Below, one piece after another: positions 1-64,000 of a stretch of 64,000 nt of DNA. The stretch is from assembly GCA_001938485.1 (NCBI GenBank), contig MQRK01188858.1, forward strand, positions 1 through 64,000, in the 5' to 3' direction. The stretch comes from Girardia tigrina (taxonomy: Eukaryota). Made by a program: the position numbers and the translations under genes. The notes beneath the pieces were generated by a model. That model worked only from the letters and a program-made list of their open reading frames with translations. It did no database searches and was not told the DNA's origin. Every line of letters begins with the position of its first letter. Position 1 is the first letter of the stretch.

Positions 1-204
1 ATTCACGCAGCCTCGGCACCTTTAATAGTCAGCGACAGAAGCACTGCTATTACGGTCCCAATTAAGCGAACAATCGCTATTGATATTGCGAATCATTGGT
101 CCGAGGAAGAAGTTGAAAGTGTTGGGGTACTGAGGGCGATTGAGTTTTTATTGAACAATAAAATAAAACAAGAAATTCTTTTATTAGAATATTTATATTT
201 ATAA
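1..204 (+). other. Open reading frame truncated by the window start (IHAASAPLIVSDRSTAITVPIKRTIAIDIANHWSEEEVESVGVLRAIEFLL...), unidentified
   Basis: Frame 1 is open from base 1 to TAA at 202-204 and is GC-richer than its flank; no recognisable motif. Confidence 0.2.
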
Positions 205-900
205 TTTACAAGTGTTACAAGCTTTTGATACAAATCTTNNNNNNNNNNNNNNNNNNNNNNNNNNNNNNNNNNNNNNNNNNNNNNNNNNNNNNNNNNNNNN
301 NNNNNNNNNNNNNNNNNNNNNNNNNNNNNNNNNNNNNNNNNNNNNNNNNNNNNNNNNNNNNNNNNNNNNNNNNNNNNNNNNNNNNNNNNNNNNNNNNNNN
401 NNNNNNNNNNNNNNNNNNNNNNNNNNNNNNNNNNNNNNNNNNNNNNNNNNNNNNNNNNNNNNNNNNNNNNNNNNNNNNNNNNNNNNNNNNNNTATATAAT
501 ATAATTAATAAGATAAATAGGGTAAACAAGATTTATTTAACCCCATAATTAAAACAAAAATACATAATATTGATTTTTTAAAATTAAAATTAATTCACAT
601 ACTCAACATATGGAAGTGTCAAGCCACAGAGTTGTTGATTGTTTGTTATTAAGGAAATTATTTGGTAATTTGAAGAATATTTTGTGTTTAGTATTTGTAA
701 TTTTCTGTGACATTGTTTGTTAAGGTAACATTATTGTTTTTCTCCTATTTTTGTTCGCCATTAGTGATAATGTGAATTTAATATGTATTTGTGTAAAGAT
801 TGTAAGTGTAGATGTATATCGTCAGGTGTGTTCTACTTGCAGTCTCAGACCAATATAAAATAACCGAAAATGGGGAAAATTTCGTTATATTATGTTGTGA

Positions 901-1140
901 AATAAAAATCCAAATGAGAACAAAGCTAACGAAAAATACAGTTTAAAATACATTTCTGCTGAATTGATTTTGAAACCTAAAATCGATAAAGCTTTACATG
1001 ATTTAAAGCAATCATCAATGGTAAGTCCTGTTTTGCTCTTTCCATGCATGAGAAAGTTTATACTGGATACAGATCTCAATTTTGATACCATAGGAGTAAT
1101 TTCATCGCAAAGGATATATAAAATGAAGCTTTTTCGATAA
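901..1140 (+). mobile_element. Ty3/gypsy RT-RNase H remnant
   Basis: Translates to KALHDLKQSSMVSPVLLFPCMRKFILDTDLNFDTIGVISSQ, matching the gypsy AFxxLK...PVL...FILDTDASxxxIGAVLSQ signature. Confidence 0.75.
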
Positions 1141-1487
1141 AAAATAATAAAAAAAACTTTTAATTTTCATGAAATAAAAATTAAAATATTCCTGAAAACT
1201 TCTTAATTGAAAAGCTTTCTAGATTTTGTTCACGCCAAAAGTAGAAATCTAATATTGTACAGTTCTGCAAATATGACAAAAAATAAATATTTTACTGCAC
1301 ATTTTTTAAGCTAAATAAAATTCATATAAAAACAAACATTTAATTGTTTGTTAGTTTTTTTTCAAAAAGATATATTTTATTAAATTATTTTACCCACAAC
1401 TCAGTGTATAACTACTTAAAATGTCTCGAGGAGTATTATTCTATTTTTTAATAGCTTACTTTCTATATATATATATATATATATATA

Positions 1488-1605
1488 TATCCATGGAATT
1501 TAGAAACCTATTTTTGAAGGCTTTTTACTCAATCAATTTTCTTCAAATTTTACACACTTACTCGTTTTCGATGACAATAAATGATAACGTGAAAATTTGA
1601 TCAAA
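1488..1605 (+). repeat. Dispersed repeat (probable TE terminus), inverted copy at 21684-21800
   Basis: tatccatggaatttagaaacctatttttgaaggctttttactcaat...gaaaatttgatcaaa aligns with the reverse complement of 21684-21800; preceded by (TA)n. Confidence 0.75.
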
Positions 1606-1982
1606 AAGATTTTTCTAACGACCCAGATGAGAAAAAAACGTCCAAATCGGAGTTCCTAAACAATATTATTATAAAAAATCTACTTTTGAATTATAAGTTT
1701 AGACAAAAAAGTAAATATAATGGTTTTAAAATGAATTTTTTTTCAAAGAAATTATTTAACGAAAAATAAAATTACAAATAATATCATAATAAATATAATA
1801 AAAAAATAATATTTCAAAATGAACCGTGAAATGTATTTGTTTTACTAAGCTAATTTATTTTATACTCAAATACAAATATTTCAAATATTCCAGATCAGAT
1901 ATAGTTTGATATTTAAATACATAAATTTATATATCTTAGCGAATTGTGACACAAATAAGCTTCAATAGAAAATGATAAAGAA

Positions 1983-2099
1983 ATGAATTTAAAATTTTAC
2001 TACAAAGGTCAAGTAATTTCCGTCAATATCAATGAAAATTCAGAAATAAAAAAGATTTATGAATCTTCTATATCGAAATTCGATTATCATTTTTCCAAG
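1983..2099 (+). CDS. par-3: Par-3-like gene, coding exon 1 (MNLKFYYKGQVISVNINENSEIKKIYESSISKFDYHFSK)
   Basis: First in-frame ATG after an upstream TAA; ends AAG|gtagtc, phase 0; first half of a Par3/HAL N-terminal beta-grasp-like domain. Confidence 0.65.
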
Positions 2100-2177
2100 G
2101 TAGTCGATAACGTTTTCTAAATGAAAATTAATAATAGTTAATTTCATTGAACAAAATCGATTTGATTCCGAATACAG

Positions 2178-2282
2178 GAACTCGTGTTATTCAGTTTTCA
2201 AGTTCGATTGCGAATCAAAAGAAACAATCGATTTTTAGACTGGAAAGATGTCGCCAGCGGAGTGCTGATGGACGATGACTTA
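2178..2282 (+). CDS. par-3: Par-3-like gene, exon 2 (ELVLFSFQVRLRIKRNNRFLDWKDVASGVLMDDDL)
   Basis: tacag|GAA acceptor and TTA|gtaaat donor, phase 0-0; LDWKDVASGVLMDDDL resembles the LDxDDxxxDVxDDxD motif of the Par3/HAL N-terminal domain. Confidence 0.7.
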
Positions 2283-2328
2283 GTAAATTTGATATATAAC
2301 GATCGTATAATCGATTTATGCCTCACAG

Positions 2329-2467
2329 ATTATCATAGAACCAAAAGACAGCGTATTGATATCGAATAATCAGAGTTGCCACGCTCCCAAACGCTATGAC
2401 ATATCACATATCGAGAATAATTTCGCTTCTTCTTCCAATAAAGATTCGCGACAATTTCTCGATACTC
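2329..2467 (+). CDS. par-3: Par-3-like gene, exon 3 (IIIEPKDSVLISNNQSCHAPKRYDISHIENNFASSSNKDSRQFLDT)
   Basis: cacag|ATT acceptor after a 46-nt intron; open frame; ACT C|gtaatt donor, phase 1. Confidence 0.65.
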
Positions 2468-2729
2468 GTAATTGATTTATTTTTAATTAAAATATTTTTA
2501 TTAAATTATATTTTTAATAATTAATAATTATTTATTGCGATTGTTTTAATTATGATTTTTGTTATTTCTTATTTTCTTTTATTTTTTGTTATTATTTATT
2601 ATTTTTTGTCATTATTTCCGATTTATTATTATTATTAATACTTCTAATTACTATTGTGTTTCGCTATTTTTTTGTTGATATTTAATATTTTTGTTATTTA
2701 TTATTTTTGTTATTTATTTATTTTGTTAT

Positions 2730-3480
2730 TAATTATTATTTTGGTCAATATTTTTTATTGTTATTTAATATTTTCTTTTTATTTATTTTTTGTTTTTAAT
2801 TATTATTTTTATTAATATTTTTTGTTGTTATTATTTTCTTTTTATTTATTGTTTTTGTAATTAATTATTATTTTTATCAATATTTTTCATTGTTATTTAT
2901 TATTTTCTTTTTATTTATTTTTTGTTTTTAATTATTATTTTTATTAATATTTTTTGTTGTTATTATTTTCTTTTTATTTATTTTTTGTTTTTAATTATTA
3001 TTTTTATTAATATTTTTTGTTGTTATTTATTATTTTGTTTTTTTTTATTTTTTGTTATTAATTATTATTTTTATTAATATTTTTTTGTTGTTATTATTTT
3101 CTTTTTATTTATTTTTTTGTAATTAATTATTATTTTTATCAATATTTTTCATTGTTATTTATTATTTTCTTTTTATTTATTTTTTATTATTAATTATTAT
3201 TTTTATTAATACTTTTGTTGTTAATTATTATTTTCTTTTTATTTATTTTTTGTTATTAATTATTTTTTTGTTGTTATTTAATATTTTTGTTATTTATTAT
3301 TTTGTTAGTATTTATAATTTTTTTAATTATTATTTTTATCAATATTTTTTGTTGTTATTTATTATTTTGTTAGTATTTATAATTTTTTTAATTATTATTT
3401 TTATCAATATTTTTTGTTGTTATTTATTATTTTCTTTTTATTTATTTTTTTGTAATTAATTATTATTTTTATCAATATTT
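2730..3480 (+). repeat. T-rich degenerate minisatellite (about 57-60 bp unit) within low-complexity tract 2470-3720
   Basis: Repeated ttaattattatttttattaatattttttgttgttatttattattttctttttatttattttttg-like units. Confidence 0.85.
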
Positions 3481-4220
3481 TTTAATATTTTTGGCATTAT
3501 ATATTATAGTCGTTTATATTTTTTGTTATTATTTATTATTTATTATTTTTGTCATTATTTTCGATTATTTATTATTATTATTATAGCTTCTAATTTCTAT
3601 TATTTTTGTCAATATTTTTTTGTTATTAATTATTTATTTGTTATTTATTACTTTTGTTATTAATTATTATTTATAATGCTTTGTTATTATTTATAATTTT
3701 TTTCCATTTTTTTAATTATTTTTTGTTATTTTGCATTTTATTTAAATTCATAAACAACACAATTAATAATTTCAATAAAAAAAATATTTTCTATTTCCTT
3801 TAGTAATTTAAAATCAATTCACCGATCTTTAATTTTTAAGTAATCTTCTTTTTAACTCAATAATTATTTTGCTTTTTAAAACAGAAAATTAAAACGAATA
3901 TCGAATAATTTTTTTTAATCATATTTATTCTAAAATAATATTTAGTTTTAAACTTTTAAGAACATTTAATCCACAAATCATTAAAACATTTAATTCTAAA
4001 TCATTAAAAATATTTAAAATTATTTCAAAACTCACTTGAAATTTTAAATTATTATATTTTTTAAAAATTATTATTTATTTCTATTTTTACGAAAATTTAT
4101 TTCCCACTTTAATTTAAAAAATTCTTATGCAAATGTTTTAGTGTGAGTTAAAAATTATACCTTTTGTTATTATTATTTTTGTTATTATTTAATGTATATT
4201 TATTATATCATATTTTGAAG

Positions 4221-4297
4221 CTCCGAGTTTACCGGTAAAATTGAAACAACCTTCTCAGAACGAATCCGGATTCCCAAACCGATTGCATAAATATCAG
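4221..4297 (+). CDS. par-3: Par-3-like gene, exon 4 (PPSLPVKLKQPSQNESGFPNRLHKYQ)
   Basis: ttttgaag|CT acceptor, phase 1 (C+CT gives Pro with exon 3); CAG|gtgata donor, phase 0; GC-richer island in AT-rich flanks. Confidence 0.65.
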
Positions 4298-4929
4298 GTG
4301 ATATATTTATCGATCGTTATCGTATCACTTTTCAATTTTGATTTTGCCATAAATCAGAATAAAATTGGTTTAAATACAATCAATATCATTAAAATCACGT
4401 GAAAATTTGACATAGAAAATATTTTTTCAAATTATTACTTCACTGTCGTATACTGTCATAAATGTTCGATTGTATTTCATCTAAAATTAAAATTTATTAT
4501 TTAAAAAACATAATTTTTATTCAAAGAAATCAAAAATATCTCATCCAAAAGCATCACTTGTAGCGCATATTCTCATATGACAAAAATGCGCTATTGTATT
4601 CATCATGACCGTGTATGTATGTACGTGTTTGTCACAGCAAATTACGGGTACCGGGTGCGTCCAAGACCCCATAAACTATATATTTTCGGATAGGTCTCGT
4701 CAACAGCGATCCAAACAGTTTCTTTTTCAGTTTTCGGGAGATTGAGGAAATGTCGGGCAGAAGTCTTCATCTACGAGTGCTCGTCAGCTATCATAAGACC
4801 TTTGTTGGGAGAGTTTTCGATGTCTAGTATTTAACAAATGTATTTGTGAAAAGAAAAGGAAAAATAAAAAAAATATTAAATCAAATCTTGTTTTTTTTGT
4901 CAAGGTTTTCTTTCAGGTTGAACATTTAA

Positions 4930-5252
4930 CCACCGTACCTCTTTGAACGAGCGTGACTCGTCGTCAAACAACTTTCCCGATCGCAACAACCCGAGTGACG
5001 CTCGTTCATATAATCAAAACCAATAGAAAAAGGAAAATGATGGTGATGAGGTGGAGAGACAAAAGAGACATGTTTTTCTATCAACGGTTCATGGTGCAAC
5101 CATGATTGAATTAGACAGCGGAAAACAGCTGGTTTTACGACCTATTATTGCCAAAAAGTACCATAACAAAAATTATTATCTTGGTTACAATAATAAAAAA
5201 ACGTGGTGATTTTTTTACCTACCTAGTGGAAAATAACCCAAAGGTAAGGTGG
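4930..5252. mobile_element. piggyBac-like MITE nested in the HINE-like element
   Basis: TTAA on both sides (4926-4929, 5253-5256); TIR ccaccgtacct / aggtaaggtgg; internal inverted repeat gaacgagcgtgactcg / cgagtgacgctcgttc. Confidence 0.75.
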
Positions 5253-5329
5253 TTAAAGAAACTGTTATGTATTTTATTAAACTGATTTTTTAAAATACTA
5301 ATATTTCTATGATATTAACCATTTCGTAG

Positions 5330-6300
5330 ACCAATCGCAGTATAATACACTATTCGCAGTATAAAATACCAATCACAATAAAATACACTATTCACAGTAT
5401 AATACACTATTCAGAGTATAATACAATATTCACAGTATAATACACTGTTCGCTGTATAAAATACCAATCAAAGTATAATACACTATTCGCAGTATAATAC
5501 ACTATTCGCAGTTTAAAATACCAATCACAATATAATACACTATTCACAGTATAATACAATATTCACAGTATAAAATACCACTCACAGTATAATACACTAT
5601 TCGCTGTATAAAATACCAATCACAATATAATACACTATTCACAGTATTAAATACCAATCACAATAAAATACACTATTCGCAGTATAAAATACCAATCACA
5701 GTATAATATACTATTCGCAGTATAAAATACCAATCACAATAAAATACACTATTCGCAGTATAAAATACCAATCACAATAAAATACACTATTCGCAGTATA
5801 AAATACCAATCACAGTATAATATACTATTCGCAGTATAAAATACCAATATAATACACTATTCACAGTATAAAATACCAATCACAATATAATACACTATTC
5901 ACAGTATAAAATACCAATATAATACACTATTCGCAGTATAAAGTACCAATCACAATAAAATACACTATGCGCAGTATAAAATACCAATCACAATAAAATA
6001 CACTATTCGCAGTATAAAATACCAATCACAATATAATACACTATTCACAGTATAATACACTATTCAGAGTATAATACAATATTCACAGTATAATACACTG
6101 TTCGCTGTATAAAATACCAATCAAAGTATAATACACTATTCGCAGTATAATACACTATTCGCAGTATAAAATACCAATCACAATATAATACACTATTCGC
6201 TGTATAAAATACCAATCACAGTATAATACACTATTCATAGTATAAAATACCACTCACAGTATAATAAACCATTCACAGTATAATATAATATTCGCAGTAA
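5330..6300 (+). repeat. Tandem array of about 19-bp monomers, two variants often alternating as 38-bp dimers
   Basis: cagtataatacactattcg and cagtataaaataccaatca repeated head-to-tail without unique spacers. Confidence 0.95.
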
Positions 6301-6789
6301 AAAACTATTTAGAAAAAGAGAAAATGCGCTGTACTTCACTCATCGCAGTGAGTACTGATCTATATTTTTTAGTTTAAAATTACAAATTTTTTAATTAATA
6401 AAATAAAAATTTTCTTTATTTAAAAAATGAAATTCAAAATTAATTTTTCAAACATATTTCTATTATACAAACAATTTCCAGGCCAATCAAAATTTATTAA
6501 TTTTGACGGTTTAACCGTCATCGTCAGAACAAATGATTTTTCAAACGAAATTTACTTATATAGTGCAGTTAATGATTGTGCAATCAATACGTCATCAGTA
6601 AATCATTTAAAAACTCCCATCAAAGTTGCAGAGAATGCGGTTTGAAAGCTAATTTTAGGATCTAAAGATCTTATAACGCTTCACATATCACTCTATCCCA
6701 ATAATTTTTTAAATCGAGTGCACAGAATTTTAAAGTATTGTGAATTTATAAGTTTAAAACGGTATTTATAATATTAAATTTAATACACA

Positions 6790-7530
6790 AATTAGACAAC
6801 TTTTTATTCTGTGCAATTATTTTATCATTAATGGTTTAATTAGAAGAATTTTCTGACATACTTATGCATAATTGATAAATAAAATCATCACTAACATCCT
6901 TAAGAAGATTTCTATTGATTGTCAGATGTCTGATGATTTTGCTTCGTCTTTTCTTTTCTTTTTCCAACATTCTTCTCAGGATCTTGTGCTGAATTGTCCG
7001 AACTTCTGAAAATTCTTCCACTTTAAAACACGAATTTTATTGGCTTTGAAAAAATCCTGTACTGTCGTGGTCATGTGCTTTGGATCTTTAGCCTGTTGAA
7101 ATACCCAACCTCAACAAAAATAAAATTTTAGTACCAGTGATATTCTTGTCCATTATGAACTCTATGCAATGTATTGGACCAATCATCTCACGACTAAAGG
7201 CACCCCAAACCAACACATGACCACCTCAATGCTTTACTGTAGGCAACTGATACTTTTTATCCATTCTTTTACTGACAGGTCCTCTTACATACTTAATTCC
7301 ATAACTCTTAAAGACCATGAACTTCGATTTTTCAGGAAAAGAACCTTTGACCATTCTTTGGACGTCCAGTTAAGATTTTCCTTTGCAAACTTGACTCGGG
7401 CCTTTCGATTCTTTACCAAGATCAAAGGTTTTTTGCAAGTTGACAACCAAATAAATTTGCTTTCTAAAGACGACGTTTTGTAGTATCAACACTACACTTA
7501 ACATTATAGTCCAATTTCGATAATATTGTA
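6790..7530 (-). mobile_element. Tc1-family transposase remnant
   Basis: KKPLILVKNRKARVKFAKENLNWTSKEWSKVLF...LPTVKH*GGHVLVWGAFS...WVFQQAKDPKH with stops and frameshifts. Confidence 0.9.
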
Positions 7531-7539
7531 AGAATTCTC

Positions 7540-8150
7540 TCGTATTTTTGTGATGTTACTAAATACTTAAATGGTTACAAGATATGGTGTTTGAGTTCCG
7601 CATAATTTGACCATTTAGAGGTCGCATCTAGATCAGCTGTGTAATTTAGGCGGTACATACATGTACCGAGAGTCTCAAAAGGGTTAAGTGAATCAAATGT
7701 TTGGGATAGAATTTCAGCTTGTGGTTTTCTACTGAAATGCAATAACGATGAACCATTTAAAAGCAAATGGTTACAGGCCAATGAAAATGGATTATAAAAA
7801 TAACGTTAAACGATCAAGACACAGGCGTAATCCAGAATCATCTCAATTAATCACTTCTAAGGCTGGTTTGAATTTTAATAAAATCATGCTTAATATTTAG
7901 TTATATTAGGAACAATTGCATTATTATAAATTACTTCTATCAAACCAAAATATTAATTCTTAGAAGTTTTCTTCCAAGTTTGACTGAAAGCAAATATTCA
8001 AAACAAGTACCATAACTAGTTAACCGAGTTTAATTGGAATGTTCTGATTCATCTTTCATATTCACCGGATATCGAACCATCCAATTTTCAATTATTTAGA
8101 ACCTTGGAAAATCATTTAATGGTAAAATTGATTGTTTGAAGGATTATCAA
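7540..8150 (+). mobile_element. mariner transposase remnant
   Basis: YGV*VPHNL (WVPHEL-like), DRISACGFLLKCNNDEPF, and WNVLIHLSYSPDIEPSNFQLF (YSPDLAP-like). Confidence 0.75.
7611..7683. mobile_element. 73-bp piggyBac-like mini-insertion inside the mariner remnant
   Basis: Flanked by ttga/ttaa; termini ccatttagag / ctcaaaaggg; removal restores VPHNLSESN; a similar terminus gtaccgggacttaaagggttaa occurs at about 31864-31885. Confidence 0.55.
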
Positions 8151-8281
8151 ACGCACCTTAAAATTACATAAAATATGAAATAAATAAATATAAATAAAAA
8201 ATTACCTAAAATTACCTAAAATTACTTAAAATTACCTAAAATATAGCAGATAGCTGTAAATAAAGGGGAACATTATATCAT

Positions 8282-9593
8282 CAGGGTGATCATAAAGTAA
8301 CTACCAGGTTTTAAACTGCAATAACTTTTTTTGGCAAAACATTATGAAAAAATGGTTTTAAATAACAAAAAAGCATTTATTAAAATTTAATAATACTCAA
8401 CCTTAATAATACATCGACCTCAATACAATATTTAAGGCATCCATGAAAAGACTTAATGGCATTTTGGCACATTTCACCATCTATTTTTGCCGCTTCTTGA
8501 CAAATAAAATCTTTAAGTTGCTGAATTGTTTCTGGTTTTCTCTTATACACTTCATTCTTCAAATACCCCACACAAAAAATTGAGTGGTGTCAAATCATGT
8601 GACATGGCCGGCCATACATATGGACCACATCGTCCCAGCCAACGTTGTAGAAACGCTTCATCCCAGAAATTGTCACACAATAAGTGAATAATGGGCAGGT
8701 GCTCCATCTTGCTGGAACACAGTTTTCCGTTTGTATGTTCTTGATAACGATGTCATAAAGCAAATTTTTAACATATCCAGGTAAAGCGCCGCTGTTATGT
8801 TTCCTTCAATAAAAAAGGGCCCATAAACACGAGTTGAAGACAACCTTATCCAAACATTTACTTTTTCACTAGCTTGTGACCTCTGATATGTTTCGGTTGG
8901 TGTTTCAGTGCCCCAAATGCGACAGTTTATCTTTTTACAATGCCGTTAAGATGGAAAGTTGACTCATCAGAGAATATCAGGTTACTAAGAAAATTTTCAT
9001 CTGTATCAATCGATTGAATTAACGTTTCACATATAACACGTCTAAGAGCGCAATCTTCTTCATACAAAATTTGCGTGGCTTGAATTCTGTAGGGGAACAT
9101 TTTTAAGTCGTTTCGTAATACTTTTTGAACAGTTCCATAAGAGCAATTCAGAGTTGACAACGATTTTCTGATAGAAGACTGGGGTTCTTGCTTAAAATGT
9201 TCTGCTATCTCATTTTTCTTTTCATCATCAATCGGTGGTCTTCCAGATTTTTGGGGCATTTAGAACGCTTCCTGTTTCTTCAAACTTTTTGAAGATGCTT
9301 CTAATACTTTTTTCAGTTGGAATATTTTTCCATTTAAGTCGTTGAAGTTCTCTTCTGACTAAAGTCACTGACTCATGCTTCGCAAATAAAATAACAATTT
9401 TTACACGCTGATTTACATCCATTTTGAATCTTACGCTTAAAACAATACAACAATTAATACATTTAAATAAAATGTACTTTTAATTAAATTTTAAAGAATA
9501 AGCTTCAAGATTCCTTTATAATTAAAAAGAAATACAAAATAATTCAAAAGTTATTGCAGTTTTAAACCCGGTAGTTACTTTACGATCACCATG
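8282..9593 (-). mobile_element. Full-length but mutated Tc1/mariner element of the DD41D (rosa/Visitor) group
   Basis: About 48-bp TIRs (cagggtgatcataaagtaactacc.../...ggtagttactttacgatcaccatg); transposase 9422 to about 8380 with DUF4817-like HTH, FSDESTFH, FQQDGAPAH and WPAMSHDLTPL; 41 residues between the 2nd and 3rd catalytic positions after frameshift correction. Confidence 0.9.
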
Positions 9594-10194
9594 TATTGTT
9601 AAATAAATTATTTTTAATATATATACCAAATAATTTTTATGGAAAAAAACAATTTTTATTTAAAGAATCCAAAATTATTCATTAGCCAACGTATTATTTG
9701 TATTTATTGTTGTTTTTTACATATTTTTAATTAATTAAAAAAACTACCTCATCGAAAATTTTCAATTATCTTTCCAAAGGAAAATTATTGTGGATAATAA
9801 ATTTTTTTTATAAAATTTTCAAACAATGATGTCTTGTATGTTTAGTAAACATGTAGAAACATCAAAGTTTAGAATTTCAAATAACATTGTCAAATTAATA
9901 ATTTGGTTGTTGTTTACAGATAAAAAACCCATTGTTGATTAGGGATACAATTATTTAAATATTATAATAGTTTCTTAATTTTCTTGTATATTCAACGACA
10001 CTCGGTTTTTAAGCGACTTCGGACTCTACCGAATAAATTTCGTATCACAAAAGCGACGATTTCTGACAGATACGTGATAAATTAATATTTTGCAAACGGG
10101 ATATTTTTTTCGCTTGTTGAATTATTTAGGAGACGAATTTATCGCAGAAATGGTGCTTCATTGATGAATTTTATTTATAAATTAACGAATAATA

Positions 10195-11128
10195 GGATCT
10201 ATTATAAATAGGACCTGGGTCCTTCATTTTTAAGTATAATTTTGGGTTCATTTTTTAATAGATCCGAATGTTGAAACGTAAACTCTTGTGTGACACCTTT
10301 AACATAGTAAAGAAATTATACCCCATTAAAAACTGTGACAAATATACTTTTAGATACTATAATCGTGGTTGTAGTAACTTAAAAAGAATAACACGCATCC
10401 GACGGGGTAGTTTTTTATAAGAAAGTAAAATTGAACCAAGAACATTTTTGGAAGTTTTCTTCAAATATTCCAAAGAAGAATCTGTAAAGAAAATGTTGGA
10501 TGATTTCAGTATTTCATTTCCGAAACTAATAAAAATCTATCAAAAGATAAGGCAGTGCATTCGAAGATACTTTGATAGCAACCAGATAAAATTAGGCTGT
10601 GTCGAAACTATTATACAAATTGATTGAAACATATTTTCACATAATCAAAATTATAATTGAGGAAAATATATCTGCGGAAAAGATATGAGTTTTTGGAATT
10701 GTGGACAAAACTTTTACACCATGTTAAGGATACATGGAAATTGTTCCTGATCGTGAAGTCGAAACTTTAGTATCAATCATTCGAAGAGCATGTAAAGATC
10801 CAACAATAATTAATTCTGATGAGTTGCGGGCTTATAGATCATTAACTCAGCATGGATTCAATCATCCAACTGTTAACTATAGTTTATTCTTTGTGGATTC
10901 AATAATTTAAAACTGTCTAAACCGCGTATTTACTACAATTCATTGAGCGTGATAATAATAATAATAAATTATTTAATCCTTTAAGTTTTTATCATGCTTG
11001 AAAGAAACTTTAATTATTCAATCAAATACTTAAAATTTGTCTCTGGTTTTCCTATTATAATACATTTTAGTGTAATTTTCGGTTTCGTTATTTTAATAGT
11101 GTATTTTGGGATTTTTTTTAATAGATGC
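10195..11128 (+). mobile_element. Merlin (ISXO2/IS1595-like) transposon remnant
   Basis: IKLGCVETIIQID, VFGIVDKTFTP, GYMEIVPDREVETLVSII, INSDELRAY, HPTVNYSLFFVD; ggatctatta-type termini at 10195, 10265 (inverted) and about 11128 (inverted). Confidence 0.85.
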
Positions 11129-11993
11129 GATTAAAATTTAAAATATTTTTTTATTCACTAAGTAAACATTTGTTCTATGCTATCTAAAAATTTAAAGTCA
11201 TATCGAACCTAAATTTGGTGCATTACCCTCAGGTTATATAAAAAAGAAGCACATTTTTATTTAAGAAATAAATGCCGAAAGTAAATTTGTTATTATAATA
11301 AAACTTCAACACATGCGTCATAGAAAATAAGAAGTAATAATCTGTGACGAATGAATTTTTACAAGTCGAATGGAAAGTTGTAATTAAATTTATCAAAATA
11401 ATTAAAACAAAATTACTAAAGCCTTTTTTTTTGGAGTTACACTGTCTGTTAGGTCTTTTAGGTCAAATGAACCTCCGTGGTCTTCAATGATGCTGTTGCC
11501 AGCTTTCGGGTGATCAAACCTTTTTTTAACTTTAAATTTTTATTTTTTTAATGTAAACTTTTATCTTAAAAAGTAAACACTTATTATTTTTGCCCACCAC
11601 TTTTCCAAATATTTCTATGAATTGTATTTCTCACTAAGAAACTGTTTATAATGAATGCTTAGTATTACTATTAGGTTCGTGATTAAAATTGGAATTCATC
11701 ATTTTGTAAACTTTATTTGTTTTTAATAAAACTTTCCGTGTACAATAAACATTCTAATTTTATTTTAGATAGTGTTACAAAATATATCAAAATCTTCTTT
11801 ACAAAATTCTTTAACTTCGAAAATGATATTTTAATTGTGAATTTTTAAAATTTAATTTTTATAAAAATTTGTCTCAATTTAATTTAAATATTATCATTAT
11901 TCTAAAATTTTTACAAAACTTATTTCATTTTAATTAGTAATATACTATCTGTGAAATATAATTTTTACAAAAATTATTTCAATTTAATTGGTA

Positions 11994-12149
11994 GAAATAA
12001 TCTCTAAATAAAAATTTAAGTTTACAGATAATATTTGTTACTAATTAAAATAAAAATGATTTTATAAAATATATTTTATAAAATCATTTTTATTTTAATT
12101 AGTAACAAATATTATCTATAAACTTAAATTTTTATTTAAAGATTATTTC
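11994..12149. repeat. 156-bp spacer-less AT-rich palindrome
   Basis: 78-bp arms with 2 mismatches, centred between 12071 and 12072. Confidence 0.9.
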
Positions 12150-12876
12150 ATTTTAATTAGTCGAACATTATTTTTAGTTTATCTAAAATATAAATATGAT
12201 TTTTAAAAAATATAAAAAATTTAAAGTTCACCAAAATTAAAAGTTCACCCCAACAATTACTTTTATTTAAAATGCATATCTAGTTGTATATTGCTAGAAC
12301 TACTCGAGATTTAGAACCCTTGCTTCAGAAATTTAATGTGTTCTTTTGATTGAGATGTTATCTTCATCAACTATAGATACTGAAAAGCGACATCTATGTA
12401 ACATGAATTTCAATAGATGATCTTTTTGTTTACCGGTAACATTGTCGCTTTTATAAAATATGCAAAATACTCCAAATTATAGTTGAAGGTCAAAAAAAAT
12501 TTAAAATTAAGTCTAGTCTAGTATAATAATTTGAATTTCTGCGACTTGTTTTATTATAATTATCAGCATCCATCAGGATTTTAGATAAGAATAGATAAAA
12601 TAGTAATTGATGGGAGAAGTAACTAACTAAATGTAACCTTTTTCATAAACAAGATCGACTGGAATCGTTTGTGAAACGACAGTTAAAATGTAACCACTCA
12701 CTTTAAGGTAGATCATGAGCAATGTTTTAAAAAGATAACTTACATTTATAACATATGAAGGATAACTTCCTTGGTAAATATTTTTTTTGATTTATCATTA
12801 AATTATGAGTTTCTTTTCCAAATCGAAATATTTTTTTTCGCAAATATTTCAGTTAATAAGAAGTATAACTATAAGC

Positions 12877-13265
12877 CAGTTGTTAGCAACTTATTGCACG
12901 CGTGTCATTGGGTAGTACGCGAAAGATTTTAAAGTGGCCCGCTAAAGATTTGTCAATAAATATATTTTTCTAATTTTAAAAAAAAATTATTTACCAGTAT
13001 TACTCAGTTTTATGCATATTTTCAATACCTAGTGAGCCATCTGTCTTCTGCCAGACAAATTATTAACTGAAATTACACCTATATAGAACTGGTAATTCCC
13101 TAATTATTTGACAGCTACGAGATATTTATTTTGTCGTGTTGTTGGTCGTGTCTAAAAAGTGTCTCTTTGTTCGTAGTGAAAATTTATCGAGTGGCACGCG
13201 TGAGTCTTGTTCGCAACATTTTATTCAAGAATTGCACGCAAATACTTACATGTTACTGACCACTG
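12877..13265. mobile_element. hAT-family MITE
   Basis: TIRs cagttgttagcaac / gttactgaccactg; 8-bp TSD-like ctataagc / ctataggt; subterminal gcacgcgtg motifs. Confidence 0.65.
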
Positions 13266-13814
13266 CTATAGGTCATTAAAGAAATATATTTATCTGACTT
13301 CCAGCTATATTTGAAAATCGAATAAAATCTAAAAGTATTTTACTTTAGTTTTTCAGCCGATATTTGGTTCTTAAACACAAACGATTTTTATTCAACACTT
13401 TTCCTTTTTTTTCCAGAAATTCCTGTTTCTTTGATTGATCTTTTATAATTGTATTTAACATTCATTAAAAATAAATGATTGGGGATTTTCAAAGGTGGTT
13501 TGAATTACTTCTAAAAGGAGACAATTGTATCCATCAGAAATTGTTTCATACATTGGAAAATACAATAGGAGTCCATTGTGTCAATTTTCTCATGCATCAT
13601 TTTTAAATAAATGATATTTCCTTTTACATAAGGATTAAGTGTCTCAGAATATTTTTTTTCAAATAAATAAATTGTTTTAATTATTAATTAACTTTATATA
13701 TTTCAGATCCAGGTCTTTTTGTAATGAAATTCGTATTTTTATTTTTATTATCATTATTTGTGGCCGTTGCCAGCAGGGCTGTGGAGTCAGATTAAAATTG
13801 TCCGACTCCGACTC

Positions 13815-14733
13815 AGTGAAAGGTGGATTTCCAATTTAATCGTGCTTCTGACTGAAGACAAGCGTGCAACAACGAGGAACATTGCAAGGGGAATTGATCA
13901 GGATAAAACCACGGTGTGCCAGCACTTGAATGCAATAGGATATCGATATTTAGGATATTGCTGCGTGCCACATGCTTGACGCAACATAACAAGGATAATC
14001 GCAAAAGAATTTGTCAACAGCTATTGGATAGTTATAACCGGAATGATTTCCTGTCCCAAATCTTCACCTGCAATGAAATATGAGTGTACTGGGACAACGA
14101 AGGCGCTTTCAACAATAGATCATGGAGAAAATCGAATGAAAACCCACTTGCAACACCGGCACGAAGACTGACAAACCGAAAGCATCTCGCCTCCGTCTTT
14201 TGGGACAGTAAGGGACTGGTCTTGTTAGATGTCTTACCTCCAAATGCGACAATCAATGCGGATGTCTACTGTACTCAGTTGGATTGTCTCATTATCGCCG
14301 TTCAACAGAGGCGCAGACAGTTGCTCCATGAAGGAAACCACAATGTTCATTATCTCCACGATAATGCTTGTTCGCAGACGGCTGCTAAGACCAAGGACAA
14401 GCTGAATGCACTTGGATTCACCGTACAACCACATCCACCATACTCCCCGGATCTCTCACCATCTGACTACTATCTATTCTCTCCAATGAAATGTGCACTT
14501 AGAGGAAAGAATTATGCCGGTGTCAACGATATCAACGAAGATCTTCTACATTGGTTTGACAAGAAACCGCGTGATTTTTTCCAAAATAGGATACGCAGCC
14601 TCTTTGGATGTTGGCTGAGATGTATTGAGCACAATGGCGACTACTTTTCGCATTTGCATGACGTGGACGATTGATAAAATATTTTATTGTATTTTGGTGT
14701 TTTTTTTGCGACAAAACTTATGAGGTAACCCTA
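13815..14733 (+). mobile_element. 5'-truncated mariner (DD34D); catalytic ORF 14084-14674
   Basis: VPHA, YLHDNA and HPPYSPDLSPSDYYLF (34-residue D-D spacing); 3' TIR gcgacaaaacttatgaggtaacccta; preceded by a hAT-like end cagggctgtggagtc...ccgactccgactc (13774-13814). Confidence 0.92.
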
Positions 14734-16037
14734 TATATATTATTTACATTAAAAAAGTCATCACATCGACGGGATTCTCTCGAGATTAATTAAAATTACA
14801 AAATTTAATTTCTTTTTTAATTTTATTAAAAAAGTTAATCGTTGATTTAATTAATTCACTTAATATGCCTATGTTCGGTCAATGATTCGCATTTTATCGA
14901 CCACCAAGACTAATGAAAAATGAAACTAAAATACACTTGCTAGAAACAATATTCACAAATGCTAGACATTATTACAAGTTTTTTTTTCAAATAGATTAAG
15001 CTCATATATAAAAGAAGATAGTTATAATTGCTTGCTTAATAGAATTGCTGTAGTCAGTGGTATTCCAATTTATTTTTAAGCTATGAACCCACATTACTTT
15101 AGTGTCTTGACTAAATTTCTATACTGTTGTTTTGATTGCTACCACAACAACTAAGAAAACTCAACTTAAATATTATATTTAAGCATTAGTTGTATATATT
15201 ACCATATATTCTTACATTGATTTGGAATACTCCATATTTTAGGAATATCTTCACAGATCCTTTTGCGTAGTTTGACCATAACTTGAAAACGTCTTTTAAA
15301 GTATCTAACTTTCATATGCCAGTTGACACTATCTAATTTATTATTTATCAGATTTTATTTCTACTAAAATGTAGTTGATGTCACTCGTTTCATGTTGTGA
15401 CACTATTTTCGCAATGCAATTGTATCAAATACTTTCTGTAGTTATAGGGTGTGATACTCTTGTTCTTCGGTAAAAAAATATGGATTTAGATGTTATTTTG
15501 TAATTATGAAGAATTGATAGTAAGTTTTGGTATAATTTTTAACTCGAATTTTGATTTTTTCTGTTGTCATCTCAAAGTACAAGTATCAACAAAACTGTAA
15601 ATGTTTGGTTCAACACATGTCTTTGTATAAATATAAAATGATTCTCTTATAAATTGACAACTCGATTTGTGATACAGCATTTGACATTTTGGTATTTATT
15701 TAATTTTAAAGTGAAATACACTATATAAATTATTAATAAATGACAATATAAGTATATTTGAAGATATGGTCATATGAAATATGTCGATGTTTTTTATATC
15801 ATCAAGAATATTTTTTTACAAAATAATTAGAATGAAAATTTTAAAAATATGTTAAAAGATTCAAATTAATTTTAATTAATTTGAATATGATTGTTTTATA
15901 ATGACAATTTTCTTTAATTAAAGATTTTAAGTATGAAGGATGATTTTCTGTTCCCATTTTGAATGCTAATTACTGACTAGTTGTATTATCAATAGATATT
16001 CACAGAATTGCCGTTAGTAACGTGAATGCAAATCATT

Positions 16038-16831
16038 TTATAGAGCAGAATACTCATTTTTGGAAATGAGAGGTTCTACTCTTACAACACAACCAGTGTT
16101 GTTGCATTTTTTGTGTAATTCGATTGTGCATTTCGTTTCGAAATTTTCTTTGAATAAATCATATTTTTCCGGTTCGAAAATCGCCTCCATCTTGAAATCG
16201 TGCTCTTGCGGCACCTCTGAGAAAATATTCTCACAATAACTCAATAATTCTCGTTTGATTGATCTAATTTGTTTTTGTGACACAATAATGTCGATAGATA
16301 AAAGAGCGACATCGATCAGAACATTCAATTTCTTTATCAACATTCGAATAACATCGAGAGATTGTTGTTTTGCGGATTTGTTCGGTTTCAAATTAATGTG
16401 ACAATCGTGAATAAATTTTTTGATCATACCCGGTGGAAAGCATAGTTTCGTACTCGGATTCAACGTTTTATTAGTCACAATTTTTGCGACATCTTTAATT
16501 AAATTATGCATCACAAATTGTCTCTTTTTCTCCGTCAATTGGAGCTCTCCTTTCTCCAATATAGTTTTACAAATCCCCAAAATATTCGTTGTTTGAAAAG
16601 TGCCTTTCAAATTGTCTTTGCTCGCGATTTCCGCTTTCGACACATTCGTTTAAATCAGCTCATTTTGCAGAGCTTCACTTATTTGATATTCAAGTTTTTG
16701 TCGCCAAGCGACACTTTATTCGGAAAATACGCTATTTCAAATCGACGATGTTTTCTATCGGTTTTTACGATTAGTTTCACAACGGAAACATTTGTCAATC
16801 GCTTTTGATTTTTCGGTGAAAATAATGCCAT
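16038..16831 (-). pseudogene. SBDS: Intronless SBDS/Sdo1 ribosome maturation factor pseudogene
   Basis: MALFSPKNQKRLTNVSVV...RFEIAYFPNKV, frameshift near 16712, VAWRQKLEYQISEALQNELI*TNVSK (TAA at 16650-16652), then ILEKGELQLTEK, NPSTK and KPNKSAKQQSLDVI, all SBDS hallmarks. Confidence 0.9.
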
Positions 16832-17399
16832 GAGAAAATGCTAATTCTAATAACTAATTCAAAATTGATAACTCGAAATTAAATCACAACAGTTTATTTT
16901 GAATATTTAAACAAATCATATTTGAACAAATCATTAATTAATTTTTTTCCAGAAATTCACATAATTACAATTTCAAATTTTTAACAAAAAAAGTTACAAT
17001 AAATTTTATAAATATATATAAAGATTTTTTTCTACTTTTAATATATATATATATATGATCAATTCGTAACAACCAGCGATCAAGAACCTTACTAGATCAA
17101 TATTTTTTTTAACCTTTCTTAAACCATGTCTGCATATAAGATTGTTCTTATGTTACCATAATGTTAACCTCTATTGACGTACTTGTGAATACATTGTTCA
17201 CCAAACGTTCTCTAAGAATATTAAATTTAATTTGATTAGTTTACAATTTTAGATATTTAATTCTAATTAATTTGTAAAAAAAATTGCTTATGCTGATATA
17301 CTGCCTGATCAAATTTTCAAAAATGTCTTAAAGAAAAATTCTGTTTTATTTTATTATTTGCAATAAATCTTATCTTTCAACGTCAACAGAAACAGTTAA

Positions 17400-17930
17400 A
17401 ATGAGTATATAGAGTTTTATGATGTAGCGTACCTCTCGTAGAATATAAAAAAATAACTTGCCACTCTCTCTTTAGTTTCAAAATACAAAGGGTATAAGAT
17501 GGCAATGGATTAAGTCTGTTTAAGACATTGGACACGTATATGGTATGAGAAAAAAATTTCCATCAGTTTTTTGCAAAAAAATATGTAACATAATTTCAGA
17601 AATAAAGTCATAAATGTTCGGACATTCACCATGCGACTGCTGAGAAATATTTCAAACATCTTTCATGTATCTTCGAACAGAGTTTCGGGTTCCGTAAAAT
17701 TTGATTGAAAGAAATTTATCGCATCGTATGACAATCTGTTTATCTTTTCTTATTTGACAAATTATGAAGCAGTTTTGGACACACTTATCACTAGAAATGA
17801 AAAGTGGATTCTTTAAAAGAATATCAAGAAAAAAATATTTATTAAAATGCAAATAAAAATTATAAAAACTGATTTTTTAAATGTATAGATATTTTTATAA
17901 ACGCGTTAACTGATAATCAGGAAAATTATT
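17400..17930 (+). mobile_element. Highly decayed mariner remnant
   Basis: RVP*NLIERNLSHRMTICLSFL...LITRNEKWIL corresponds to WVPHEL...IVTGDEKWI. Confidence 0.65.
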
Positions 17931-19394
17931 TTATGTGAACTCGTTTTTAACAATAATAAATAGGAATAAATAAAAGCGATGATGCAAACAATAAATTTAT
18001 ATTACAATTAATAATGAAACTTTAATAGAACGAGTATAAAGAAAAGAGTTTGGATGACATGCTCGAATAAATAATTTACTTTAATTCGTAGATCACAATC
18101 TCTCGATTTAATCTTTTTGATTTAAGGAGGTACGATTTTTGATTTGGATTATTTTCTGTTGAACAGCTTTCTCTGTTGGGTGGACTATTTCTTTTTTTAG
18201 TGATAGTCCAGTTTTCTTAATATACGGTAGTTAAGCTGGTTACTAATTAATTCCAAATTCCAATCAATATTTTTTATTATTACAATTTTTATATATAATT
18301 AAATAATCTTTCTTTAATGATGAAGGGGGGAAACTTGACTTGACTTTTTATCTTTTCTTTTCAGTCTTTTTATTCTTTTCTTTTAATTTTTTATTTTTTT
18401 CATCTTCTGCCGCAGGTAATTTTTTCTTTCTGAAGTTGAATTAAATATTTCTCCTTTGACTCTTTTAAATATGAACAATAACCAAACATATTATCCCAAG
18501 GTAGTTTCTGACTTTAATGAAGATATAAAAATAAAAATCATACATGATAGTATATCAAAACAACGTAACACACACTTTTATTTTACCAGAAAAGATGCAA
18601 AATAAATGAATAAAGTAAAGAAAAATAAATTACACAGTTCTGTCCACAAAAAGGTGTCAGGGCCATGATTAATAATTTTTTTTGTACATACGGATATCAT
18701 AGCAAATATTTGAAAATTTATTCGTAATTAATTATTTTTTTGAAATATTATTATTTAAATATCTTTTTAATTCTAACTTATAATAGTTTTTTTGATTAAA
18801 ATGTAATTCATACATTTTTCCTATTTTATTGTGCCTAAGAAAACTAGTATTAAAAACTATTCTAAAGAAAATTAGTAATTTATCAAAAATGTTATTCAAA
18901 TCATTGAAGAATTTTTGACATAAAAATTGCTTTTGATTTTCCGATATCGTAGGAGAAAAAATTACCTAAAAATTATTGTCGGCATTTTAATACAGTCTAC
19001 AAATAATTTCCCACATCTTTTGAGATTATCAAACATGCCGATTTAGACCTCTTCTTTGGGTGCAGAAATGGTGCAAGTGGTACTAACTAGTGCACGCACT
19101 ATACATGTAAAATATTATATAAACACTTATTCCTTTACTCTTCTTTCAAGCGTTTTACTTGACAAATCATACACTTATTTATTCCAATTTTTAATTATTG
19201 TTTCAATATCCATGGAAATAAGTTGTTTTTTTGGTAAAAATGGAATTTCATCAATAAAAATTTTTAAATACTTTTTTTGTAACTTGAAAGTATGACATTC
19301 TAAATACTTACAAGTTAATTTAAATAGATGAAATGACTCGTAATTTCAAGTTAAGTTTGTTAATACAATATTATTATTTGAATTTAATTATTTA

Positions 19395-19891
19395 TTTCTT
19401 CTTTCTTCTTTTTGACCTTATCCGTTGGGCCGTAGGTGCACCTAATTATACACAAGCCTTCGCCACATCTCGATATTTGTAGCCTCTTTTCTCAGACAAT
19501 CCATACACAATCCACTCCATTTTTTTAAATCGTCTGTCAATTGCCTCTTTGGTCTTCTTGGTCTTTCTCCTTCCACTCTTCATTCAATCATAACATTTGC
19601 TAGTGCTTGTTTTCTTATTTAATTACCGTAGAATTTCAGCTTCCTTCTCTTGATGGCCTCTTCTATTGAATCTGGTTTTTACCTAGTATTTCTGTCACTC
19701 TCCTCCAGACAGTCGTTTGTCTTCTTTTCTTTCCACGCGATCTTCAGCATTCTCCTGTAGCACTTCATTTCAAATGCTTCAAGTCTATCCATGCACTTCT
19801 GATTTATTGTTCAACTCTCGTATCCATAGAGGAGTGTTGCCAAGACAATAGCCTTAGTGATCTTTATTCTGCTCTTGAGATGGATTTCTTT
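19395..19891 (-). mobile_element. 5'-truncated RTE-clade LINE 3' end
   Basis: ATLLYGYES*TI...DRLEAFEMKCYRRMLKIAWKEKKTN...IKRRKLKFYG...VEGERPRRPKR...WRRL followed by an (AAG)n-like tail. Confidence 0.88.
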
Positions 19892-20789
19892 ATATTTTAT
19901 GAACGTAATTGCAGTAAACATTGTCACCGATATTTTATTTCATATTCTTCAAGATTTTTTATATATTCCTGTAATATTCTAAAGTTCTTGTTCTGTTTTA
20001 GTAATCTTTTATGGTGATAATATTTTATATTTCGAATATCAATGTTGAAAATTTTAGTTATATTTATAGCTATTTTATAAATTGCATTTTACACATTCAC
20101 AATAATAATGTGAAAATTCAACTTGTTTCAGTTCATATTGAAGGTATACTATCATATATTTTCCAATTGTCAAACTTCCTAGAATCAGTTAGGAAATGAA
20201 GTTTGTAGAAAATGCCTCGTAAAAATAAAAACCATTTTAAAAGTTAGTTTCAATAGAAATCAATATGAAAAAAATATTTTTTTATTCCAACAATTAAACA
20301 AAAGAAACAGTTAAAAAATTTATTTTTTGGAGTACTATAACAATAATTCGCATAATAGTTTAACAAGGAAGGTAACACATAGGGGAAGTTGATTTTCATC
20401 TTCAAGATTTCTGCTTGACTGATTCATAAAAGTAAGAAATTATGACCAATTGAAAATATTAATTCATCATAATGCCAGTGAAATTTTTAACTGTATATAA
20501 AAAATAAAAAAACATAAAATTAATATGAACGATATATAGAAGGATAAGAAAATGTAGATGTCACAAAAATTTTCATACACGGGAAAATTTAACAAATTTA
20601 TCATGTTTTATTTTCAGACATCCTCAAACAATATCGTTGTCAAAATTATATTTAAATCATTTTAAAATCGTTTTTAGTATTTTTTTCCTTTAAATAATTT
20701 TGAAATCATTTTCATTTCTATCTTCGAGAAAATTTCGACATGGAAAATATTAGAAATTTCATTAAAGAAATAGTCCAAAGTTGTTAACT

Positions 20790-21230
20790 TGTAATAGTAG
20801 ACCGATTCAGTAGATATATTAGCCTGAATGCAGTTGCTATCCAAAATGAAAAAAAAACAGTGCGTAGAATTATATTGGACAGATGGATATGGAAGTTTGG
20901 ACCTCCAAATGAAATCCATGTTGATAGAGGAAAAACATTTGAATCGGCTTTGTTCAAAGATGCAGTTATAAGGTTCAAAGTTGAGATAATCTATTCGGGT
21001 CCATATCATCATAATAAAAATGGGATAGTGGAAAGACAATTTCGAACAATCAGAGATGCTATAAATATTATAATGAAGGACGGAGACCACAGAGATTGGA
21101 CAGAAGTTTTGTCGGATATAGAATTTATGTTGAATAGTACAGTTCAAGCTACGATGGTGTTTCATTGGCTGAAATAATATTTGGGAGACGATTAAGACAT
21201 TGGTGGAAGAACAATAAAGAAACTAAAGGA
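20790..21230 (+). mobile_element. Ty3/gypsy integrase core remnant
   Basis: WIWKFGPPNEIHVDRGKTFES...YSGPYHHNKNGIVERQFRTIRD...EFMLNSTVQAT. Confidence 0.9.
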
Positions 21231-21683
21231 AACCAAGTTAATGTCATTTATTAACGTCTAAAAATATGTAAATATAAACATATTAAAATTCATAAGATAA
21301 ATAAAAAACAATTACAAATCTTTCAAATAATCATTTGGTTCTAAAAATTAATAATTTGAAATTTTCCGTTTTTCGCAATATATTTTAGTGGATGTCAAGA
21401 AACAAGTCTCAGGAAACAAGAAGGTGGTACAACTGATTAAAATTCTACCTGAAGGTAGAAAATCAACTGAAATATATCGTGAACTAGTAAATCAAAAAAA
21501 TTTTATGCATGTTTTATTCGGGAAAAACTCTACTTGGCCAACAGAATTTTTTTGTCATCTTTTGTAAAGGTAAAATTACTAATACATTTTTTAACATGGA
21601 ATAAAGCATGGATAAAAACCAAAACTTTTATATTTAAACTACAGTTAAAACGTTTTTTGCAAATTTTTTTTACGATTTACTAG

Positions 21684-21800
21684 TTTGATCAAATTTTCAC
21701 ATAATCATTTATTGTCATCGAAAATGAGTAAATGTTCAAAGTTGGAGAAAAGTAATTGAGTAAAAAGCCTTCAAAAATAGGTTTCTAAACTCCATGGATA
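21684..21800 (-). repeat. Second copy of the dispersed repeat at 1488-1605
   Basis: Reverse complement begins tatccatggagtttagaaacctatttttgaaggctttttactcaat. Confidence 0.75.
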
Positions 21801-22063
21801 AAATATAAAGAAAACAAACTAATATAAAACATGGAAAAAAGGAAAATTTACTTTAGTTAATTTTTCATACCAAAATGGCGTTTTTGACTATTAATATTAT
21901 AAATGTTATTCGGAATTTGTTAATTTTTCCTTTAATTTTTTACCTGTCATTTATTTTGTTGTAACAAATCCGTTTTGGAACTTTTTATATATAATTTTTT
22001 CAGTACTGCAGATTAATACATCGATCACGAATCTTTATTTTTGTGTTTCTAATTTGTTAAATA

Positions 22064-23417
22064 TTGGGTTGTTGCATAAGTTCCCGCCGCTTTTTAAACA
22101 TTTATTTTCAAAGAAATCAAAGAATTTTAACAACCAAAATAATGACTCAGTTAATTATATATTTAATGAAATCATAAAATNNNNNNNNNNNNNNNNNNNN
22201 NNNNNNNNNNNNNNNNNNACTCTCCTTCATTGTTCACTACTTCTTCCCATCTTTCCACCAGTTTGTTGATTCCATTTCGCCAGAAATCCTTAGGTCGAGT
22301 CTCGAAGTTGTTGAGCCAATTCTCAAGATGATCCTGATTTTCGAAGCTAAGATCCTTCATTTCATTTGAAAGGCAGCGGAAGAGATGGTAATTCATCGGG
22401 GCGAGGTCTGGGTAATAGGGAGGATGTTGAAGGACCTCCCAACCGAGCTCTTGGAGTGCCATCTTGACAGTTTTTGCGGTGTCTGGTTGAGCATTGTCAT
22501 GGAGGAGGATCACCTGGCCTTGTCGATCCGGTCTTTTTTTTTGAATTGCCTTATTGACTCAATGCAATTGGGCTTTATAGAGATTCTTTTCTACTGTCAT
22601 GTTCTTTCCAAGCATTTTCCAGTGGATTAGACCTTCCCAATCCCACCATACGCAAATCATTGTCTTCATCGGGTGCAGGTCTTTCTTGATCCTGGGCTTA
22701 GGCTTCTCTACAGGACTCACCCACTCTTTCCTTTGCTTCATATTCACATAGAGACATCATTTCTCGTCTCCAGTGACGATTCTGTATAAGAAACGTTGCC
22801 TGTGGCCATGGGTTCCTTTGTGTCGAGCGAGATTTTGAGCAGCAATGGAAAGCCGCTTACTCTTCTGTTTTTGGGTGAGTTCGTGCGGGACCCAAGCTCC
22901 AAGCTTTTGAGTGAAACCCATCGACTGAAGACGACGTGAAATTGTCGCAAAATCACAATTCATCTTTTCGGCCAATTCTCTGCATGTCTGGCGGCCATCT
23001 TCCTTCAAAAGATTCCCGAGTTGGTCCTGGTCCATCTCGACTGGTCTTCCGGAACGAGGAGCGTCGTTGAGGTCGAAATTATCGTGTTTGAACCTGACAA
23101 ACCAATCCCGAGCAGTTCTCTCAGCTATAGCGTCTTCTCCATACACGGCACAAATATCTCTGGTAGCTTCACTCGCTTTTTGACCTCGATTAAAGGTGAA
23201 AAGAAGGAGTGTCGAAAATGCGATTTTTTGTCGACTTGACAATTTATTTGACGGTTCTAAAAAAAGACAAATAAATAATATAGGTAAAAACGATTACTTT
23301 AATCTTGTAGAGCATAGCACGGGCTTTCTAATGGTATATAACACTTCGCCAAACATCAAAAAGTCTTTGTAGAACAAATAGTTTCATGTAACGGCGGGAA
23401 CTTATGCAACAACCAAA
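22064..23417 (-). mobile_element. Full-length mariner (DD34D), nonsense-mutated, contains a small N gap
   Basis: TA-flanked TIRs ttgggttgttgcataagttcccgccg / cggcgggaacttatgcaacaaccaaa; transposase from 23242 with RSGRP, WVPHEL, IVTGDEK*, LLHDNA and HPPYYPDLAP. Confidence 0.95.
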
Positions 23418-26160
23418 TATATAGACTAAGTTAACGTAAAAATTGATACACTAAAAATTTTTTTATTAAACAAAAACAAATAAAGCAAGATATAAATAAG
23501 GCGAGATATTCTCCGGTATTATTTATGACAGTCTTTAGATAGTTTTTTGAATTTTTAAAATCGATTGGTTTTAAAGCAAAGAATTCGTGCAGTACAAAAC
23601 AAGACAAAACCAGATGACAAGGAGACTACTTACTCTTGAATAGTTAGTCTAGTGGTTATTGCAGTGGAAGGTCAAGCATTATCGGATTGCAAAATCATTT
23701 AATTCTATTTTTTATAGGGAATAATATTTTTGCTACATAAAAGGTAGATGGAATTGTTCACAATAACCGATACTTTTTAGGAAATAATTCATGATAAACG
23801 ATTTCTTCTTGATTCTACCAAACTCAGATCACGGTATTTTCGATTTTGAATCCTGGAATTTCACGTAGCAAAAGCGATTGATTATGATGATGATATAAAC
23901 GCTTGCAAGAATAGAATCGCTAATTCTTACTTTTTTTCTTTCTAAGCCGCGCACTACATTTTGACCTTTCCAATCTATTACAGACGTCAAACGGTGGTTG
24001 AGTGATCACACTTCATCTCTTCAATCATTTCATAAGTTGTTTGACGAGAATTTTCAAAAAATAAAACGTTTAAATGTATTTTAAGTCTGATTTTCAATTA
24101 AAACTTCTATTTTTAAATCGAGACAAACATTTTTCGCAACTGAACATTTTGGATTTCTCAAGTAACTTCTTTTGTTTCAACATCACAATTAAGTAAATGA
24201 AAATACAATAAAATTTCAGAAATGAACCTTTTATATTAATCGTCTGTTTGTTGGTTTGCTACAAATTTTGTAAACGATTTTTCACCCATTTCCCGTAGTC
24301 CGATTAAACGGACATTTTGAACATGAACCAATTAAAAAATCTATTAACTAAATAATTAATTATTGTTTTTTTTCCAAAACCATTTTTGTGATTATCCATT
24401 GTGTTTATAAATTAAATATACTGTTCTCTAAAATTATATTTTTTTCTATTTGTCATAACTTTTGAATGATTCGTATTTTTTTCTAATAAATACATTTTTG
24501 GATTCCTTATCAATTATAGTTTATTTGGTTTAATCTTTGTAATGAGGAATTTTATAAAAAATATTCATATTCAAAACCACAATACATAACCCCTTCCCCT
24601 TAATTTTTACATAGGAAAAAAACATTTTTGCAACTTAAGGTTTGTAAAAAGTGGTCTGAAGACTGGACTATCCTAATCAGTAAAAGGGAAAAAAATATTT
24701 GGTAACAAATTTTTGAGCCTGACCGAATAGTTCGGGATTCCACCGCGATACCACAATAGCACAGCGCTAAAATATTCTAAAAAATCTTTTTTAACCTGCA
24801 GGTTATTTTACTATCCCGACCGACACGATAATACTGCTCCTTCGAGTAGGGAAAACAAAGTCTCGACTCTGAATCGATTAAATTGTTGAAAATATGGATC
24901 GATTCAAAGTCGAACTGTAGAAATCAGAACAGCCCCATCGATTATAATGGGACTCCGATCTACAAAATACCCGATAAATTCAGTCCAGGGTTAAGTTTCA
25001 GTTGATATTCGTATTTTTTCGGTTTTCAACCTTAGAATCAATGACAATATAAGCTTAGTTTGTAAAAAAAGTATTTTACTTGTTTTCATAACGAGACTCC
25101 ATATTAAAATCAAATAAAAGAAATACACAACTAAAGTTCAAAAGACACGAAATATTTTATAAATACATAAAAATACCGGCTATAGAATGGTATATTATGT
25201 GTACAAAAATTATAATTGAATTTGAAATAAAATGTACAACCTTGTACACCTATCTAGCATATTCATCATTCTTATGTCTTTATTGATTAATTTTTATTTA
25301 ATTTTTTTATAGATATTTATATTTCACCATGTGACTTATTTGCTTCTTCTACTAGAAATAATTTCTTTTTAATGATATTATTTGTCAATCATTCCAATTG
25401 AAATAGTTTAATTATTATGTTTTTTATTTGATGACTTCGCTTTGGACATTATTTCATATATCAAATTGGCATTTTGATTATGAAAAATATTTAAAGCTTC
25501 CGTAAATTATAATTATAAAACAATTATTTGAATGATTAGACATATATATGAAATCGAAACACACATTTGTCTTAGTTTTTTTAATGTATAAAAATAAAAT
25601 AATATTAACTAATCAAAATAAAATAATATTAACTAAAGTAATAATTATTTTATTTTTCAATTAATTTATTTTTTTAATTTATGTAATTATTATAAATAAA
25701 TATTACTTATGTTTAACCCATTGAAAATTTTTTTATTTTATATAGCTTATAAATTAACTACGTAGAGAACAATAATTTTAATTGAAATTTTAATTAATAC
25801 ACATAATTAAGTAATAATAAAATACTATTTGATAATTAAATAAATAAAAAAATAATTTAATATAATCCGAATATTTTTTAAAAAAATAATTTGATGATTT
25901 GAATTCTTTGGATATGGTAATTCTTTAGGGACAATCCCCATGAATATTTATTAACTCATAAAATATTAAAATTACAATAATTAATATAATTTGACAAAAA
26001 ATTAATTTTAATTATTTTTTTTCAATACAATATGTAATTAATAAAATACCGGATGTAAAATGATAATTATTTTTTTCTTTATCAATACAAATAATGCAAT
26101 TTCAAATATAATAGTTTTAATAAGTTTTATTGTATTTTTGAAATAAATATATTATTTTAG

Positions 26161-26306
26161 AAATCCGATCATTCACAAAATATGTCTCGAGAAAACCGAA
26201 CTATAAGTAATAATTTCGACAGAAATGGACTTCGAAGATCTCTCGGTGCTGCCTTCGCTCCTCAATGTGATATTCTTTCATCAAGAGAAAATAATAATTT
26301 TTTCGG
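26161..26306 (+). CDS. par-3: Par-3-like gene, exon 5 (KSDHSQNMSRENRTISNNFDRNGLRRSLGAAFAPQCDILSSRENNNFFG)
   Basis: ttttag|AAA acceptor, phase 0; GG|gtatat donor, phase 2; FDRNGLRRSLGA resembles the Par-3 linker motif FxRxxxRxSL. Confidence 0.65.
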
Positions 26307-27240
26307 GTATATAATAATAAGAAATAATATTAGTAATAATCATAATAATTATATTAGATATTAAATTTAAATAGTGTTATTTTTTATTTGATCACAAACT
26401 TCAAATTCTTGTGTTGCATAATATTGCATCACTTTATTTTTTTGTGAAAAATTACTTCTAATCAGTTTTATTCTTTTTTTATTTTTTAATCTCTGTTTAT
26501 TTTTCATTTTTCTATTTACACGGTTTTTGTCATGAAAATTTTGAAAATAAATATTATCTGATACAATAATTTGATAGGAATATTTAATTTAGATTTACTA
26601 ATTAAAATAACCAAAGATACAATAATTTTATTTTATGAAACAATTACAGTAATTGTTTTAAGTGATTATTTTAAAAATCTTTTTCACAAATATTTCATTT
26701 TTTTCTATTTTTATTATTAATTAATTTTTGATTTTGTTTTATTTTAAATAATAAGAATAAAAAATTGAAAAATTAAGTTTGAAAAATTAGAAAAAATAAA
26801 TTTAAATACCAAACATTTTATTTTACAGTTTTTAAAAATGCCAATTGATTGAATTCAATTATTTAAAACCATTCTATCACGGGTTAACATACATGGTTCA
26901 TTCAAAAATGTATTGCAATATCCATGAAAAAATAAAGAATGTAAGTGTATTTAAAAATCAATAAATAATAGCTAAAAATGCATATCACTTTTTTATGTAT
27001 CCTCAATCAACCGCTATTAACTTCCTCTACAGTGGCATTAGTTTGTCAAATGATTTCATGAAGAAAGTTGGATATTTATTAAAGACTCAGACACAAATAA
27101 GTTCTTGATATCATTAGCATTATTAAAAAACTTAATCCAACATATTTTCCTTTTTAAGTGATTTAATAAGTAAGTCTGAAGGCGTAAGATCGGACATCTA
27201 AAACGGCTGATCAAGGGATATGAAGCTGCAGTCTTAAATA

Positions 27241-27809
27241 CGAGGGGCGTTCCGAAAGTAAGTGGAAATACTTATATGCGGGTGTGCGCATGTGTGTGCA
27301 TCTTACAGAGGGACAGATGGCGTGGTGGAGTGATGTACTTACCAGCCAATAGAAATCGAGCAAAAGTGGCATTGGTCCATGCAACATGTGAGCAGCATAG
27401 AGGAAACTGTCATAGGNNNNNNNNNNNNNNNNNNNNNNNNNNNNNNNNNNNNNNNNNNNNNNNNNNNNNNCATCATCTTTTTCCTTTGGAAAGAGGATAC
27501 TCCAGTGTCTGACATTGTGCGCCGCTTATCAAATGTGTTTCAAGGAAGAGCCCTGCAAAAGTCTGCCGTCTACAATTGGGTGCATCAATTCGAAAATGGA
27601 CGTGAATCCTTGGACGACGCTGACAGGAGTGGACGTCCAGCAACGACGAGCACGGTAGAAAATGTGGAAAAAGTGTCGAAGACCATCAATGCAAATCGCT
27701 GCCTTACCTGCCTTGACAGTGATGAGGGTGATGACATTGTATTCCTTCAATAAATGCTTTCTTGTGGTGTCGTCTCCCTTTTTTCTACTTACTTTCGGAA
27801 CACCCCTCG
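27241..27809 (+). mobile_element. Internally deleted mariner derivative
   Basis: TA-flanked TIRs cgaggggcgttccgaaagtaagt / acttactttcggaacacccctcg; HTH region AVYNWVHQFENGRESLDDADRSGRP joined directly to the 3' end. Confidence 0.92.
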
Positions 27810-28054
27810 TAGATGAAATGGCAATATTTTTGTATTGTTGAATTAATAACTTACATTTTAAAATTTCTCATCGGAATTCTCTATTGACTAAAAAAATTTG
27901 ATAAGTCTTGATGTACAGATTTTCCCTTAAATTTTGAGATCGATTTTATATTTTTTATAAGATTTTTGACAAATCACGAAATATTTCCTCATTGCTCTTT
28001 TTCAGTAACAAATAACATTTGATTACTTATTATTCTACATTGACCATTTAGTCA

Positions 28055-28735
28055 CTATTCAAATATAAAATAAAAACAAACATAGAAACAGCCATTCGAT
28101 CGTTCAACAATCTGCGTAGCGAGGCTGCCGCGCTTCGTCTTTGGAGTTACTGAATTCGCTCGGAGACAAATTATATCGTCACTAACCTTAAGCGAGCAAA
28201 GGCGCTCAAAAGTCCGCCGCAACTCTGCACTGTATAGCTCCCAATCGTCAATTGTGGTCCTTAAGAGGACCGTATTTCTTTCACAATTATTAGAAGCACT
28301 TGAGGAACCACCGATGAAATAATCTGGTTGAAACAATTTCCTAAGATTCGAATTCAGTACGTAATCGAAAGTGGTACTATTCAATTCAACCATGACGCTG
28401 ATCAACACACACTTTCCATGAATTCCAGAAGTAAAGTAAACATAAATTCTCTGTAATTGCAAATCACTGTCGCCTTCGTAAACACCAGTGGTGATTATTT
28501 TCATAAACTTCGTTCCAATACTGTTTCCACAACTTTGAAATATTCTCAGACATTCATACCATTGATCATGAATGTCTTCACAAATTTTAGTAGGTACTGA
28601 AATCTCGTCAGTTTCTTTGATATACAATCTCTGATCGGGAATCCTTACATGATTATCTTCAAATATCTTTATAAAATAATCTACATTAAAAATATAGCCA
28701 AACGGCAAAGTTATCTGTTCTTTTAAATTAGACAT
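28055..28735 (-). CDS. Intact intronless 226-aa ORF of unknown function, antisense within a Par-3-like intron
   Basis: ATG-to-stop ORF of 681 nt in very AT-rich DNA where chance ORFs are short; globular-looking composition; no TE motif recognised. Confidence 0.6.
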   Translation of the reverse strand: MSNLKEQITLPFGYIFNVDYFIKIFEDNHVRIPDQRLYIKETDEISVPTKICEDIHDQWYECLRIFQSCGNSIGTKFMKIITTGVYEGDSDLQLQRIYVYFTSGIHGKCVLISVMVELNSTTFDYVLNSNLRKLFQPDYFIGGSSSASNNCERNTVLLRTTIDDWELYSAELRRTFERLCSLKVSDDIICLRANSVTPKTKRGSLATQIVERSNGCFYVCFYFIFE

Positions 28736-28885
28736 TAAATTTCAGTTAATGAATATTTTTCTTTAATGAAAAGAAATCGATATCGCCAGCGATAATTTTA
28801 TTCGATATCAAAATCATATAACAATAATTCGATTAAACAAACGAATTCAATTAACCAATTTTTAAATTCCTAATATATATATATA

Positions 28886-29090
28886 CAGGGTGGCCCAATG
28901 GGTACGCAGCCTCTAATTTTTGCGAAATATATTTCCGCAAATACAGTAACTTATTTCTCTTACTGGTACTTAAATCAATACACGATTGGAATATCGCCTT
29001 CCAATCTGTATATAATGATATATTCCCAGTGAATACAGGAATCTGCAGTGGTTCAAAAATTAGAGGCTGCGTACCCATTGGGCCACCCTG
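28886..29090. mobile_element. Young Tc1/mariner-type MITE with a BEL/Pao gag-like (DUF1759) internal fragment
   Basis: Perfect 37-bp TIRs cagggtggcccaatgggtacgcagcctctaatttttg inside (TA)n; minus-strand interior reads LQIPVFTGNISLYTDWKAIFQSCID...NKLLYLRKYIS. Confidence 0.85.
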
Positions 29091-29169
29091 TATATATATA
29101 TATANNNNNNNNNNNNNNNNNNNNNNNNNNNNNNNNNNNNNNNNNNNNNNNNNNNNNNNNNNNNNNNNN

Positions 29170-29218
<49 letters not shown>

Positions 29219-30789
29219 GATGTTATATTAATAGTTTTTTATTAAAACATTTTTTTGGCATAAATCTAATTTTTTATTTTCCAATTTTAATAAACTTTTT
29301 AATTCATTCTGACACATCCATTTTATGACATACACTTACTAGAGTCAGTAATACCAATAAATTCATGAACTAGTATTTTTCTTTAGTATTTAGTTCTAGG
29401 CATCTTTAAATGAACCACATAGTATTAATTTGATAAATCTAATAACAAAATTTAAGAATAAATATGCTTTAACCTTTAGTTGAACGTCTGTGCTTCAAGT
29501 ACCAGACAAAATTTGTGCTGTAAAGTCAAATTAATGATATGGTTCAATTTTTCTCTATTTTACTTTATTGTTAAACTTTAAAAATTGTTATGAAAATAAA
29601 GAAAAATATTGAAAAATTAAATATGATTATAAAACACAAATTTCGTATGGTACTGGAAAGTTCCCATTGTCAACTAAGTGTAAATTCAATATTTTATTTA
29701 TGTAGTCAATTTGTTCATTCTTTCCAATGCTTCATCAACCTACCTCATAAATTATATTAAATTATATTAAATCTACCAATCTACTTCCTTTCATCAATTT
29801 ATCACCCACGAACCTACAAAACTTATATTAATCATCATAAATTCTCAAAAATTTCTTAAGGCCACATTCACTGTATACCTTTCTTTGCTATATACTTTTT
29901 ATCATGACGTCTATGAAGCAATCAATCAATAGTGTTGATTTCTAAATTTTTAAACTAAATAAATGTTAGGAAAATTTTTGAAATAAGGTTAAATTAAATA
30001 TGTACAAATTAAAATTTATATATAATTAAATAGGTAGAGTTTGAAAAAGAAATTACTAAAATTAAGAAGATCTAATTAAATTGTTAATAATTAAAATTTT
30101 TTTGAGAGTTTTAAATATAATATAAAAATTAAAATGTATAAATTTTATATGTATAACGATTTTTAAAAATTAATAAAATTAAACGAAACGATTACATATT
30201 TTAAAATGTTATCGTAACTTAAAATTGACTTATAAAATTAAAATAAAAAATAAAATATTATTATCATAAGTATTTTTATTTATATCGGTTTAAGATTTAT
30301 AAAACAAATTGTTTCTGAAAAAATAATAAGTTTGTTTAAATATTAGATTTAAACATTTTTTTGTGTTGTATAATAAAGTTTGGATGTCTGAAGTAACTCT
30401 TAATAATAATTCCGACGATGTTCTAAGAACCTCTTATAATAAATATTTTTAATTTAAATTTATTGATTAAGTAGTAAGATTCGAATACTAAGTGCAAATA
30501 ATCACTTCGTTCCGTTTCTTTCTTTTCCTCTCTTTTAATGACTTAAATACTTTAATCGTATGTGTAGCTTAAATATAATGATTATATATTTACTTATATG
30601 CATTACTTATTTATTTCTTGTTTATTCTTTGGCCTAAAGAGAAGAAAAGTCTTATACAAAAAGAAGAGAAACAGGACGAAAAAATTATTATATTTATTTA
30701 TATTCCTTCACAAAAGCAAAAGAAATAAATTTGAGAGATTAAATCAATGAATATCAAAGTAAAAATTAAAATTTACTATAGAAATACAT

Positions 30790-31366
30790 CGCTTCGGTAT
30801 ACAGCCATTATTTGTTTCTTATCCAGTTCTTGTTTTTCTAAATTGGTTGCGGCGAGAGGTTATGATGACCATTTTTTGAAAATCGCTTGGTGTTTCTCAC
30901 AGGTATTTCGATGTGAAAGTCATCAAAATAAATGACGTAGTACGCAAGTGGTGTAGAAAAATCCCGTAAGACTGTTCTTAATCCTCGACAAAGTGTCCTT
31001 GCACGAATCCGTTATGGTTCAATGAAGTGACTTCGTGGAGCTTTCTTATCATCATTACAGTCCGGATCTTAGTCCATGCGATTTCTTTATGTTTTGTCAT
31101 CGCAAAAAGTATCTAAAAGGGAGGCTGTTTGTATACAAAGAGGAAGTGATGCAAACGATGACCTCATTCCTTAGCGAAAAACCAGCTGACTAGTAAGTGT
31201 CTTCTCCCTTCTAGCCAGACAGTGGAATATGTGCTTTAAGAATGATGGAGGCTAAACTAGCTTGTTACCATAACCTTTACGACATACCTAAGAAATAAAT
31301 GCATTTTGGATTTCATAGCGCGTTTTTAATTGGGGTAATCTAAGGACTATTTGATGTCACCCTGTA
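30790..31366 (+). mobile_element. mariner 3' remnant
   Basis: YSPDLSPCDFFMF...KKYLKGRLF; end ggactatttgatgtcaccctgta. Confidence 0.75.
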
Positions 31367-32058
31367 CATCTTGACTTTATTCGCAAATCAAAATATGGAG
31401 AAAGTGATATACACAATTCAATCTATCTACACACTCCATAAAATTAATCTCATTATCACCGAATTGTCTCAGTCAAAAACCAAAAGCTATCGTCAAAAAT
31501 ACTAAAAACGATATATCTTATCAGCATTCAAATTCTGTCATCTATTATTCGGCAACTACTTTGTTAATTTCTTTCCCAGATCTTATTTAATAGTTGTAAA
31601 TTATTAACGTTTTTGAGCAATTTTTATCAATATTGTAGAAATTCTTTTTACAAGATTTACTTTTATTTCTGAAAGAGTCAAATTAGAAAGATATGTTTAA
31701 CTACCGACAATTTAATTGAATGAAACTGGGATTTAGAAGATTGCTTACGATATTAATATATCAAACTAAAAAGGGATTTTTTTTCAGATCTAGGTAGATG
31801 GTACTATGATTTTTAAAACGAGGTATTACAATTGGGTTTATCTCAAGTAGGTTCTGAGAAAAGGTACCGGGACTTAAAGGGTTAAAACTTCGGAAGAGTT
31901 AGAAATTTTTACAATCTTTTGCTTGATAATTAATCATTTTTTAATGTGATCAAGGTAATAAAATGAAATTAAAACAAGAATAATGTTAAAGTTTAATTAC
32001 AAATGAGATATGTCAGAATTAATTTGCTTATTATTAATATTTGTATTTATCTTTACAG

Positions 32059-32201
32059 ATTTAATTCCAACAATGCATATCCAAATGAAATACATTCATC
32101 AGATTCATCGATTTCAGATTGCTATCAAAAACCACAAAATAATTATAAAGGAAAACCGAATAAAATAACCGGTTTAACTATTAAATCATCCAATATCGGA
32201 G
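32059..32201 (+). CDS. par-3: Par-3-like gene, exon 6 (FNSNNAYPNEIHSSDSSISDCYQKPQNNYKGKPNKITGLTIKSSNIG)
   Basis: ctttacag|A acceptor, phase 2 (GG+A gives Gly with exon 5); strong G|gtaaga donor, phase 1. Confidence 0.65.
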
Positions 32202-32379
32202 GTAAGAAGATAACAATATTTTAATATATAATATTTTTTGATTTTGTAATTTAATAAAATAAGTTAAAACGAAAATTTCATTTTTTTTCTGAGAGACGAA
32301 GGTTTTTACAGAACATTTTTTAAATTAAAGAAATCATAAACATAAAGAAGCATATGGAAAGCGATCTCTCGTCCTGGAA

Positions 32380-32835
32380 GAGTTTTTCTGTCACTATTTA
32401 ATCAGAGTCACACTGTAAAGAACAACCTTTCGGAAGCTATGCAGTTTCAACAATGCAACGTATTTCAACATGAGGGGCTTAATCCCACACAAAAGATGCT
32501 GGGTCCTGGCTGACTGAACAATGCTTGTGGTGTCTTGTGGTTCTGACCTGGATGTTCCCCAGACATCAAGCCCAGTGAATACTGCAGAACAAAATCAACT
32601 GAGAAGTTTCAAAGCTGAAGCTCAATAACTGTGCTGATTTAACAACTAAAATATAAACCGCGGGACAACAATAATTGAGGTTATATTCGCTTTAAAAAGA
32701 GAAAGCGTGAATTTTACTTAAGGACTTGATTCATTACTTAAATGGTTTTATTTATCAGTAAAGTGGCAACACATTTTTCTTATGGATTTGGTCATTTTTT
32801 CACATTGTGCTCTAAACTTTTAACCATAGCCGAGG
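32380..32835 (+). mobile_element. Decayed Tc1-like 3' remnant
   Basis: VFQHEG...*PGCSPDIKPSE (WPGNSPDLNPIE-like) and a Tc1-type end gtgctctaaacttttaaccatagc. Confidence 0.5.
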
Positions 32836-33619
32836 ATACAGAGTAACACTGATTTAAGTTAATTTTGCTACAGTTACATTTGTAAATAAAAATTATTAAT
32901 AAATATTGAACATTTTAAAATTACTTTTATAATATAATATCTAAAAATAGCTATCAAAAACAACAAATATGCTCGGTTTAAAGAATAATTTTTCTTGTTT
33001 ATGTTGCCAAGTCTTCTTTTGAGGTTACTTGCACGGTTTGTATGTTTTTGTATTATCAAAGTTATATTTTTACAATATTTTATTTTTTTATTATTAATTA
33101 TCAATTATTATTATTATTAACAATAATAATAATTATTATTATTATTTGATCTTTTATTAATCAGATAAGGAATTAATATTAAAAGAAATTAGCAGTCATT
33201 GCAATTTTATAAAACTGAAAATATGTTGATAAATAAATATATTTAATCTTCTCAATTATTTACATCTAAGCATTTTGATATCATTTAGGAAAATAATGAC
33301 TTCAACCAAAAAGGGAATTTATATATTACTGTATAATTATTATTTTAATATTACTCTTGAACAACGGAGATAAATACTTTGGGATTTTAATTATTTTTAT
33401 TGGGTTCTTGATCAAGAATTGAATTCATCAAAACACAAAACTTTATTTTTTATAACAATTAACAATTATTTAAACGATTCTTGTTGAGGAACCTTTCTTA
33501 TGTTTTTTTTCGACGAGATTCATTATACATAAAAATACTAAATAAAAATACCGATAAGTTTTTTTTTCAAATCGAATTTATTATTTTATTTTCTTTGTAG
33601 TTACAATAATTAGAGTGGA

Positions 33620-34147
33620 GGTTGTTGCTTGGCCAAGGTCTACCTATGATCTTTTGCGCTCTAGATTCTCGTAATACAACCATTTCTCGTCACCAGTAAC
33701 AATTCGTCATAGAAAGGATTTTCGCTGGTGATGTGCATAAAATGAGATGCATAAACTCAATCTTTCAGCAATATTTGCTAGAGATTGCTGGTGCTGCAGC
33801 CATCTTCCAATCTTCAGGATTTTACCTATGGTTTGTAATCTCCTTAGAACAGGAGATTGGTTCATTCCAAGTTTTATAACCAGTTTACGTGTGGTTTGAG
33901 CAGTATTCTCATCTAAGAGTGCTTGGAATTCGGTGTTCTTCATTTCTTTGGGTCTGTCATTCTCTCTTTATCCTGGAGCACCAATTCACCATTTTTTAAG
34001 CTCCTGGAACCAAATATTAAATTCCAATAGGCCGCAACACCATTTCTATACGCATGACAGATCTAGGCCTTTGTTTCTGCATCGTTTTTTTCCAAGTTTA
34101 AACATGAAGAGAATTCAATATCTGAAATGTAACTTCTTGTCCTCCAT
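33620..34147 (-). mobile_element. mariner N-terminal remnant
   Basis: LLDENTAQTTRKL...VLRRLQTIGKILKIGRWLQH...RIVTGDEKWLYYEN. Confidence 0.85.
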
Positions 34148-34948
34148 TAATAAACGTGAGAAGTATTTGTGACGTCAATATCAGAATTCATTTTACTCAA
34201 ATTATATATTTATTATAAAAAAACTTTCAAACAAATTTTCCAACTATTTTCTTAATTAATAATTAATCCGCTGATCTTTATTTTCAAATAATTTTTTCAT
34301 CAATTTATAATTTTAATCAAATGAAAAACATCATTCAACCTTTTTAAATTTTTAAACAAAAATATTTATTCAAAATGATTTTACATATATTAAAAGTTTT
34401 TTTTAAAAATATTTAATGTTTAAATATGTTATTTTTACTTTAATCTTTTTATACTATTTTTTTTTAATTTTGTTTATCAACTAAAATCTTATATGCTGTT
34501 TTTTACTTTTACGTTTTTTTAAAAACCATTTTTAATATTTTAATTTAGAAATTTTGAAAATACGTTATATTTAATATTCAATTTTTTTTATTTTTTAAAT
34601 ATTAGATTTTTTAATCATATAATTAAATGAATTCAAAATTAGAAAATACATTTTAGAAAACATTAATAAAATTTTTTAATAAAGAATGTTTTTAAATTCA
34701 TATCTGCAATACTTAATTAATTTTTAAAATTTTCAATTTGATTTTAATTCAAAGTAATCCTTTTTAAAACTATTTAAATTTTGATCAGCGAACCAAAAAT
34801 TAATTACCTCCTCATAAACGTATTTAGAAAAAGCAATACGTAAAGAATTCGTTTTATGGAAATTATAGATCGAAGTATAGATTATATTTAAACTGGGACA
34901 AGTTAATATTATGTTGATATAAAGGTTCTTGGCCACTACTTAATATTA

Positions 34949-36216
34949 TTAGGTGCGTGCAAAAAATCGTGCCCGATATTCATAGATGGCAGAAGCATGC
35001 ACTTTGGACAGTGCTGTCTTTATTATATGATCACATGATTTACTAACATTGATCTACAGGTGTAGTGAGTTAACATAACCTTAAAAATAAAGTTAATTTA
35101 AACTAATTTATGCGCAGGGTTAGTATTCAAAATGAACTATGATAAGTTGCATTTGCGTGATGTTATGTTATACGAATTTAAAAAAGGAGTCAGTGTTGGA
35201 ACTGCTACAAAAAATATTAAAAACGTTTATTCGGATCGTGCTCCTGCTCTACGGACAGTTAAAAAGTGGTTTTTCGATTTCGAAATGGAGACTTCAATTT
35301 AAATGATCAACTTCGCTCTGGTCGACCTTCTGGCATTAATAATGACTTTATCCGTGATTTGGTGAGTAGTAATACAAAGATTCCAACTGAAGAGATTGCT
35401 GAGAAGTTAAATGTTGACAGATCGACAGCATTTCGCCATTTAAAAAAAAAACTTGGCTATACTTCGAAACTCGATATATGGGTTCCGCATATTTGACGGA
35501 ATTGAACAAACTGAAACGTGTTTCGACTGCTGTTTCTCTCCTTGCACGTCAACAAAATGAACCTTTTTTGGATCAAGTAATAACTGCAGATGAAAAATGG
35601 ATAATGTATCACAACATAGAAAAAGAAGCTGTAAGTATGGGAGTGAACAAGTAGAATCTTTGGCAATAGCTGAATTGCATCCAATGAAAATTTTGTTATG
35701 TGTCTGGTGGGATCGCAGAGGAATAATTTATTTTGCTTCCACGTGGCAAAACAATAACTGCGGAGAAGTATTGTGAGCAACTTAATATGTAAATCCAAGA
35801 AAACGTCCAAGTCTGGTTAATCGAAAATGCATCATCTTTCACCGCGACAATGCTAGACCTCATGTCACTTAACAGACACTAAAAAAATTAAGGGAACTAG
35901 AATGGGAAATCCTCCCGCACCCGCTATACTCCCCTGACCTTGCCCCTTCGGATTTTCATCTTTTTCGTTCTCTTCAAAATAATTTGAATGGCAAAAACTT
36001 GCTTCTGCTGAAGAAGTCCAAAACTACCTTACAACTTTCTTTGAAGATAAACCACCGAGTTTCTACCAAAAAGGATTTCAAAAACTTGTAGAACGTTGGG
36101 AGACAGTTATAGAAAATGGTGGGAAGTACATTATTGATTAATAAAAATATTTTTTCACGAAAATGTGTTTTATTTAATTTATTTTACATCGGGCACGAAT
36201 TTTTGCACGCACCTAA
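34949..36216 (+). mobile_element. Full-length mariner (DD34D) with frameshifts
   Basis: TA-flanked TIRs ttaggtgcgtgcaaaaaatcgtgcccgat / atcgggcacgaatttttgcacgcacctaa; ATG at 35132, RSGRP, WVPH, ITADEKWI, DNARPH and HPLYSPDLAPSDFHLF. Confidence 0.95.
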
Positions 36217-38137
36217 TATATATAATATATTGTTTTAAGAAGTAGGAAAATTCAATAATTTTTGTTTTTATTACCAGGGTTTTGGGTAATAACGAAGTCC
36301 GAGGAATAAGTTTCCATCTGTATCTCAGATTTTGAATACATTTCCGTTTCCCTATAGTTTCTTTCACAGAGAACTAGATGTCTAACACATTTGAGGGTAT
36401 TTATTTTAGTTTGATCAGTAAAGTAAGTATTTCGCATGCTTTTTTTCAAATAAAACAACCTTTTTTGGTATATTTTTCATATCAGCTGTAGTTCTTAAAA
36501 TAAATAATATCTTCGTTAAAATACACGAGCTCGCATAACAGAACATTGTTCTATAAATTTTCTTTTGCTATCTTCATATGCCACAGTTTTTTTTTTAATT
36601 TATTTCAGCAATATTTTAGATTAAATTACAAATTATTGTATCAAACAATTTTTCTATTTTTTTAAAATTATAATATAATTTTTGAAGAAGATGCAATTAA
36701 CAATAAATTTATAAACAGAATGTTTTTATTGCTTAATGTATTTGCAATTATTATTCACTTTTTATATTTATACATCAATATTGATAATCTATCTTCCACT
36801 CAAGAGATCCATTTCATTCAGTCATTGCAAGATCCCTATAAAGAGAACATATTCTAAACAATTCTGGCGTATTTTTAAAAGAATGTTTTGAAATAATTTA
36901 ATAAGTCCTACTGGTTTCCCTATTATATTTCTGTGAGACAATAAATATTGTATCTAAGTAAAGAAAACAGATGAATATTAATGGGAAAATTGAATATTAT
37001 ACACAGGAAGTATATTGAAATTAATATTCAAATTAATTTTAAAATGAAATTTTTTAATTAAATATAAAATAAGCTTTGTGTATTTAAATTCTTAGAAGTT
37101 CTTAGTTAATTTTTAGCAAGTGTCATTGGTATTAATCTATTTGTTGAGTTCTTTTGAACAAATTTGAGTTAAATTATTTGTAATAAAAGCCATATTATTG
37201 TTAATACTAGTCCAAAAAGTAATTCGTAAGTGTCCGTGTAATCATCTCTAACATTACACGATTTGCTTTGATTTCGATTAACGCAAACGTGATGGGCATA
37301 CGTGTTTAGTTTATTTTCCCATTATAAAAACTACATTAGGTTATGTGTGAATTTTGTAGAAAAGGAATCGATTTTAACATGCATAAAATACGGTTTTTAA
37401 GGTATTATTTCAGTATCAATACAGACTTATATTTATATACCTTATTTTTAGACTATAATGTTCACATACAATCCTTATATTTGTTAATAAATCGGCATTG
37501 TGCCTTATATTCTGGTGTGTGATCGGTGGTTCTTTTATTTAATTTTTAATATGATCTTTTATCTCATTTTTAATCGGGTTAATAATTTATTCATCGATTG
37601 TTTCTATTCTGTCCGATCCCCAGGTTTCCTTGAAGATCGGATGGTGGTAGCAGAGGTGCGCACAAAAACCATGAGCTTGGTATCGACGTGATAAGCTCAT
37701 TTTCTTTTTCGAGGATTTGAGTTCGTATAAATGGCTTTCATACTTAATTTGATATAAAATGTTCAAAAGGAAGTCTTTTTAAATTCGTTTAATCTTTTAT
37801 TTTCAAATTCAAAACTCACAAATAAAATAAATTTAATACTAATGAAGATAAAAATTCATCATCATTTAAAGAGGCTAATTTCCCGTTTACTAATTTTACT
37901 AATTTTAACAAATCGCGAACCATTTAAAACTTTTTTTCCATTTTATTAATAAAATCATAACTATTCATTTCAACAAATTCATCACCTTTATCAAATTTAC
38001 ATATCTTTACGTTCTTTCTTGAAAGATTTTTAAAAAAATTAAAAAATTTTATTATTTTGTTTTTTATTTTTTTCCAAAAATAAATTTGTAATATTATTTA
38101 ACACATGTTTTAAAGAATCAAAATCCACGCTTTAAAG

Positions 38138-40365
38138 TAGGGCTTCCCAACTGGGTCTAGGTGGACTCCCAGGGGTCCACAACGTGATTAAGTAAATTAA
38201 TTTTGATTAAGCAAAATTATGAATTACATTTATAAAGTGTTATTCAAAAATTCAGGAATTGAAAAAGTCAATGATTTAAAACGTTTCTAACAAGTTTCCA
38301 TCTCTAATAAATAAAATTGTATCAACCATAAAATAATAAAAAATATTATTGTTTAAATAAATAACTTTGTAATACTTTTTAAATACCCAATTTTGATATA
38401 AGTAAAAGCAATAAAAAATGTAGGAAATATGATCCCTCGTACATTCAATATGGAGTATTTGCCAGCCAAAATAATCCGTTATTACCACAGTGTCTCATTT
38501 GCTGAACCCAATTGACAAATGAATCGATGAAACCTGCCAAATTATCATTACATCTCAATAAATACCATCCTTTATTGGCCAAAAAATCAAAAGAATATGT
38601 CCAGGCGATTAGTGCAAGTGCCATTCTTCATCGTCAAAACTGAAAAGCTTTCTCATCAAACGCAATAGCGTTTCTAGGCTCACCGCGTCTTATAATATTG
38701 CATTTTTGATTGCTAAACAAGGTCGGCCACATACCATTGCTGAGGATCTCATCAAGTTTGCTATCATGGAAGCGTATAAAGTAGCTAATGTTTCCAATTC
38801 AAATTCTATTATTAGCAGCATACCTCTATCCAATAATACTATTTTGTCTCGCATTATTGATATGGCAGATGATGTCAAATCTATCCTTATTGAAGACTTG
38901 CGAAACAGCAGATTTTCATTAACTATTGATGAAAGCACCTTTGTAAATCAGTCTGTACTTCTTGTTTTTGTGCGCTATGTCAAGAATTCTGAAATACGTG
39001 AGAAGCTGCTCTTTATGAAAACTCTCATTAATACTTACAGGGGAACAAGTGTTCAACGTTGTAAACAACTTTCTACAGGCAAATGATATAAGCATGGATA
39101 ACATAATTTCCATTTGCACAGATGGTGCGCCGTCAATGATCGGCAAAAAGAAAGGATTTGTATCCAGATTTATTCAAGACAGAACCTTACACTATTCACT
39201 GTGTTTTACATCGTGAAAATTTGGTTGCAAAAAATATCGGTAACCGTGATCTTATTGCTGTTCTTCAAACCGTTGTTCCATGTTTCAATAAAATAAGAAC
39301 CCTGGCTCTTCAAGACCTACTTTTTCAGGATGCTTGCCGTGATGAAAATTTTCATCGACTAGTTTACTCAACAGATGTGCGTTGGCTTTCAATGGGTAAC
39401 TGTCTCACCAGATTTTTCCTACGGTTTTACAATATTTCTGAACTTTTGCAGAACAGGTACCCTATTCTGAACAACTCACTTATTTATAATAAGATGATTA
39501 TATTGTACTTGGAAGAAATATTTCGGAAACTCAATGAACTCAATTTATCATTGCAAAACCCAGGATATAAACATTGTGTGTGCTAAACAAATTATAAAAG
39601 CATTCATGAATAAGTTGGTACTTTTGAAAATAAAAGCTGAGAAAAATAACTTTTGTCATTTTTCCAGTTTAGACTGTAAAGAAATTGATAGCGATTTATA
39701 ATCAATCATTGTGGGTCATTTGTCTTTCTTGTATGATAACTTCCAAACTCGTTTTGAGGATCTTCTGCAGCTTAATATACCACCTTTTGCCGATTTGCTT
39801 CATACCATGACAATGGAGGATGTTATGGGTCAACCAGAATGCATTCAGAATGAACTTTGCGAGGTTATCGCGGATGAGCACATGATTCAGGTCTCTAAGA
39901 AAATTGGATCAAGGCATGGCTGCAAAACTCGGCCAAATATCAAATCTTGTTTGAAAAGGTAGAACCCTTTATAATTAATTTACCGACGTCCAATTTGACT
40001 GAGAAAGTCTTTTCAATTTTGCTTCATTCATTCGCAAAACAATGAAGGAGCTTTCACTTGAATGATAATGCAGAGATGAGGCTCCGTCTAAGTAACTTGC
40101 AATTACGAATTTCTGCTCTTGTAAGTAATAAACAGTCACAAGGCTCTCACTAATAATTTTGTCTATAAGACAGCTTGATCAATTCGAATAAAATTTTTTG
40201 TTGAATTAATGTGCTTAATAAAAATGAATAAAGTTTTTGTTTTTTTATATTTTTTATTTTTAGAAATTAAATGCATAAACACTAAAAATCTTACCTAAAT
40301 CATTACCTAAATCATTTGTCCATAGCGAAAAAAGTTTTGTTTGGGAAAAAGGTTGGGAAGCCCTG
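38138..40365 (+). mobile_element. hAT Buster-family transposon, full length but decayed
   Basis: TIR tagggcttcccaac / gttgggaagccctg; 8-bp TSD ctttaaag / ttttaaag; IAKQGRPHTIAEDLI, FSLTIDEST, CTDGAPSM, IHCVLHRENL, DVRWLS and terminal KQSQGSH*. Confidence 0.95.
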
Positions 40366-40535
40366 TTTTAAAGTAGTATACAGTACTAATATTCCCAACA
40401 AAAATTTAAAAAAACTAAATTTTAAGATAAAATAATTATTTAAGAATGATTTTTTTTAATATGATTACAATTACTTGTTGTTTCGTAATAATAATAATTG
40501 ATAAAAATTTTAAATTAATGGAAAAATTGTTTTAA

Positions 40536-40807
40536 CACTAGGTTTACTGGACGCGTCATTTTGACGCATTTCGATTTTTTTAGTAAAATTACAGAAAACC
40601 TTCTCATTTTTATTTTATCTCTTGTGCTGACTTTTATCAGTTTTTTTTTCTATAAATGTATATCTCATATTTTCATTTTTTACTTATTGTGTATAATTAT
40701 ATTGCTTTATAAGAGATTGTTTTTTCTTTACATATATGTTTCGGTCATGCGTCAAATTGACGCGTGCCGTAGAGATAGGTATATAAAAAATCTCCGTAAA
40801 CCTAGTG
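40536..40807. mobile_element. TTAA-flanked piggyBac-like MITE
   Basis: TTAA-cactaggtttac ... gtaaacctagtg-TTAA with internal inverted repeats acgcgtcattttgacgcat / atgcgtcaaattgacgcgt. Confidence 0.85.
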
Positions 40808-40919
40808 TTAATAATGAAATAAATGTAAATAGTTTAAGATCAGTCGATAATACACAATGGACTAATTTTTATATATAAAGAAAATAACGTTTTAATAGTA
40901 AAATTTGGGAATGAGGCAC

Positions 40920-41630
40920 GAAAAGACTTTATTATAGTCAATGTTGAATTGTTAATAAGATGTATTCTGTCCTTTATTTTGTCTAATGGATAATAGTCCT
41001 CTATGTCATTTCTTTTTTTACAGATTCGCCATAATATAATTCGTCAATATTGATAATATTCCGACTTAAAACTCTTTTCTTTGATTCAACCCATATATTT
41101 TCCATCAAATTTAAATTAGGTGATTGTGATTGCCAATCAGTTATAACAGATTTCATTTTTTGATAAAATGTTTTCTGTACTCTTCAATCAATGACACGGA
41201 GCACCATCATGTTGAAATATCTAATCGCTTTTTTAAAATGGCATTAATCATTCATTCAAAACACATTGAGATTTAACTGAATCGGCATTATGCAAAAAAA
41301 CGAATTAACATTATTTCACAATTTACCTTAATGGATCTCTGTACCATTATACTTTTGCCACCATGTTTGACGATTTTTATAGTATATGGCCGGCTTTGTC
41401 GTTGTTCAAGTATTCTTCCTACATAAAGCCGTTTTTTGGATTTAATTAGTACTACATTCATATGAAAAATTACTTTGGTTTGTGGACTAATAAACAGTGG
41501 TCCAGCTTTTTCTTTTCTTCCGTTTGACATATTTGAAGAGATTTCACGACTCATCTCCAGTAACGATTTTATACCGTAACATTATTTAATCGTCTCATTG
41601 TAGCAAATTGGTACAAAACAATTTACATTG
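40920..41630 (-). mobile_element. Tc1 transposase remnant
   Basis: IVKHGGKSIMV, QHDGAPCH, DWQSQSPNLNLMENIW. Confidence 0.8.
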
Positions 41631-41639
41631 TCTGCGTTT

Positions 41640-42083
41640 TTGTTGTCAGAAAGTTCATCAAGGGACCCATCAAGCCGATTTCCATACTTAAACAAGTTTT
41701 TTTAGACGACGAACGATGATCGAATTGTTTAAATATAAGTCTTCGGCCAACATTCGCGATGTCAGTTTTTATCCTTTTCTGGCGGTGTCAAAAGTAGCTG
41801 ACCTTCGAAATTCGATATAATGCCTCTTTCTTTATCTGTAATGTCTGTATCGTATAACCAATCTTTCAATGTGGATTCTGTTGATTGTTCCTTCATCCAA
41901 ACGTTCTTTGAGATTGCGAAATGATTATGTCGTATTCCAACTTTTTTCATTGAACAGCACAATATGCCGAATAGGATTTTCAGTAACTTCAAAAAGAGCC
42001 GTATTTTCAGTAAAAAAATAAATAAAATGTCAATTTTAAAAGCAAAAATCGCTCAAAAAATCGCAATAATTATGCGCCAACAT
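41640..42083 (-). mobile_element. mariner N-terminal remnant abutting the Tc1 remnant
   Basis: IRHIVLF...SFRNLKE..EGTI...LTSRMLAED...IVRRLKKL.*VWK..*WVP; TIR-like cgcaataattatgcgccaacata. Confidence 0.65.
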
Positions 42084-43430
42084 ACAAGTTTGTATGGACA
42101 GTAATAAATGCATAATTACATTGAAGAAAATCGAAATTTTTTTTCCGTATATTTTGTCATATAAATTACTTATTACTTGATTCAATCTAATCATTAAGTC
42201 TCTTCGGGTCTCTGCTTAATTTTCAATATCAAATTTGTATCATAAAACTTTACTGAACTAGCTTAAGTGGTTCATAAAAACAATAATTAAGTTTAAAGTA
42301 ATTTAAGTTCTCATATGGTTAACTTTTATGCTCATAAAAGATTCAATTATATAACTATATATTTAAATGAGAGCAACCACTAGTAAGATTCCTTATATTT
42401 TTTATGATTTATCCACAAATCTTATTTTCAGTCAGTATTTTAAGCGAATCATGTATATTCTCTTTGGTCGTTAAACTATTCGTTTGTTTTCTGTGCTAGG
42501 AAAATATTTCTGTAAATCTCATTATTTCAAGTTTAAAATACTTCGAAACTTTTAATTTCCAGTAACTGGTTGTTTCTAATGAAAAACTTAAAATATAATT
42601 ATATATTGATAAATAGATAAATATAGTCTTTCCTATAAAAAATAATATTATTTACTTCTGGAATGTTTTTACTACATTCAACACAAAAACATTTGCCACT
42701 TATCATATGGCAAAAATAGAAAACTTTTTATGGCATAAATAATAATAAATAAAATATAATTTTTGCTAATATCTAAATTAAAATATTTATATTAAAATCT
42801 ATTAACATTTATACTAATAATAACGATTATATAATAATAAATAGAACTATCTAATTGTTTTACATTTTATTTATTTTTTATAAATAATTTTTTTAATGAT
42901 TTGAGAGATGCTTCTTAAACAGTAAATTCTAATGTTAATATTATCATCATATTTATTGATATTAGCAAAAAAAATAACTTGATCCAATAATTATTTCTTT
43001 GACTTCATTCAAATGAAAATCTTATCAAATTTCGATCAGTTAAACTATGTTTGCTCAGTTTGTTTGCCGTTCTTTCTACGCTTCTGCCAATCCATAGGTT
43101 TCAATGTAAACAGATACTCAACGATAAAAACATTAACAAAATTTATGTGAATGAACACATTCTATCCAGCATTGTTTCTATATGCTTAATAAAATATCAT
43201 TTATTTATTGGTTTTATTAATTTAAATTTGTTTTCGTCTGGAATTTATTTGACGTTTTATGGTTCAATTTATGCCACAAAGAATAATTATAAATAAATTA
43301 ATTAATTTTTTATTATTTCGTTTATATAATGTCGCTTTAATTGTTTTTTTTTCGATAATGAAATATTATTTATTTCGTGTTTTTAAGAAATATTGTTATT
43401 TTATTTAGAATAAATAAATAAAAATAAATA

Positions 43431-43950
43431 CTGTATTTCCTCGAATTAACGGTGTCCTTAAATAGTTGACCTTTTTAAGTAAACGATAGTCTCAATTAGT
43501 CGGTGTAATTAGTTTAATATTTTTTTAAGAAATTTAAATAATAAATTTAGTTTAATAAATTTAATTTAAATAAATTGTGAAAAATCTAAAATATTATTAT
43601 TTTTTAATTATTAAACAATTTATTTGATTAAAATTTCGATTTCATAATCAGTTTATGTCATTATAACACATTCATTAATATTTATATTTGCGTCATCATT
43701 TGTACTTAATTCCTCATCGTTTAGCAGGTCGTTTGATTTAAAAAAAAGTGAACCTTAATAAAATTGAATAAAGTAATTCAACATACTTTAATCGAGATCA
43801 AATTGACATCATTTGGTACCTGACACAAATTTAACACATTCACCCATTTGATATTTAATAGGGTGCCATTAATATTCCTTGTGAGGAATATTTTCGAATG
43901 GTGTTTATTGTATGTTGTGTTTGGTATGTTATTTTTAAGATTTTGTTTCT
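43431..43950 (-). mobile_element. pogo-family 3' end remnant, related to the element at 61210-62663
   Basis: ta|ctgtatttcctcgaattaacgg TIR; 43720-43890 aligns visibly with 61440-61610. Confidence 0.7.
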
Positions 43951-44074
43951 CCCACCCAGATGGAAAATTGATATTTTAAATGTTTTGACCTGTCGGATTA
44001 TTCGGAAAATGTCAAAATGTAAATAACAACTTTAAAATTAAATTATTATATTTTAATCAATAAATATATAATAA

Positions 44075-44495
44075 CTAGCCTGAACCCGTTTCGCCAGGTC
44101 TGGCGAATTCTTTTGTTAACCAAATCCATTATTATTTTATTATCCATTATTACATGATCTTATTACATTTTTATTATTACATTTTTATTACATTTTTTAT
44201 TACATTCTTATCTTTTTTATCTTATAAAAGCCCAAGTCACTCACTGCCTGCCTCACTGCCTCACTAACGCTGTAAGGTAAATTTTTGAAATGATTTTATA
44301 ATCAATAAAGAAATGATTGTATATTTATCTAATANNNNNNNNNNNNNNNNNNNNNNNNNNNNNNNNNNNNNNNNNNNNNNNNNNAATATACAATCATTTC
44401 TTTATTGATTATAAAATCATTTCAAAAATTTACCTTACAGCGTTAGTGAGGCAGTGAGGCAGGCAGTGAGTGACTTGGGCTTTTATAAGATAAGA
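44075..44495 (-). mobile_element. Non-autonomous Helitron with an inverted copy of its 5' end around an N gap
   Basis: A|TC start tcttatcttataaaagcccaagtcactcactgcc; hairpin ttcgccag-gt-ctggcgaa about 12 nt from CTAG|T; 44217-44326 is the reverse complement of 44385-44493. Confidence 0.75.
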
Positions 44496-46335
44496 TATTT
44501 TAATCATAATTAATATTTTTGACAACAATTAAAAATTATTTTGCAATTTAAATTGTAAATTAAATTGTAATTTAAATTTGTTTGAATTATAAGAGGTTTA
44601 GAAATAAAATTAAAATTTATCAATCAAGAACGATGACTAGCTACAAAAGTTATTATTGAGAATGGTCCTGGAGGCAATTCGAGTTGTCATAGCAGTAAAT
44701 GTATTGAAAATCATTTTAGTGTAATTAATATTACTGATTCTATAATATTTGAGCAGGTTCTTTACTTTTCATACAGTTTAGATATTTTTCTTCCAAATTA
44801 TAGATTCAACAGTTTATCCTACCAAATTTTAAACGCTTTTGTTAAAAAATGTTTGCAGAATTGATAAAAGAATTGTTTAAACAAAATTTGTATCATTGAA
44901 TTGTTACTTCTATTTACTCAACTTAAAATGAACAAATCTCAATACCAAACCAACAAATATTAAATATCCTTTTGATTAAAATCACTGATTTTATTCAAAT
45001 AACCAGTGTCAACGGATAGTCGAATAGTCCAGTATAAATGTGTTAAATAAGATCTTATCCTCTGTGAAAATATTCCACAAGACCTTGCTCATATACTGCT
45101 TCATAGATAATTCGATAAATTTTCATTATTTATCCAGAGAAATCATAATTACTATATAATACATTCGAAATCTTCAGTCGTACATGCACACTTCCCACGA
45201 TGATGTTTCAAGCTGTGGATAGTATTCGAATGCTGATTCTTTGATCCTCATATACTATTTTCAGCTTTTTTGTTAATTGGCCTTCTTTTTCTTTATCAAA
45301 ACCTGATGTTCGACAAATAATGAATGCATTTATCAGGTTCTTCCCAATCGATAAAGATGAATATACTTTTTGTTAGAAATTTGGTAAGCTCTTAAATTTT
45401 TTGAATTTTTTAGAAAAATGTTACATGTCTTAAAATGATAATTCATTAAATTTTATAATTGTACGATTTAAAATATTTATTTAAAATTAGAGTTTAAAAA
45501 GTATTGTTGAAAACATTTACATTAGTTATAAATGAAATAAGTGGAAATTATTTAAAAAAAGATATTTTAAGATAATGAATTAAATACTTTTGAAATGAAA
45601 CTAAAGAGATGATATTTAAACAGAATTAACAGTTTCAAAAATTAAATACACAATGAAAAGTAAGTCATTTATGAAGGTATAAAATTAAAAACAGAAGAAA
45701 ATATTCAAAATAAATGTTTAAATGTGTTTAATTTAAAAATTATAATATCAAAAGAAATCAAAAGAAATCTTATATTAAATATTAAAAATAGTTTAAAATA
45801 TGTATACAACATTTTTAAAAATAAGATTTAACGTTTAATTACAAAATTTAACAAAATAAGAAATTGTGAAAATTAATTCTTATACACAATTTATTTTTAA
45901 TAATTAAAATTTATATCGTTATTTATATTTAGCAATTTTACATGTGGTTTATGCAAAAAAAATAGGGAAACATCGTTCCTCATAAATTTGCTTGAAAATA
46001 GTTAATTATTATATTAAGAAATATTTGGTATCATGAACTCAATCGTTGATCACAAACCCAATAATTATTATAAGTAGACTTAAATAACTCGTTGTTTATA
46101 TTTGTTTGTTTTCTTTTGAACAATTAAGACTTTTTCACACTTCGATATTCCATCATTGAAATTTTAACTTTGACTATTTTTCAAACCGCTAAAATTGTAT
46201 GGCTAAGCGTAAATTAATAAGAACTAAATTATTATTTTTAATTCTTTAATAAACCAGTGGCTTGTTGGATGTAGTAATGATATAGAAAAATAAGAAAATT
46301 AAACAAATAGATATATTAAAAAATATTTACTATTA

Positions 46336-46680
46336 CCGTATTTTTCGTACTGAGTCGATTTTACTAAAAGCGGTTTATTTTTTGTAAAATCCATATATAA
46401 ATGGATTCTGAGTATAAGTCGACCTCTAAGCGACTGAACCATATATCGATTGTTCATTAGGATTTAAGCACATGATGGATAACGGTTATTGTTTTAATAA
46501 ATCGACGACGACGGGGGCTCTATATCGAACACGCGGCAGTTTCCGGAAAACTATCTCAAGCATTTTTGAACATACAGGAGGACTGCCGACAAGTAAAATC
46601 CTTATATAAGTCAATGTGGAGTATAAGTCGAGGGTCGCCATTTTTATGTAAAAATGTCGATTTTTAGTCCAAAAATACGG
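46336..46680. mobile_element. pogo/Tigger-like MITE
   Basis: ta|ccgtatttttcgtact ... agtccaaaaatacgg|ta with repeated gtataagtcga subterminal motifs. Confidence 0.75.
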
Positions 46681-47159
46681 TAATTATTTTTTGTTTTTCT
46701 TGGTTCCAATTATTTGATAATCTTTTAAAGTAAAAAAACGATCAGGCTATTATCATTTGTTTCTTTTATTGTTTTTTTTAATTCTTTCAAATTCTTAAAA
46801 ATCTTTGATATATGTATATAGAGTTCTTCTTAAGGTTTCCAGGTTGGTGTAACCTAAGAAAATGGGGGTGTACAATATAACATATTTATTTTTACTCAAA
46901 AATTGTTACATCACAAATGCACACTGGATTTAAAGGTTGAAGAACAAAAGAATGTCTTATACTTATTAAATAAGTATACAATTATAAATTATCTTGTCTA
47001 GGAGCGTGTATGTGCTAGAGGGAGAAAGAGTAGGTGGAATATTAGTGTGTGTATTTTTATTGAATCCATGCTTTATCTATAAATAGCTAAATTTTTGGAT
47101 GTGCATCTACAAAAGTTTGGTGTACATTGTACACCCAAAATAACCTTAAAATACCCTAT

Positions 47160-47193
<34 letters not shown>

Positions 47194-50100
47194 ATATACT
47201 AATTTCTCCAATAATTTCAAAGACTTTATATTTTAAAATGTGGTGCAAAGTTACAATATCATAATTGTCTAAATAGTATATCAAATATTGAATTTATATT
47301 CCTTTATTTTTGTTAAATCTATAACATGTTTTAACTCATCTTTCGAAGTTAAATTTTGATTTCATGTCTTTTTAAATAGACAATTTAGGAATTTTTCAAT
47401 TAAAAATTATTATAAATCTATTATTCAAGTAATTGTATAAATAGAAAAATGATCTTCAATAAAAATACTTTTTTTCAATAATTTTATTGAAATAAAATTG
47501 CTAATTTGAATAATTTTTATCTGAAATAATGCTTTAAATAGCAATTTTAATGTTTATTTATATATTTTAATATAAATTTACATCACACGAAAAATATTCT
47601 TTTCTTAAAAAAAACTAAAGTAATTTTGAATAATACAACGTATTAATTTTGTCGGAGAAAATAGCGATTTGTTTTTGTTGTTCGATTATTTGTACACAAA
47701 GTAATGTAAAAAAGTATGTTATTATTAATACATTATTATTATTGAAAAGTATATTTTATTAGTGATCATCAATACTTTTTAAATACGCACCGAAGATAAA
47801 ATTTGTTTTGTACAAAAGTATAGAATATTCACACAAAAATATGTAACAAATTTTAACAATATATTCAATGAACAATTTTTATAACAGTTATATAATTAAT
47901 TTATCGTTATTCTTTTTAGTATTTTATAACAATTGACAAACAAATATTCTAACTACAAATGTTACTTTAATTTTTGTTAAATTCGTAAAAATTTATATCT
48001 TATTTATTGTTATATTTCTTTTCGAAGATTTTTAAAACACAATAAAAAATATTTATGATTTTGATCTTTTTCATCTTATTAAGTAATGTTTTACAATTAT
48101 GCTACTTTAAAGGAAGAAATAATTTGGAACTTTAAAATAATTAAAAAATCATAACATATTTTTTTTAAATTTTGCAATTATTTTTACAATAATTTTAAAA
48201 GTAAAAATATTATTTAATTTATTAATAATTTTAGTTTTGATTTATTTTACATAAAAAAACTAAAAATAAAGAAATTTTTTTTAAAAAATCGAAAAAATAA
48301 ATATAATAATGGGTATTAAAAGTTAGCTATTTCTGATGTAGGAATTTTTTATTTATGCTGGATTTCATGTGTCATAACTCAGAAATTTTAGCTCGATAAT
48401 TGCTTTTCCTTGATCGCTTACAATTGTTTGCAACGAGTGCTGTCTACTCTCTTGCTCCTCAAAGCTCCAGTGCTTTTCTTAGTTCTTCTTCCCCTCCTCT
48501 TTATGCTATTTCCAATTCTACTCAGAAAATGTGCCCTAATCCAGTAAAACTATTTGTAAAAATATGTTTAATAAACTTTTAGTTAAAAATTAAAATTAAT
48601 AAAATAATTCTTTATTATTTAATTATTTAGTTTTAATAAATTATTTTAGAAAATTAAAAAATAATAAAAATCAGATAATAATATTAATTAATTCTATTTT
48701 TACTTAAATATTTAAAATTATTTCTCTCTTTTGATTGGTTCTTTATTTATGTTCTTTTAATGATTTCTTAAAATCTTTATTAATGTTTATTAGAATTAAT
48801 TTATAGAATTCATTATTTTCTATTTAACTACAATTTATTTAGATTAATTTAAATTAATTTAAATCGATTTTAATTGAGCCGATCAAAAGAAGACAATGAA
48901 CGATCTTTATGAAGAACTATGTTTTTTAATTTCACTTATTAGAAAATCAATCTTTATTTAATATAATTATTTATGAAAATTTATAATGATAAAATAAATA
49001 ATATAAAACAAATGAAGTTCTATTTATAAACTTTTTATTTATAATATCGGAATAAAAAATGATTTTTAAAATAACATAAAAATGTTGTAAGAAATATAAA
49101 TAAACATTGCAAATTAACAATGTGTACTGTGTGAATTGAGAACAATTTAATTATAAAGTATAAAAATAAATCAATAATATGTTTGATTAATAAATGCATT
49201 GCATTAATATTAAAGATTTATTAAAATTATCATAATTACGTAATTGAGAACAATTATTTCAAAACAATGCACAATTCTGTTCTTTATTAAACGCACACAC
49301 AAACACACATACCAATACACACAGTCAAAATACTGTAACAAATGTTCAATAGTATTATTTATTTTATTTATTAATTAATTGTTAATTAATTAATTACTCA
49401 TTTTTTTAAGTATTATTAATAATTATTTCTTCATATAAATTTTTTTAGTATATTTATTTTTTTACTTTGTATATCAAATTTTAATATTGTTTTCGTTATA
49501 TTTAAACAAATCAATATTTATTGATTGTTCTTTTTTAAAAAGGAACTAGTTTGTTTTTAATGAAATATTTACAATTCAATTAACCTCAATGGGTCAGTTG
49601 TGTTGAATATTATTTTTATGTAATTTTAATCGACATTCAATATAAATTTTATGTATTTTCTATTGAAAAAAAATGTTGAGAATTTATTTTTAGTAAAATT
49701 ATAGAAGTAATTTTTTTAATAATATTAATCTGTAATATTTTGATACTACTTATGGCGATATATTAACAGAAATGTTTAATTAAAGTTATGATTGACAACA
49801 AAATATATCTTTTTAATCAAGTTTGTATGTTAATTGAGTCAATTAAAGAAAAAAATTTCAAATAGTACTATAAGTATGTATAACAATGGCTTGTTACTAC
49901 CTTATTAAGGTGTAGGACCTACAATGTAGGTAGTTGTCGAATTATCATTTTTTTAAATATTGAACACGGCAGTAAAATAAAAAAATGAGTGACTTTTAAA
50001 CAATAATATAATAAGAAGGGCGTATTAAAATTTATAACAAATGACTCTTGAAGGTTGTTGTTACAGTATAAAGGGTTAAGTTAAAATAACTTCCGTTTTT

Positions 50101-50231
50101 CTGAGTTAAAGAAATAAATTATTTTTTTTAATAGTTAAATTATTATTAATTCCCTTTGAAACAAAAAGTTAGTAATTGACCGAAACAATTATTAAGAAAA
50201 GGAGAATACTAAATTTATATTAATATATATT

Positions 50232-50597
50232 TTTGGTTCATCCCACATCACCAGTTCTGCTTAGCAAAAATGGTCCACTATGCATTTGTATTCGATGTAA
50301 ACCTCCTGTAACATATTAGACAGATGCACACTTAGAACACATTTAAAGTTTGAAAATAAGTTAAGAATATTTCACCCCAAATATTTCTAATCATTTAATT
50401 TATGAGGTCAAACAACGGAAGTAGAATATAAACGCCAGTTATCCTGGGGAAAACTTCAGAAGAAATCAGCTACTAGTTTGATGAGTCTTTCGCTCCTTAT
50501 ATTTAAGTCTGACGATCGATTTGCTCGTCAGAACCGCAGTTGTCTTCCATCAAAAATTCTTCTGACTTCAGCCTGTGATTCACTATCTTTCAGGTTT
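50232..50597 (-). pseudogene. Dispersed degenerate 28S (LSU) rRNA fragment
   Basis: Plus strand matches the reverse complement of conserved LSU blocks: ggttcatccc.catc.ccagttctgctta.caaaaatgg, catttaaagtttga.aata, cagctactag, gacgatcgatttgc.cgtcagaa; many substitutions and deletions. Confidence 0.9.
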
Positions 50598-51283
50598 TTA
50601 TACGATACTTTATATGATATCTTTGGTCTTTTACTAAAATATTGTTTGGTGAGAAATAATTTTAAAAGCAGAAAAGAAAGAGTTGAAAGAAAAAATATTT
50701 GTTAATTGTTTTTCTGCATCAATAATATTGATTTAGAAATTGAAAAATTAGAATCGGTTGTAGTTATATATATATCATTGTAGTTATATGTTTACATTTA
50801 CGGAGATATAATGTATTATTGGCGGCTTTTATACCGAGTGTGAAATTACCAAAAATTGTCTCTCGCTATTTAGTTTTCAAAATTAAATGTAAGAACAGTA
50901 ATGGCAACAAACTATCTTTTTGAGTATTATTTATACAAGTATATAAATTCTTTTAACAAAGTTCTGTAAAAAATGCACCCCACTGGGATGATAAGATGGA
51001 ACCTTTTTCGGTAAGGTCCGCCACTTAAAAATTGTACAAAGTCGATGAATATTTTAGTAATATTTTGAAATATCTTTTAAGTATTGTATTGTCATCGAGA
51101 TTACCCTTTTAAGGAAAAATTAATCTAGCTACGACATTACTGAGGTGATTGAAAATTCGATCGCAAGATTTTTAAACAAGTGACATTGCAGAGTGAATAT
51201 ATGAATAAGTGTTGTAAAGATTTTTTTTATCAATATTTAATCTTAATATATCATTTAAAACTTTTTTTTGTGGGAGATATAAT

Positions 51284-52568
51284 AAGGGTATCCTAAAAGT
51301 TCGTCGACAAAGTCAAATCACTGTGGCTGTATATGTATGTGATACAATTACCTGCTGCATTGTTTGTGTTGTCTTGTAGATGTCAACCAATTAGAAAATA
51401 TAATAAACGTGACTGGCTGACTATATGCATAAATATGGTAGGCTGTTTTGGGAATTATTAATTTTCTTTTATATCAGAATAAATCGAAGACGCAGTGTAG
51501 GTACAACTTGCAATCGTTTATTTTCTGTGGTAGGAAGGCACATTGCTAGTTTATATTACTCAACGTTTATCCTTTGTATTATGTAATGCAGCCATGCACT
51601 AAAGTTATGTCTACAAGTTGGTGCAAAAATTCGAGGATTGTCGACAATCGTTAGAGGATGACGTCATGAACGGCTGAAAAAAACCTCATCAACCATGGAA
51701 AATGCAAAAGCGATCGCGGAAATCATTGACAGTGATCGATGTGTTACTGTTAAGAACATTGCATTCCTTATCAACATGCTTCCAACTTCTGTACACCACA
51801 TCATAAACACAGACCTCAGAATGAAGAAACTTTCTGCGAGATTTGTGCCATGAAGCAAAATCGTCTGACAACCTGCCAACAACTCCTCGTGGATAACCTA
51901 GGGGAAGCAAGATTTTTTGTAGTTGACGAGATCTGACGGTTGTTTGTCTTCCTGAGACAAAGAAGTAGTCGAAGCAATTGTGCTGCCAGCAAGAAAAGCT
52001 CCCTGTTAAAGTAAAAATCGGCGGTAAGGTCATGGTCACAGTATTTTGGGATTGTGACATGACTATTTTAATTGATTATCTCGACAAATGAGTAACAGTT
52101 AACAGCACCTACTTCAGCAACATTTTGCTAAAGGATCTTCGCTAAACTCTGAAAAACAAACGTCATGGGAGATTATCCACAATGTATCTTCTGCAACAGG
52201 ACAATGCAACTCCTCATACTGCGACACTGACAATGGATACCATCAACAAGTTCAAATGACAACTACTCTATCATACTTCATTATTCGACAGACCGCGCGT
52301 CAAGCGATTTCTCCCTATTTTTCGCTCTCAAGAAGTCGCTACAAGGACAGGAAATGTGAGAAGCCTTTAACAAGCGGTTCCATGATGCACAGCAAGACTT
52401 CTTCAATATGGGCATTCGGTTTCTGAAGAAGCGATTGGAGATGTGAGTGTGCGTACAAGGTGACTTTATTGAAAAATTTGGCGAAGATTCTGATTATGAG
52501 TAGTATGTTCATATATCATTTTTCTTTGCTTCCGTTTTATTTTTCCACGAACTTTTCTGATGACCTTG
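51284..52568 (+). mobile_element. Decayed full-length mariner
   Basis: Degenerate TIRs aagggtatcctaaaagttcgtcga / ccacgaacttttctgatgacctt; RQSLEDD, KLSARFVP, GKVMVTVFWD, LQQDNATPHTA. Confidence 0.85.
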
Positions 52569-52759
52569 TTATGGGTGGTGCTCACAAATATTTTTCGAAA
52601 AGCTTAAGGCATATCTCTCAACATGTTCGTATTGATAAAATAAAACTAAAAATTAAATTAGAGGAGTGCCTCTTTCGAGATAAAGTTTCTTTATATATCC
52701 ATAAAATAATTGAAAACTTTCTAAGAAGTTAACTTTTATTACGAAAACATTCAAATAAA

Positions 52760-53404
52760 TTTCAAAGCCAGAAGAGCTTCACAAACACGTCCACAGTGAG
52801 TCATAGGAGTAGTTGATAGCTATTATTTCATTATAGTCACTGAAAATCTGACAGAAGTCATTGAACAACGAAAGGGTACCCGAAAATGCTCCAACCGCGT
52901 ATCAAAAGAGTGCAATGCACATATCCTTCTTGTTTCAAAGCTTTTGCGGAACGGAGGGAACTAAAAAGACACATCAAAAACGTACATACAGTCACGACGC
53001 CGCAGCGACAGAATGGTGACAAACCTTTCCAGTGTCCCATGAAAAATTGTCACAAGACGTATAAAACAGGTGAAATGGTTAAAGCGACATTTATTGATTA
53101 ATCACAAAACCCAAGGCAGTACCAGTAGTACTAGTGCTTCACAAAATAACGTAGATGAATAATGTACAAAATCTTCGAACCTGATCGCGATGCATGATGT
53201 GTCAGTGCCCCTCAGTACCGCGGAGGCGGACTCATGAGTGATTCCAAGGGTGGTTCTCGACTTTCGGTTAAGTAATACAAATGATGTGGAGATATTTCGG
53301 TGTCCCTTTACTCATTGTACGAAACGTGTTTACACAGCCAAAGCTCTACAGAATCACGGTACGAGGGATCATGACTGGTCCTTTCTGAATGGGAAACCGA
53401 AGTG
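52760..53404 (+). pseudogene. Decayed multi-C2H2 zinc-finger ORF, copy A (ZnF gene or retroelement N-terminus)
   Basis: CTYPSCFKAFAERRELKRHIKNVH; CPMKNCHKTYKTGE(frameshift)WLKRHLLINH; CPFTHCTKRVYTAKALQNHGTRDHDWSFLNGKPK*. Confidence 0.7.
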
Positions 53405-54142
53405 AGCCCATGCACTGAAAGCTCGCATTCTTGCATCTAAAGCCGTGCGAGAAAGTTAGTAGGCTCTGTATTGTCTATTTCTGGTTACTACCCGATACAG
53501 AGTCTATGACTCAATTCCCTGTACGACAATGCTGCTACTTTAGTCTCTACAACACACAGTTTTCCGTTCAGTCGGGGGAGGCTTGTTTGCCCTGAGAAAC
53601 GTCTTACGGTGCTGTGAAACCGTGTGCAACAGTACTTATTTTTGAATTTCAACTTTGGTGACCAAGTGATTGTATTCTTGCATTAAATTCGCTCCGCATT
53701 CGATTCGTTCACATAACAGACCGGGCTGAATCCATGTGTCTAACTGCAATGAAATTCGGTTCACTTTTCCATGTTGAAGAATGTTTCGCAAGCCAATTTG
53801 TGGAAATTCTAAGGACACTGAAGAATTGGTTTGTATTCTTAGTCACAAATTCTGTTAATTCATGAAATACTACTTGATTGTTATCGATGTGGGGATAAAT
53901 TTGGAAATTTCCATTACAGTTCTTGGTTCTTCAAGGATTGTACAATTTTAATTTTTCTGGAAACATCAATGCTCTCAATTCTAATAAGTTTTCTGGCTAC
54001 GAATATATTATAGATGATATTATCACCTTTACTCGCACAATGTCAAGTATTTAGTTTAAAATTATTCATGTATAATTATATTTTAAAATTATAGATTTTA
54101 TTTGTTATTAATATTAATTTTTATCATATTTTTGTTCTGCAG

Positions 54143-54222
54143 ATATGAAGATCCTATCGAAATCAGCTCCAGCCTCCCCTACGAAACCTGCTCCGCCACA
54201 ACGGTCACCGCACACTCATTTA
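54143..54222 (+). CDS. par-3: Par-3-like gene, exon 7 (DMKILSKSAPASPTKPAPPQRSPHTHL)
   Basis: ttttgttctgcag|AT acceptor, phase 1 (G+AT gives Asp with exon 6); TTA|gtcagt donor; proline-rich linker-like peptide. Confidence 0.6.
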
Positions 54223-56327
54223 GTCAGTATTTTTATTCTTTGTTTTTATTCTTCAATAAAATAAATCCTAATAAATACATGCAATATTGAACATATTTTA
54301 AGATATTTCTTGTAAATGTGATTGGCTAATAACAATGTCACCGTTACCATGGATTTATGATTAATTTTGTGGGCTTATCTCACCTTGGGTTCAAAAACCA
54401 TGTTAACTGTTGACACAAATCTACTTCACTTACTCATGCTTAATAATAATTATTATTATCAATATAACTATAATAATAAATAAAAATAATAGTCATTATA
54501 AAATTAAACAACAAAAATGATTATAATTCAAATATATGATTTATTTTGCAAGATTATTTAACATATATTTTTTACTTTTTATTTGGTGCTGTATATATAT
54601 ATATATATTAAACTTTTTTGTTTTAGTTTCATTCGTCAATACGAGGATGAGTTTTATTATGTTATTTTTTTGTTTATGTTATATTTTTTAGTTCAATTTA
54701 TGATGTAAATTTTTTAATAAAATTTAGTAAAATGATTTACGAAATTTTCTTTAATTTTTCTTAAATAACTTAATGAAATTCGAATAATTTATTTTCCATA
54801 TTTAATTTTTCCCAGGCACATAAATAGACTGTGTAATAATTTTAATAATAAAAATTATAATTTTTGCGTGAAATTGTTCCAAAATATGAATTTATTTTAT
54901 GAAAAATTTTAGATGAAAAATCTTTGATTTGTATTTTTCAATAATATTATGTTCATTGTCGAATTTATTATTTCAAAAATTAATTTTGATTATTACATTA
55001 TTTAAATTACTAAGAAATAAGAAAATGTTTCTTTTATATGTACACATACAATTTTTTTTTAAAAATATTATATATAGATGAGAAATTTCTCACGTATAAT
55101 CTTGAATGAAAGTATCCTTATTTATTAGCAAGAATTATTTTGTCAATTTTTAAACAAAATAAAGAATATATGGTAAAAAATGCATAAAAATACAGGCAGT
55201 CGTAATTTTTTTTAAAGGGGGTAGAATAAAAATATTTTAATTAAACAATGAAAAATATCTTTATTTCCATGTTTCGTGTTATATATTTTATTTATTTTTA
55301 ATAATCCCTTTTTTATGCTTCTTAAAAACTTTTAAAACGAAAAATAACATCAAATATTTCTTTTCTCCAAAATCATTTTCAGAATTCGGAATGTAATTTT
55401 CCTCAGCTTCTTAATCTAAAATATTTATTTTAGATTTAGTATTCTATATCCTTCTAGTATTCCATAATATTTTTCAAATTTCTTAATGAAGTAAATATTT
55501 TCCTTCATTTTTAAAAAAAACATTTCCTAGAGGGACCAGTTGGAGCCGTAAATATCTATAATTTCGGATGACTTGGGTTTCTACAATGTTCGAATTAAGA
55601 AAAGAGTTATAATCGACTTCAAAAGATTTTTAGAGGACATTGATTGTAAATTATGAATTCATAAATCAGTTCTAATTGCGTAGATTATAAATGCGAATTT
55701 ACATATCACGACTCTTCAAATCGAGAATAGATTATTCTAATATTGACCGTCGTATTTGTTGCTCACGTTCATCGAACTTAGAAATTCTGTGCACACTTAA
55801 AATTTTTTTTAAATCTAGACATTAATTTCAATAGAATTTGAAAAATTCCATATCACTTGAGGATGTAATTTATTATGAAGACTGTAAAAACATAAGAAAA
55901 GAAATGCCAATAAACACAAGTTAATAATTTAAATTTAAAATGATTATCTGAAAAATATTAATTTTCTAACAATTTTCCCTATTATTTTTATTGAACAATA
56001 ATTATTATCTTTGTTAATTCAAGCTACTCGATATCTTCGTTAAAACAGCTTTCTTTGAAGTTCTTTTTTTCTTATTCAACCTTTTTTAAAATATTTATAA
56101 TGCTCAGTGTTCCTTTTTGTTATATATATTTACTTTTACCATTTTGTATGTTAATCAATGTGTAATATTGTCTTTTCAACAATGCTTCATAATACAATAT
56201 CTCATAATGTAAACCAAAATTATTGTGAAGAATAGAAAATTAATCTTTTGTAATTGATGAAGTTCCATCCTTGAAACATTTGCAGTAATGCAGAACCTTA
56301 CTCGATTTACTCAATTGTGAGTGTTCA

Positions 56328-57080
56328 TTAATCCGTGTTTTGAGATGACGATTTCATCTCTCCATTGTGGGCCTCCCATCTCTTTCGAAGGTATTCAGCC
56401 TCTAGGCTCTTTAGAGGGTCCATCCAAACAAAAGGATCACTAGCAGTCCCCGATAGGCCTCCTATAGGGTTGGATAGTTTCGGTTTCCGAGATCTTTTCG
56501 GCTTCCCTGTGAGAATCGACCACCCATGGATTGTATAGCCATGGTTCTGCATACCTTTGGCTATATTCGTGGACTTCATAGTCGCGAAAGGTACATCTGC
56601 CATCCTAAAAGTTAGATGTGTTTCTTCAGTACCTATCGCTTCTTCCACCGCCGTCGAGATAGTCGGGAGGTCCGTTACGGATTGAATCTGGTTGCCTGGA
56701 ATGTTGAGATTTTCTAAGACTCTTTCTTCAGTGTTATTTGTTTTACTGGTTTGCGCTGGTAAAATTGTCGGTTCTCTAATTTCTTCTGTCTCCTCCAATT
56801 TATGATCCCGGTAAAGGAGCCTTGTCAGCCACCCCTTCGTTTTGTACAAATTTTTATATAGTGTACATGAGAATGATAATTACTGTTATTGTGTCTCTTT
56901 GAACTGATCAGGATTAGTGGAAGCGGGCACCGTGCGGTCCCTTTTCATGTGTCTGTTCAGCTCCTTCTTTTCAGGAAACTCATTGTAGCATCTTTCTACT
57001 AGACATTGGTGACGTTTAACTCTCTAGTTAATCAGCTTCGGCACAGTTGTTCTTGTCCTATTGAGTCTTCTTGATCGAAT
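56328..57080 (-). pseudogene. Decayed multi-C2H2 zinc-finger ORF, copy B (paralog of copy A)
   Basis: RVKRHQCLVERCYNEFPEKKELNRHMK; YKTKGWLTRLLYRDH; AKGMQNHGYTIHGWSILTGKPK, colinear with copy A. Confidence 0.7.
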
Positions 57081-57271
57081 TAAGGAGTTTATGTTTCCCT
57101 CGATACAGGAAGGTCTCTGTGAACGATGCGATTAATGAAAATCTATCCAATGTACAAGTTTTTACAACCCTGACAATTAAATTTGTACTTAAAATTAGCT
57201 TTCATTAAATTGTCCATTGTGAATTTCATTGTAAGGTAATTTCTTACTTTACATGTTACGGGCACTATTTT

Positions 57272-57675
57272 ATAATATTATAAAAGCCCAAGTCACTCAC
57301 TGCCTGCCTCACTGCCTCACTAACGCTGTCAAGAACGCTCATATTATCTACTTACAATTGTAAGTAGATATTTATATTAATAATAATNNNNNNNNNNNNN
57401 NNNNNNNNNNNNNNNNNNNNNNNNNNNNNNNNNNNNNNNNNNNNNNNNNNNNNNNNNNNNNNNNNNNNNNNNNNNNNNNNNNNNNNNNNNNNNNNNNNNN
57501 NNNNNNNNNNNNNNNNNNNNNNNNNNNNNNNNNNNNNNNNNNNNNNNNNNNNNNNNNNNNNTAATGATTAAATGTGGAAAACAAATGAATTTTAAAAAAA
57601 ATGTCTTTTGAAAATTTATTTGAAATTTTAACTCTATATAATTATATCCGTCATACATGACGGGTTATTTACTAG
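57272..57675 (+). mobile_element. Non-autonomous Helitron with the same 5' end as 44075-44495; spans an N gap
   Basis: tataaaagcccaagtcactcactgcctgcctcactgcctcactaacgctg; hairpin ccgtcat-ac-atgacgg (57648-57663), then CTAG|T. Confidence 0.75.
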
Positions 57676-57869
57676 TTTTAATATAATCGATATTTTTATA
57701 AACATTATTCTTAAGTCTTTTGAAACCTTCGTAATTAAGATTTTTTATAATTTTCATATTGTTCCAATTTATTCTCATTTTGAATTTTGTTAGAGGGGAT
57801 TTTATCTAAGATTAATTTAATTTTCTATGTGTTTATTTGGATACATCAATCGTTTCCTAAGAATGTCAA

Positions 57870-58197
57870 GTTCGTAATGTGTACTTGTAAAGGTTGAGGA
57901 AAGATTCCAAATTCAATGAATTAAACCTGTAACCATACTATTTTTTTATCTATTTTCTCAGTAACTTTTTGGTATTGTGTTGATCTCTGTCCAACAGATA
58001 ATTTATAATGATTCTTGTTTGGCTTTTTCGATTCATACAAATTGAATGAATCTTTCACATTTTTCTATCAATGTTTCTCCATAATAACCTTTCCTAAATT
58101 TTTCAGGAAGTAATTGGTTCGTAAAAATATCTATTGTAGATTTAGTCACCATGTTAGTTGCGCTTACGTTTTCTTCAATATTAGAACTGGAAGTCAT
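57870..58197 (-). mobile_element. Probable gypsy gag remnant
   Basis: LPEKFRKGYYGETLIEKCERFIQF resembles the PExF...FIxxCERYF gag N-terminal motif; stops downstream. Confidence 0.45.
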
Positions 58198-61100
58198 GAT
58201 TGTCAGAATTTTAATTAATAATATTACACAAATTAAAAAAAAATATAACTTTTTCTTTAAAAACTTTCATCCTTAGTTTTTTTTCGTTTTGTTGTTTAAA
58301 AAAAATCGATATACATTTTGCTATTTTCATTTATTTATTTAAACATTTTCTTCATTTTAAATTTTTATAAAATAATTTTGATTGTATTACTCATAATTAA
58401 TTTAAATTAATATTTTAAAATGTCTTTATATTTCTTTTATGTGAAATTTATTTAAACGTTTATTTAACTTTTTGGAATTTTGAATTATTCATTTTTAGCG
58501 TTTTTTTAATATTTTTTAAATTTTTTGATACTTTTATGCAATTGTTTTAATTGACTATACGGTAGTTTTTTTTGTGATTTAAAATTATTATTTTAAACTT
58601 TTATTTTTAAAAAATTTTTTGAATTTAAAATACTTTAATTTATTGTAATTTAAAACTGCTCTTTTTCTTTGAAATTTTGTATGTTTTTTTGGGTTTTTGA
58701 ATTAAGTTTGTTTTTTAATTTTTAAAATTCTAATATTAAATTTTCTAAATAAATTATTTGGTGAAATAAATTTTTACCTATAAACAAAATTAATAATTTC
58801 TTAAGTAAAGTTGAATATTTTTTCATTTTAAGTTTTTAAAAATCATATTATCGCCTCAAAAATAATAAATATTTATCTTTATCTGATTTGACTTTTAATT
58901 TTTTAATAATTCTGACTAATTTTTCAGTGTCAATTAGCATCTCATTAAAGTTTCATTATTTGGCATGAGACCAAAGAATAAAAATATATTTGGTAGAAAA
59001 ATAATTAAGAGTACTTCGATTCTAATTTTTAGAATATTCTTATAAACATTTCACATTAATAATTCTATAAATTCAACCACTTTTAGAGATATCAAATTTT
59101 ATTGGTAAAATACGTTTTTTTTAAAATATGTATAGTGAATATATTAACTAATCTGTCTCCTACTATAACTTATAATTAATGCAACGAAGTTGATAGTCTT
59201 TCAAATAAAAATTACAATATACTTAATTTTTAAGTAGATCCATGTAATTTTTATTTTTTTACAATCTTGGTATTCTTTTGTATTCGAGACCCTTGTGTTG
59301 CATAATCTCTTCTAAACTAGATAATTAAGAAGGTTGATTATAACATTTCCACTACAACTTTTGTGGTCGCGGCCCATTTTTTTGTAAACATCTGTTTTTA
59401 TATCTTCATATCTTTAAAACTAAGGACAAATTAATGAAAATTAATAATTTTAACTAAATATTTTTTTCATCAATAAATGTATTTAATTCAATTTTAATGA
59501 AATAGAATTTTTATTATTTATTAATTCCATTTTTTACATCGGAAATATTTTATATAAATTTCATTAGCTCATTCTAAATGAATATAAAAAAACTTTATTA
59601 TTTTCAATTAGAATTGCTTATTAATTTCAATTTTTGGTCTCAAAAATAGTGTCATAAATAATCGCAACAATATATGTTCAAATCCTACATCACTCTATCA
59701 CAGGAATTTTAGTTCAATTATGTTTGTCATAATCATTCAAGTACACGTTTTTGAAGATGTGATGTTAATAATAGTGAGCACAGTAAGATCCAGGCAAGTT
59801 GAGACAGACGTTTTGTTGCAGTGTTTAAGGTCCTTCCAATTTCATAAGAATTACTCACTAATTTTTTGTGTCTTTTTTCAAAGCCATTATCACGGAGATA
59901 CTCGATTCTTGTGTATTAAAAAGCTTTAAAGACCAATTTATTTAAAAATGCTTAAAAATTAGTGTTTTGATTTCTATGGACCTACAACTTACAATATTCA
60001 GATACATTATTTGTATCTAAGTTCAAGAGGGAAGTATTTGAACCAGTTAGAAATAAAACAGAACTTCCTATTTACTTCAGTAAAATCTTTCTCGACTTTT
60101 TGAACTGATATAAATATAAAGGTGCATGTTTTTACATTTGTAAAATTTTGAACTTTAAAAAAATAAAAATAAGTAATTTTAATTAGTTGTAATTATGTTC
60201 AGTACAAATCTGAAAATTTTAGGTAAAAATCATCCAGTACTCTTTCTGTCTTGAATATGATTTTATTTTATGGTTAATGTGATCGTATTAATGTAGTATA
60301 TGATTATTAAAAATGAAATAACTTATGGATGATAATTAGAGGATCACGGTACATAAAGTCCCCGCCTCTAAATTCGAATCAAACACTAAATATGTATGTA
60401 TCATTATAAAATTTTGATGTTGATGTCAAGTATTTTAATATACAACATAAAAAGCAATAATCTCTAAAAAAGATCCATAAACAGCATGAAGTCTGTTATT
60501 AAATGTAAAAGTCGATTTATCAAGTTCTATTATTAAATCACACAGAATGTTATATATATATGGGGATTAGTAATGATATAATGATTCAATTTGGAGATTA
60601 TAATGTCCTAACACATTTAATTTAATTATTCACTCATAACACACCACATTCAATAATTAATCATATTTAAAATGGTTGATCATGTAACTTGATCACTACA
60701 TCTCTTACGTCCAATATGGCGTTAGCCATTCCACGTTTCGGGTTGTTTCTGATCAGTCATATTTTCGTAATTTATAACTCCTATTATGAAGTTTGATTAT
60801 TATTATATAAGGACCGTAATGGCGCCTTTCCTGCTTTTTGCTATTATCATTTTTCACATTTACTAAGTCTCCAACTCCAATTGTCTATTAGTTCCGATAT
60901 TCAGATTTTTTTCTTTTTACTGATTCGATATATTTGTTTTTCGCCGTCATTATTACATCATTTTGTTTATAACTCTCAAACCAATCGATATTTATATTTT
61001 TCCCCAAAATAATCTCCGAGGGACTTAACATCAATGTTTTTTGAACAGTTGCATTCATTGTTAAATCCATTTAGGATAAACACTCATCCCAATATCTAAA

Positions 61101-61209
61101 TAATTTATCTTCCACACAGCAAAATATCCAGTCTCAAATTGTTCGGAACTGTCTCTCTACTTACCCGTTAGCTTGATAGTGGTATGGGCTCGAGTATTGT
61201 ATTATGAAG

Positions 61210-62663
61210 TTTTTTTAAATATTTATTATCATTAATTATTAAACAATCTATTCAATATTTCATTTCTATTAAAAAAATTTGCACAAACATTATAAGAAAA
61301 CTTCATTTTTCATTATTTTATTTAAAAATTTATTCAATTACAATTTCTTTTTCATTTTCCTCATCAGTATCTGTTATTTTGCCACATTCATCAATATCTA
61401 TATCTGGATCTTCATTTGTAGATAAATCCCGATTTTTGAGAAAGGCGTTCGATTTAAAAAAAATTAACCTCATTCAAATGAGATGAAGTAATTCCACATA
61501 CAGAGAATGACTTTATTATCACATCATTGGTATCTGACACCATGCTAATTTGACCCATTTAACCATTTGAAATTTTGAAGGTGCCCTTAATCTTCCTGAA
61601 TGTGTCATATTTTTGGAGTGTTCTTCATTTCGTATCCATTCTTCATACAGTTCACGATATTTCTGCTTAAATGATGCATTCAATGAAACATCAGTTAGCT
61701 GTAAATACTTAATGCACCAGAAATGCATACCATATTAGTTCTAACAGATTTCAAAATTTCTTTAATATCATCCATCAAATGGGAACGAAAGGCATCCCAA
61801 ACGAGTACTCTAGGACAAAACGATAAAATTTTCAAACATGATGAAATCCATGCGGTAACAGAGTGGGTTGCATGGCGGCGACGCTCTGGCTTTGGGTCGG
61901 GGGGGAATAAGAAATTATCTCACTCAGTTCGCTGGTGGGGATCTCATCACCGTTCCTCGTCATTTGATTTTGCGATAGAAATTTACAAATTTTAATCTGA
62001 CTACGAAAGAAATGCGGCGGCATTTGATGCAATCGAACCTGAGAAAGAATCCAAAAACAAATAACTCTTTCGACTCGATTGATCGTGATTCATCCAACGA
62101 ATCACCGAATTGAACACTTCGACTTCACTCACTCAACAACACTCGATTCAAATAGGGATCACAAAATAATCGATTTCAAAAAATATCACACCTCAATTTC
62201 CAAATCACATTTCGCCAAACTCCAACAATTTTCCTTATCCGATAAAACAAAAATTCGATCGACTTCAATTTTTTCAAATAAAATATTTTTTTATTTATTA
62301 TTTTTTAACTTTATATTTTTTTGATAAAATGAAATCCGGATGATAATTTTCTTTTAAAAACAACACTCATCCATTTAAAAATATATTTCAAGACAATATA
62401 TTTCGACGGATCTATCGTCACCTTCAGGCCACTAATTAATAATCAATTCACCTGTATATAAATACAAAAATGATTATTATATAATCGATTTTGTCAATTG
62501 ACGTACTTCTTTGCATTTTTGTAAGAAAACTAAATTTTAAATGATAAAATCTCATTAAAAATAAAAATCTCAATTTAAAATAATAAAGATTAAAACAATT
62601 TTTCGTGATTACATAGTGACATGATTTAAATAAACGGCGCGCCGTTTATTCGAGCAAATACGG
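61210..62663 (-). mobile_element. pogo-family (about DD35D) derivative inserted in the gypsy integrase
   Basis: 5' TIR ta|ccgtatttgctcgaataaacgg at 62642-62663; transposase C-terminal half VLVWDAFRSH...KYLQLTDVSLNASFKQKYRELYEEW...SGRLRAPS (61380-61855); 3' TIR missing. Confidence 0.8.
61950..62270 (-). pseudogene. Kelch-family (KEAP1-like) BACK-domain gene fragment inside the pogo element
   Basis: KSIEFL.LSDK...AKCDLEIE, about 60-nt gt-starting spacer, SEVEVFNSVIRWMNHDQSSRKSYL(frameshift)ILSQVRLHQMPPHFFRSQIKICKFL. Confidence 0.75.
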
Positions 62664-63469
62664 TATTTCCATTGGGTGGTCTATCATTAAATTGTTGACT
62701 GCTTTGATAATTTTTGTTGACTTATTTATTAAAAATGTCTCATCCTGTTTCAACCGAGCTTCCATAGTTTTCACAATTTCTTTAATCTACTTGGTAGGAG
62801 TTAATCCTTTCTGCTCCTCATTTTTTTTCTTCCGAGCTTTTAATTTTAGAAATGATTCTGTATATTCAAACCAAGTGATTTCTTCTTTCATTTTCTAATT
62901 ATCCATACAATATTTTAGCATAAATTTTGTTAGTTTAGTTGACGTTAGTTTATGTTTCATTATTTTCTCGAAAATTTTTTAAAACTTTTTGAATATATTC
63001 TTCAATTGATGCTGATCCTTTCCGATGTGTCAAGGCACTCTGCAAGTCTTTCACTAAATTTGTTGACCTTGTGAATAATTTTTGTAGTTTTTAAAGGCTG
63101 TGAATAAAATATTCCGTTGATCCATACTGATTTGAATTAGATCAAGTAAGAAAATCTTCAATGTCTATCTCACCAGTACGTTTTCTCGGCTGTGGAATGA
63201 TGCGAATAAGTTTACTTGTATTCAGCATAGTCCTTATGTTATTAAATGCAAAAGTGTCAAGTCGATTTATTAAAATATATTATTAAATCACACAATATGC
63301 TATATATGAGGATTATTAATGATATTATGATTCAATTTCGAGATTATTATGTCATATGTCATTCAAACTCACAAACACACCACATTCAATAATTTGAAAT
63401 GGTCGATTATGTAACTACTTCTCACGCAGTCAATTAATACTTAATGATAATACATTTTGCTTTAAGAAC

Positions 63470-64000
63470 GGCTCGGCTGTGCCTAGGAATGGATTTAACC
63501 AATCTGAGATAGTACTCAGGTCAATGAGGTGATATTGGCTCGTTGTCTTTTACTTTCTTCTTGGCCATGACTCAACAGTGCTCACTAGAGTTAAGATCTG
63601 AAGACGAGCCTTGTTATGGATTCAAAAGAGGGATGTTTTAGAACTTTAGCCACTGTTTGACGATTTTTGCTTTATGGCAAGGTACGTAATCTTGTTGGAA
63701 AATGGCTTATTGGTGACGACGTCTCAGTCAAAGGGGCAGCTTGACTTTTAATATCTTCAAGTAAACATTCGAGATGATTGTCGTAACGACACAACCGACA
63801 GTAGTAGTTGTAATATTGAATCATCCTACTTTCATTTGAAAACGTTACTTTATGCCAATCGTCTTTTGTCCAAGTCTGATATTTGCGGCATAATGTGAGT
63901 CGATCACTGTTATTCTTAGTGGATAACAGCGGCTCGCGTGTTGGTCGGTATGATTTAAATTTAAAATCCTTTGATAGTTGATGCTGGAGGGTTCTAATGG
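63470..64000 (-). mobile_element. Tc1 transposase remnant running off the window
   Basis: RLTLCRKYQTWTKDDWHKVTFSNES, IFQQDYVPCHKAKIVKQWL, QGSSSDLNSSEHC*. Confidence 0.85.

Follow-up and report, generated by a model that had tools for sequence, protein, structure and literature searches.

The window, by which we mean the whole 64,000-nucleotide stretch of DNA analysed, contains on its forward strand a gene that an earlier note had read as a highly diverged par-3/bazooka, spread over seven small GT-AG exons with matching phases. This model is present in the sequence: the seven joined exons give one stop-free protein (807 nt, 269 codons, zero stops), all six introns run from GT to AG (6/6; sizes 78, 46, 1753, 21863, 5752 and 21941 nt), and the intron phases are 0,0,1,0,2,1. 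The features are as follows.

1873..1982, + strand: 5' UTR of exon 1; RNA contigs start at 1873, 1878 and 1899, and an in-frame stop lies 5' of the exon 1 ATG
1983..2099, + strand: exon 1 coding part, codons 1-39; spliced in RNA, predicted first half of a ubiquitin-like head
2178..2282, + strand: exon 2, codons 40-74; spliced in RNA, contains a CR1-like acidic core
2329..2467, + strand: exon 3, codons 75-120; spliced in RNA, final strand of the head and start of a polar linker
4221..4297, + strand: exon 4, codons 121-146, linker; RNA on its first 30 letters, 3' end predicted
26161..26306, + strand: predicted exon 5, codons 147-195; from AG/GT borders, phase and coding score, with F-x-R and R-x-S-L (S173)
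32059..32201, + strand: predicted exon 6, codons 195-243, linker; its splice-site scores are the top ones among the model exons, its coding score is neutral
54143..54222, + strand: predicted exon 7, codons 243-269, proline-rich; from AG/GT borders, phase, GC of 0.51 and coding score

Exons 1 to 4 belong to a real gene that is spliced and expressed. We compared assembled contigs over window positions 1500-2500, leaving out the small shares X14-X16; the runs X7, X6 and X8 represent three studies and are RNA by guess or unlabelled. In these three of the four runs a single contig each, of 3445-3473 nt, skips introns 1 and 2, with zero depth inside both introns, and the loose end of the contig at 2467 continues with 30 visible letters that are the start of exon 4 (3/3 spliced runs). 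The DNA run, X2, has neither joint, reads through the exon 1 donor unspliced and is without cover over exons 2 and 3. The end of exon 3 at 2467 is fixed by the RNA together with a GT donor, in agreement with the peptide given in the earlier note. The junctions predicted there are therefore seen in RNA from three studies for exons 1/2, 2/3 and exon 3 to the start of exon 4, while exons 5 to 7 stay predicted. The mRNA measures about 3.5 kb, of which by arithmetic some 2.5 kb lies past exon 7 (2560 nt in X7, which could hold at most about 850 codons), so that it is long enough to hold downstream PDZ exons. The few variants in the aligned runs (I16V, L74T, S110T and two silent changes) do not suffice for a test of selection.

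For the three distal exons, matching phases alone are weak evidence, because phase-compatible open exons arise by chance at many other acceptor sites (26, 6 and 40 in introns 4, 5 and 6). A rough scan combining splice-site and coding scores ranks exon 5 as 5th and exon 6 as 11th among 63 plus-strand candidates and places exon 7 below the donor cut-off, as it does the RNA-confirmed exon 2; the minus-strand control scores equally high, and the scan thus supports exons 5 to 7 without proving them. Exons 1 to 4 might be correct and exons 5 to 7 wrong or incomplete; we consider this unlikely, and it would be compatible with a diverged Par-3. The many chance exons and the control scores favour it, as do six N runs in the window that could conceal exons, but each of exons 5, 6 and 7 scores best in the frame that the model requires, all three fall outside the window repeats, and exons 5 and 6 rank high among the non-transposon candidates.

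To assess the head of the protein, we compared it by eye with the printed nine-species Par-3 alignment (Fig. S2B of PMC5968619). By this comparison residues 46-80 align with mouse CR1 gap-free and with identical numbering, with Q47, V48, L59, D60, D63, V68, D71 and D73 identical, and overall identity to mouse CR1 is only 11/80. Three of the five invariant CR1 columns are retained (D60, D63, V68) and a fourth is changed conservatively (R33 to K32); the hydrophobic positions 3, 5, 7, 12 and 14 and the helix pattern of the CR1 rows are retained as well, as is, within residues 1-80, the spacing L-D-x2-D-x4-V-x2-D-x-D. This core pattern, which was chosen after seeing both sides, has a single occurrence in 127,996 six-frame window positions and appears in 2 to 13 per 100,000 shuffles of residues 1-82. 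In contrast, relative to the nine CR1 rows, K/R2 is replaced by N, P15 (8/9) by N, the hydrophobic residue 13 by S, D62 (9/9) by K, D/E67 (9/9) by G, D70 (8/9) by M and K/R72 (9/9) by D. The proposal that the first ~80 residues fit the Par3/HAL N-terminal pattern thus holds by eye against the CR1 alignment but has to accommodate several changed conserved residues, and because of these changes the term 'oligomerisation domain' may overstate what the head does. Introns 1 and 2 sit after codons 39 and 74, sites that correspond by eye to mouse Par-3 residues 40 and 74; the earlier note places phase-0 introns of vertebrate PARD3 after about codons 40 and 74. The substitutions also include a reciprocal charge swap, D62K/K72D.

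CR1 consists of five strands and two helices (PMC5583741, which cites PDB 3ZEE as the structure of the Par-3 NTD). Modelled alone with AlphaFold2, exon 1 is predicted to form strands at 2-7 and 10-15 and a helix at 21-28 (pLDDT 77), and exon 2 by itself is predicted to be helical rather than stranded (pLDDT 67). Exon 1 has weak Pfam matches to DUF2604 (E 0.1 and 0.015), which we take to be a ubiquitin-like fold. The match to Par3_HAL_N (PF12053) anticipated by the earlier note did not appear in HMM or fold searches, for which the queries were single exons: Pfam gave no PF12053 match for queries consisting of one exon or its open frame, and single-exon scans of Pfam and NCBIfam matched no Par-3 family, such half-domains being too short for this to mean absence. 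PDB sequence searches with single exons returned no Par-3 chain, and for the exon 1 half-domain model Foldseek found nothing at E 0.001 or better, the fold search found nothing with Z of 5 or more, and no Par-3 chain was among the matches listed.

Homologs were likewise not found among longer proteins for exon 5 (0/1 candidates) or for the RNA-confirmed exon 3 (0/8 candidates), which makes it likely that this collection does not contain the gene; the ESM Atlas gave nothing for exons 1 and 2, and Rfam gave no match. Two sets of candidates were rejected. All five matches of exon 2 in the representative search score only through summed weak repeats, and four of the five scanned as Calx-beta, Listeria-Bacteroides or fn3 repeat proteins; the single metagenome locus for exon 5 (L001; 68% over 19 residues) lies in unrelated, GC-rich DNA and matches by chance.

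The gene could instead encode a lineage-specific protein in which a generic or Par3-like ubiquitin-fold head is joined to an unrelated tail, making it no Par-3 ortholog, but we regard this as rather improbable. It would explain the low identity and the loss of many CR1-conserved residues, and is consistent with DUF2604 being the only Pfam hint and with exons 2, 3 and 5 having no homolog in the searched collections. It is less compatible with the way residues 46-80 reproduce the spacing and numbering of CR1 exactly, with a linker length and an aPKC-type site like those of Par-3, and with an mRNA size that suits Par-3. In favour of a diverged Par-3, the lineage itself looks fast-evolving: in a tree built with 18/33 matches, an SBDS-like protein (P0001, possibly a decayed copy) sits on a branch of 2.5 changes per site, where the median is 0.35.

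Filaments are considered central to the clustering of Par-3. The lateral contacts V13 and D70, with T4 and R9, are required for head-to-tail filaments of the Par-3 NTD, and in our by-eye register these positions are S13, M70, K4 and G9, so that the canonical contact residues are absent. Genuine Par-3 rows differ from one another at T4 and R9, and D70 is also missing from the Par-3 of Mnemiopsis; the changes therefore weigh against a filament and less against membership in Par-3. We tentatively consider, as possible but doubtful, that this is a Par-3 ortholog in which the filament contact of the N-terminal domain has been lost or rewired; the lineage would then polarise its cells with a Par-3 clustering weakly or by a new interface. 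If this is true, an ortholog without V13 and D70 would offer a test of whether evolution can dispense with oligomerisation or rebuild it. Both contact faces of the head are altered, K2N and V13S on one and D67G and D70M on the other.

After the head the composition changes, with the hydrophobic share at 43% in residues 1-82 and 22% in residues 83-269, and with S, N, P and Q making up 42% of the latter. Predicted exon 7 includes a CDK-type S-P-x-K site (S254). In HAL the catalytic domain comes close behind the head. Histidine ammonia-lyase, whose head is from the same Pfam family, is highly improbable here, since what RNA-confirmed exon 3 and the beginning of exon 4 encode is a polar linker of low complexity to which Pfam assigns no family; the earlier note had named this enzyme as what downstream exons might encode instead, and exons 3 and 4 do not bear that out. 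The predicted exon 5 site fits the aPKC consensus, R-x-S-hydrophobic with an F-x-R anchor upstream (PMC4998004). The linker contains no R-x-x-S-x-P 14-3-3 site, which in fly and mammalian Par-3 stands 60-70 residues after the head (PMC5583741), and no PDZ exon was found in the window, including 54223-64000, the 9.8 kb after exon 7.

The exon 5 motif also resembles the CR3 rows of Par-3 (Fig. S2B of PMC5968619) in its F-x-R followed by R-x-S-hydrophobic. Together with the lack of a visible PDZ exon between exons 4 and 5, this would suit a rearranged, PDZ-less Par-3 made of the head, an aPKC-binding CR3 site and a long tail. We think this very unlikely: the joint between exons 4 and 5 is only predicted, a further 2.5 kb of mRNA lies beyond exon 7, the F stands 8 residues ahead of the serine whereas in CR3 it stands 9 ahead, the basic K-R hook that follows the serine in CR3 is absent, and vertebrate Par-3 carries a similar motif in its own N-terminal linker.

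We favor the interpretation that the gene probably encodes a highly diverged Par-3/Bazooka scaffold, although membership is not established. The earlier identification survives in that the gene exists and is expressed, with a head that resembles CR1 by eye; it is weakened by the missing Par3_HAL_N match and the changed conserved residues. The window would hold the spliced 5' part, a predicted ubiquitin-like (CR1) head of ~80 residues followed by a polar linker that extends to residue 269; PDZ domains are predicted in exons past the window. The protein would be located at the cell cortex and, like other Par-3 proteins, would bind Par-6/aPKC by means of PDZ and CR3 parts further downstream. S173 is a putative aPKC site whose anchor would be the F-x-R upstream of it. 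With the known filament-contact residues changed, self-association of the head may be weak or use a rewired surface. To our knowledge any animal should have a Par-3, which makes this find an ordinary one, and the possible significance lies in the head; the gene appears to have diverged too far, and to be too fragmented, to be picked up by single-exon searches, and is partly confirmed by RNA.

Compared with known systems, animal histidine ammonia-lyase has its catalytic domain after the head, where this protein has a long polar linker. CR3 shares with predicted exon 5 the anchor upstream of the phosphorylation consensus, but follows the PDZ domains, whereas the exon 5 motif precedes the expected ones. 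The closest likeness is to the N-terminal part of Par-3. The Par-3 NTD (PF12053, Par3_HAL_N_term) and the head described here both comprise ~80 residues at the extreme N-terminus, and in human Par-3 an NTD of about 83 residues and a PDZ1 that begins right after residue 269 (PMC9573856) give the same layout as here. In both, an unstructured linker follows the head to about residue 270, and predicted exon 5 supplies an aPKC-type site here too.

All seven peptides predicted for the Par-3-like gene were located on the + strand of the window. Once exon 3 is ended at 2467, all six introns are GT-AG, their phases run 0,0,1,0,2,1, and the joined exons give 269 stop-free codons, which confirms in the window sequence the earlier note's claim of seven phase-matched exons encoding one open protein. 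Intron 1 falls after codon 39 and intron 2 after codon 74, positions that match mouse residues 40 and 74 by eye; the earlier note puts phase-0 introns of vertebrate PARD3 after about codons 40 and 74. Part of 1900-2500 is represented in 16 of the 19 listed sequencing runs, and we aligned contigs from four runs to window 1500-2500: X7, X6 and X8, which come from three studies and are RNA by guess or unlabelled, and the DNA run X2. Each of the first three gave one contig (3445-3473 nt) whose coverage is restricted to exons, which lacks the 78 nt of intron 1 and the 46 nt of intron 2, and which at 2467 runs on into the opening 30 letters of exon 4; in X8 the last codon of exon 2 is altered at the intron 2 joint. 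Neither joint is present in X2, whose sequence crosses the exon 1 donor, although this control is only partial because X2 does not cover exons 2-3. Since the splicing occurs at GT-AG sites, cDNA is the simple reading for the three contigs. Exons 1-4 are thus spliced into a 3.5-kb mRNA; the RNA expected across the predicted junctions was found at exons 1/2, at exons 2/3 and in the run-on into the start of exon 4, and the gene proposed in the earlier note is real, a good call. In the X7 contig, 466 nt match 1878-2467 and exons 4-7 would need 446, with 2560 nt left over. The transcribed 5' leader carries a four-codon uORF (1972-1986, + strand), and the stop of this uORF overlaps the main start codon, the ATG at 1983.

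Exons 5-7 (26161-26306, 32059-32201 and 54143-54222) likely follow exon 4 as predicted exons. Phase-fitting chance exons are common: intron 4 has 26 acceptor sites that would give one, intron 5 has 6 and intron 6 has 40. A rough scan, for which splice weights were set by hand and exons 1-4, the SBDS copy and transposase frames served to train the coding model, ranked exons 5 and 6 5th and 11th among 63 plus-strand candidates. Exon 7 fell below the donor cut-off (its total would be 14.8), as did the RNA-confirmed exon 2, while the RNA-confirmed exon 4 fell below the acceptor cut-off; minus-strand candidates outside the training set scored up to 23. For each of exons 5-7 the needed frame is the best-scoring one, and none overlaps a window repeat.

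With a GC content of 27%, this eukaryotic window is rich in A and T; it contains mariner, Tc1-like and integrase fragments and holds these elements:

1480-1605 and 21684-21807: high-copy, MITE-like short repeat, the first copy just 5' of the transcript start, the second an inverted 90% copy in intron 4
2555-3732: A/T-rich degenerate tandem array in intron 3
5330-6299: 38-nt minisatellite, about 26 copies, in intron 4
14084-14671, 20788-21174, 22175-23293, 38613-39583, 63675-63998: transposon remains placed in introns (Pfam: mariner/Tc1 transposase pieces and integrase core)
16831-16041, - strand: SBDS copy inside intron 4, free of introns itself and interrupted by one frameshift and one in-frame stop
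28741-28058, - strand: 228-codon open frame in intron 5, containing a decayed N-terminal beta-tubulin piece (PDB E 1.3e-15)
56879-56331, - strand: 183-codon GC-rich open frame 3' of exon 7, with no Pfam match

The stretch at 38613-39583 resembles a further DNA-transposon piece by eye and has no Pfam match. The short repeat at 1480-1605 has very deep coverage in the DNA run and is also found in RNA-type runs. The SBDS copy is 82-88% identical to P0001, its relative in the protein collection; close relatives show 86-91% identity and the remaining 30 matches 32-48%, and its branch in the tree is very long. Nested in intron 4, it is likely a pseudogene that arose by processing or was carried by a transposon. 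The beta-tubulin piece is preceded by about 65 unrelated residues and has an internal deletion; its frame, still open in 27% GC DNA, may be a pseudogene of recent origin or else a new chimeric gene. The 183-codon frame is possibly a retroelement piece.

What we regard as the best evidence for a putative Par-3 is the likeness of the head (residues 1-82) to the Par-3 N-terminal domain (NTD, or CR1), compared by eye with the nine Par-3 sequences aligned in PMC5968619 (Fig. S2B). Residues 46-80 align with mouse CR1 gap-free and with identical numbering, the head having one residue fewer before the helix and one extra after codon 39. Three of the five invariant columns are retained (D60, D63, V68), and R33 and D62 are both K. 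The pattern L/V-D-x2-D-x7-D-x-D/E-x-L/V/I has one match in 127,996 six-frame positions of the window, in exon 2. Shuffling residues 1-82 100,000 times reproduced it in 13 cases (2 with V68 fixed); these counts are flattering because the pattern was picked after both sides had been seen. The proposed Par3/HAL-type N-terminal domain has in its favour this resemblance by eye, against which are set an identity to mouse CR1 of 11/80 positions and the changed conserved residues.

Sequence searches covered single exons or their open frames, and with these there was no Par3_HAL_N match; the single Pfam match was DUF2604 on exon 1 (E 0.1 and 0.015), and single-exon queries of PDB sequences, the ESM Atlas and protein collections gave nothing useful. 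AlphaFold2 predicts for exon 1 alone strands at 2-7 and 10-15 and a helix at 21-28 (pLDDT 77), which we take to be the first part of a beta-grasp fold. When this half-domain model was used in fold searches, no Foldseek match reached E 0.001, no Z reached 5, and the rows listed held no Par-3 chain. Exon 2 with seven intron-coded residues is predicted to be helical (pLDDT 67) and does not support the CR1 reading.

Filaments of the rat NTD need T4, V13, D70 and R9 (PMC9573856), and V13D or D70K abolishes them (PMC5583741, PMC7211019). In the by-eye alignment the window protein has K4, G9, S13 and M70, in place of the V13 and D70 that make lateral contacts in the canonical filament-forming NTD. 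K/R2, D/E67 and K/R72, conserved in 9/9 rows of the CR1 alignment, and P15, retained in 8/9, are all changed, and D62K with K72D forms a reciprocal charge swap. T4 and R9 vary among genuine Par-3 rows and Mnemiopsis Par-3 is shown without D70 (PMC5968619); therefore the changes weigh less heavily against orthology than they do against a canonical filament. The head may oligomerise weakly or through a changed surface. That it is a natural Par-3 domain that forms no filaments we hold to be doubtful, but it would be the finding of greater interest.

The head is 43% hydrophobic, and the linker (residues 83-269) is polar. The earlier note had named histidine ammonia-lyase as an example of a product that would refute Par-3, and this is unlikely because exons 3 and 4 encode a polar linker without Pfam family where the catalytic domain would follow the head. 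The aPKC-binding motif of Par-3 (CR3) has F-9, R-7, R-x-S-hydrophobic and a K-R hook (PMC4998004). Predicted exon 5 contains F165-x-R167 and R171-x-S173-L174, with one match in the window and 331 in 100,000 linker shuffles. As a CR3 this motif was set aside, since its F lies at -8 and it lacks the hook; F-x-R anchors at other distances are possible in aPKC substrates (PMC4998004, PMC9290619), and S173 is a predicted aPKC site and S254 a predicted CDK site. A 14-3-3 site lies in the linkers of fly and mammalian Par-3 (PMC5583741); R-x-x-S-x-P has no match in the window protein's linker.

No PDZ exon was seen within the window, in the 9.8 kb 3' of exon 7 or in the long introns. The protein is likely a diverged Par-3 whose PDZ and CR3 parts would be encoded beyond the window, and through which the protein would act as a cortical scaffold for Par-6/aPKC. 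The gene is probably a member of this known family: in head and linker the window protein resembles the start of a Par-3, which makes it a candidate member. The Par-3 NTD has about 83 residues and human PDZ1 begins after residue 269 (PMC9573856), a layout that the window protein fits with its head of about 80 residues and its polar linker to 269.

What the first reader, a model, noticed from the sequence alone, without database searches (positions are those of the whole stretch)
60494..63419. Three-level nest: gypsy > pogo > captured KEAP1-like BACK-domain fragment
Seen on the minus strand: LTR, integrase up to HPMEI, then TA plus pogo TIR, AT-rich spacer, kelch BACK fragment with a ~60-nt intron-like interruption, pogo DDD C-terminal half, then integrase resumes and the second LTR follows. 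The TIR matches that of a sister pogo relic at 43431. VRLHQMPPHFFRSQIKICKFL recalls the KEAP1-type BACK end. Inference: a Pack-type pogo whose transposase N-terminus was replaced by host genomic DNA. Such gene-fragment capture is well known for Pack-MULEs and Helitrons but, to my knowledge, rarely described for pogo elements.
Basis: partly seen in the sequence, partly recalled or inferred. Interest (0 to 1): 0.7.

Follow-up and report, generated by a model that had tools for sequence, protein, structure and literature searches.

The report
Dead pogo holding a kelch fragment
A decayed piece of a KEAP1-like kelch gene lies between two pieces of pogo-type DNA transposon inside a broken gypsy-type retrotransposon; it was likely copied in during DNA repair, a process already described for pogo-family elements, so this is an ordinary dead relic.

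Summary
Partly confirmed. The kelch BACK fragment is real: Pfam BACK 39.9 bits, E 4.7e-10, with one frameshift read as X; KEAP1 is the best PDB hit. The LTR-like pair, the TA plus pogo TIR, and the match to the sister pogo are real. Three parts of the reading fail. (1) The left gypsy arm is gag-like, not integrase. Only 571 nt lie between LTR and TIR, so protease, RT, RNase H and the front of integrase are missing and the nest is not clean. (2) The pogo has no right TIR, so it is not an intact Pack element. (3) Capture by pogo-family elements is in print: 115 TcMariner Pack-TIRs, with 'Tigger' found 63 times in the list. Best model (0.55): a pogo inserted at TA in gag; its front was replaced by host DNA during gap repair; one deletion then removed the pogo's right end and most of pol. 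The intron is plausible but unproven. Parent gene and copy number could not be tested. Interest is low.

The parts
63237..63419 (-). 5' LTR-like repeat of a gypsy-type relic (ends uncertain by about 15 nt)
   Evidence: similarity just beyond the 3' end is borderline, 32 of 2000 shuffles
62666..63236 (-). decayed gag-like arm with several stops and frameshifts; not integrase
   Evidence: ESM Atlas 0.90, 0.89 to Retrotrans_gag clusters for 63090-62953; no gag or integrase family in Pfam; 62950-62666 unassigned
62664..62665 (-). TA directly before the TIR (left copy of a pogo target site)
   Evidence: sequence
62625..62663 (-). pogo left end: ~24-nt TIR overlapping a 22-nt palindrome at 62629-62650
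   Evidence: the palindrome does not fold better than shuffles, z -1.2
62260..62624 (-). AT-rich stretch, unassigned: pogo 5' flank and/or decayed BTB-end/3-box coding of the same kelch gene (motif-like words from about 62480, by eye only)
   Evidence: negative in Pfam, PDB, a local profile (88 of 200 shuffles as good) and HHalign (E 0.11-0.12); by-eye spacing partly fits the KBTBD2 chain printed
62190..62259 (-). likely first part of the BACK domain, frameshifted (by eye)
   Evidence: no hit alone; spacing fits KBTBD2 as printed
62128..62189 (-). 62-nt interruption, candidate intron (GT..AG)
   Evidence: 2 of 10 donor/acceptor pairs restore frame; the other (62191-62142) leaves an in-frame stop
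61962..62127 (-). KEAP1-like BACK C-terminal half, one frameshift near 62056
   Evidence: Pfam BACK positions 59-102; KEAP1 residues 249-303 of chain 6wcq_C
61860..61961 (-). GC-rich (57%) 102-nt stretch, open in the kelch frame; kelch linker or a second filler; the cargo/pogo junction lies in or just after it
   Evidence: no match in Rfam, plasmids or elsewhere in the window
61330..61859 (-). pogo-type transposase C-terminal part (second and third Asp region, acidic tail), frameshifted
   Evidence: DDE_1 E 0.019; 72-73% to sister relic; WDAF..LTD motif reading is from recall
61206..61329 (-). very AT-rich (12% GC) tail, presumably pogo 3' flank, ending with no TIR
   Evidence: its similarity to the sister tail is not above shuffles, 785 of 1000
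60701..61205 (-). gypsy-type integrase C-terminal half, 7 stops in 168 codons
60494..60700 (-). 3' LTR-like repeat
43429..43913 (-). sister pogo relic: transposase C-end plus intact right TIR and TA; reference for the missing end

Best explanation
A KEAP1-like kelch gene fragment sits between a pogo left end and a pogo transposase C-terminal half inside a gypsy-type relic, and it was likely copied into a resident pogo as repair filler, with a later deletion likely removing the pogo's right end and most of the retrotransposon's pol. Step 1 (inferred from the exact TA|TIR junction): a pogo of about 1.5 kb or more inserted at a TA in the gag region. Step 2 (inferred): a break inside the pogo was repaired by template switching onto host genomic DNA. 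About 0.2-0.7 kb of a kelch gene replaced the DNA-binding and first catalytic parts of the transposase. This is the gap-filling route described for single-copy animal Pack-TIRs, and it needs no transposition. Step 3 (inferred): one deletion ran from the pogo's 3' flank into the integrase core. The order of steps 2 and 3 is not resolved. Shown: every coding part has stops or frameshifts and only one TIR remains. It most likely does nothing today.
For: BACK/KEAP1 identity of the cargo. TIR begins exactly after a TA. Both pogo pieces resemble the same sister relic: TIR 19 of 23, coding part 72-73%. They lie in the right order and strand, and their total span (about 1.45 kb plus a lost end) is near the 1.6-4.0 kb reported for intact Passer elements (PMC9976928). 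Gag-like left arm and integrase right arm lie in proper order between two LTR-like repeats, so one deletion explains both missing blocks. No direct repeat flanks the cargo and no Helitron-type hairpin stands out at its 3' side. The likely intron points to a DNA template. Gap-filling explains most single-copy Pack-TIRs, 115 of 370 of which are TcMariner (PMC8277862 passages).
Against: No right TIR or second TA, so it is not shown that the two pogo pieces come from one element. No parent gene, orthologous empty pogo or second copy was available; none lies in this window. Junctions are too decayed to test microhomology. In Tan et al. the pogo sequence lost at capture is small (median 4.6% of the element), while here roughly half is gone. 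The 3' tail's similarity to the sister is at chance. The intron and the upstream exon lack statistical support. The gag call rests on one Atlas search with only 104 of 256 shared features, and shuffles reach 0.9 in 4-10 of 100. The window is dense with truncated relics, where chance juxtaposition is common.
Confidence: 0.55

Rival explanations
1. Deletion collage: unrelated relics (two pogo copies, a kelch pseudogene or duplicated segment, perhaps two gypsy copies) were brought together by successive deletions or ectopic recombination, and no capture by a pogo took place.
For: Three of the junctions have no transposition hallmark. The LTR-like repeats differ by 14% plus large indels and show no duplication of target site. 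The window is full of truncated mariner, Tc1, hAT and gypsy relics.
Against: It needs several deletions that leave six pieces on one strand and in the order expected of a nest. Both pogo pieces resemble the same sister family.
Confidence: 0.22
2. LTR-mediated capture: the gypsy reverse transcriptase switched template onto a host or chimeric RNA, so that the foreign cassette replaced pol, as in LTR-mediated retrocopies.
For: Foreign sequence replacing part of the internal ORFs between two LTRs is the anatomy reported for all Drosophila cases, some with two parents (PMC5131818 passages). A TIR-core-like 15-mer (12 of 15) overlaps the integrase restart at 61196-61182 and could be a microhomology.
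Against: The 5' junction falls exactly on TA|TIR, a transposition mark. The cargo appears to keep an intron. The 15-mer match is at chance level window-wide (6 seen, 3.1 expected; 13 of 100 shuffles), and the core was chosen after the fact.
Confidence: 0.1
3. The kelch DNA arrived later as an independent insertion carried by another element (for example a Helitron), deleting part of the pogo.
For: A Helitron-like end truncates the sister pogo at about 44076 (hairpin z -2.7). The 57% GC stretch could be a foreign end.
Against: No direct or inverted repeat brackets the cargo. The hairpin near its 3' side is not significant (19 of 200 shuffles), and the nearest CTAG lies inside pogo coding sequence.
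Confidence: 0.08
4. Assembly chimera in a repeat-rich draft.
For: The window has six N gaps and a perfect 109-nt inverted duplication around one of them.
Against: No gap lies in 57562-64000. The pieces are old and diverged, so they share no near-identical repeat on which to mis-join.
Confidence: 0.05

Closest known systems
Single-copy animal Pack-TIRs, e.g. Pack-Tigger1 and Tigger3b (Tan et al. 2021, PMC8277862; passages and supplement hits seen)
   Same: Non-transposon sequence flanked on both sides by pieces of one kind of TIR element; pogo-family carrier; exon-derived cargo; internal breakpoints.
   Different: Right terminus and second TA are absent; parent copy not identified; a much larger share of the element is lost; old and decayed; lies inside an LTR element.
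Passer (DD35D) family of pogo transposons (PMC7386202, PMC9976928; passages seen)
   Same: Short TIR under 30 bp, TA target, DDE_1-type domain, similar size range.
   Different: Asp spacing cannot be counted (34 or 35) because a frameshift lies between the two Asp; DNA-binding domains and first Asp are absent; no phylogeny was possible.
LTR-mediated retrocopies (Tan et al. 2016, PMC5131818; passages seen)
   Same: Foreign sequence stands in place of internal ORFs between two LTRs.
   Different: 5' junction is a TA|TIR; cargo appears to keep an intron; microsimilarity not shown.
KEAP1 / KLHL BTB-BACK-kelch proteins
   Same: BACK C-half, 18 identities in 55 aligned positions to KEAP1 (counted from the alignment).
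   Different: Fragment only; no kelch repeats; BTB not demonstrated; frameshifted; orthology to KEAP1 not established, since PDB holds few BACK domains.

Membership tests
Pack-TIR (Pack-type pogo) | Internal sequence is host-derived, not transposon | tested here: met
   BACK E 4.7e-10, KEAP1 best hit
Pack-TIR (Pack-type pogo) | Same kind of TIR element on both sides, collinear | tested here: inconclusive
   Both pieces resemble one sister relic; a single origin is not shown
Pack-TIR (Pack-type pogo) | Paired terminal inverted repeats with target-site duplication | tested here: not met
   Only the left TIR and TA; no second within 7 substitutions of 23
Pack-TIR (Pack-type pogo) | Parental copy of the cargo elsewhere in the genome | not testable with these tools
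   Only the window is available; no second BACK in it; protein and contig searches found no close parent
Pack-TIR (Pack-type pogo) | Microhomology at breakpoints, or multiple copies with shared junctions | not testable with these tools
   Needs the family consensus, parent gene and genome
pogo / Passer | DDE_1-type catalytic domain | tested here: inconclusive
   E 0.019-0.044, below cut-off
pogo / Passer | DD35D spacing | tested here: inconclusive
   Frameshift between the two Asp; 34 or 35
pogo / Passer | TIR under 30-40 bp after TA | tested here: met
   (one end only)
gypsy-type LTR retrotransposon | Paired LTRs in direct orientation | tested here: met
gypsy-type LTR retrotransposon | gag at the 5' side, integrase last | tested here: met
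   Atlas gag lead; integrase directly before the 3' repeat
gypsy-type LTR retrotransposon | RT and RNase H present (needed for formal classification) | tested here: not met
   Absent; the 'gypsy-type' label rests on integrase position
gypsy-type LTR retrotransposon | 4-5 bp target-site duplication, primer site | tested here: inconclusive
   LTR ends uncertain; a GACT on both sides is only suggestive
BACK domain (PF07707) | Score above the curated cut-off | tested here: met
   39.9 vs 20.9 bits with one X at the frameshift; 19.6 bits unjoined
KEAP1 orthologues | Clusters with KEAP1 in a KLHL tree; BTB and kelch repeats | not testable with these tools
   No KEAP1 set could be fetched; BTB tests negative

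The most novel reading that the evidence does not exclude
A two-step relay. A pogo captured an intron-bearing piece of a KEAP1-like gene. The gypsy that housed it then lost pol, kept both LTRs, and spread the cassette as a non-autonomous retroelement. A DNA-captured gene fragment would thus have been amplified through RNA. This predicts several genomic copies sharing all three junctions, some with the 62-nt intron spliced out.
Probability: 0.07. Interest if true: 0.6.

Novelty: new member of a known kind. Interest (0 to 1): 0.22.

Why it matters
As it stands, little. It is one more decayed example of host DNA inside a pogo-family relic, in an AT-rich, fast-evolving eukaryote whose lineage was not identified. 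It works like a gap-filling Pack-TIR but fails the intact-ends test, so it is not filed as a mobile Pack element. It would matter if the composite proved multicopy with shared junctions, because that would show a DNA-captured fragment being passed on by retrotransposition. It also records that this lineage has or had a KEAP1-like kelch gene.

Tried and rejected
BTB domain in the 'AT-rich spacer': motif-like words are visible by eye. Against KBTBD2 as printed, 3 of 5 motif spacings fit (31 vs 30, 16.7 vs 17, and 15 vs 15 codons once the 62 nt are removed) and 2 do not (53 vs 45, 37 vs 49). All tests were negative: Pfam no BTB; PDB 0 hits; frameshift-aware profile from brittle-star-type BTBs 13.0 vs shuffle mean 13.1; HHalign probability 0.5%. 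The profile is a divergent proxy, so the idea is unproven rather than refuted.

A remnant right TIR at 61196-61182: rejected. The bases encode the integrase YSSPY word and the match is at chance level.

Both repeats being 3'-type LTRs: upstream similarity is at chance, 899 of 2000 shuffles.

Left arm as integrase: 9 frame pairs against the second relic, best 4 of 200 shuffles, not significant after 9 tests. This is weak, since that relic's upstream part is itself decayed.

Parent gene: none of 5 candidates scored. Only 2 hits among 1.84 billion representatives, both multi-BACK proteins, one named from a brittle star. No usable Atlas hit. 0 loci in prokaryotic genome contigs for protein or TIR.

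Unjoined frames against PDB gave only unrelated hits. Rfam: 1 chance-level match. GC-rich stretch: no plasmid match.

Literature: searches listed no paper on a kelch fragment in a pogo, or on a Pack-TIR nested in a gypsy. PMC3597677 (passages) has no kelch or BTB case.

Unchecked: the pogo catalytic region read as one piece; metagenome and viral contig collections; the rest of the host genome.
Full report
Setting. The window is AT-rich eukaryotic DNA (10-41% GC per kb) with six N gaps, none in 57562-64000. A Pfam scan of 121 stretches (113 of the window's 121 stop-free frames of 65 aa or more, plus 8 pieces of this locus) found mainly mariner, Tc1 and hAT relics. An SBDS frame at 16038-16649 is 34-48% identical to named eukaryotic proteins and 86-91% to three unnamed records. 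The host is thus a fast-evolving lineage that I did not identify. A BACK domain suggests an animal (general knowledge).

The retroelement. Two direct repeats, 63237-63416 and 60494-60689, align at 74% with gaps and 86% over 177 gap-free columns. Their ends are uncertain by about 15 nt and no target-site duplication can be called. It is only 571 nt long, and its 46-aa open stretch 63090-62953 returns Retrotrans_gag clusters in the ESM Atlas: score 0.90, recognition 2494, ten of the ten best family-bearing hits agree. Against this, only 104 of 256 features are shared and Pfam finds no gag, so it is a strong lead supported by position, not a proof. The right arm starts at about 61205 and matches the window's second integrase relic (44% over 72 aa), but lacks the 66 core residues that precede this point there. 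Protease, RT, RNase H and the front of integrase are therefore missing. The two arms do not rejoin when the insert is removed.

The pogo. A TA followed by a TIR sits at 62665-62642. The only related sequence in the window is the sister relic's right end at 43429-43452. The transposase C-terminal part, 61859-61330, gives DDE_1 at E 0.019 and 72% identity to the sister over 61597-61318 (0 of 1000 shuffles). In the sister, 177 nt separate this block from the end of the element. Here integrase begins after about 113 nt, and no TIR is found at up to 7 substitutions. The right end is gone. A 12-of-15 TIR-like match at 61196-61182 is the integrase YSSPY codons and is at chance level. Short TIR, TA target and motif spacing fit the Passer family (PMC7386202 and PMC9976928, passages), but a frameshift prevents counting D34D or D35D.

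The cargo. Unjoined, 62126-62058 gives BACK at E 0.001. With one X at the frameshift near 62056 it gives 39.9 bits, E 4.7e-10, over profile positions 59-102. KEAP1 is the best of 8 PDB hits, E 3.3e-6, ahead of KLHL11, KLHL3 and gigaxonin. Upstream, removing 62189-62128 (62 nt, GT..AG) restores frame and gives the spacing seen in KBTBD2. However, the splice sites are weak, the stretch is more GC-rich than the presumed exon before it, and that exon hits nothing alone. By eye the 'spacer' holds BTB-end and 3-box-like words from about 62480, which would make the cargo at least 0.5 kb; every test of this was negative. A 102-nt stretch of 57% GC follows the BACK exon and is unexplained. No repeat brackets the cargo. 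No second BACK copy lies in the window, and no close parent was found.

Mechanism. The most economical history has three inferred steps: pogo insertion at a TA in gag; replacement of the pogo's front by host genomic DNA during break repair; and one deletion from the pogo's 3' flank into integrase. The exact TA|TIR junction argues for true transposition at the first step. The likely intron argues for a DNA template at the second. One deletion accounts for both missing blocks. I give this 0.55. A collage of unrelated relics joined by deletions (0.22), LTR-mediated template-switch capture (0.10), an independent later insertion (0.08) and mis-assembly (0.05) remain open. The evidence that separates them lies outside the window. 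Whatever the history, all coding parts are broken and only one TIR remains, so no present function is expected.

Comparison with what is known. Tan et al. 2021 (PMC8277862; passages, supplement hits) list 370 Pack-TIRs in 100 animal genomes. Of these 115 are TcMariner, and 'Tigger' occurs 63 times in their Supplementary Data 1; I saw two of those rows, and orthologous primate copies are included in the list. Tigger is a pogo family (PMC7386202). They attribute most single-copy cases to transposition-independent gap-filling and note that flanking elements often decay on one side. So the locus works like a single-copy Pack-TIR, but it fails the paired-ends test and the parent-copy test could not be run; I do not file it as an intact or mobile Pack element. 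Replacement of internal ORFs between LTRs is also known (PMC5131818, passages). Searches listed no report of a kelch cargo or of such an element nested in a gypsy; nesting as such is commonplace (general knowledge). Motif readings for gag, pogo, Tc1 and Helitron ends are recalled, except where a call is cited.

Verdict. This is an old, inactive, probably one-off relic of a known process. Interest 0.22. The boldest reading not excluded is onward spread of the cassette by the pol-less gypsy (probability 0.07, interest 0.6). A genome-wide search for the junctions would settle it.

Noticed in passing
window 63432-63998 (-): A Tc1-like transposase relic (HTH_Tnp_Tc3_2 E 2e-5) ends about 13 nt before the 5' LTR; possibly a fourth, outer level of nesting, but no Tc1 end was recognised beyond the 3' LTR.
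   Followed up: partly
window 46334-46682: About 350-bp MITE with TA-CCGTATTTTT at both ends, the same style of end as the nested pogo.
   Followed up: partly
window 44076-44493 and 57269-57329: Helitron-like 3' end (hairpin z -2.7 followed by CTAG on the minus strand) truncates the sister pogo; a related stretch lies at 57269-57329. A perfect 109-nt inverted duplication around the N gap at 44335-44384 looks like an assembly artefact.
   Followed up: partly
window 16038-16649 (-): SBDS open frame, strongly diverged from named eukaryotes (34-48%) but 86-91% to three unnamed records.
   Followed up: partly
window 20788-21177 (+): Second gypsy-type integrase relic (rve E 2.6e-9); nearby 21684-21807 is a 90% inverted copy of 1480-1605.
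   Followed up: partly
window 61860-61961: 102-nt stretch of 57% GC in otherwise 21-36% GC surroundings, open in the kelch frame; origin unknown.
   Followed up: partly
window 28055-28741 (-) and 56328-56879 (-): Open frames of 228 and 183 aa with no convincing Pfam family (a weak tubulin match, E 0.0099, for the first).
   Followed up: no
window 52865-53098 (+): C2H2 zinc-finger fragment (E 3e-5) in a locally GC-richer region.
   Followed up: no
window 11994-12149; 28873-29103; 5205-6157: A 78-bp near-perfect hairpin with no loop, a small MITE with 50-nt perfect inverted ends, and a 19-bp tandem array.
   Followed up: no
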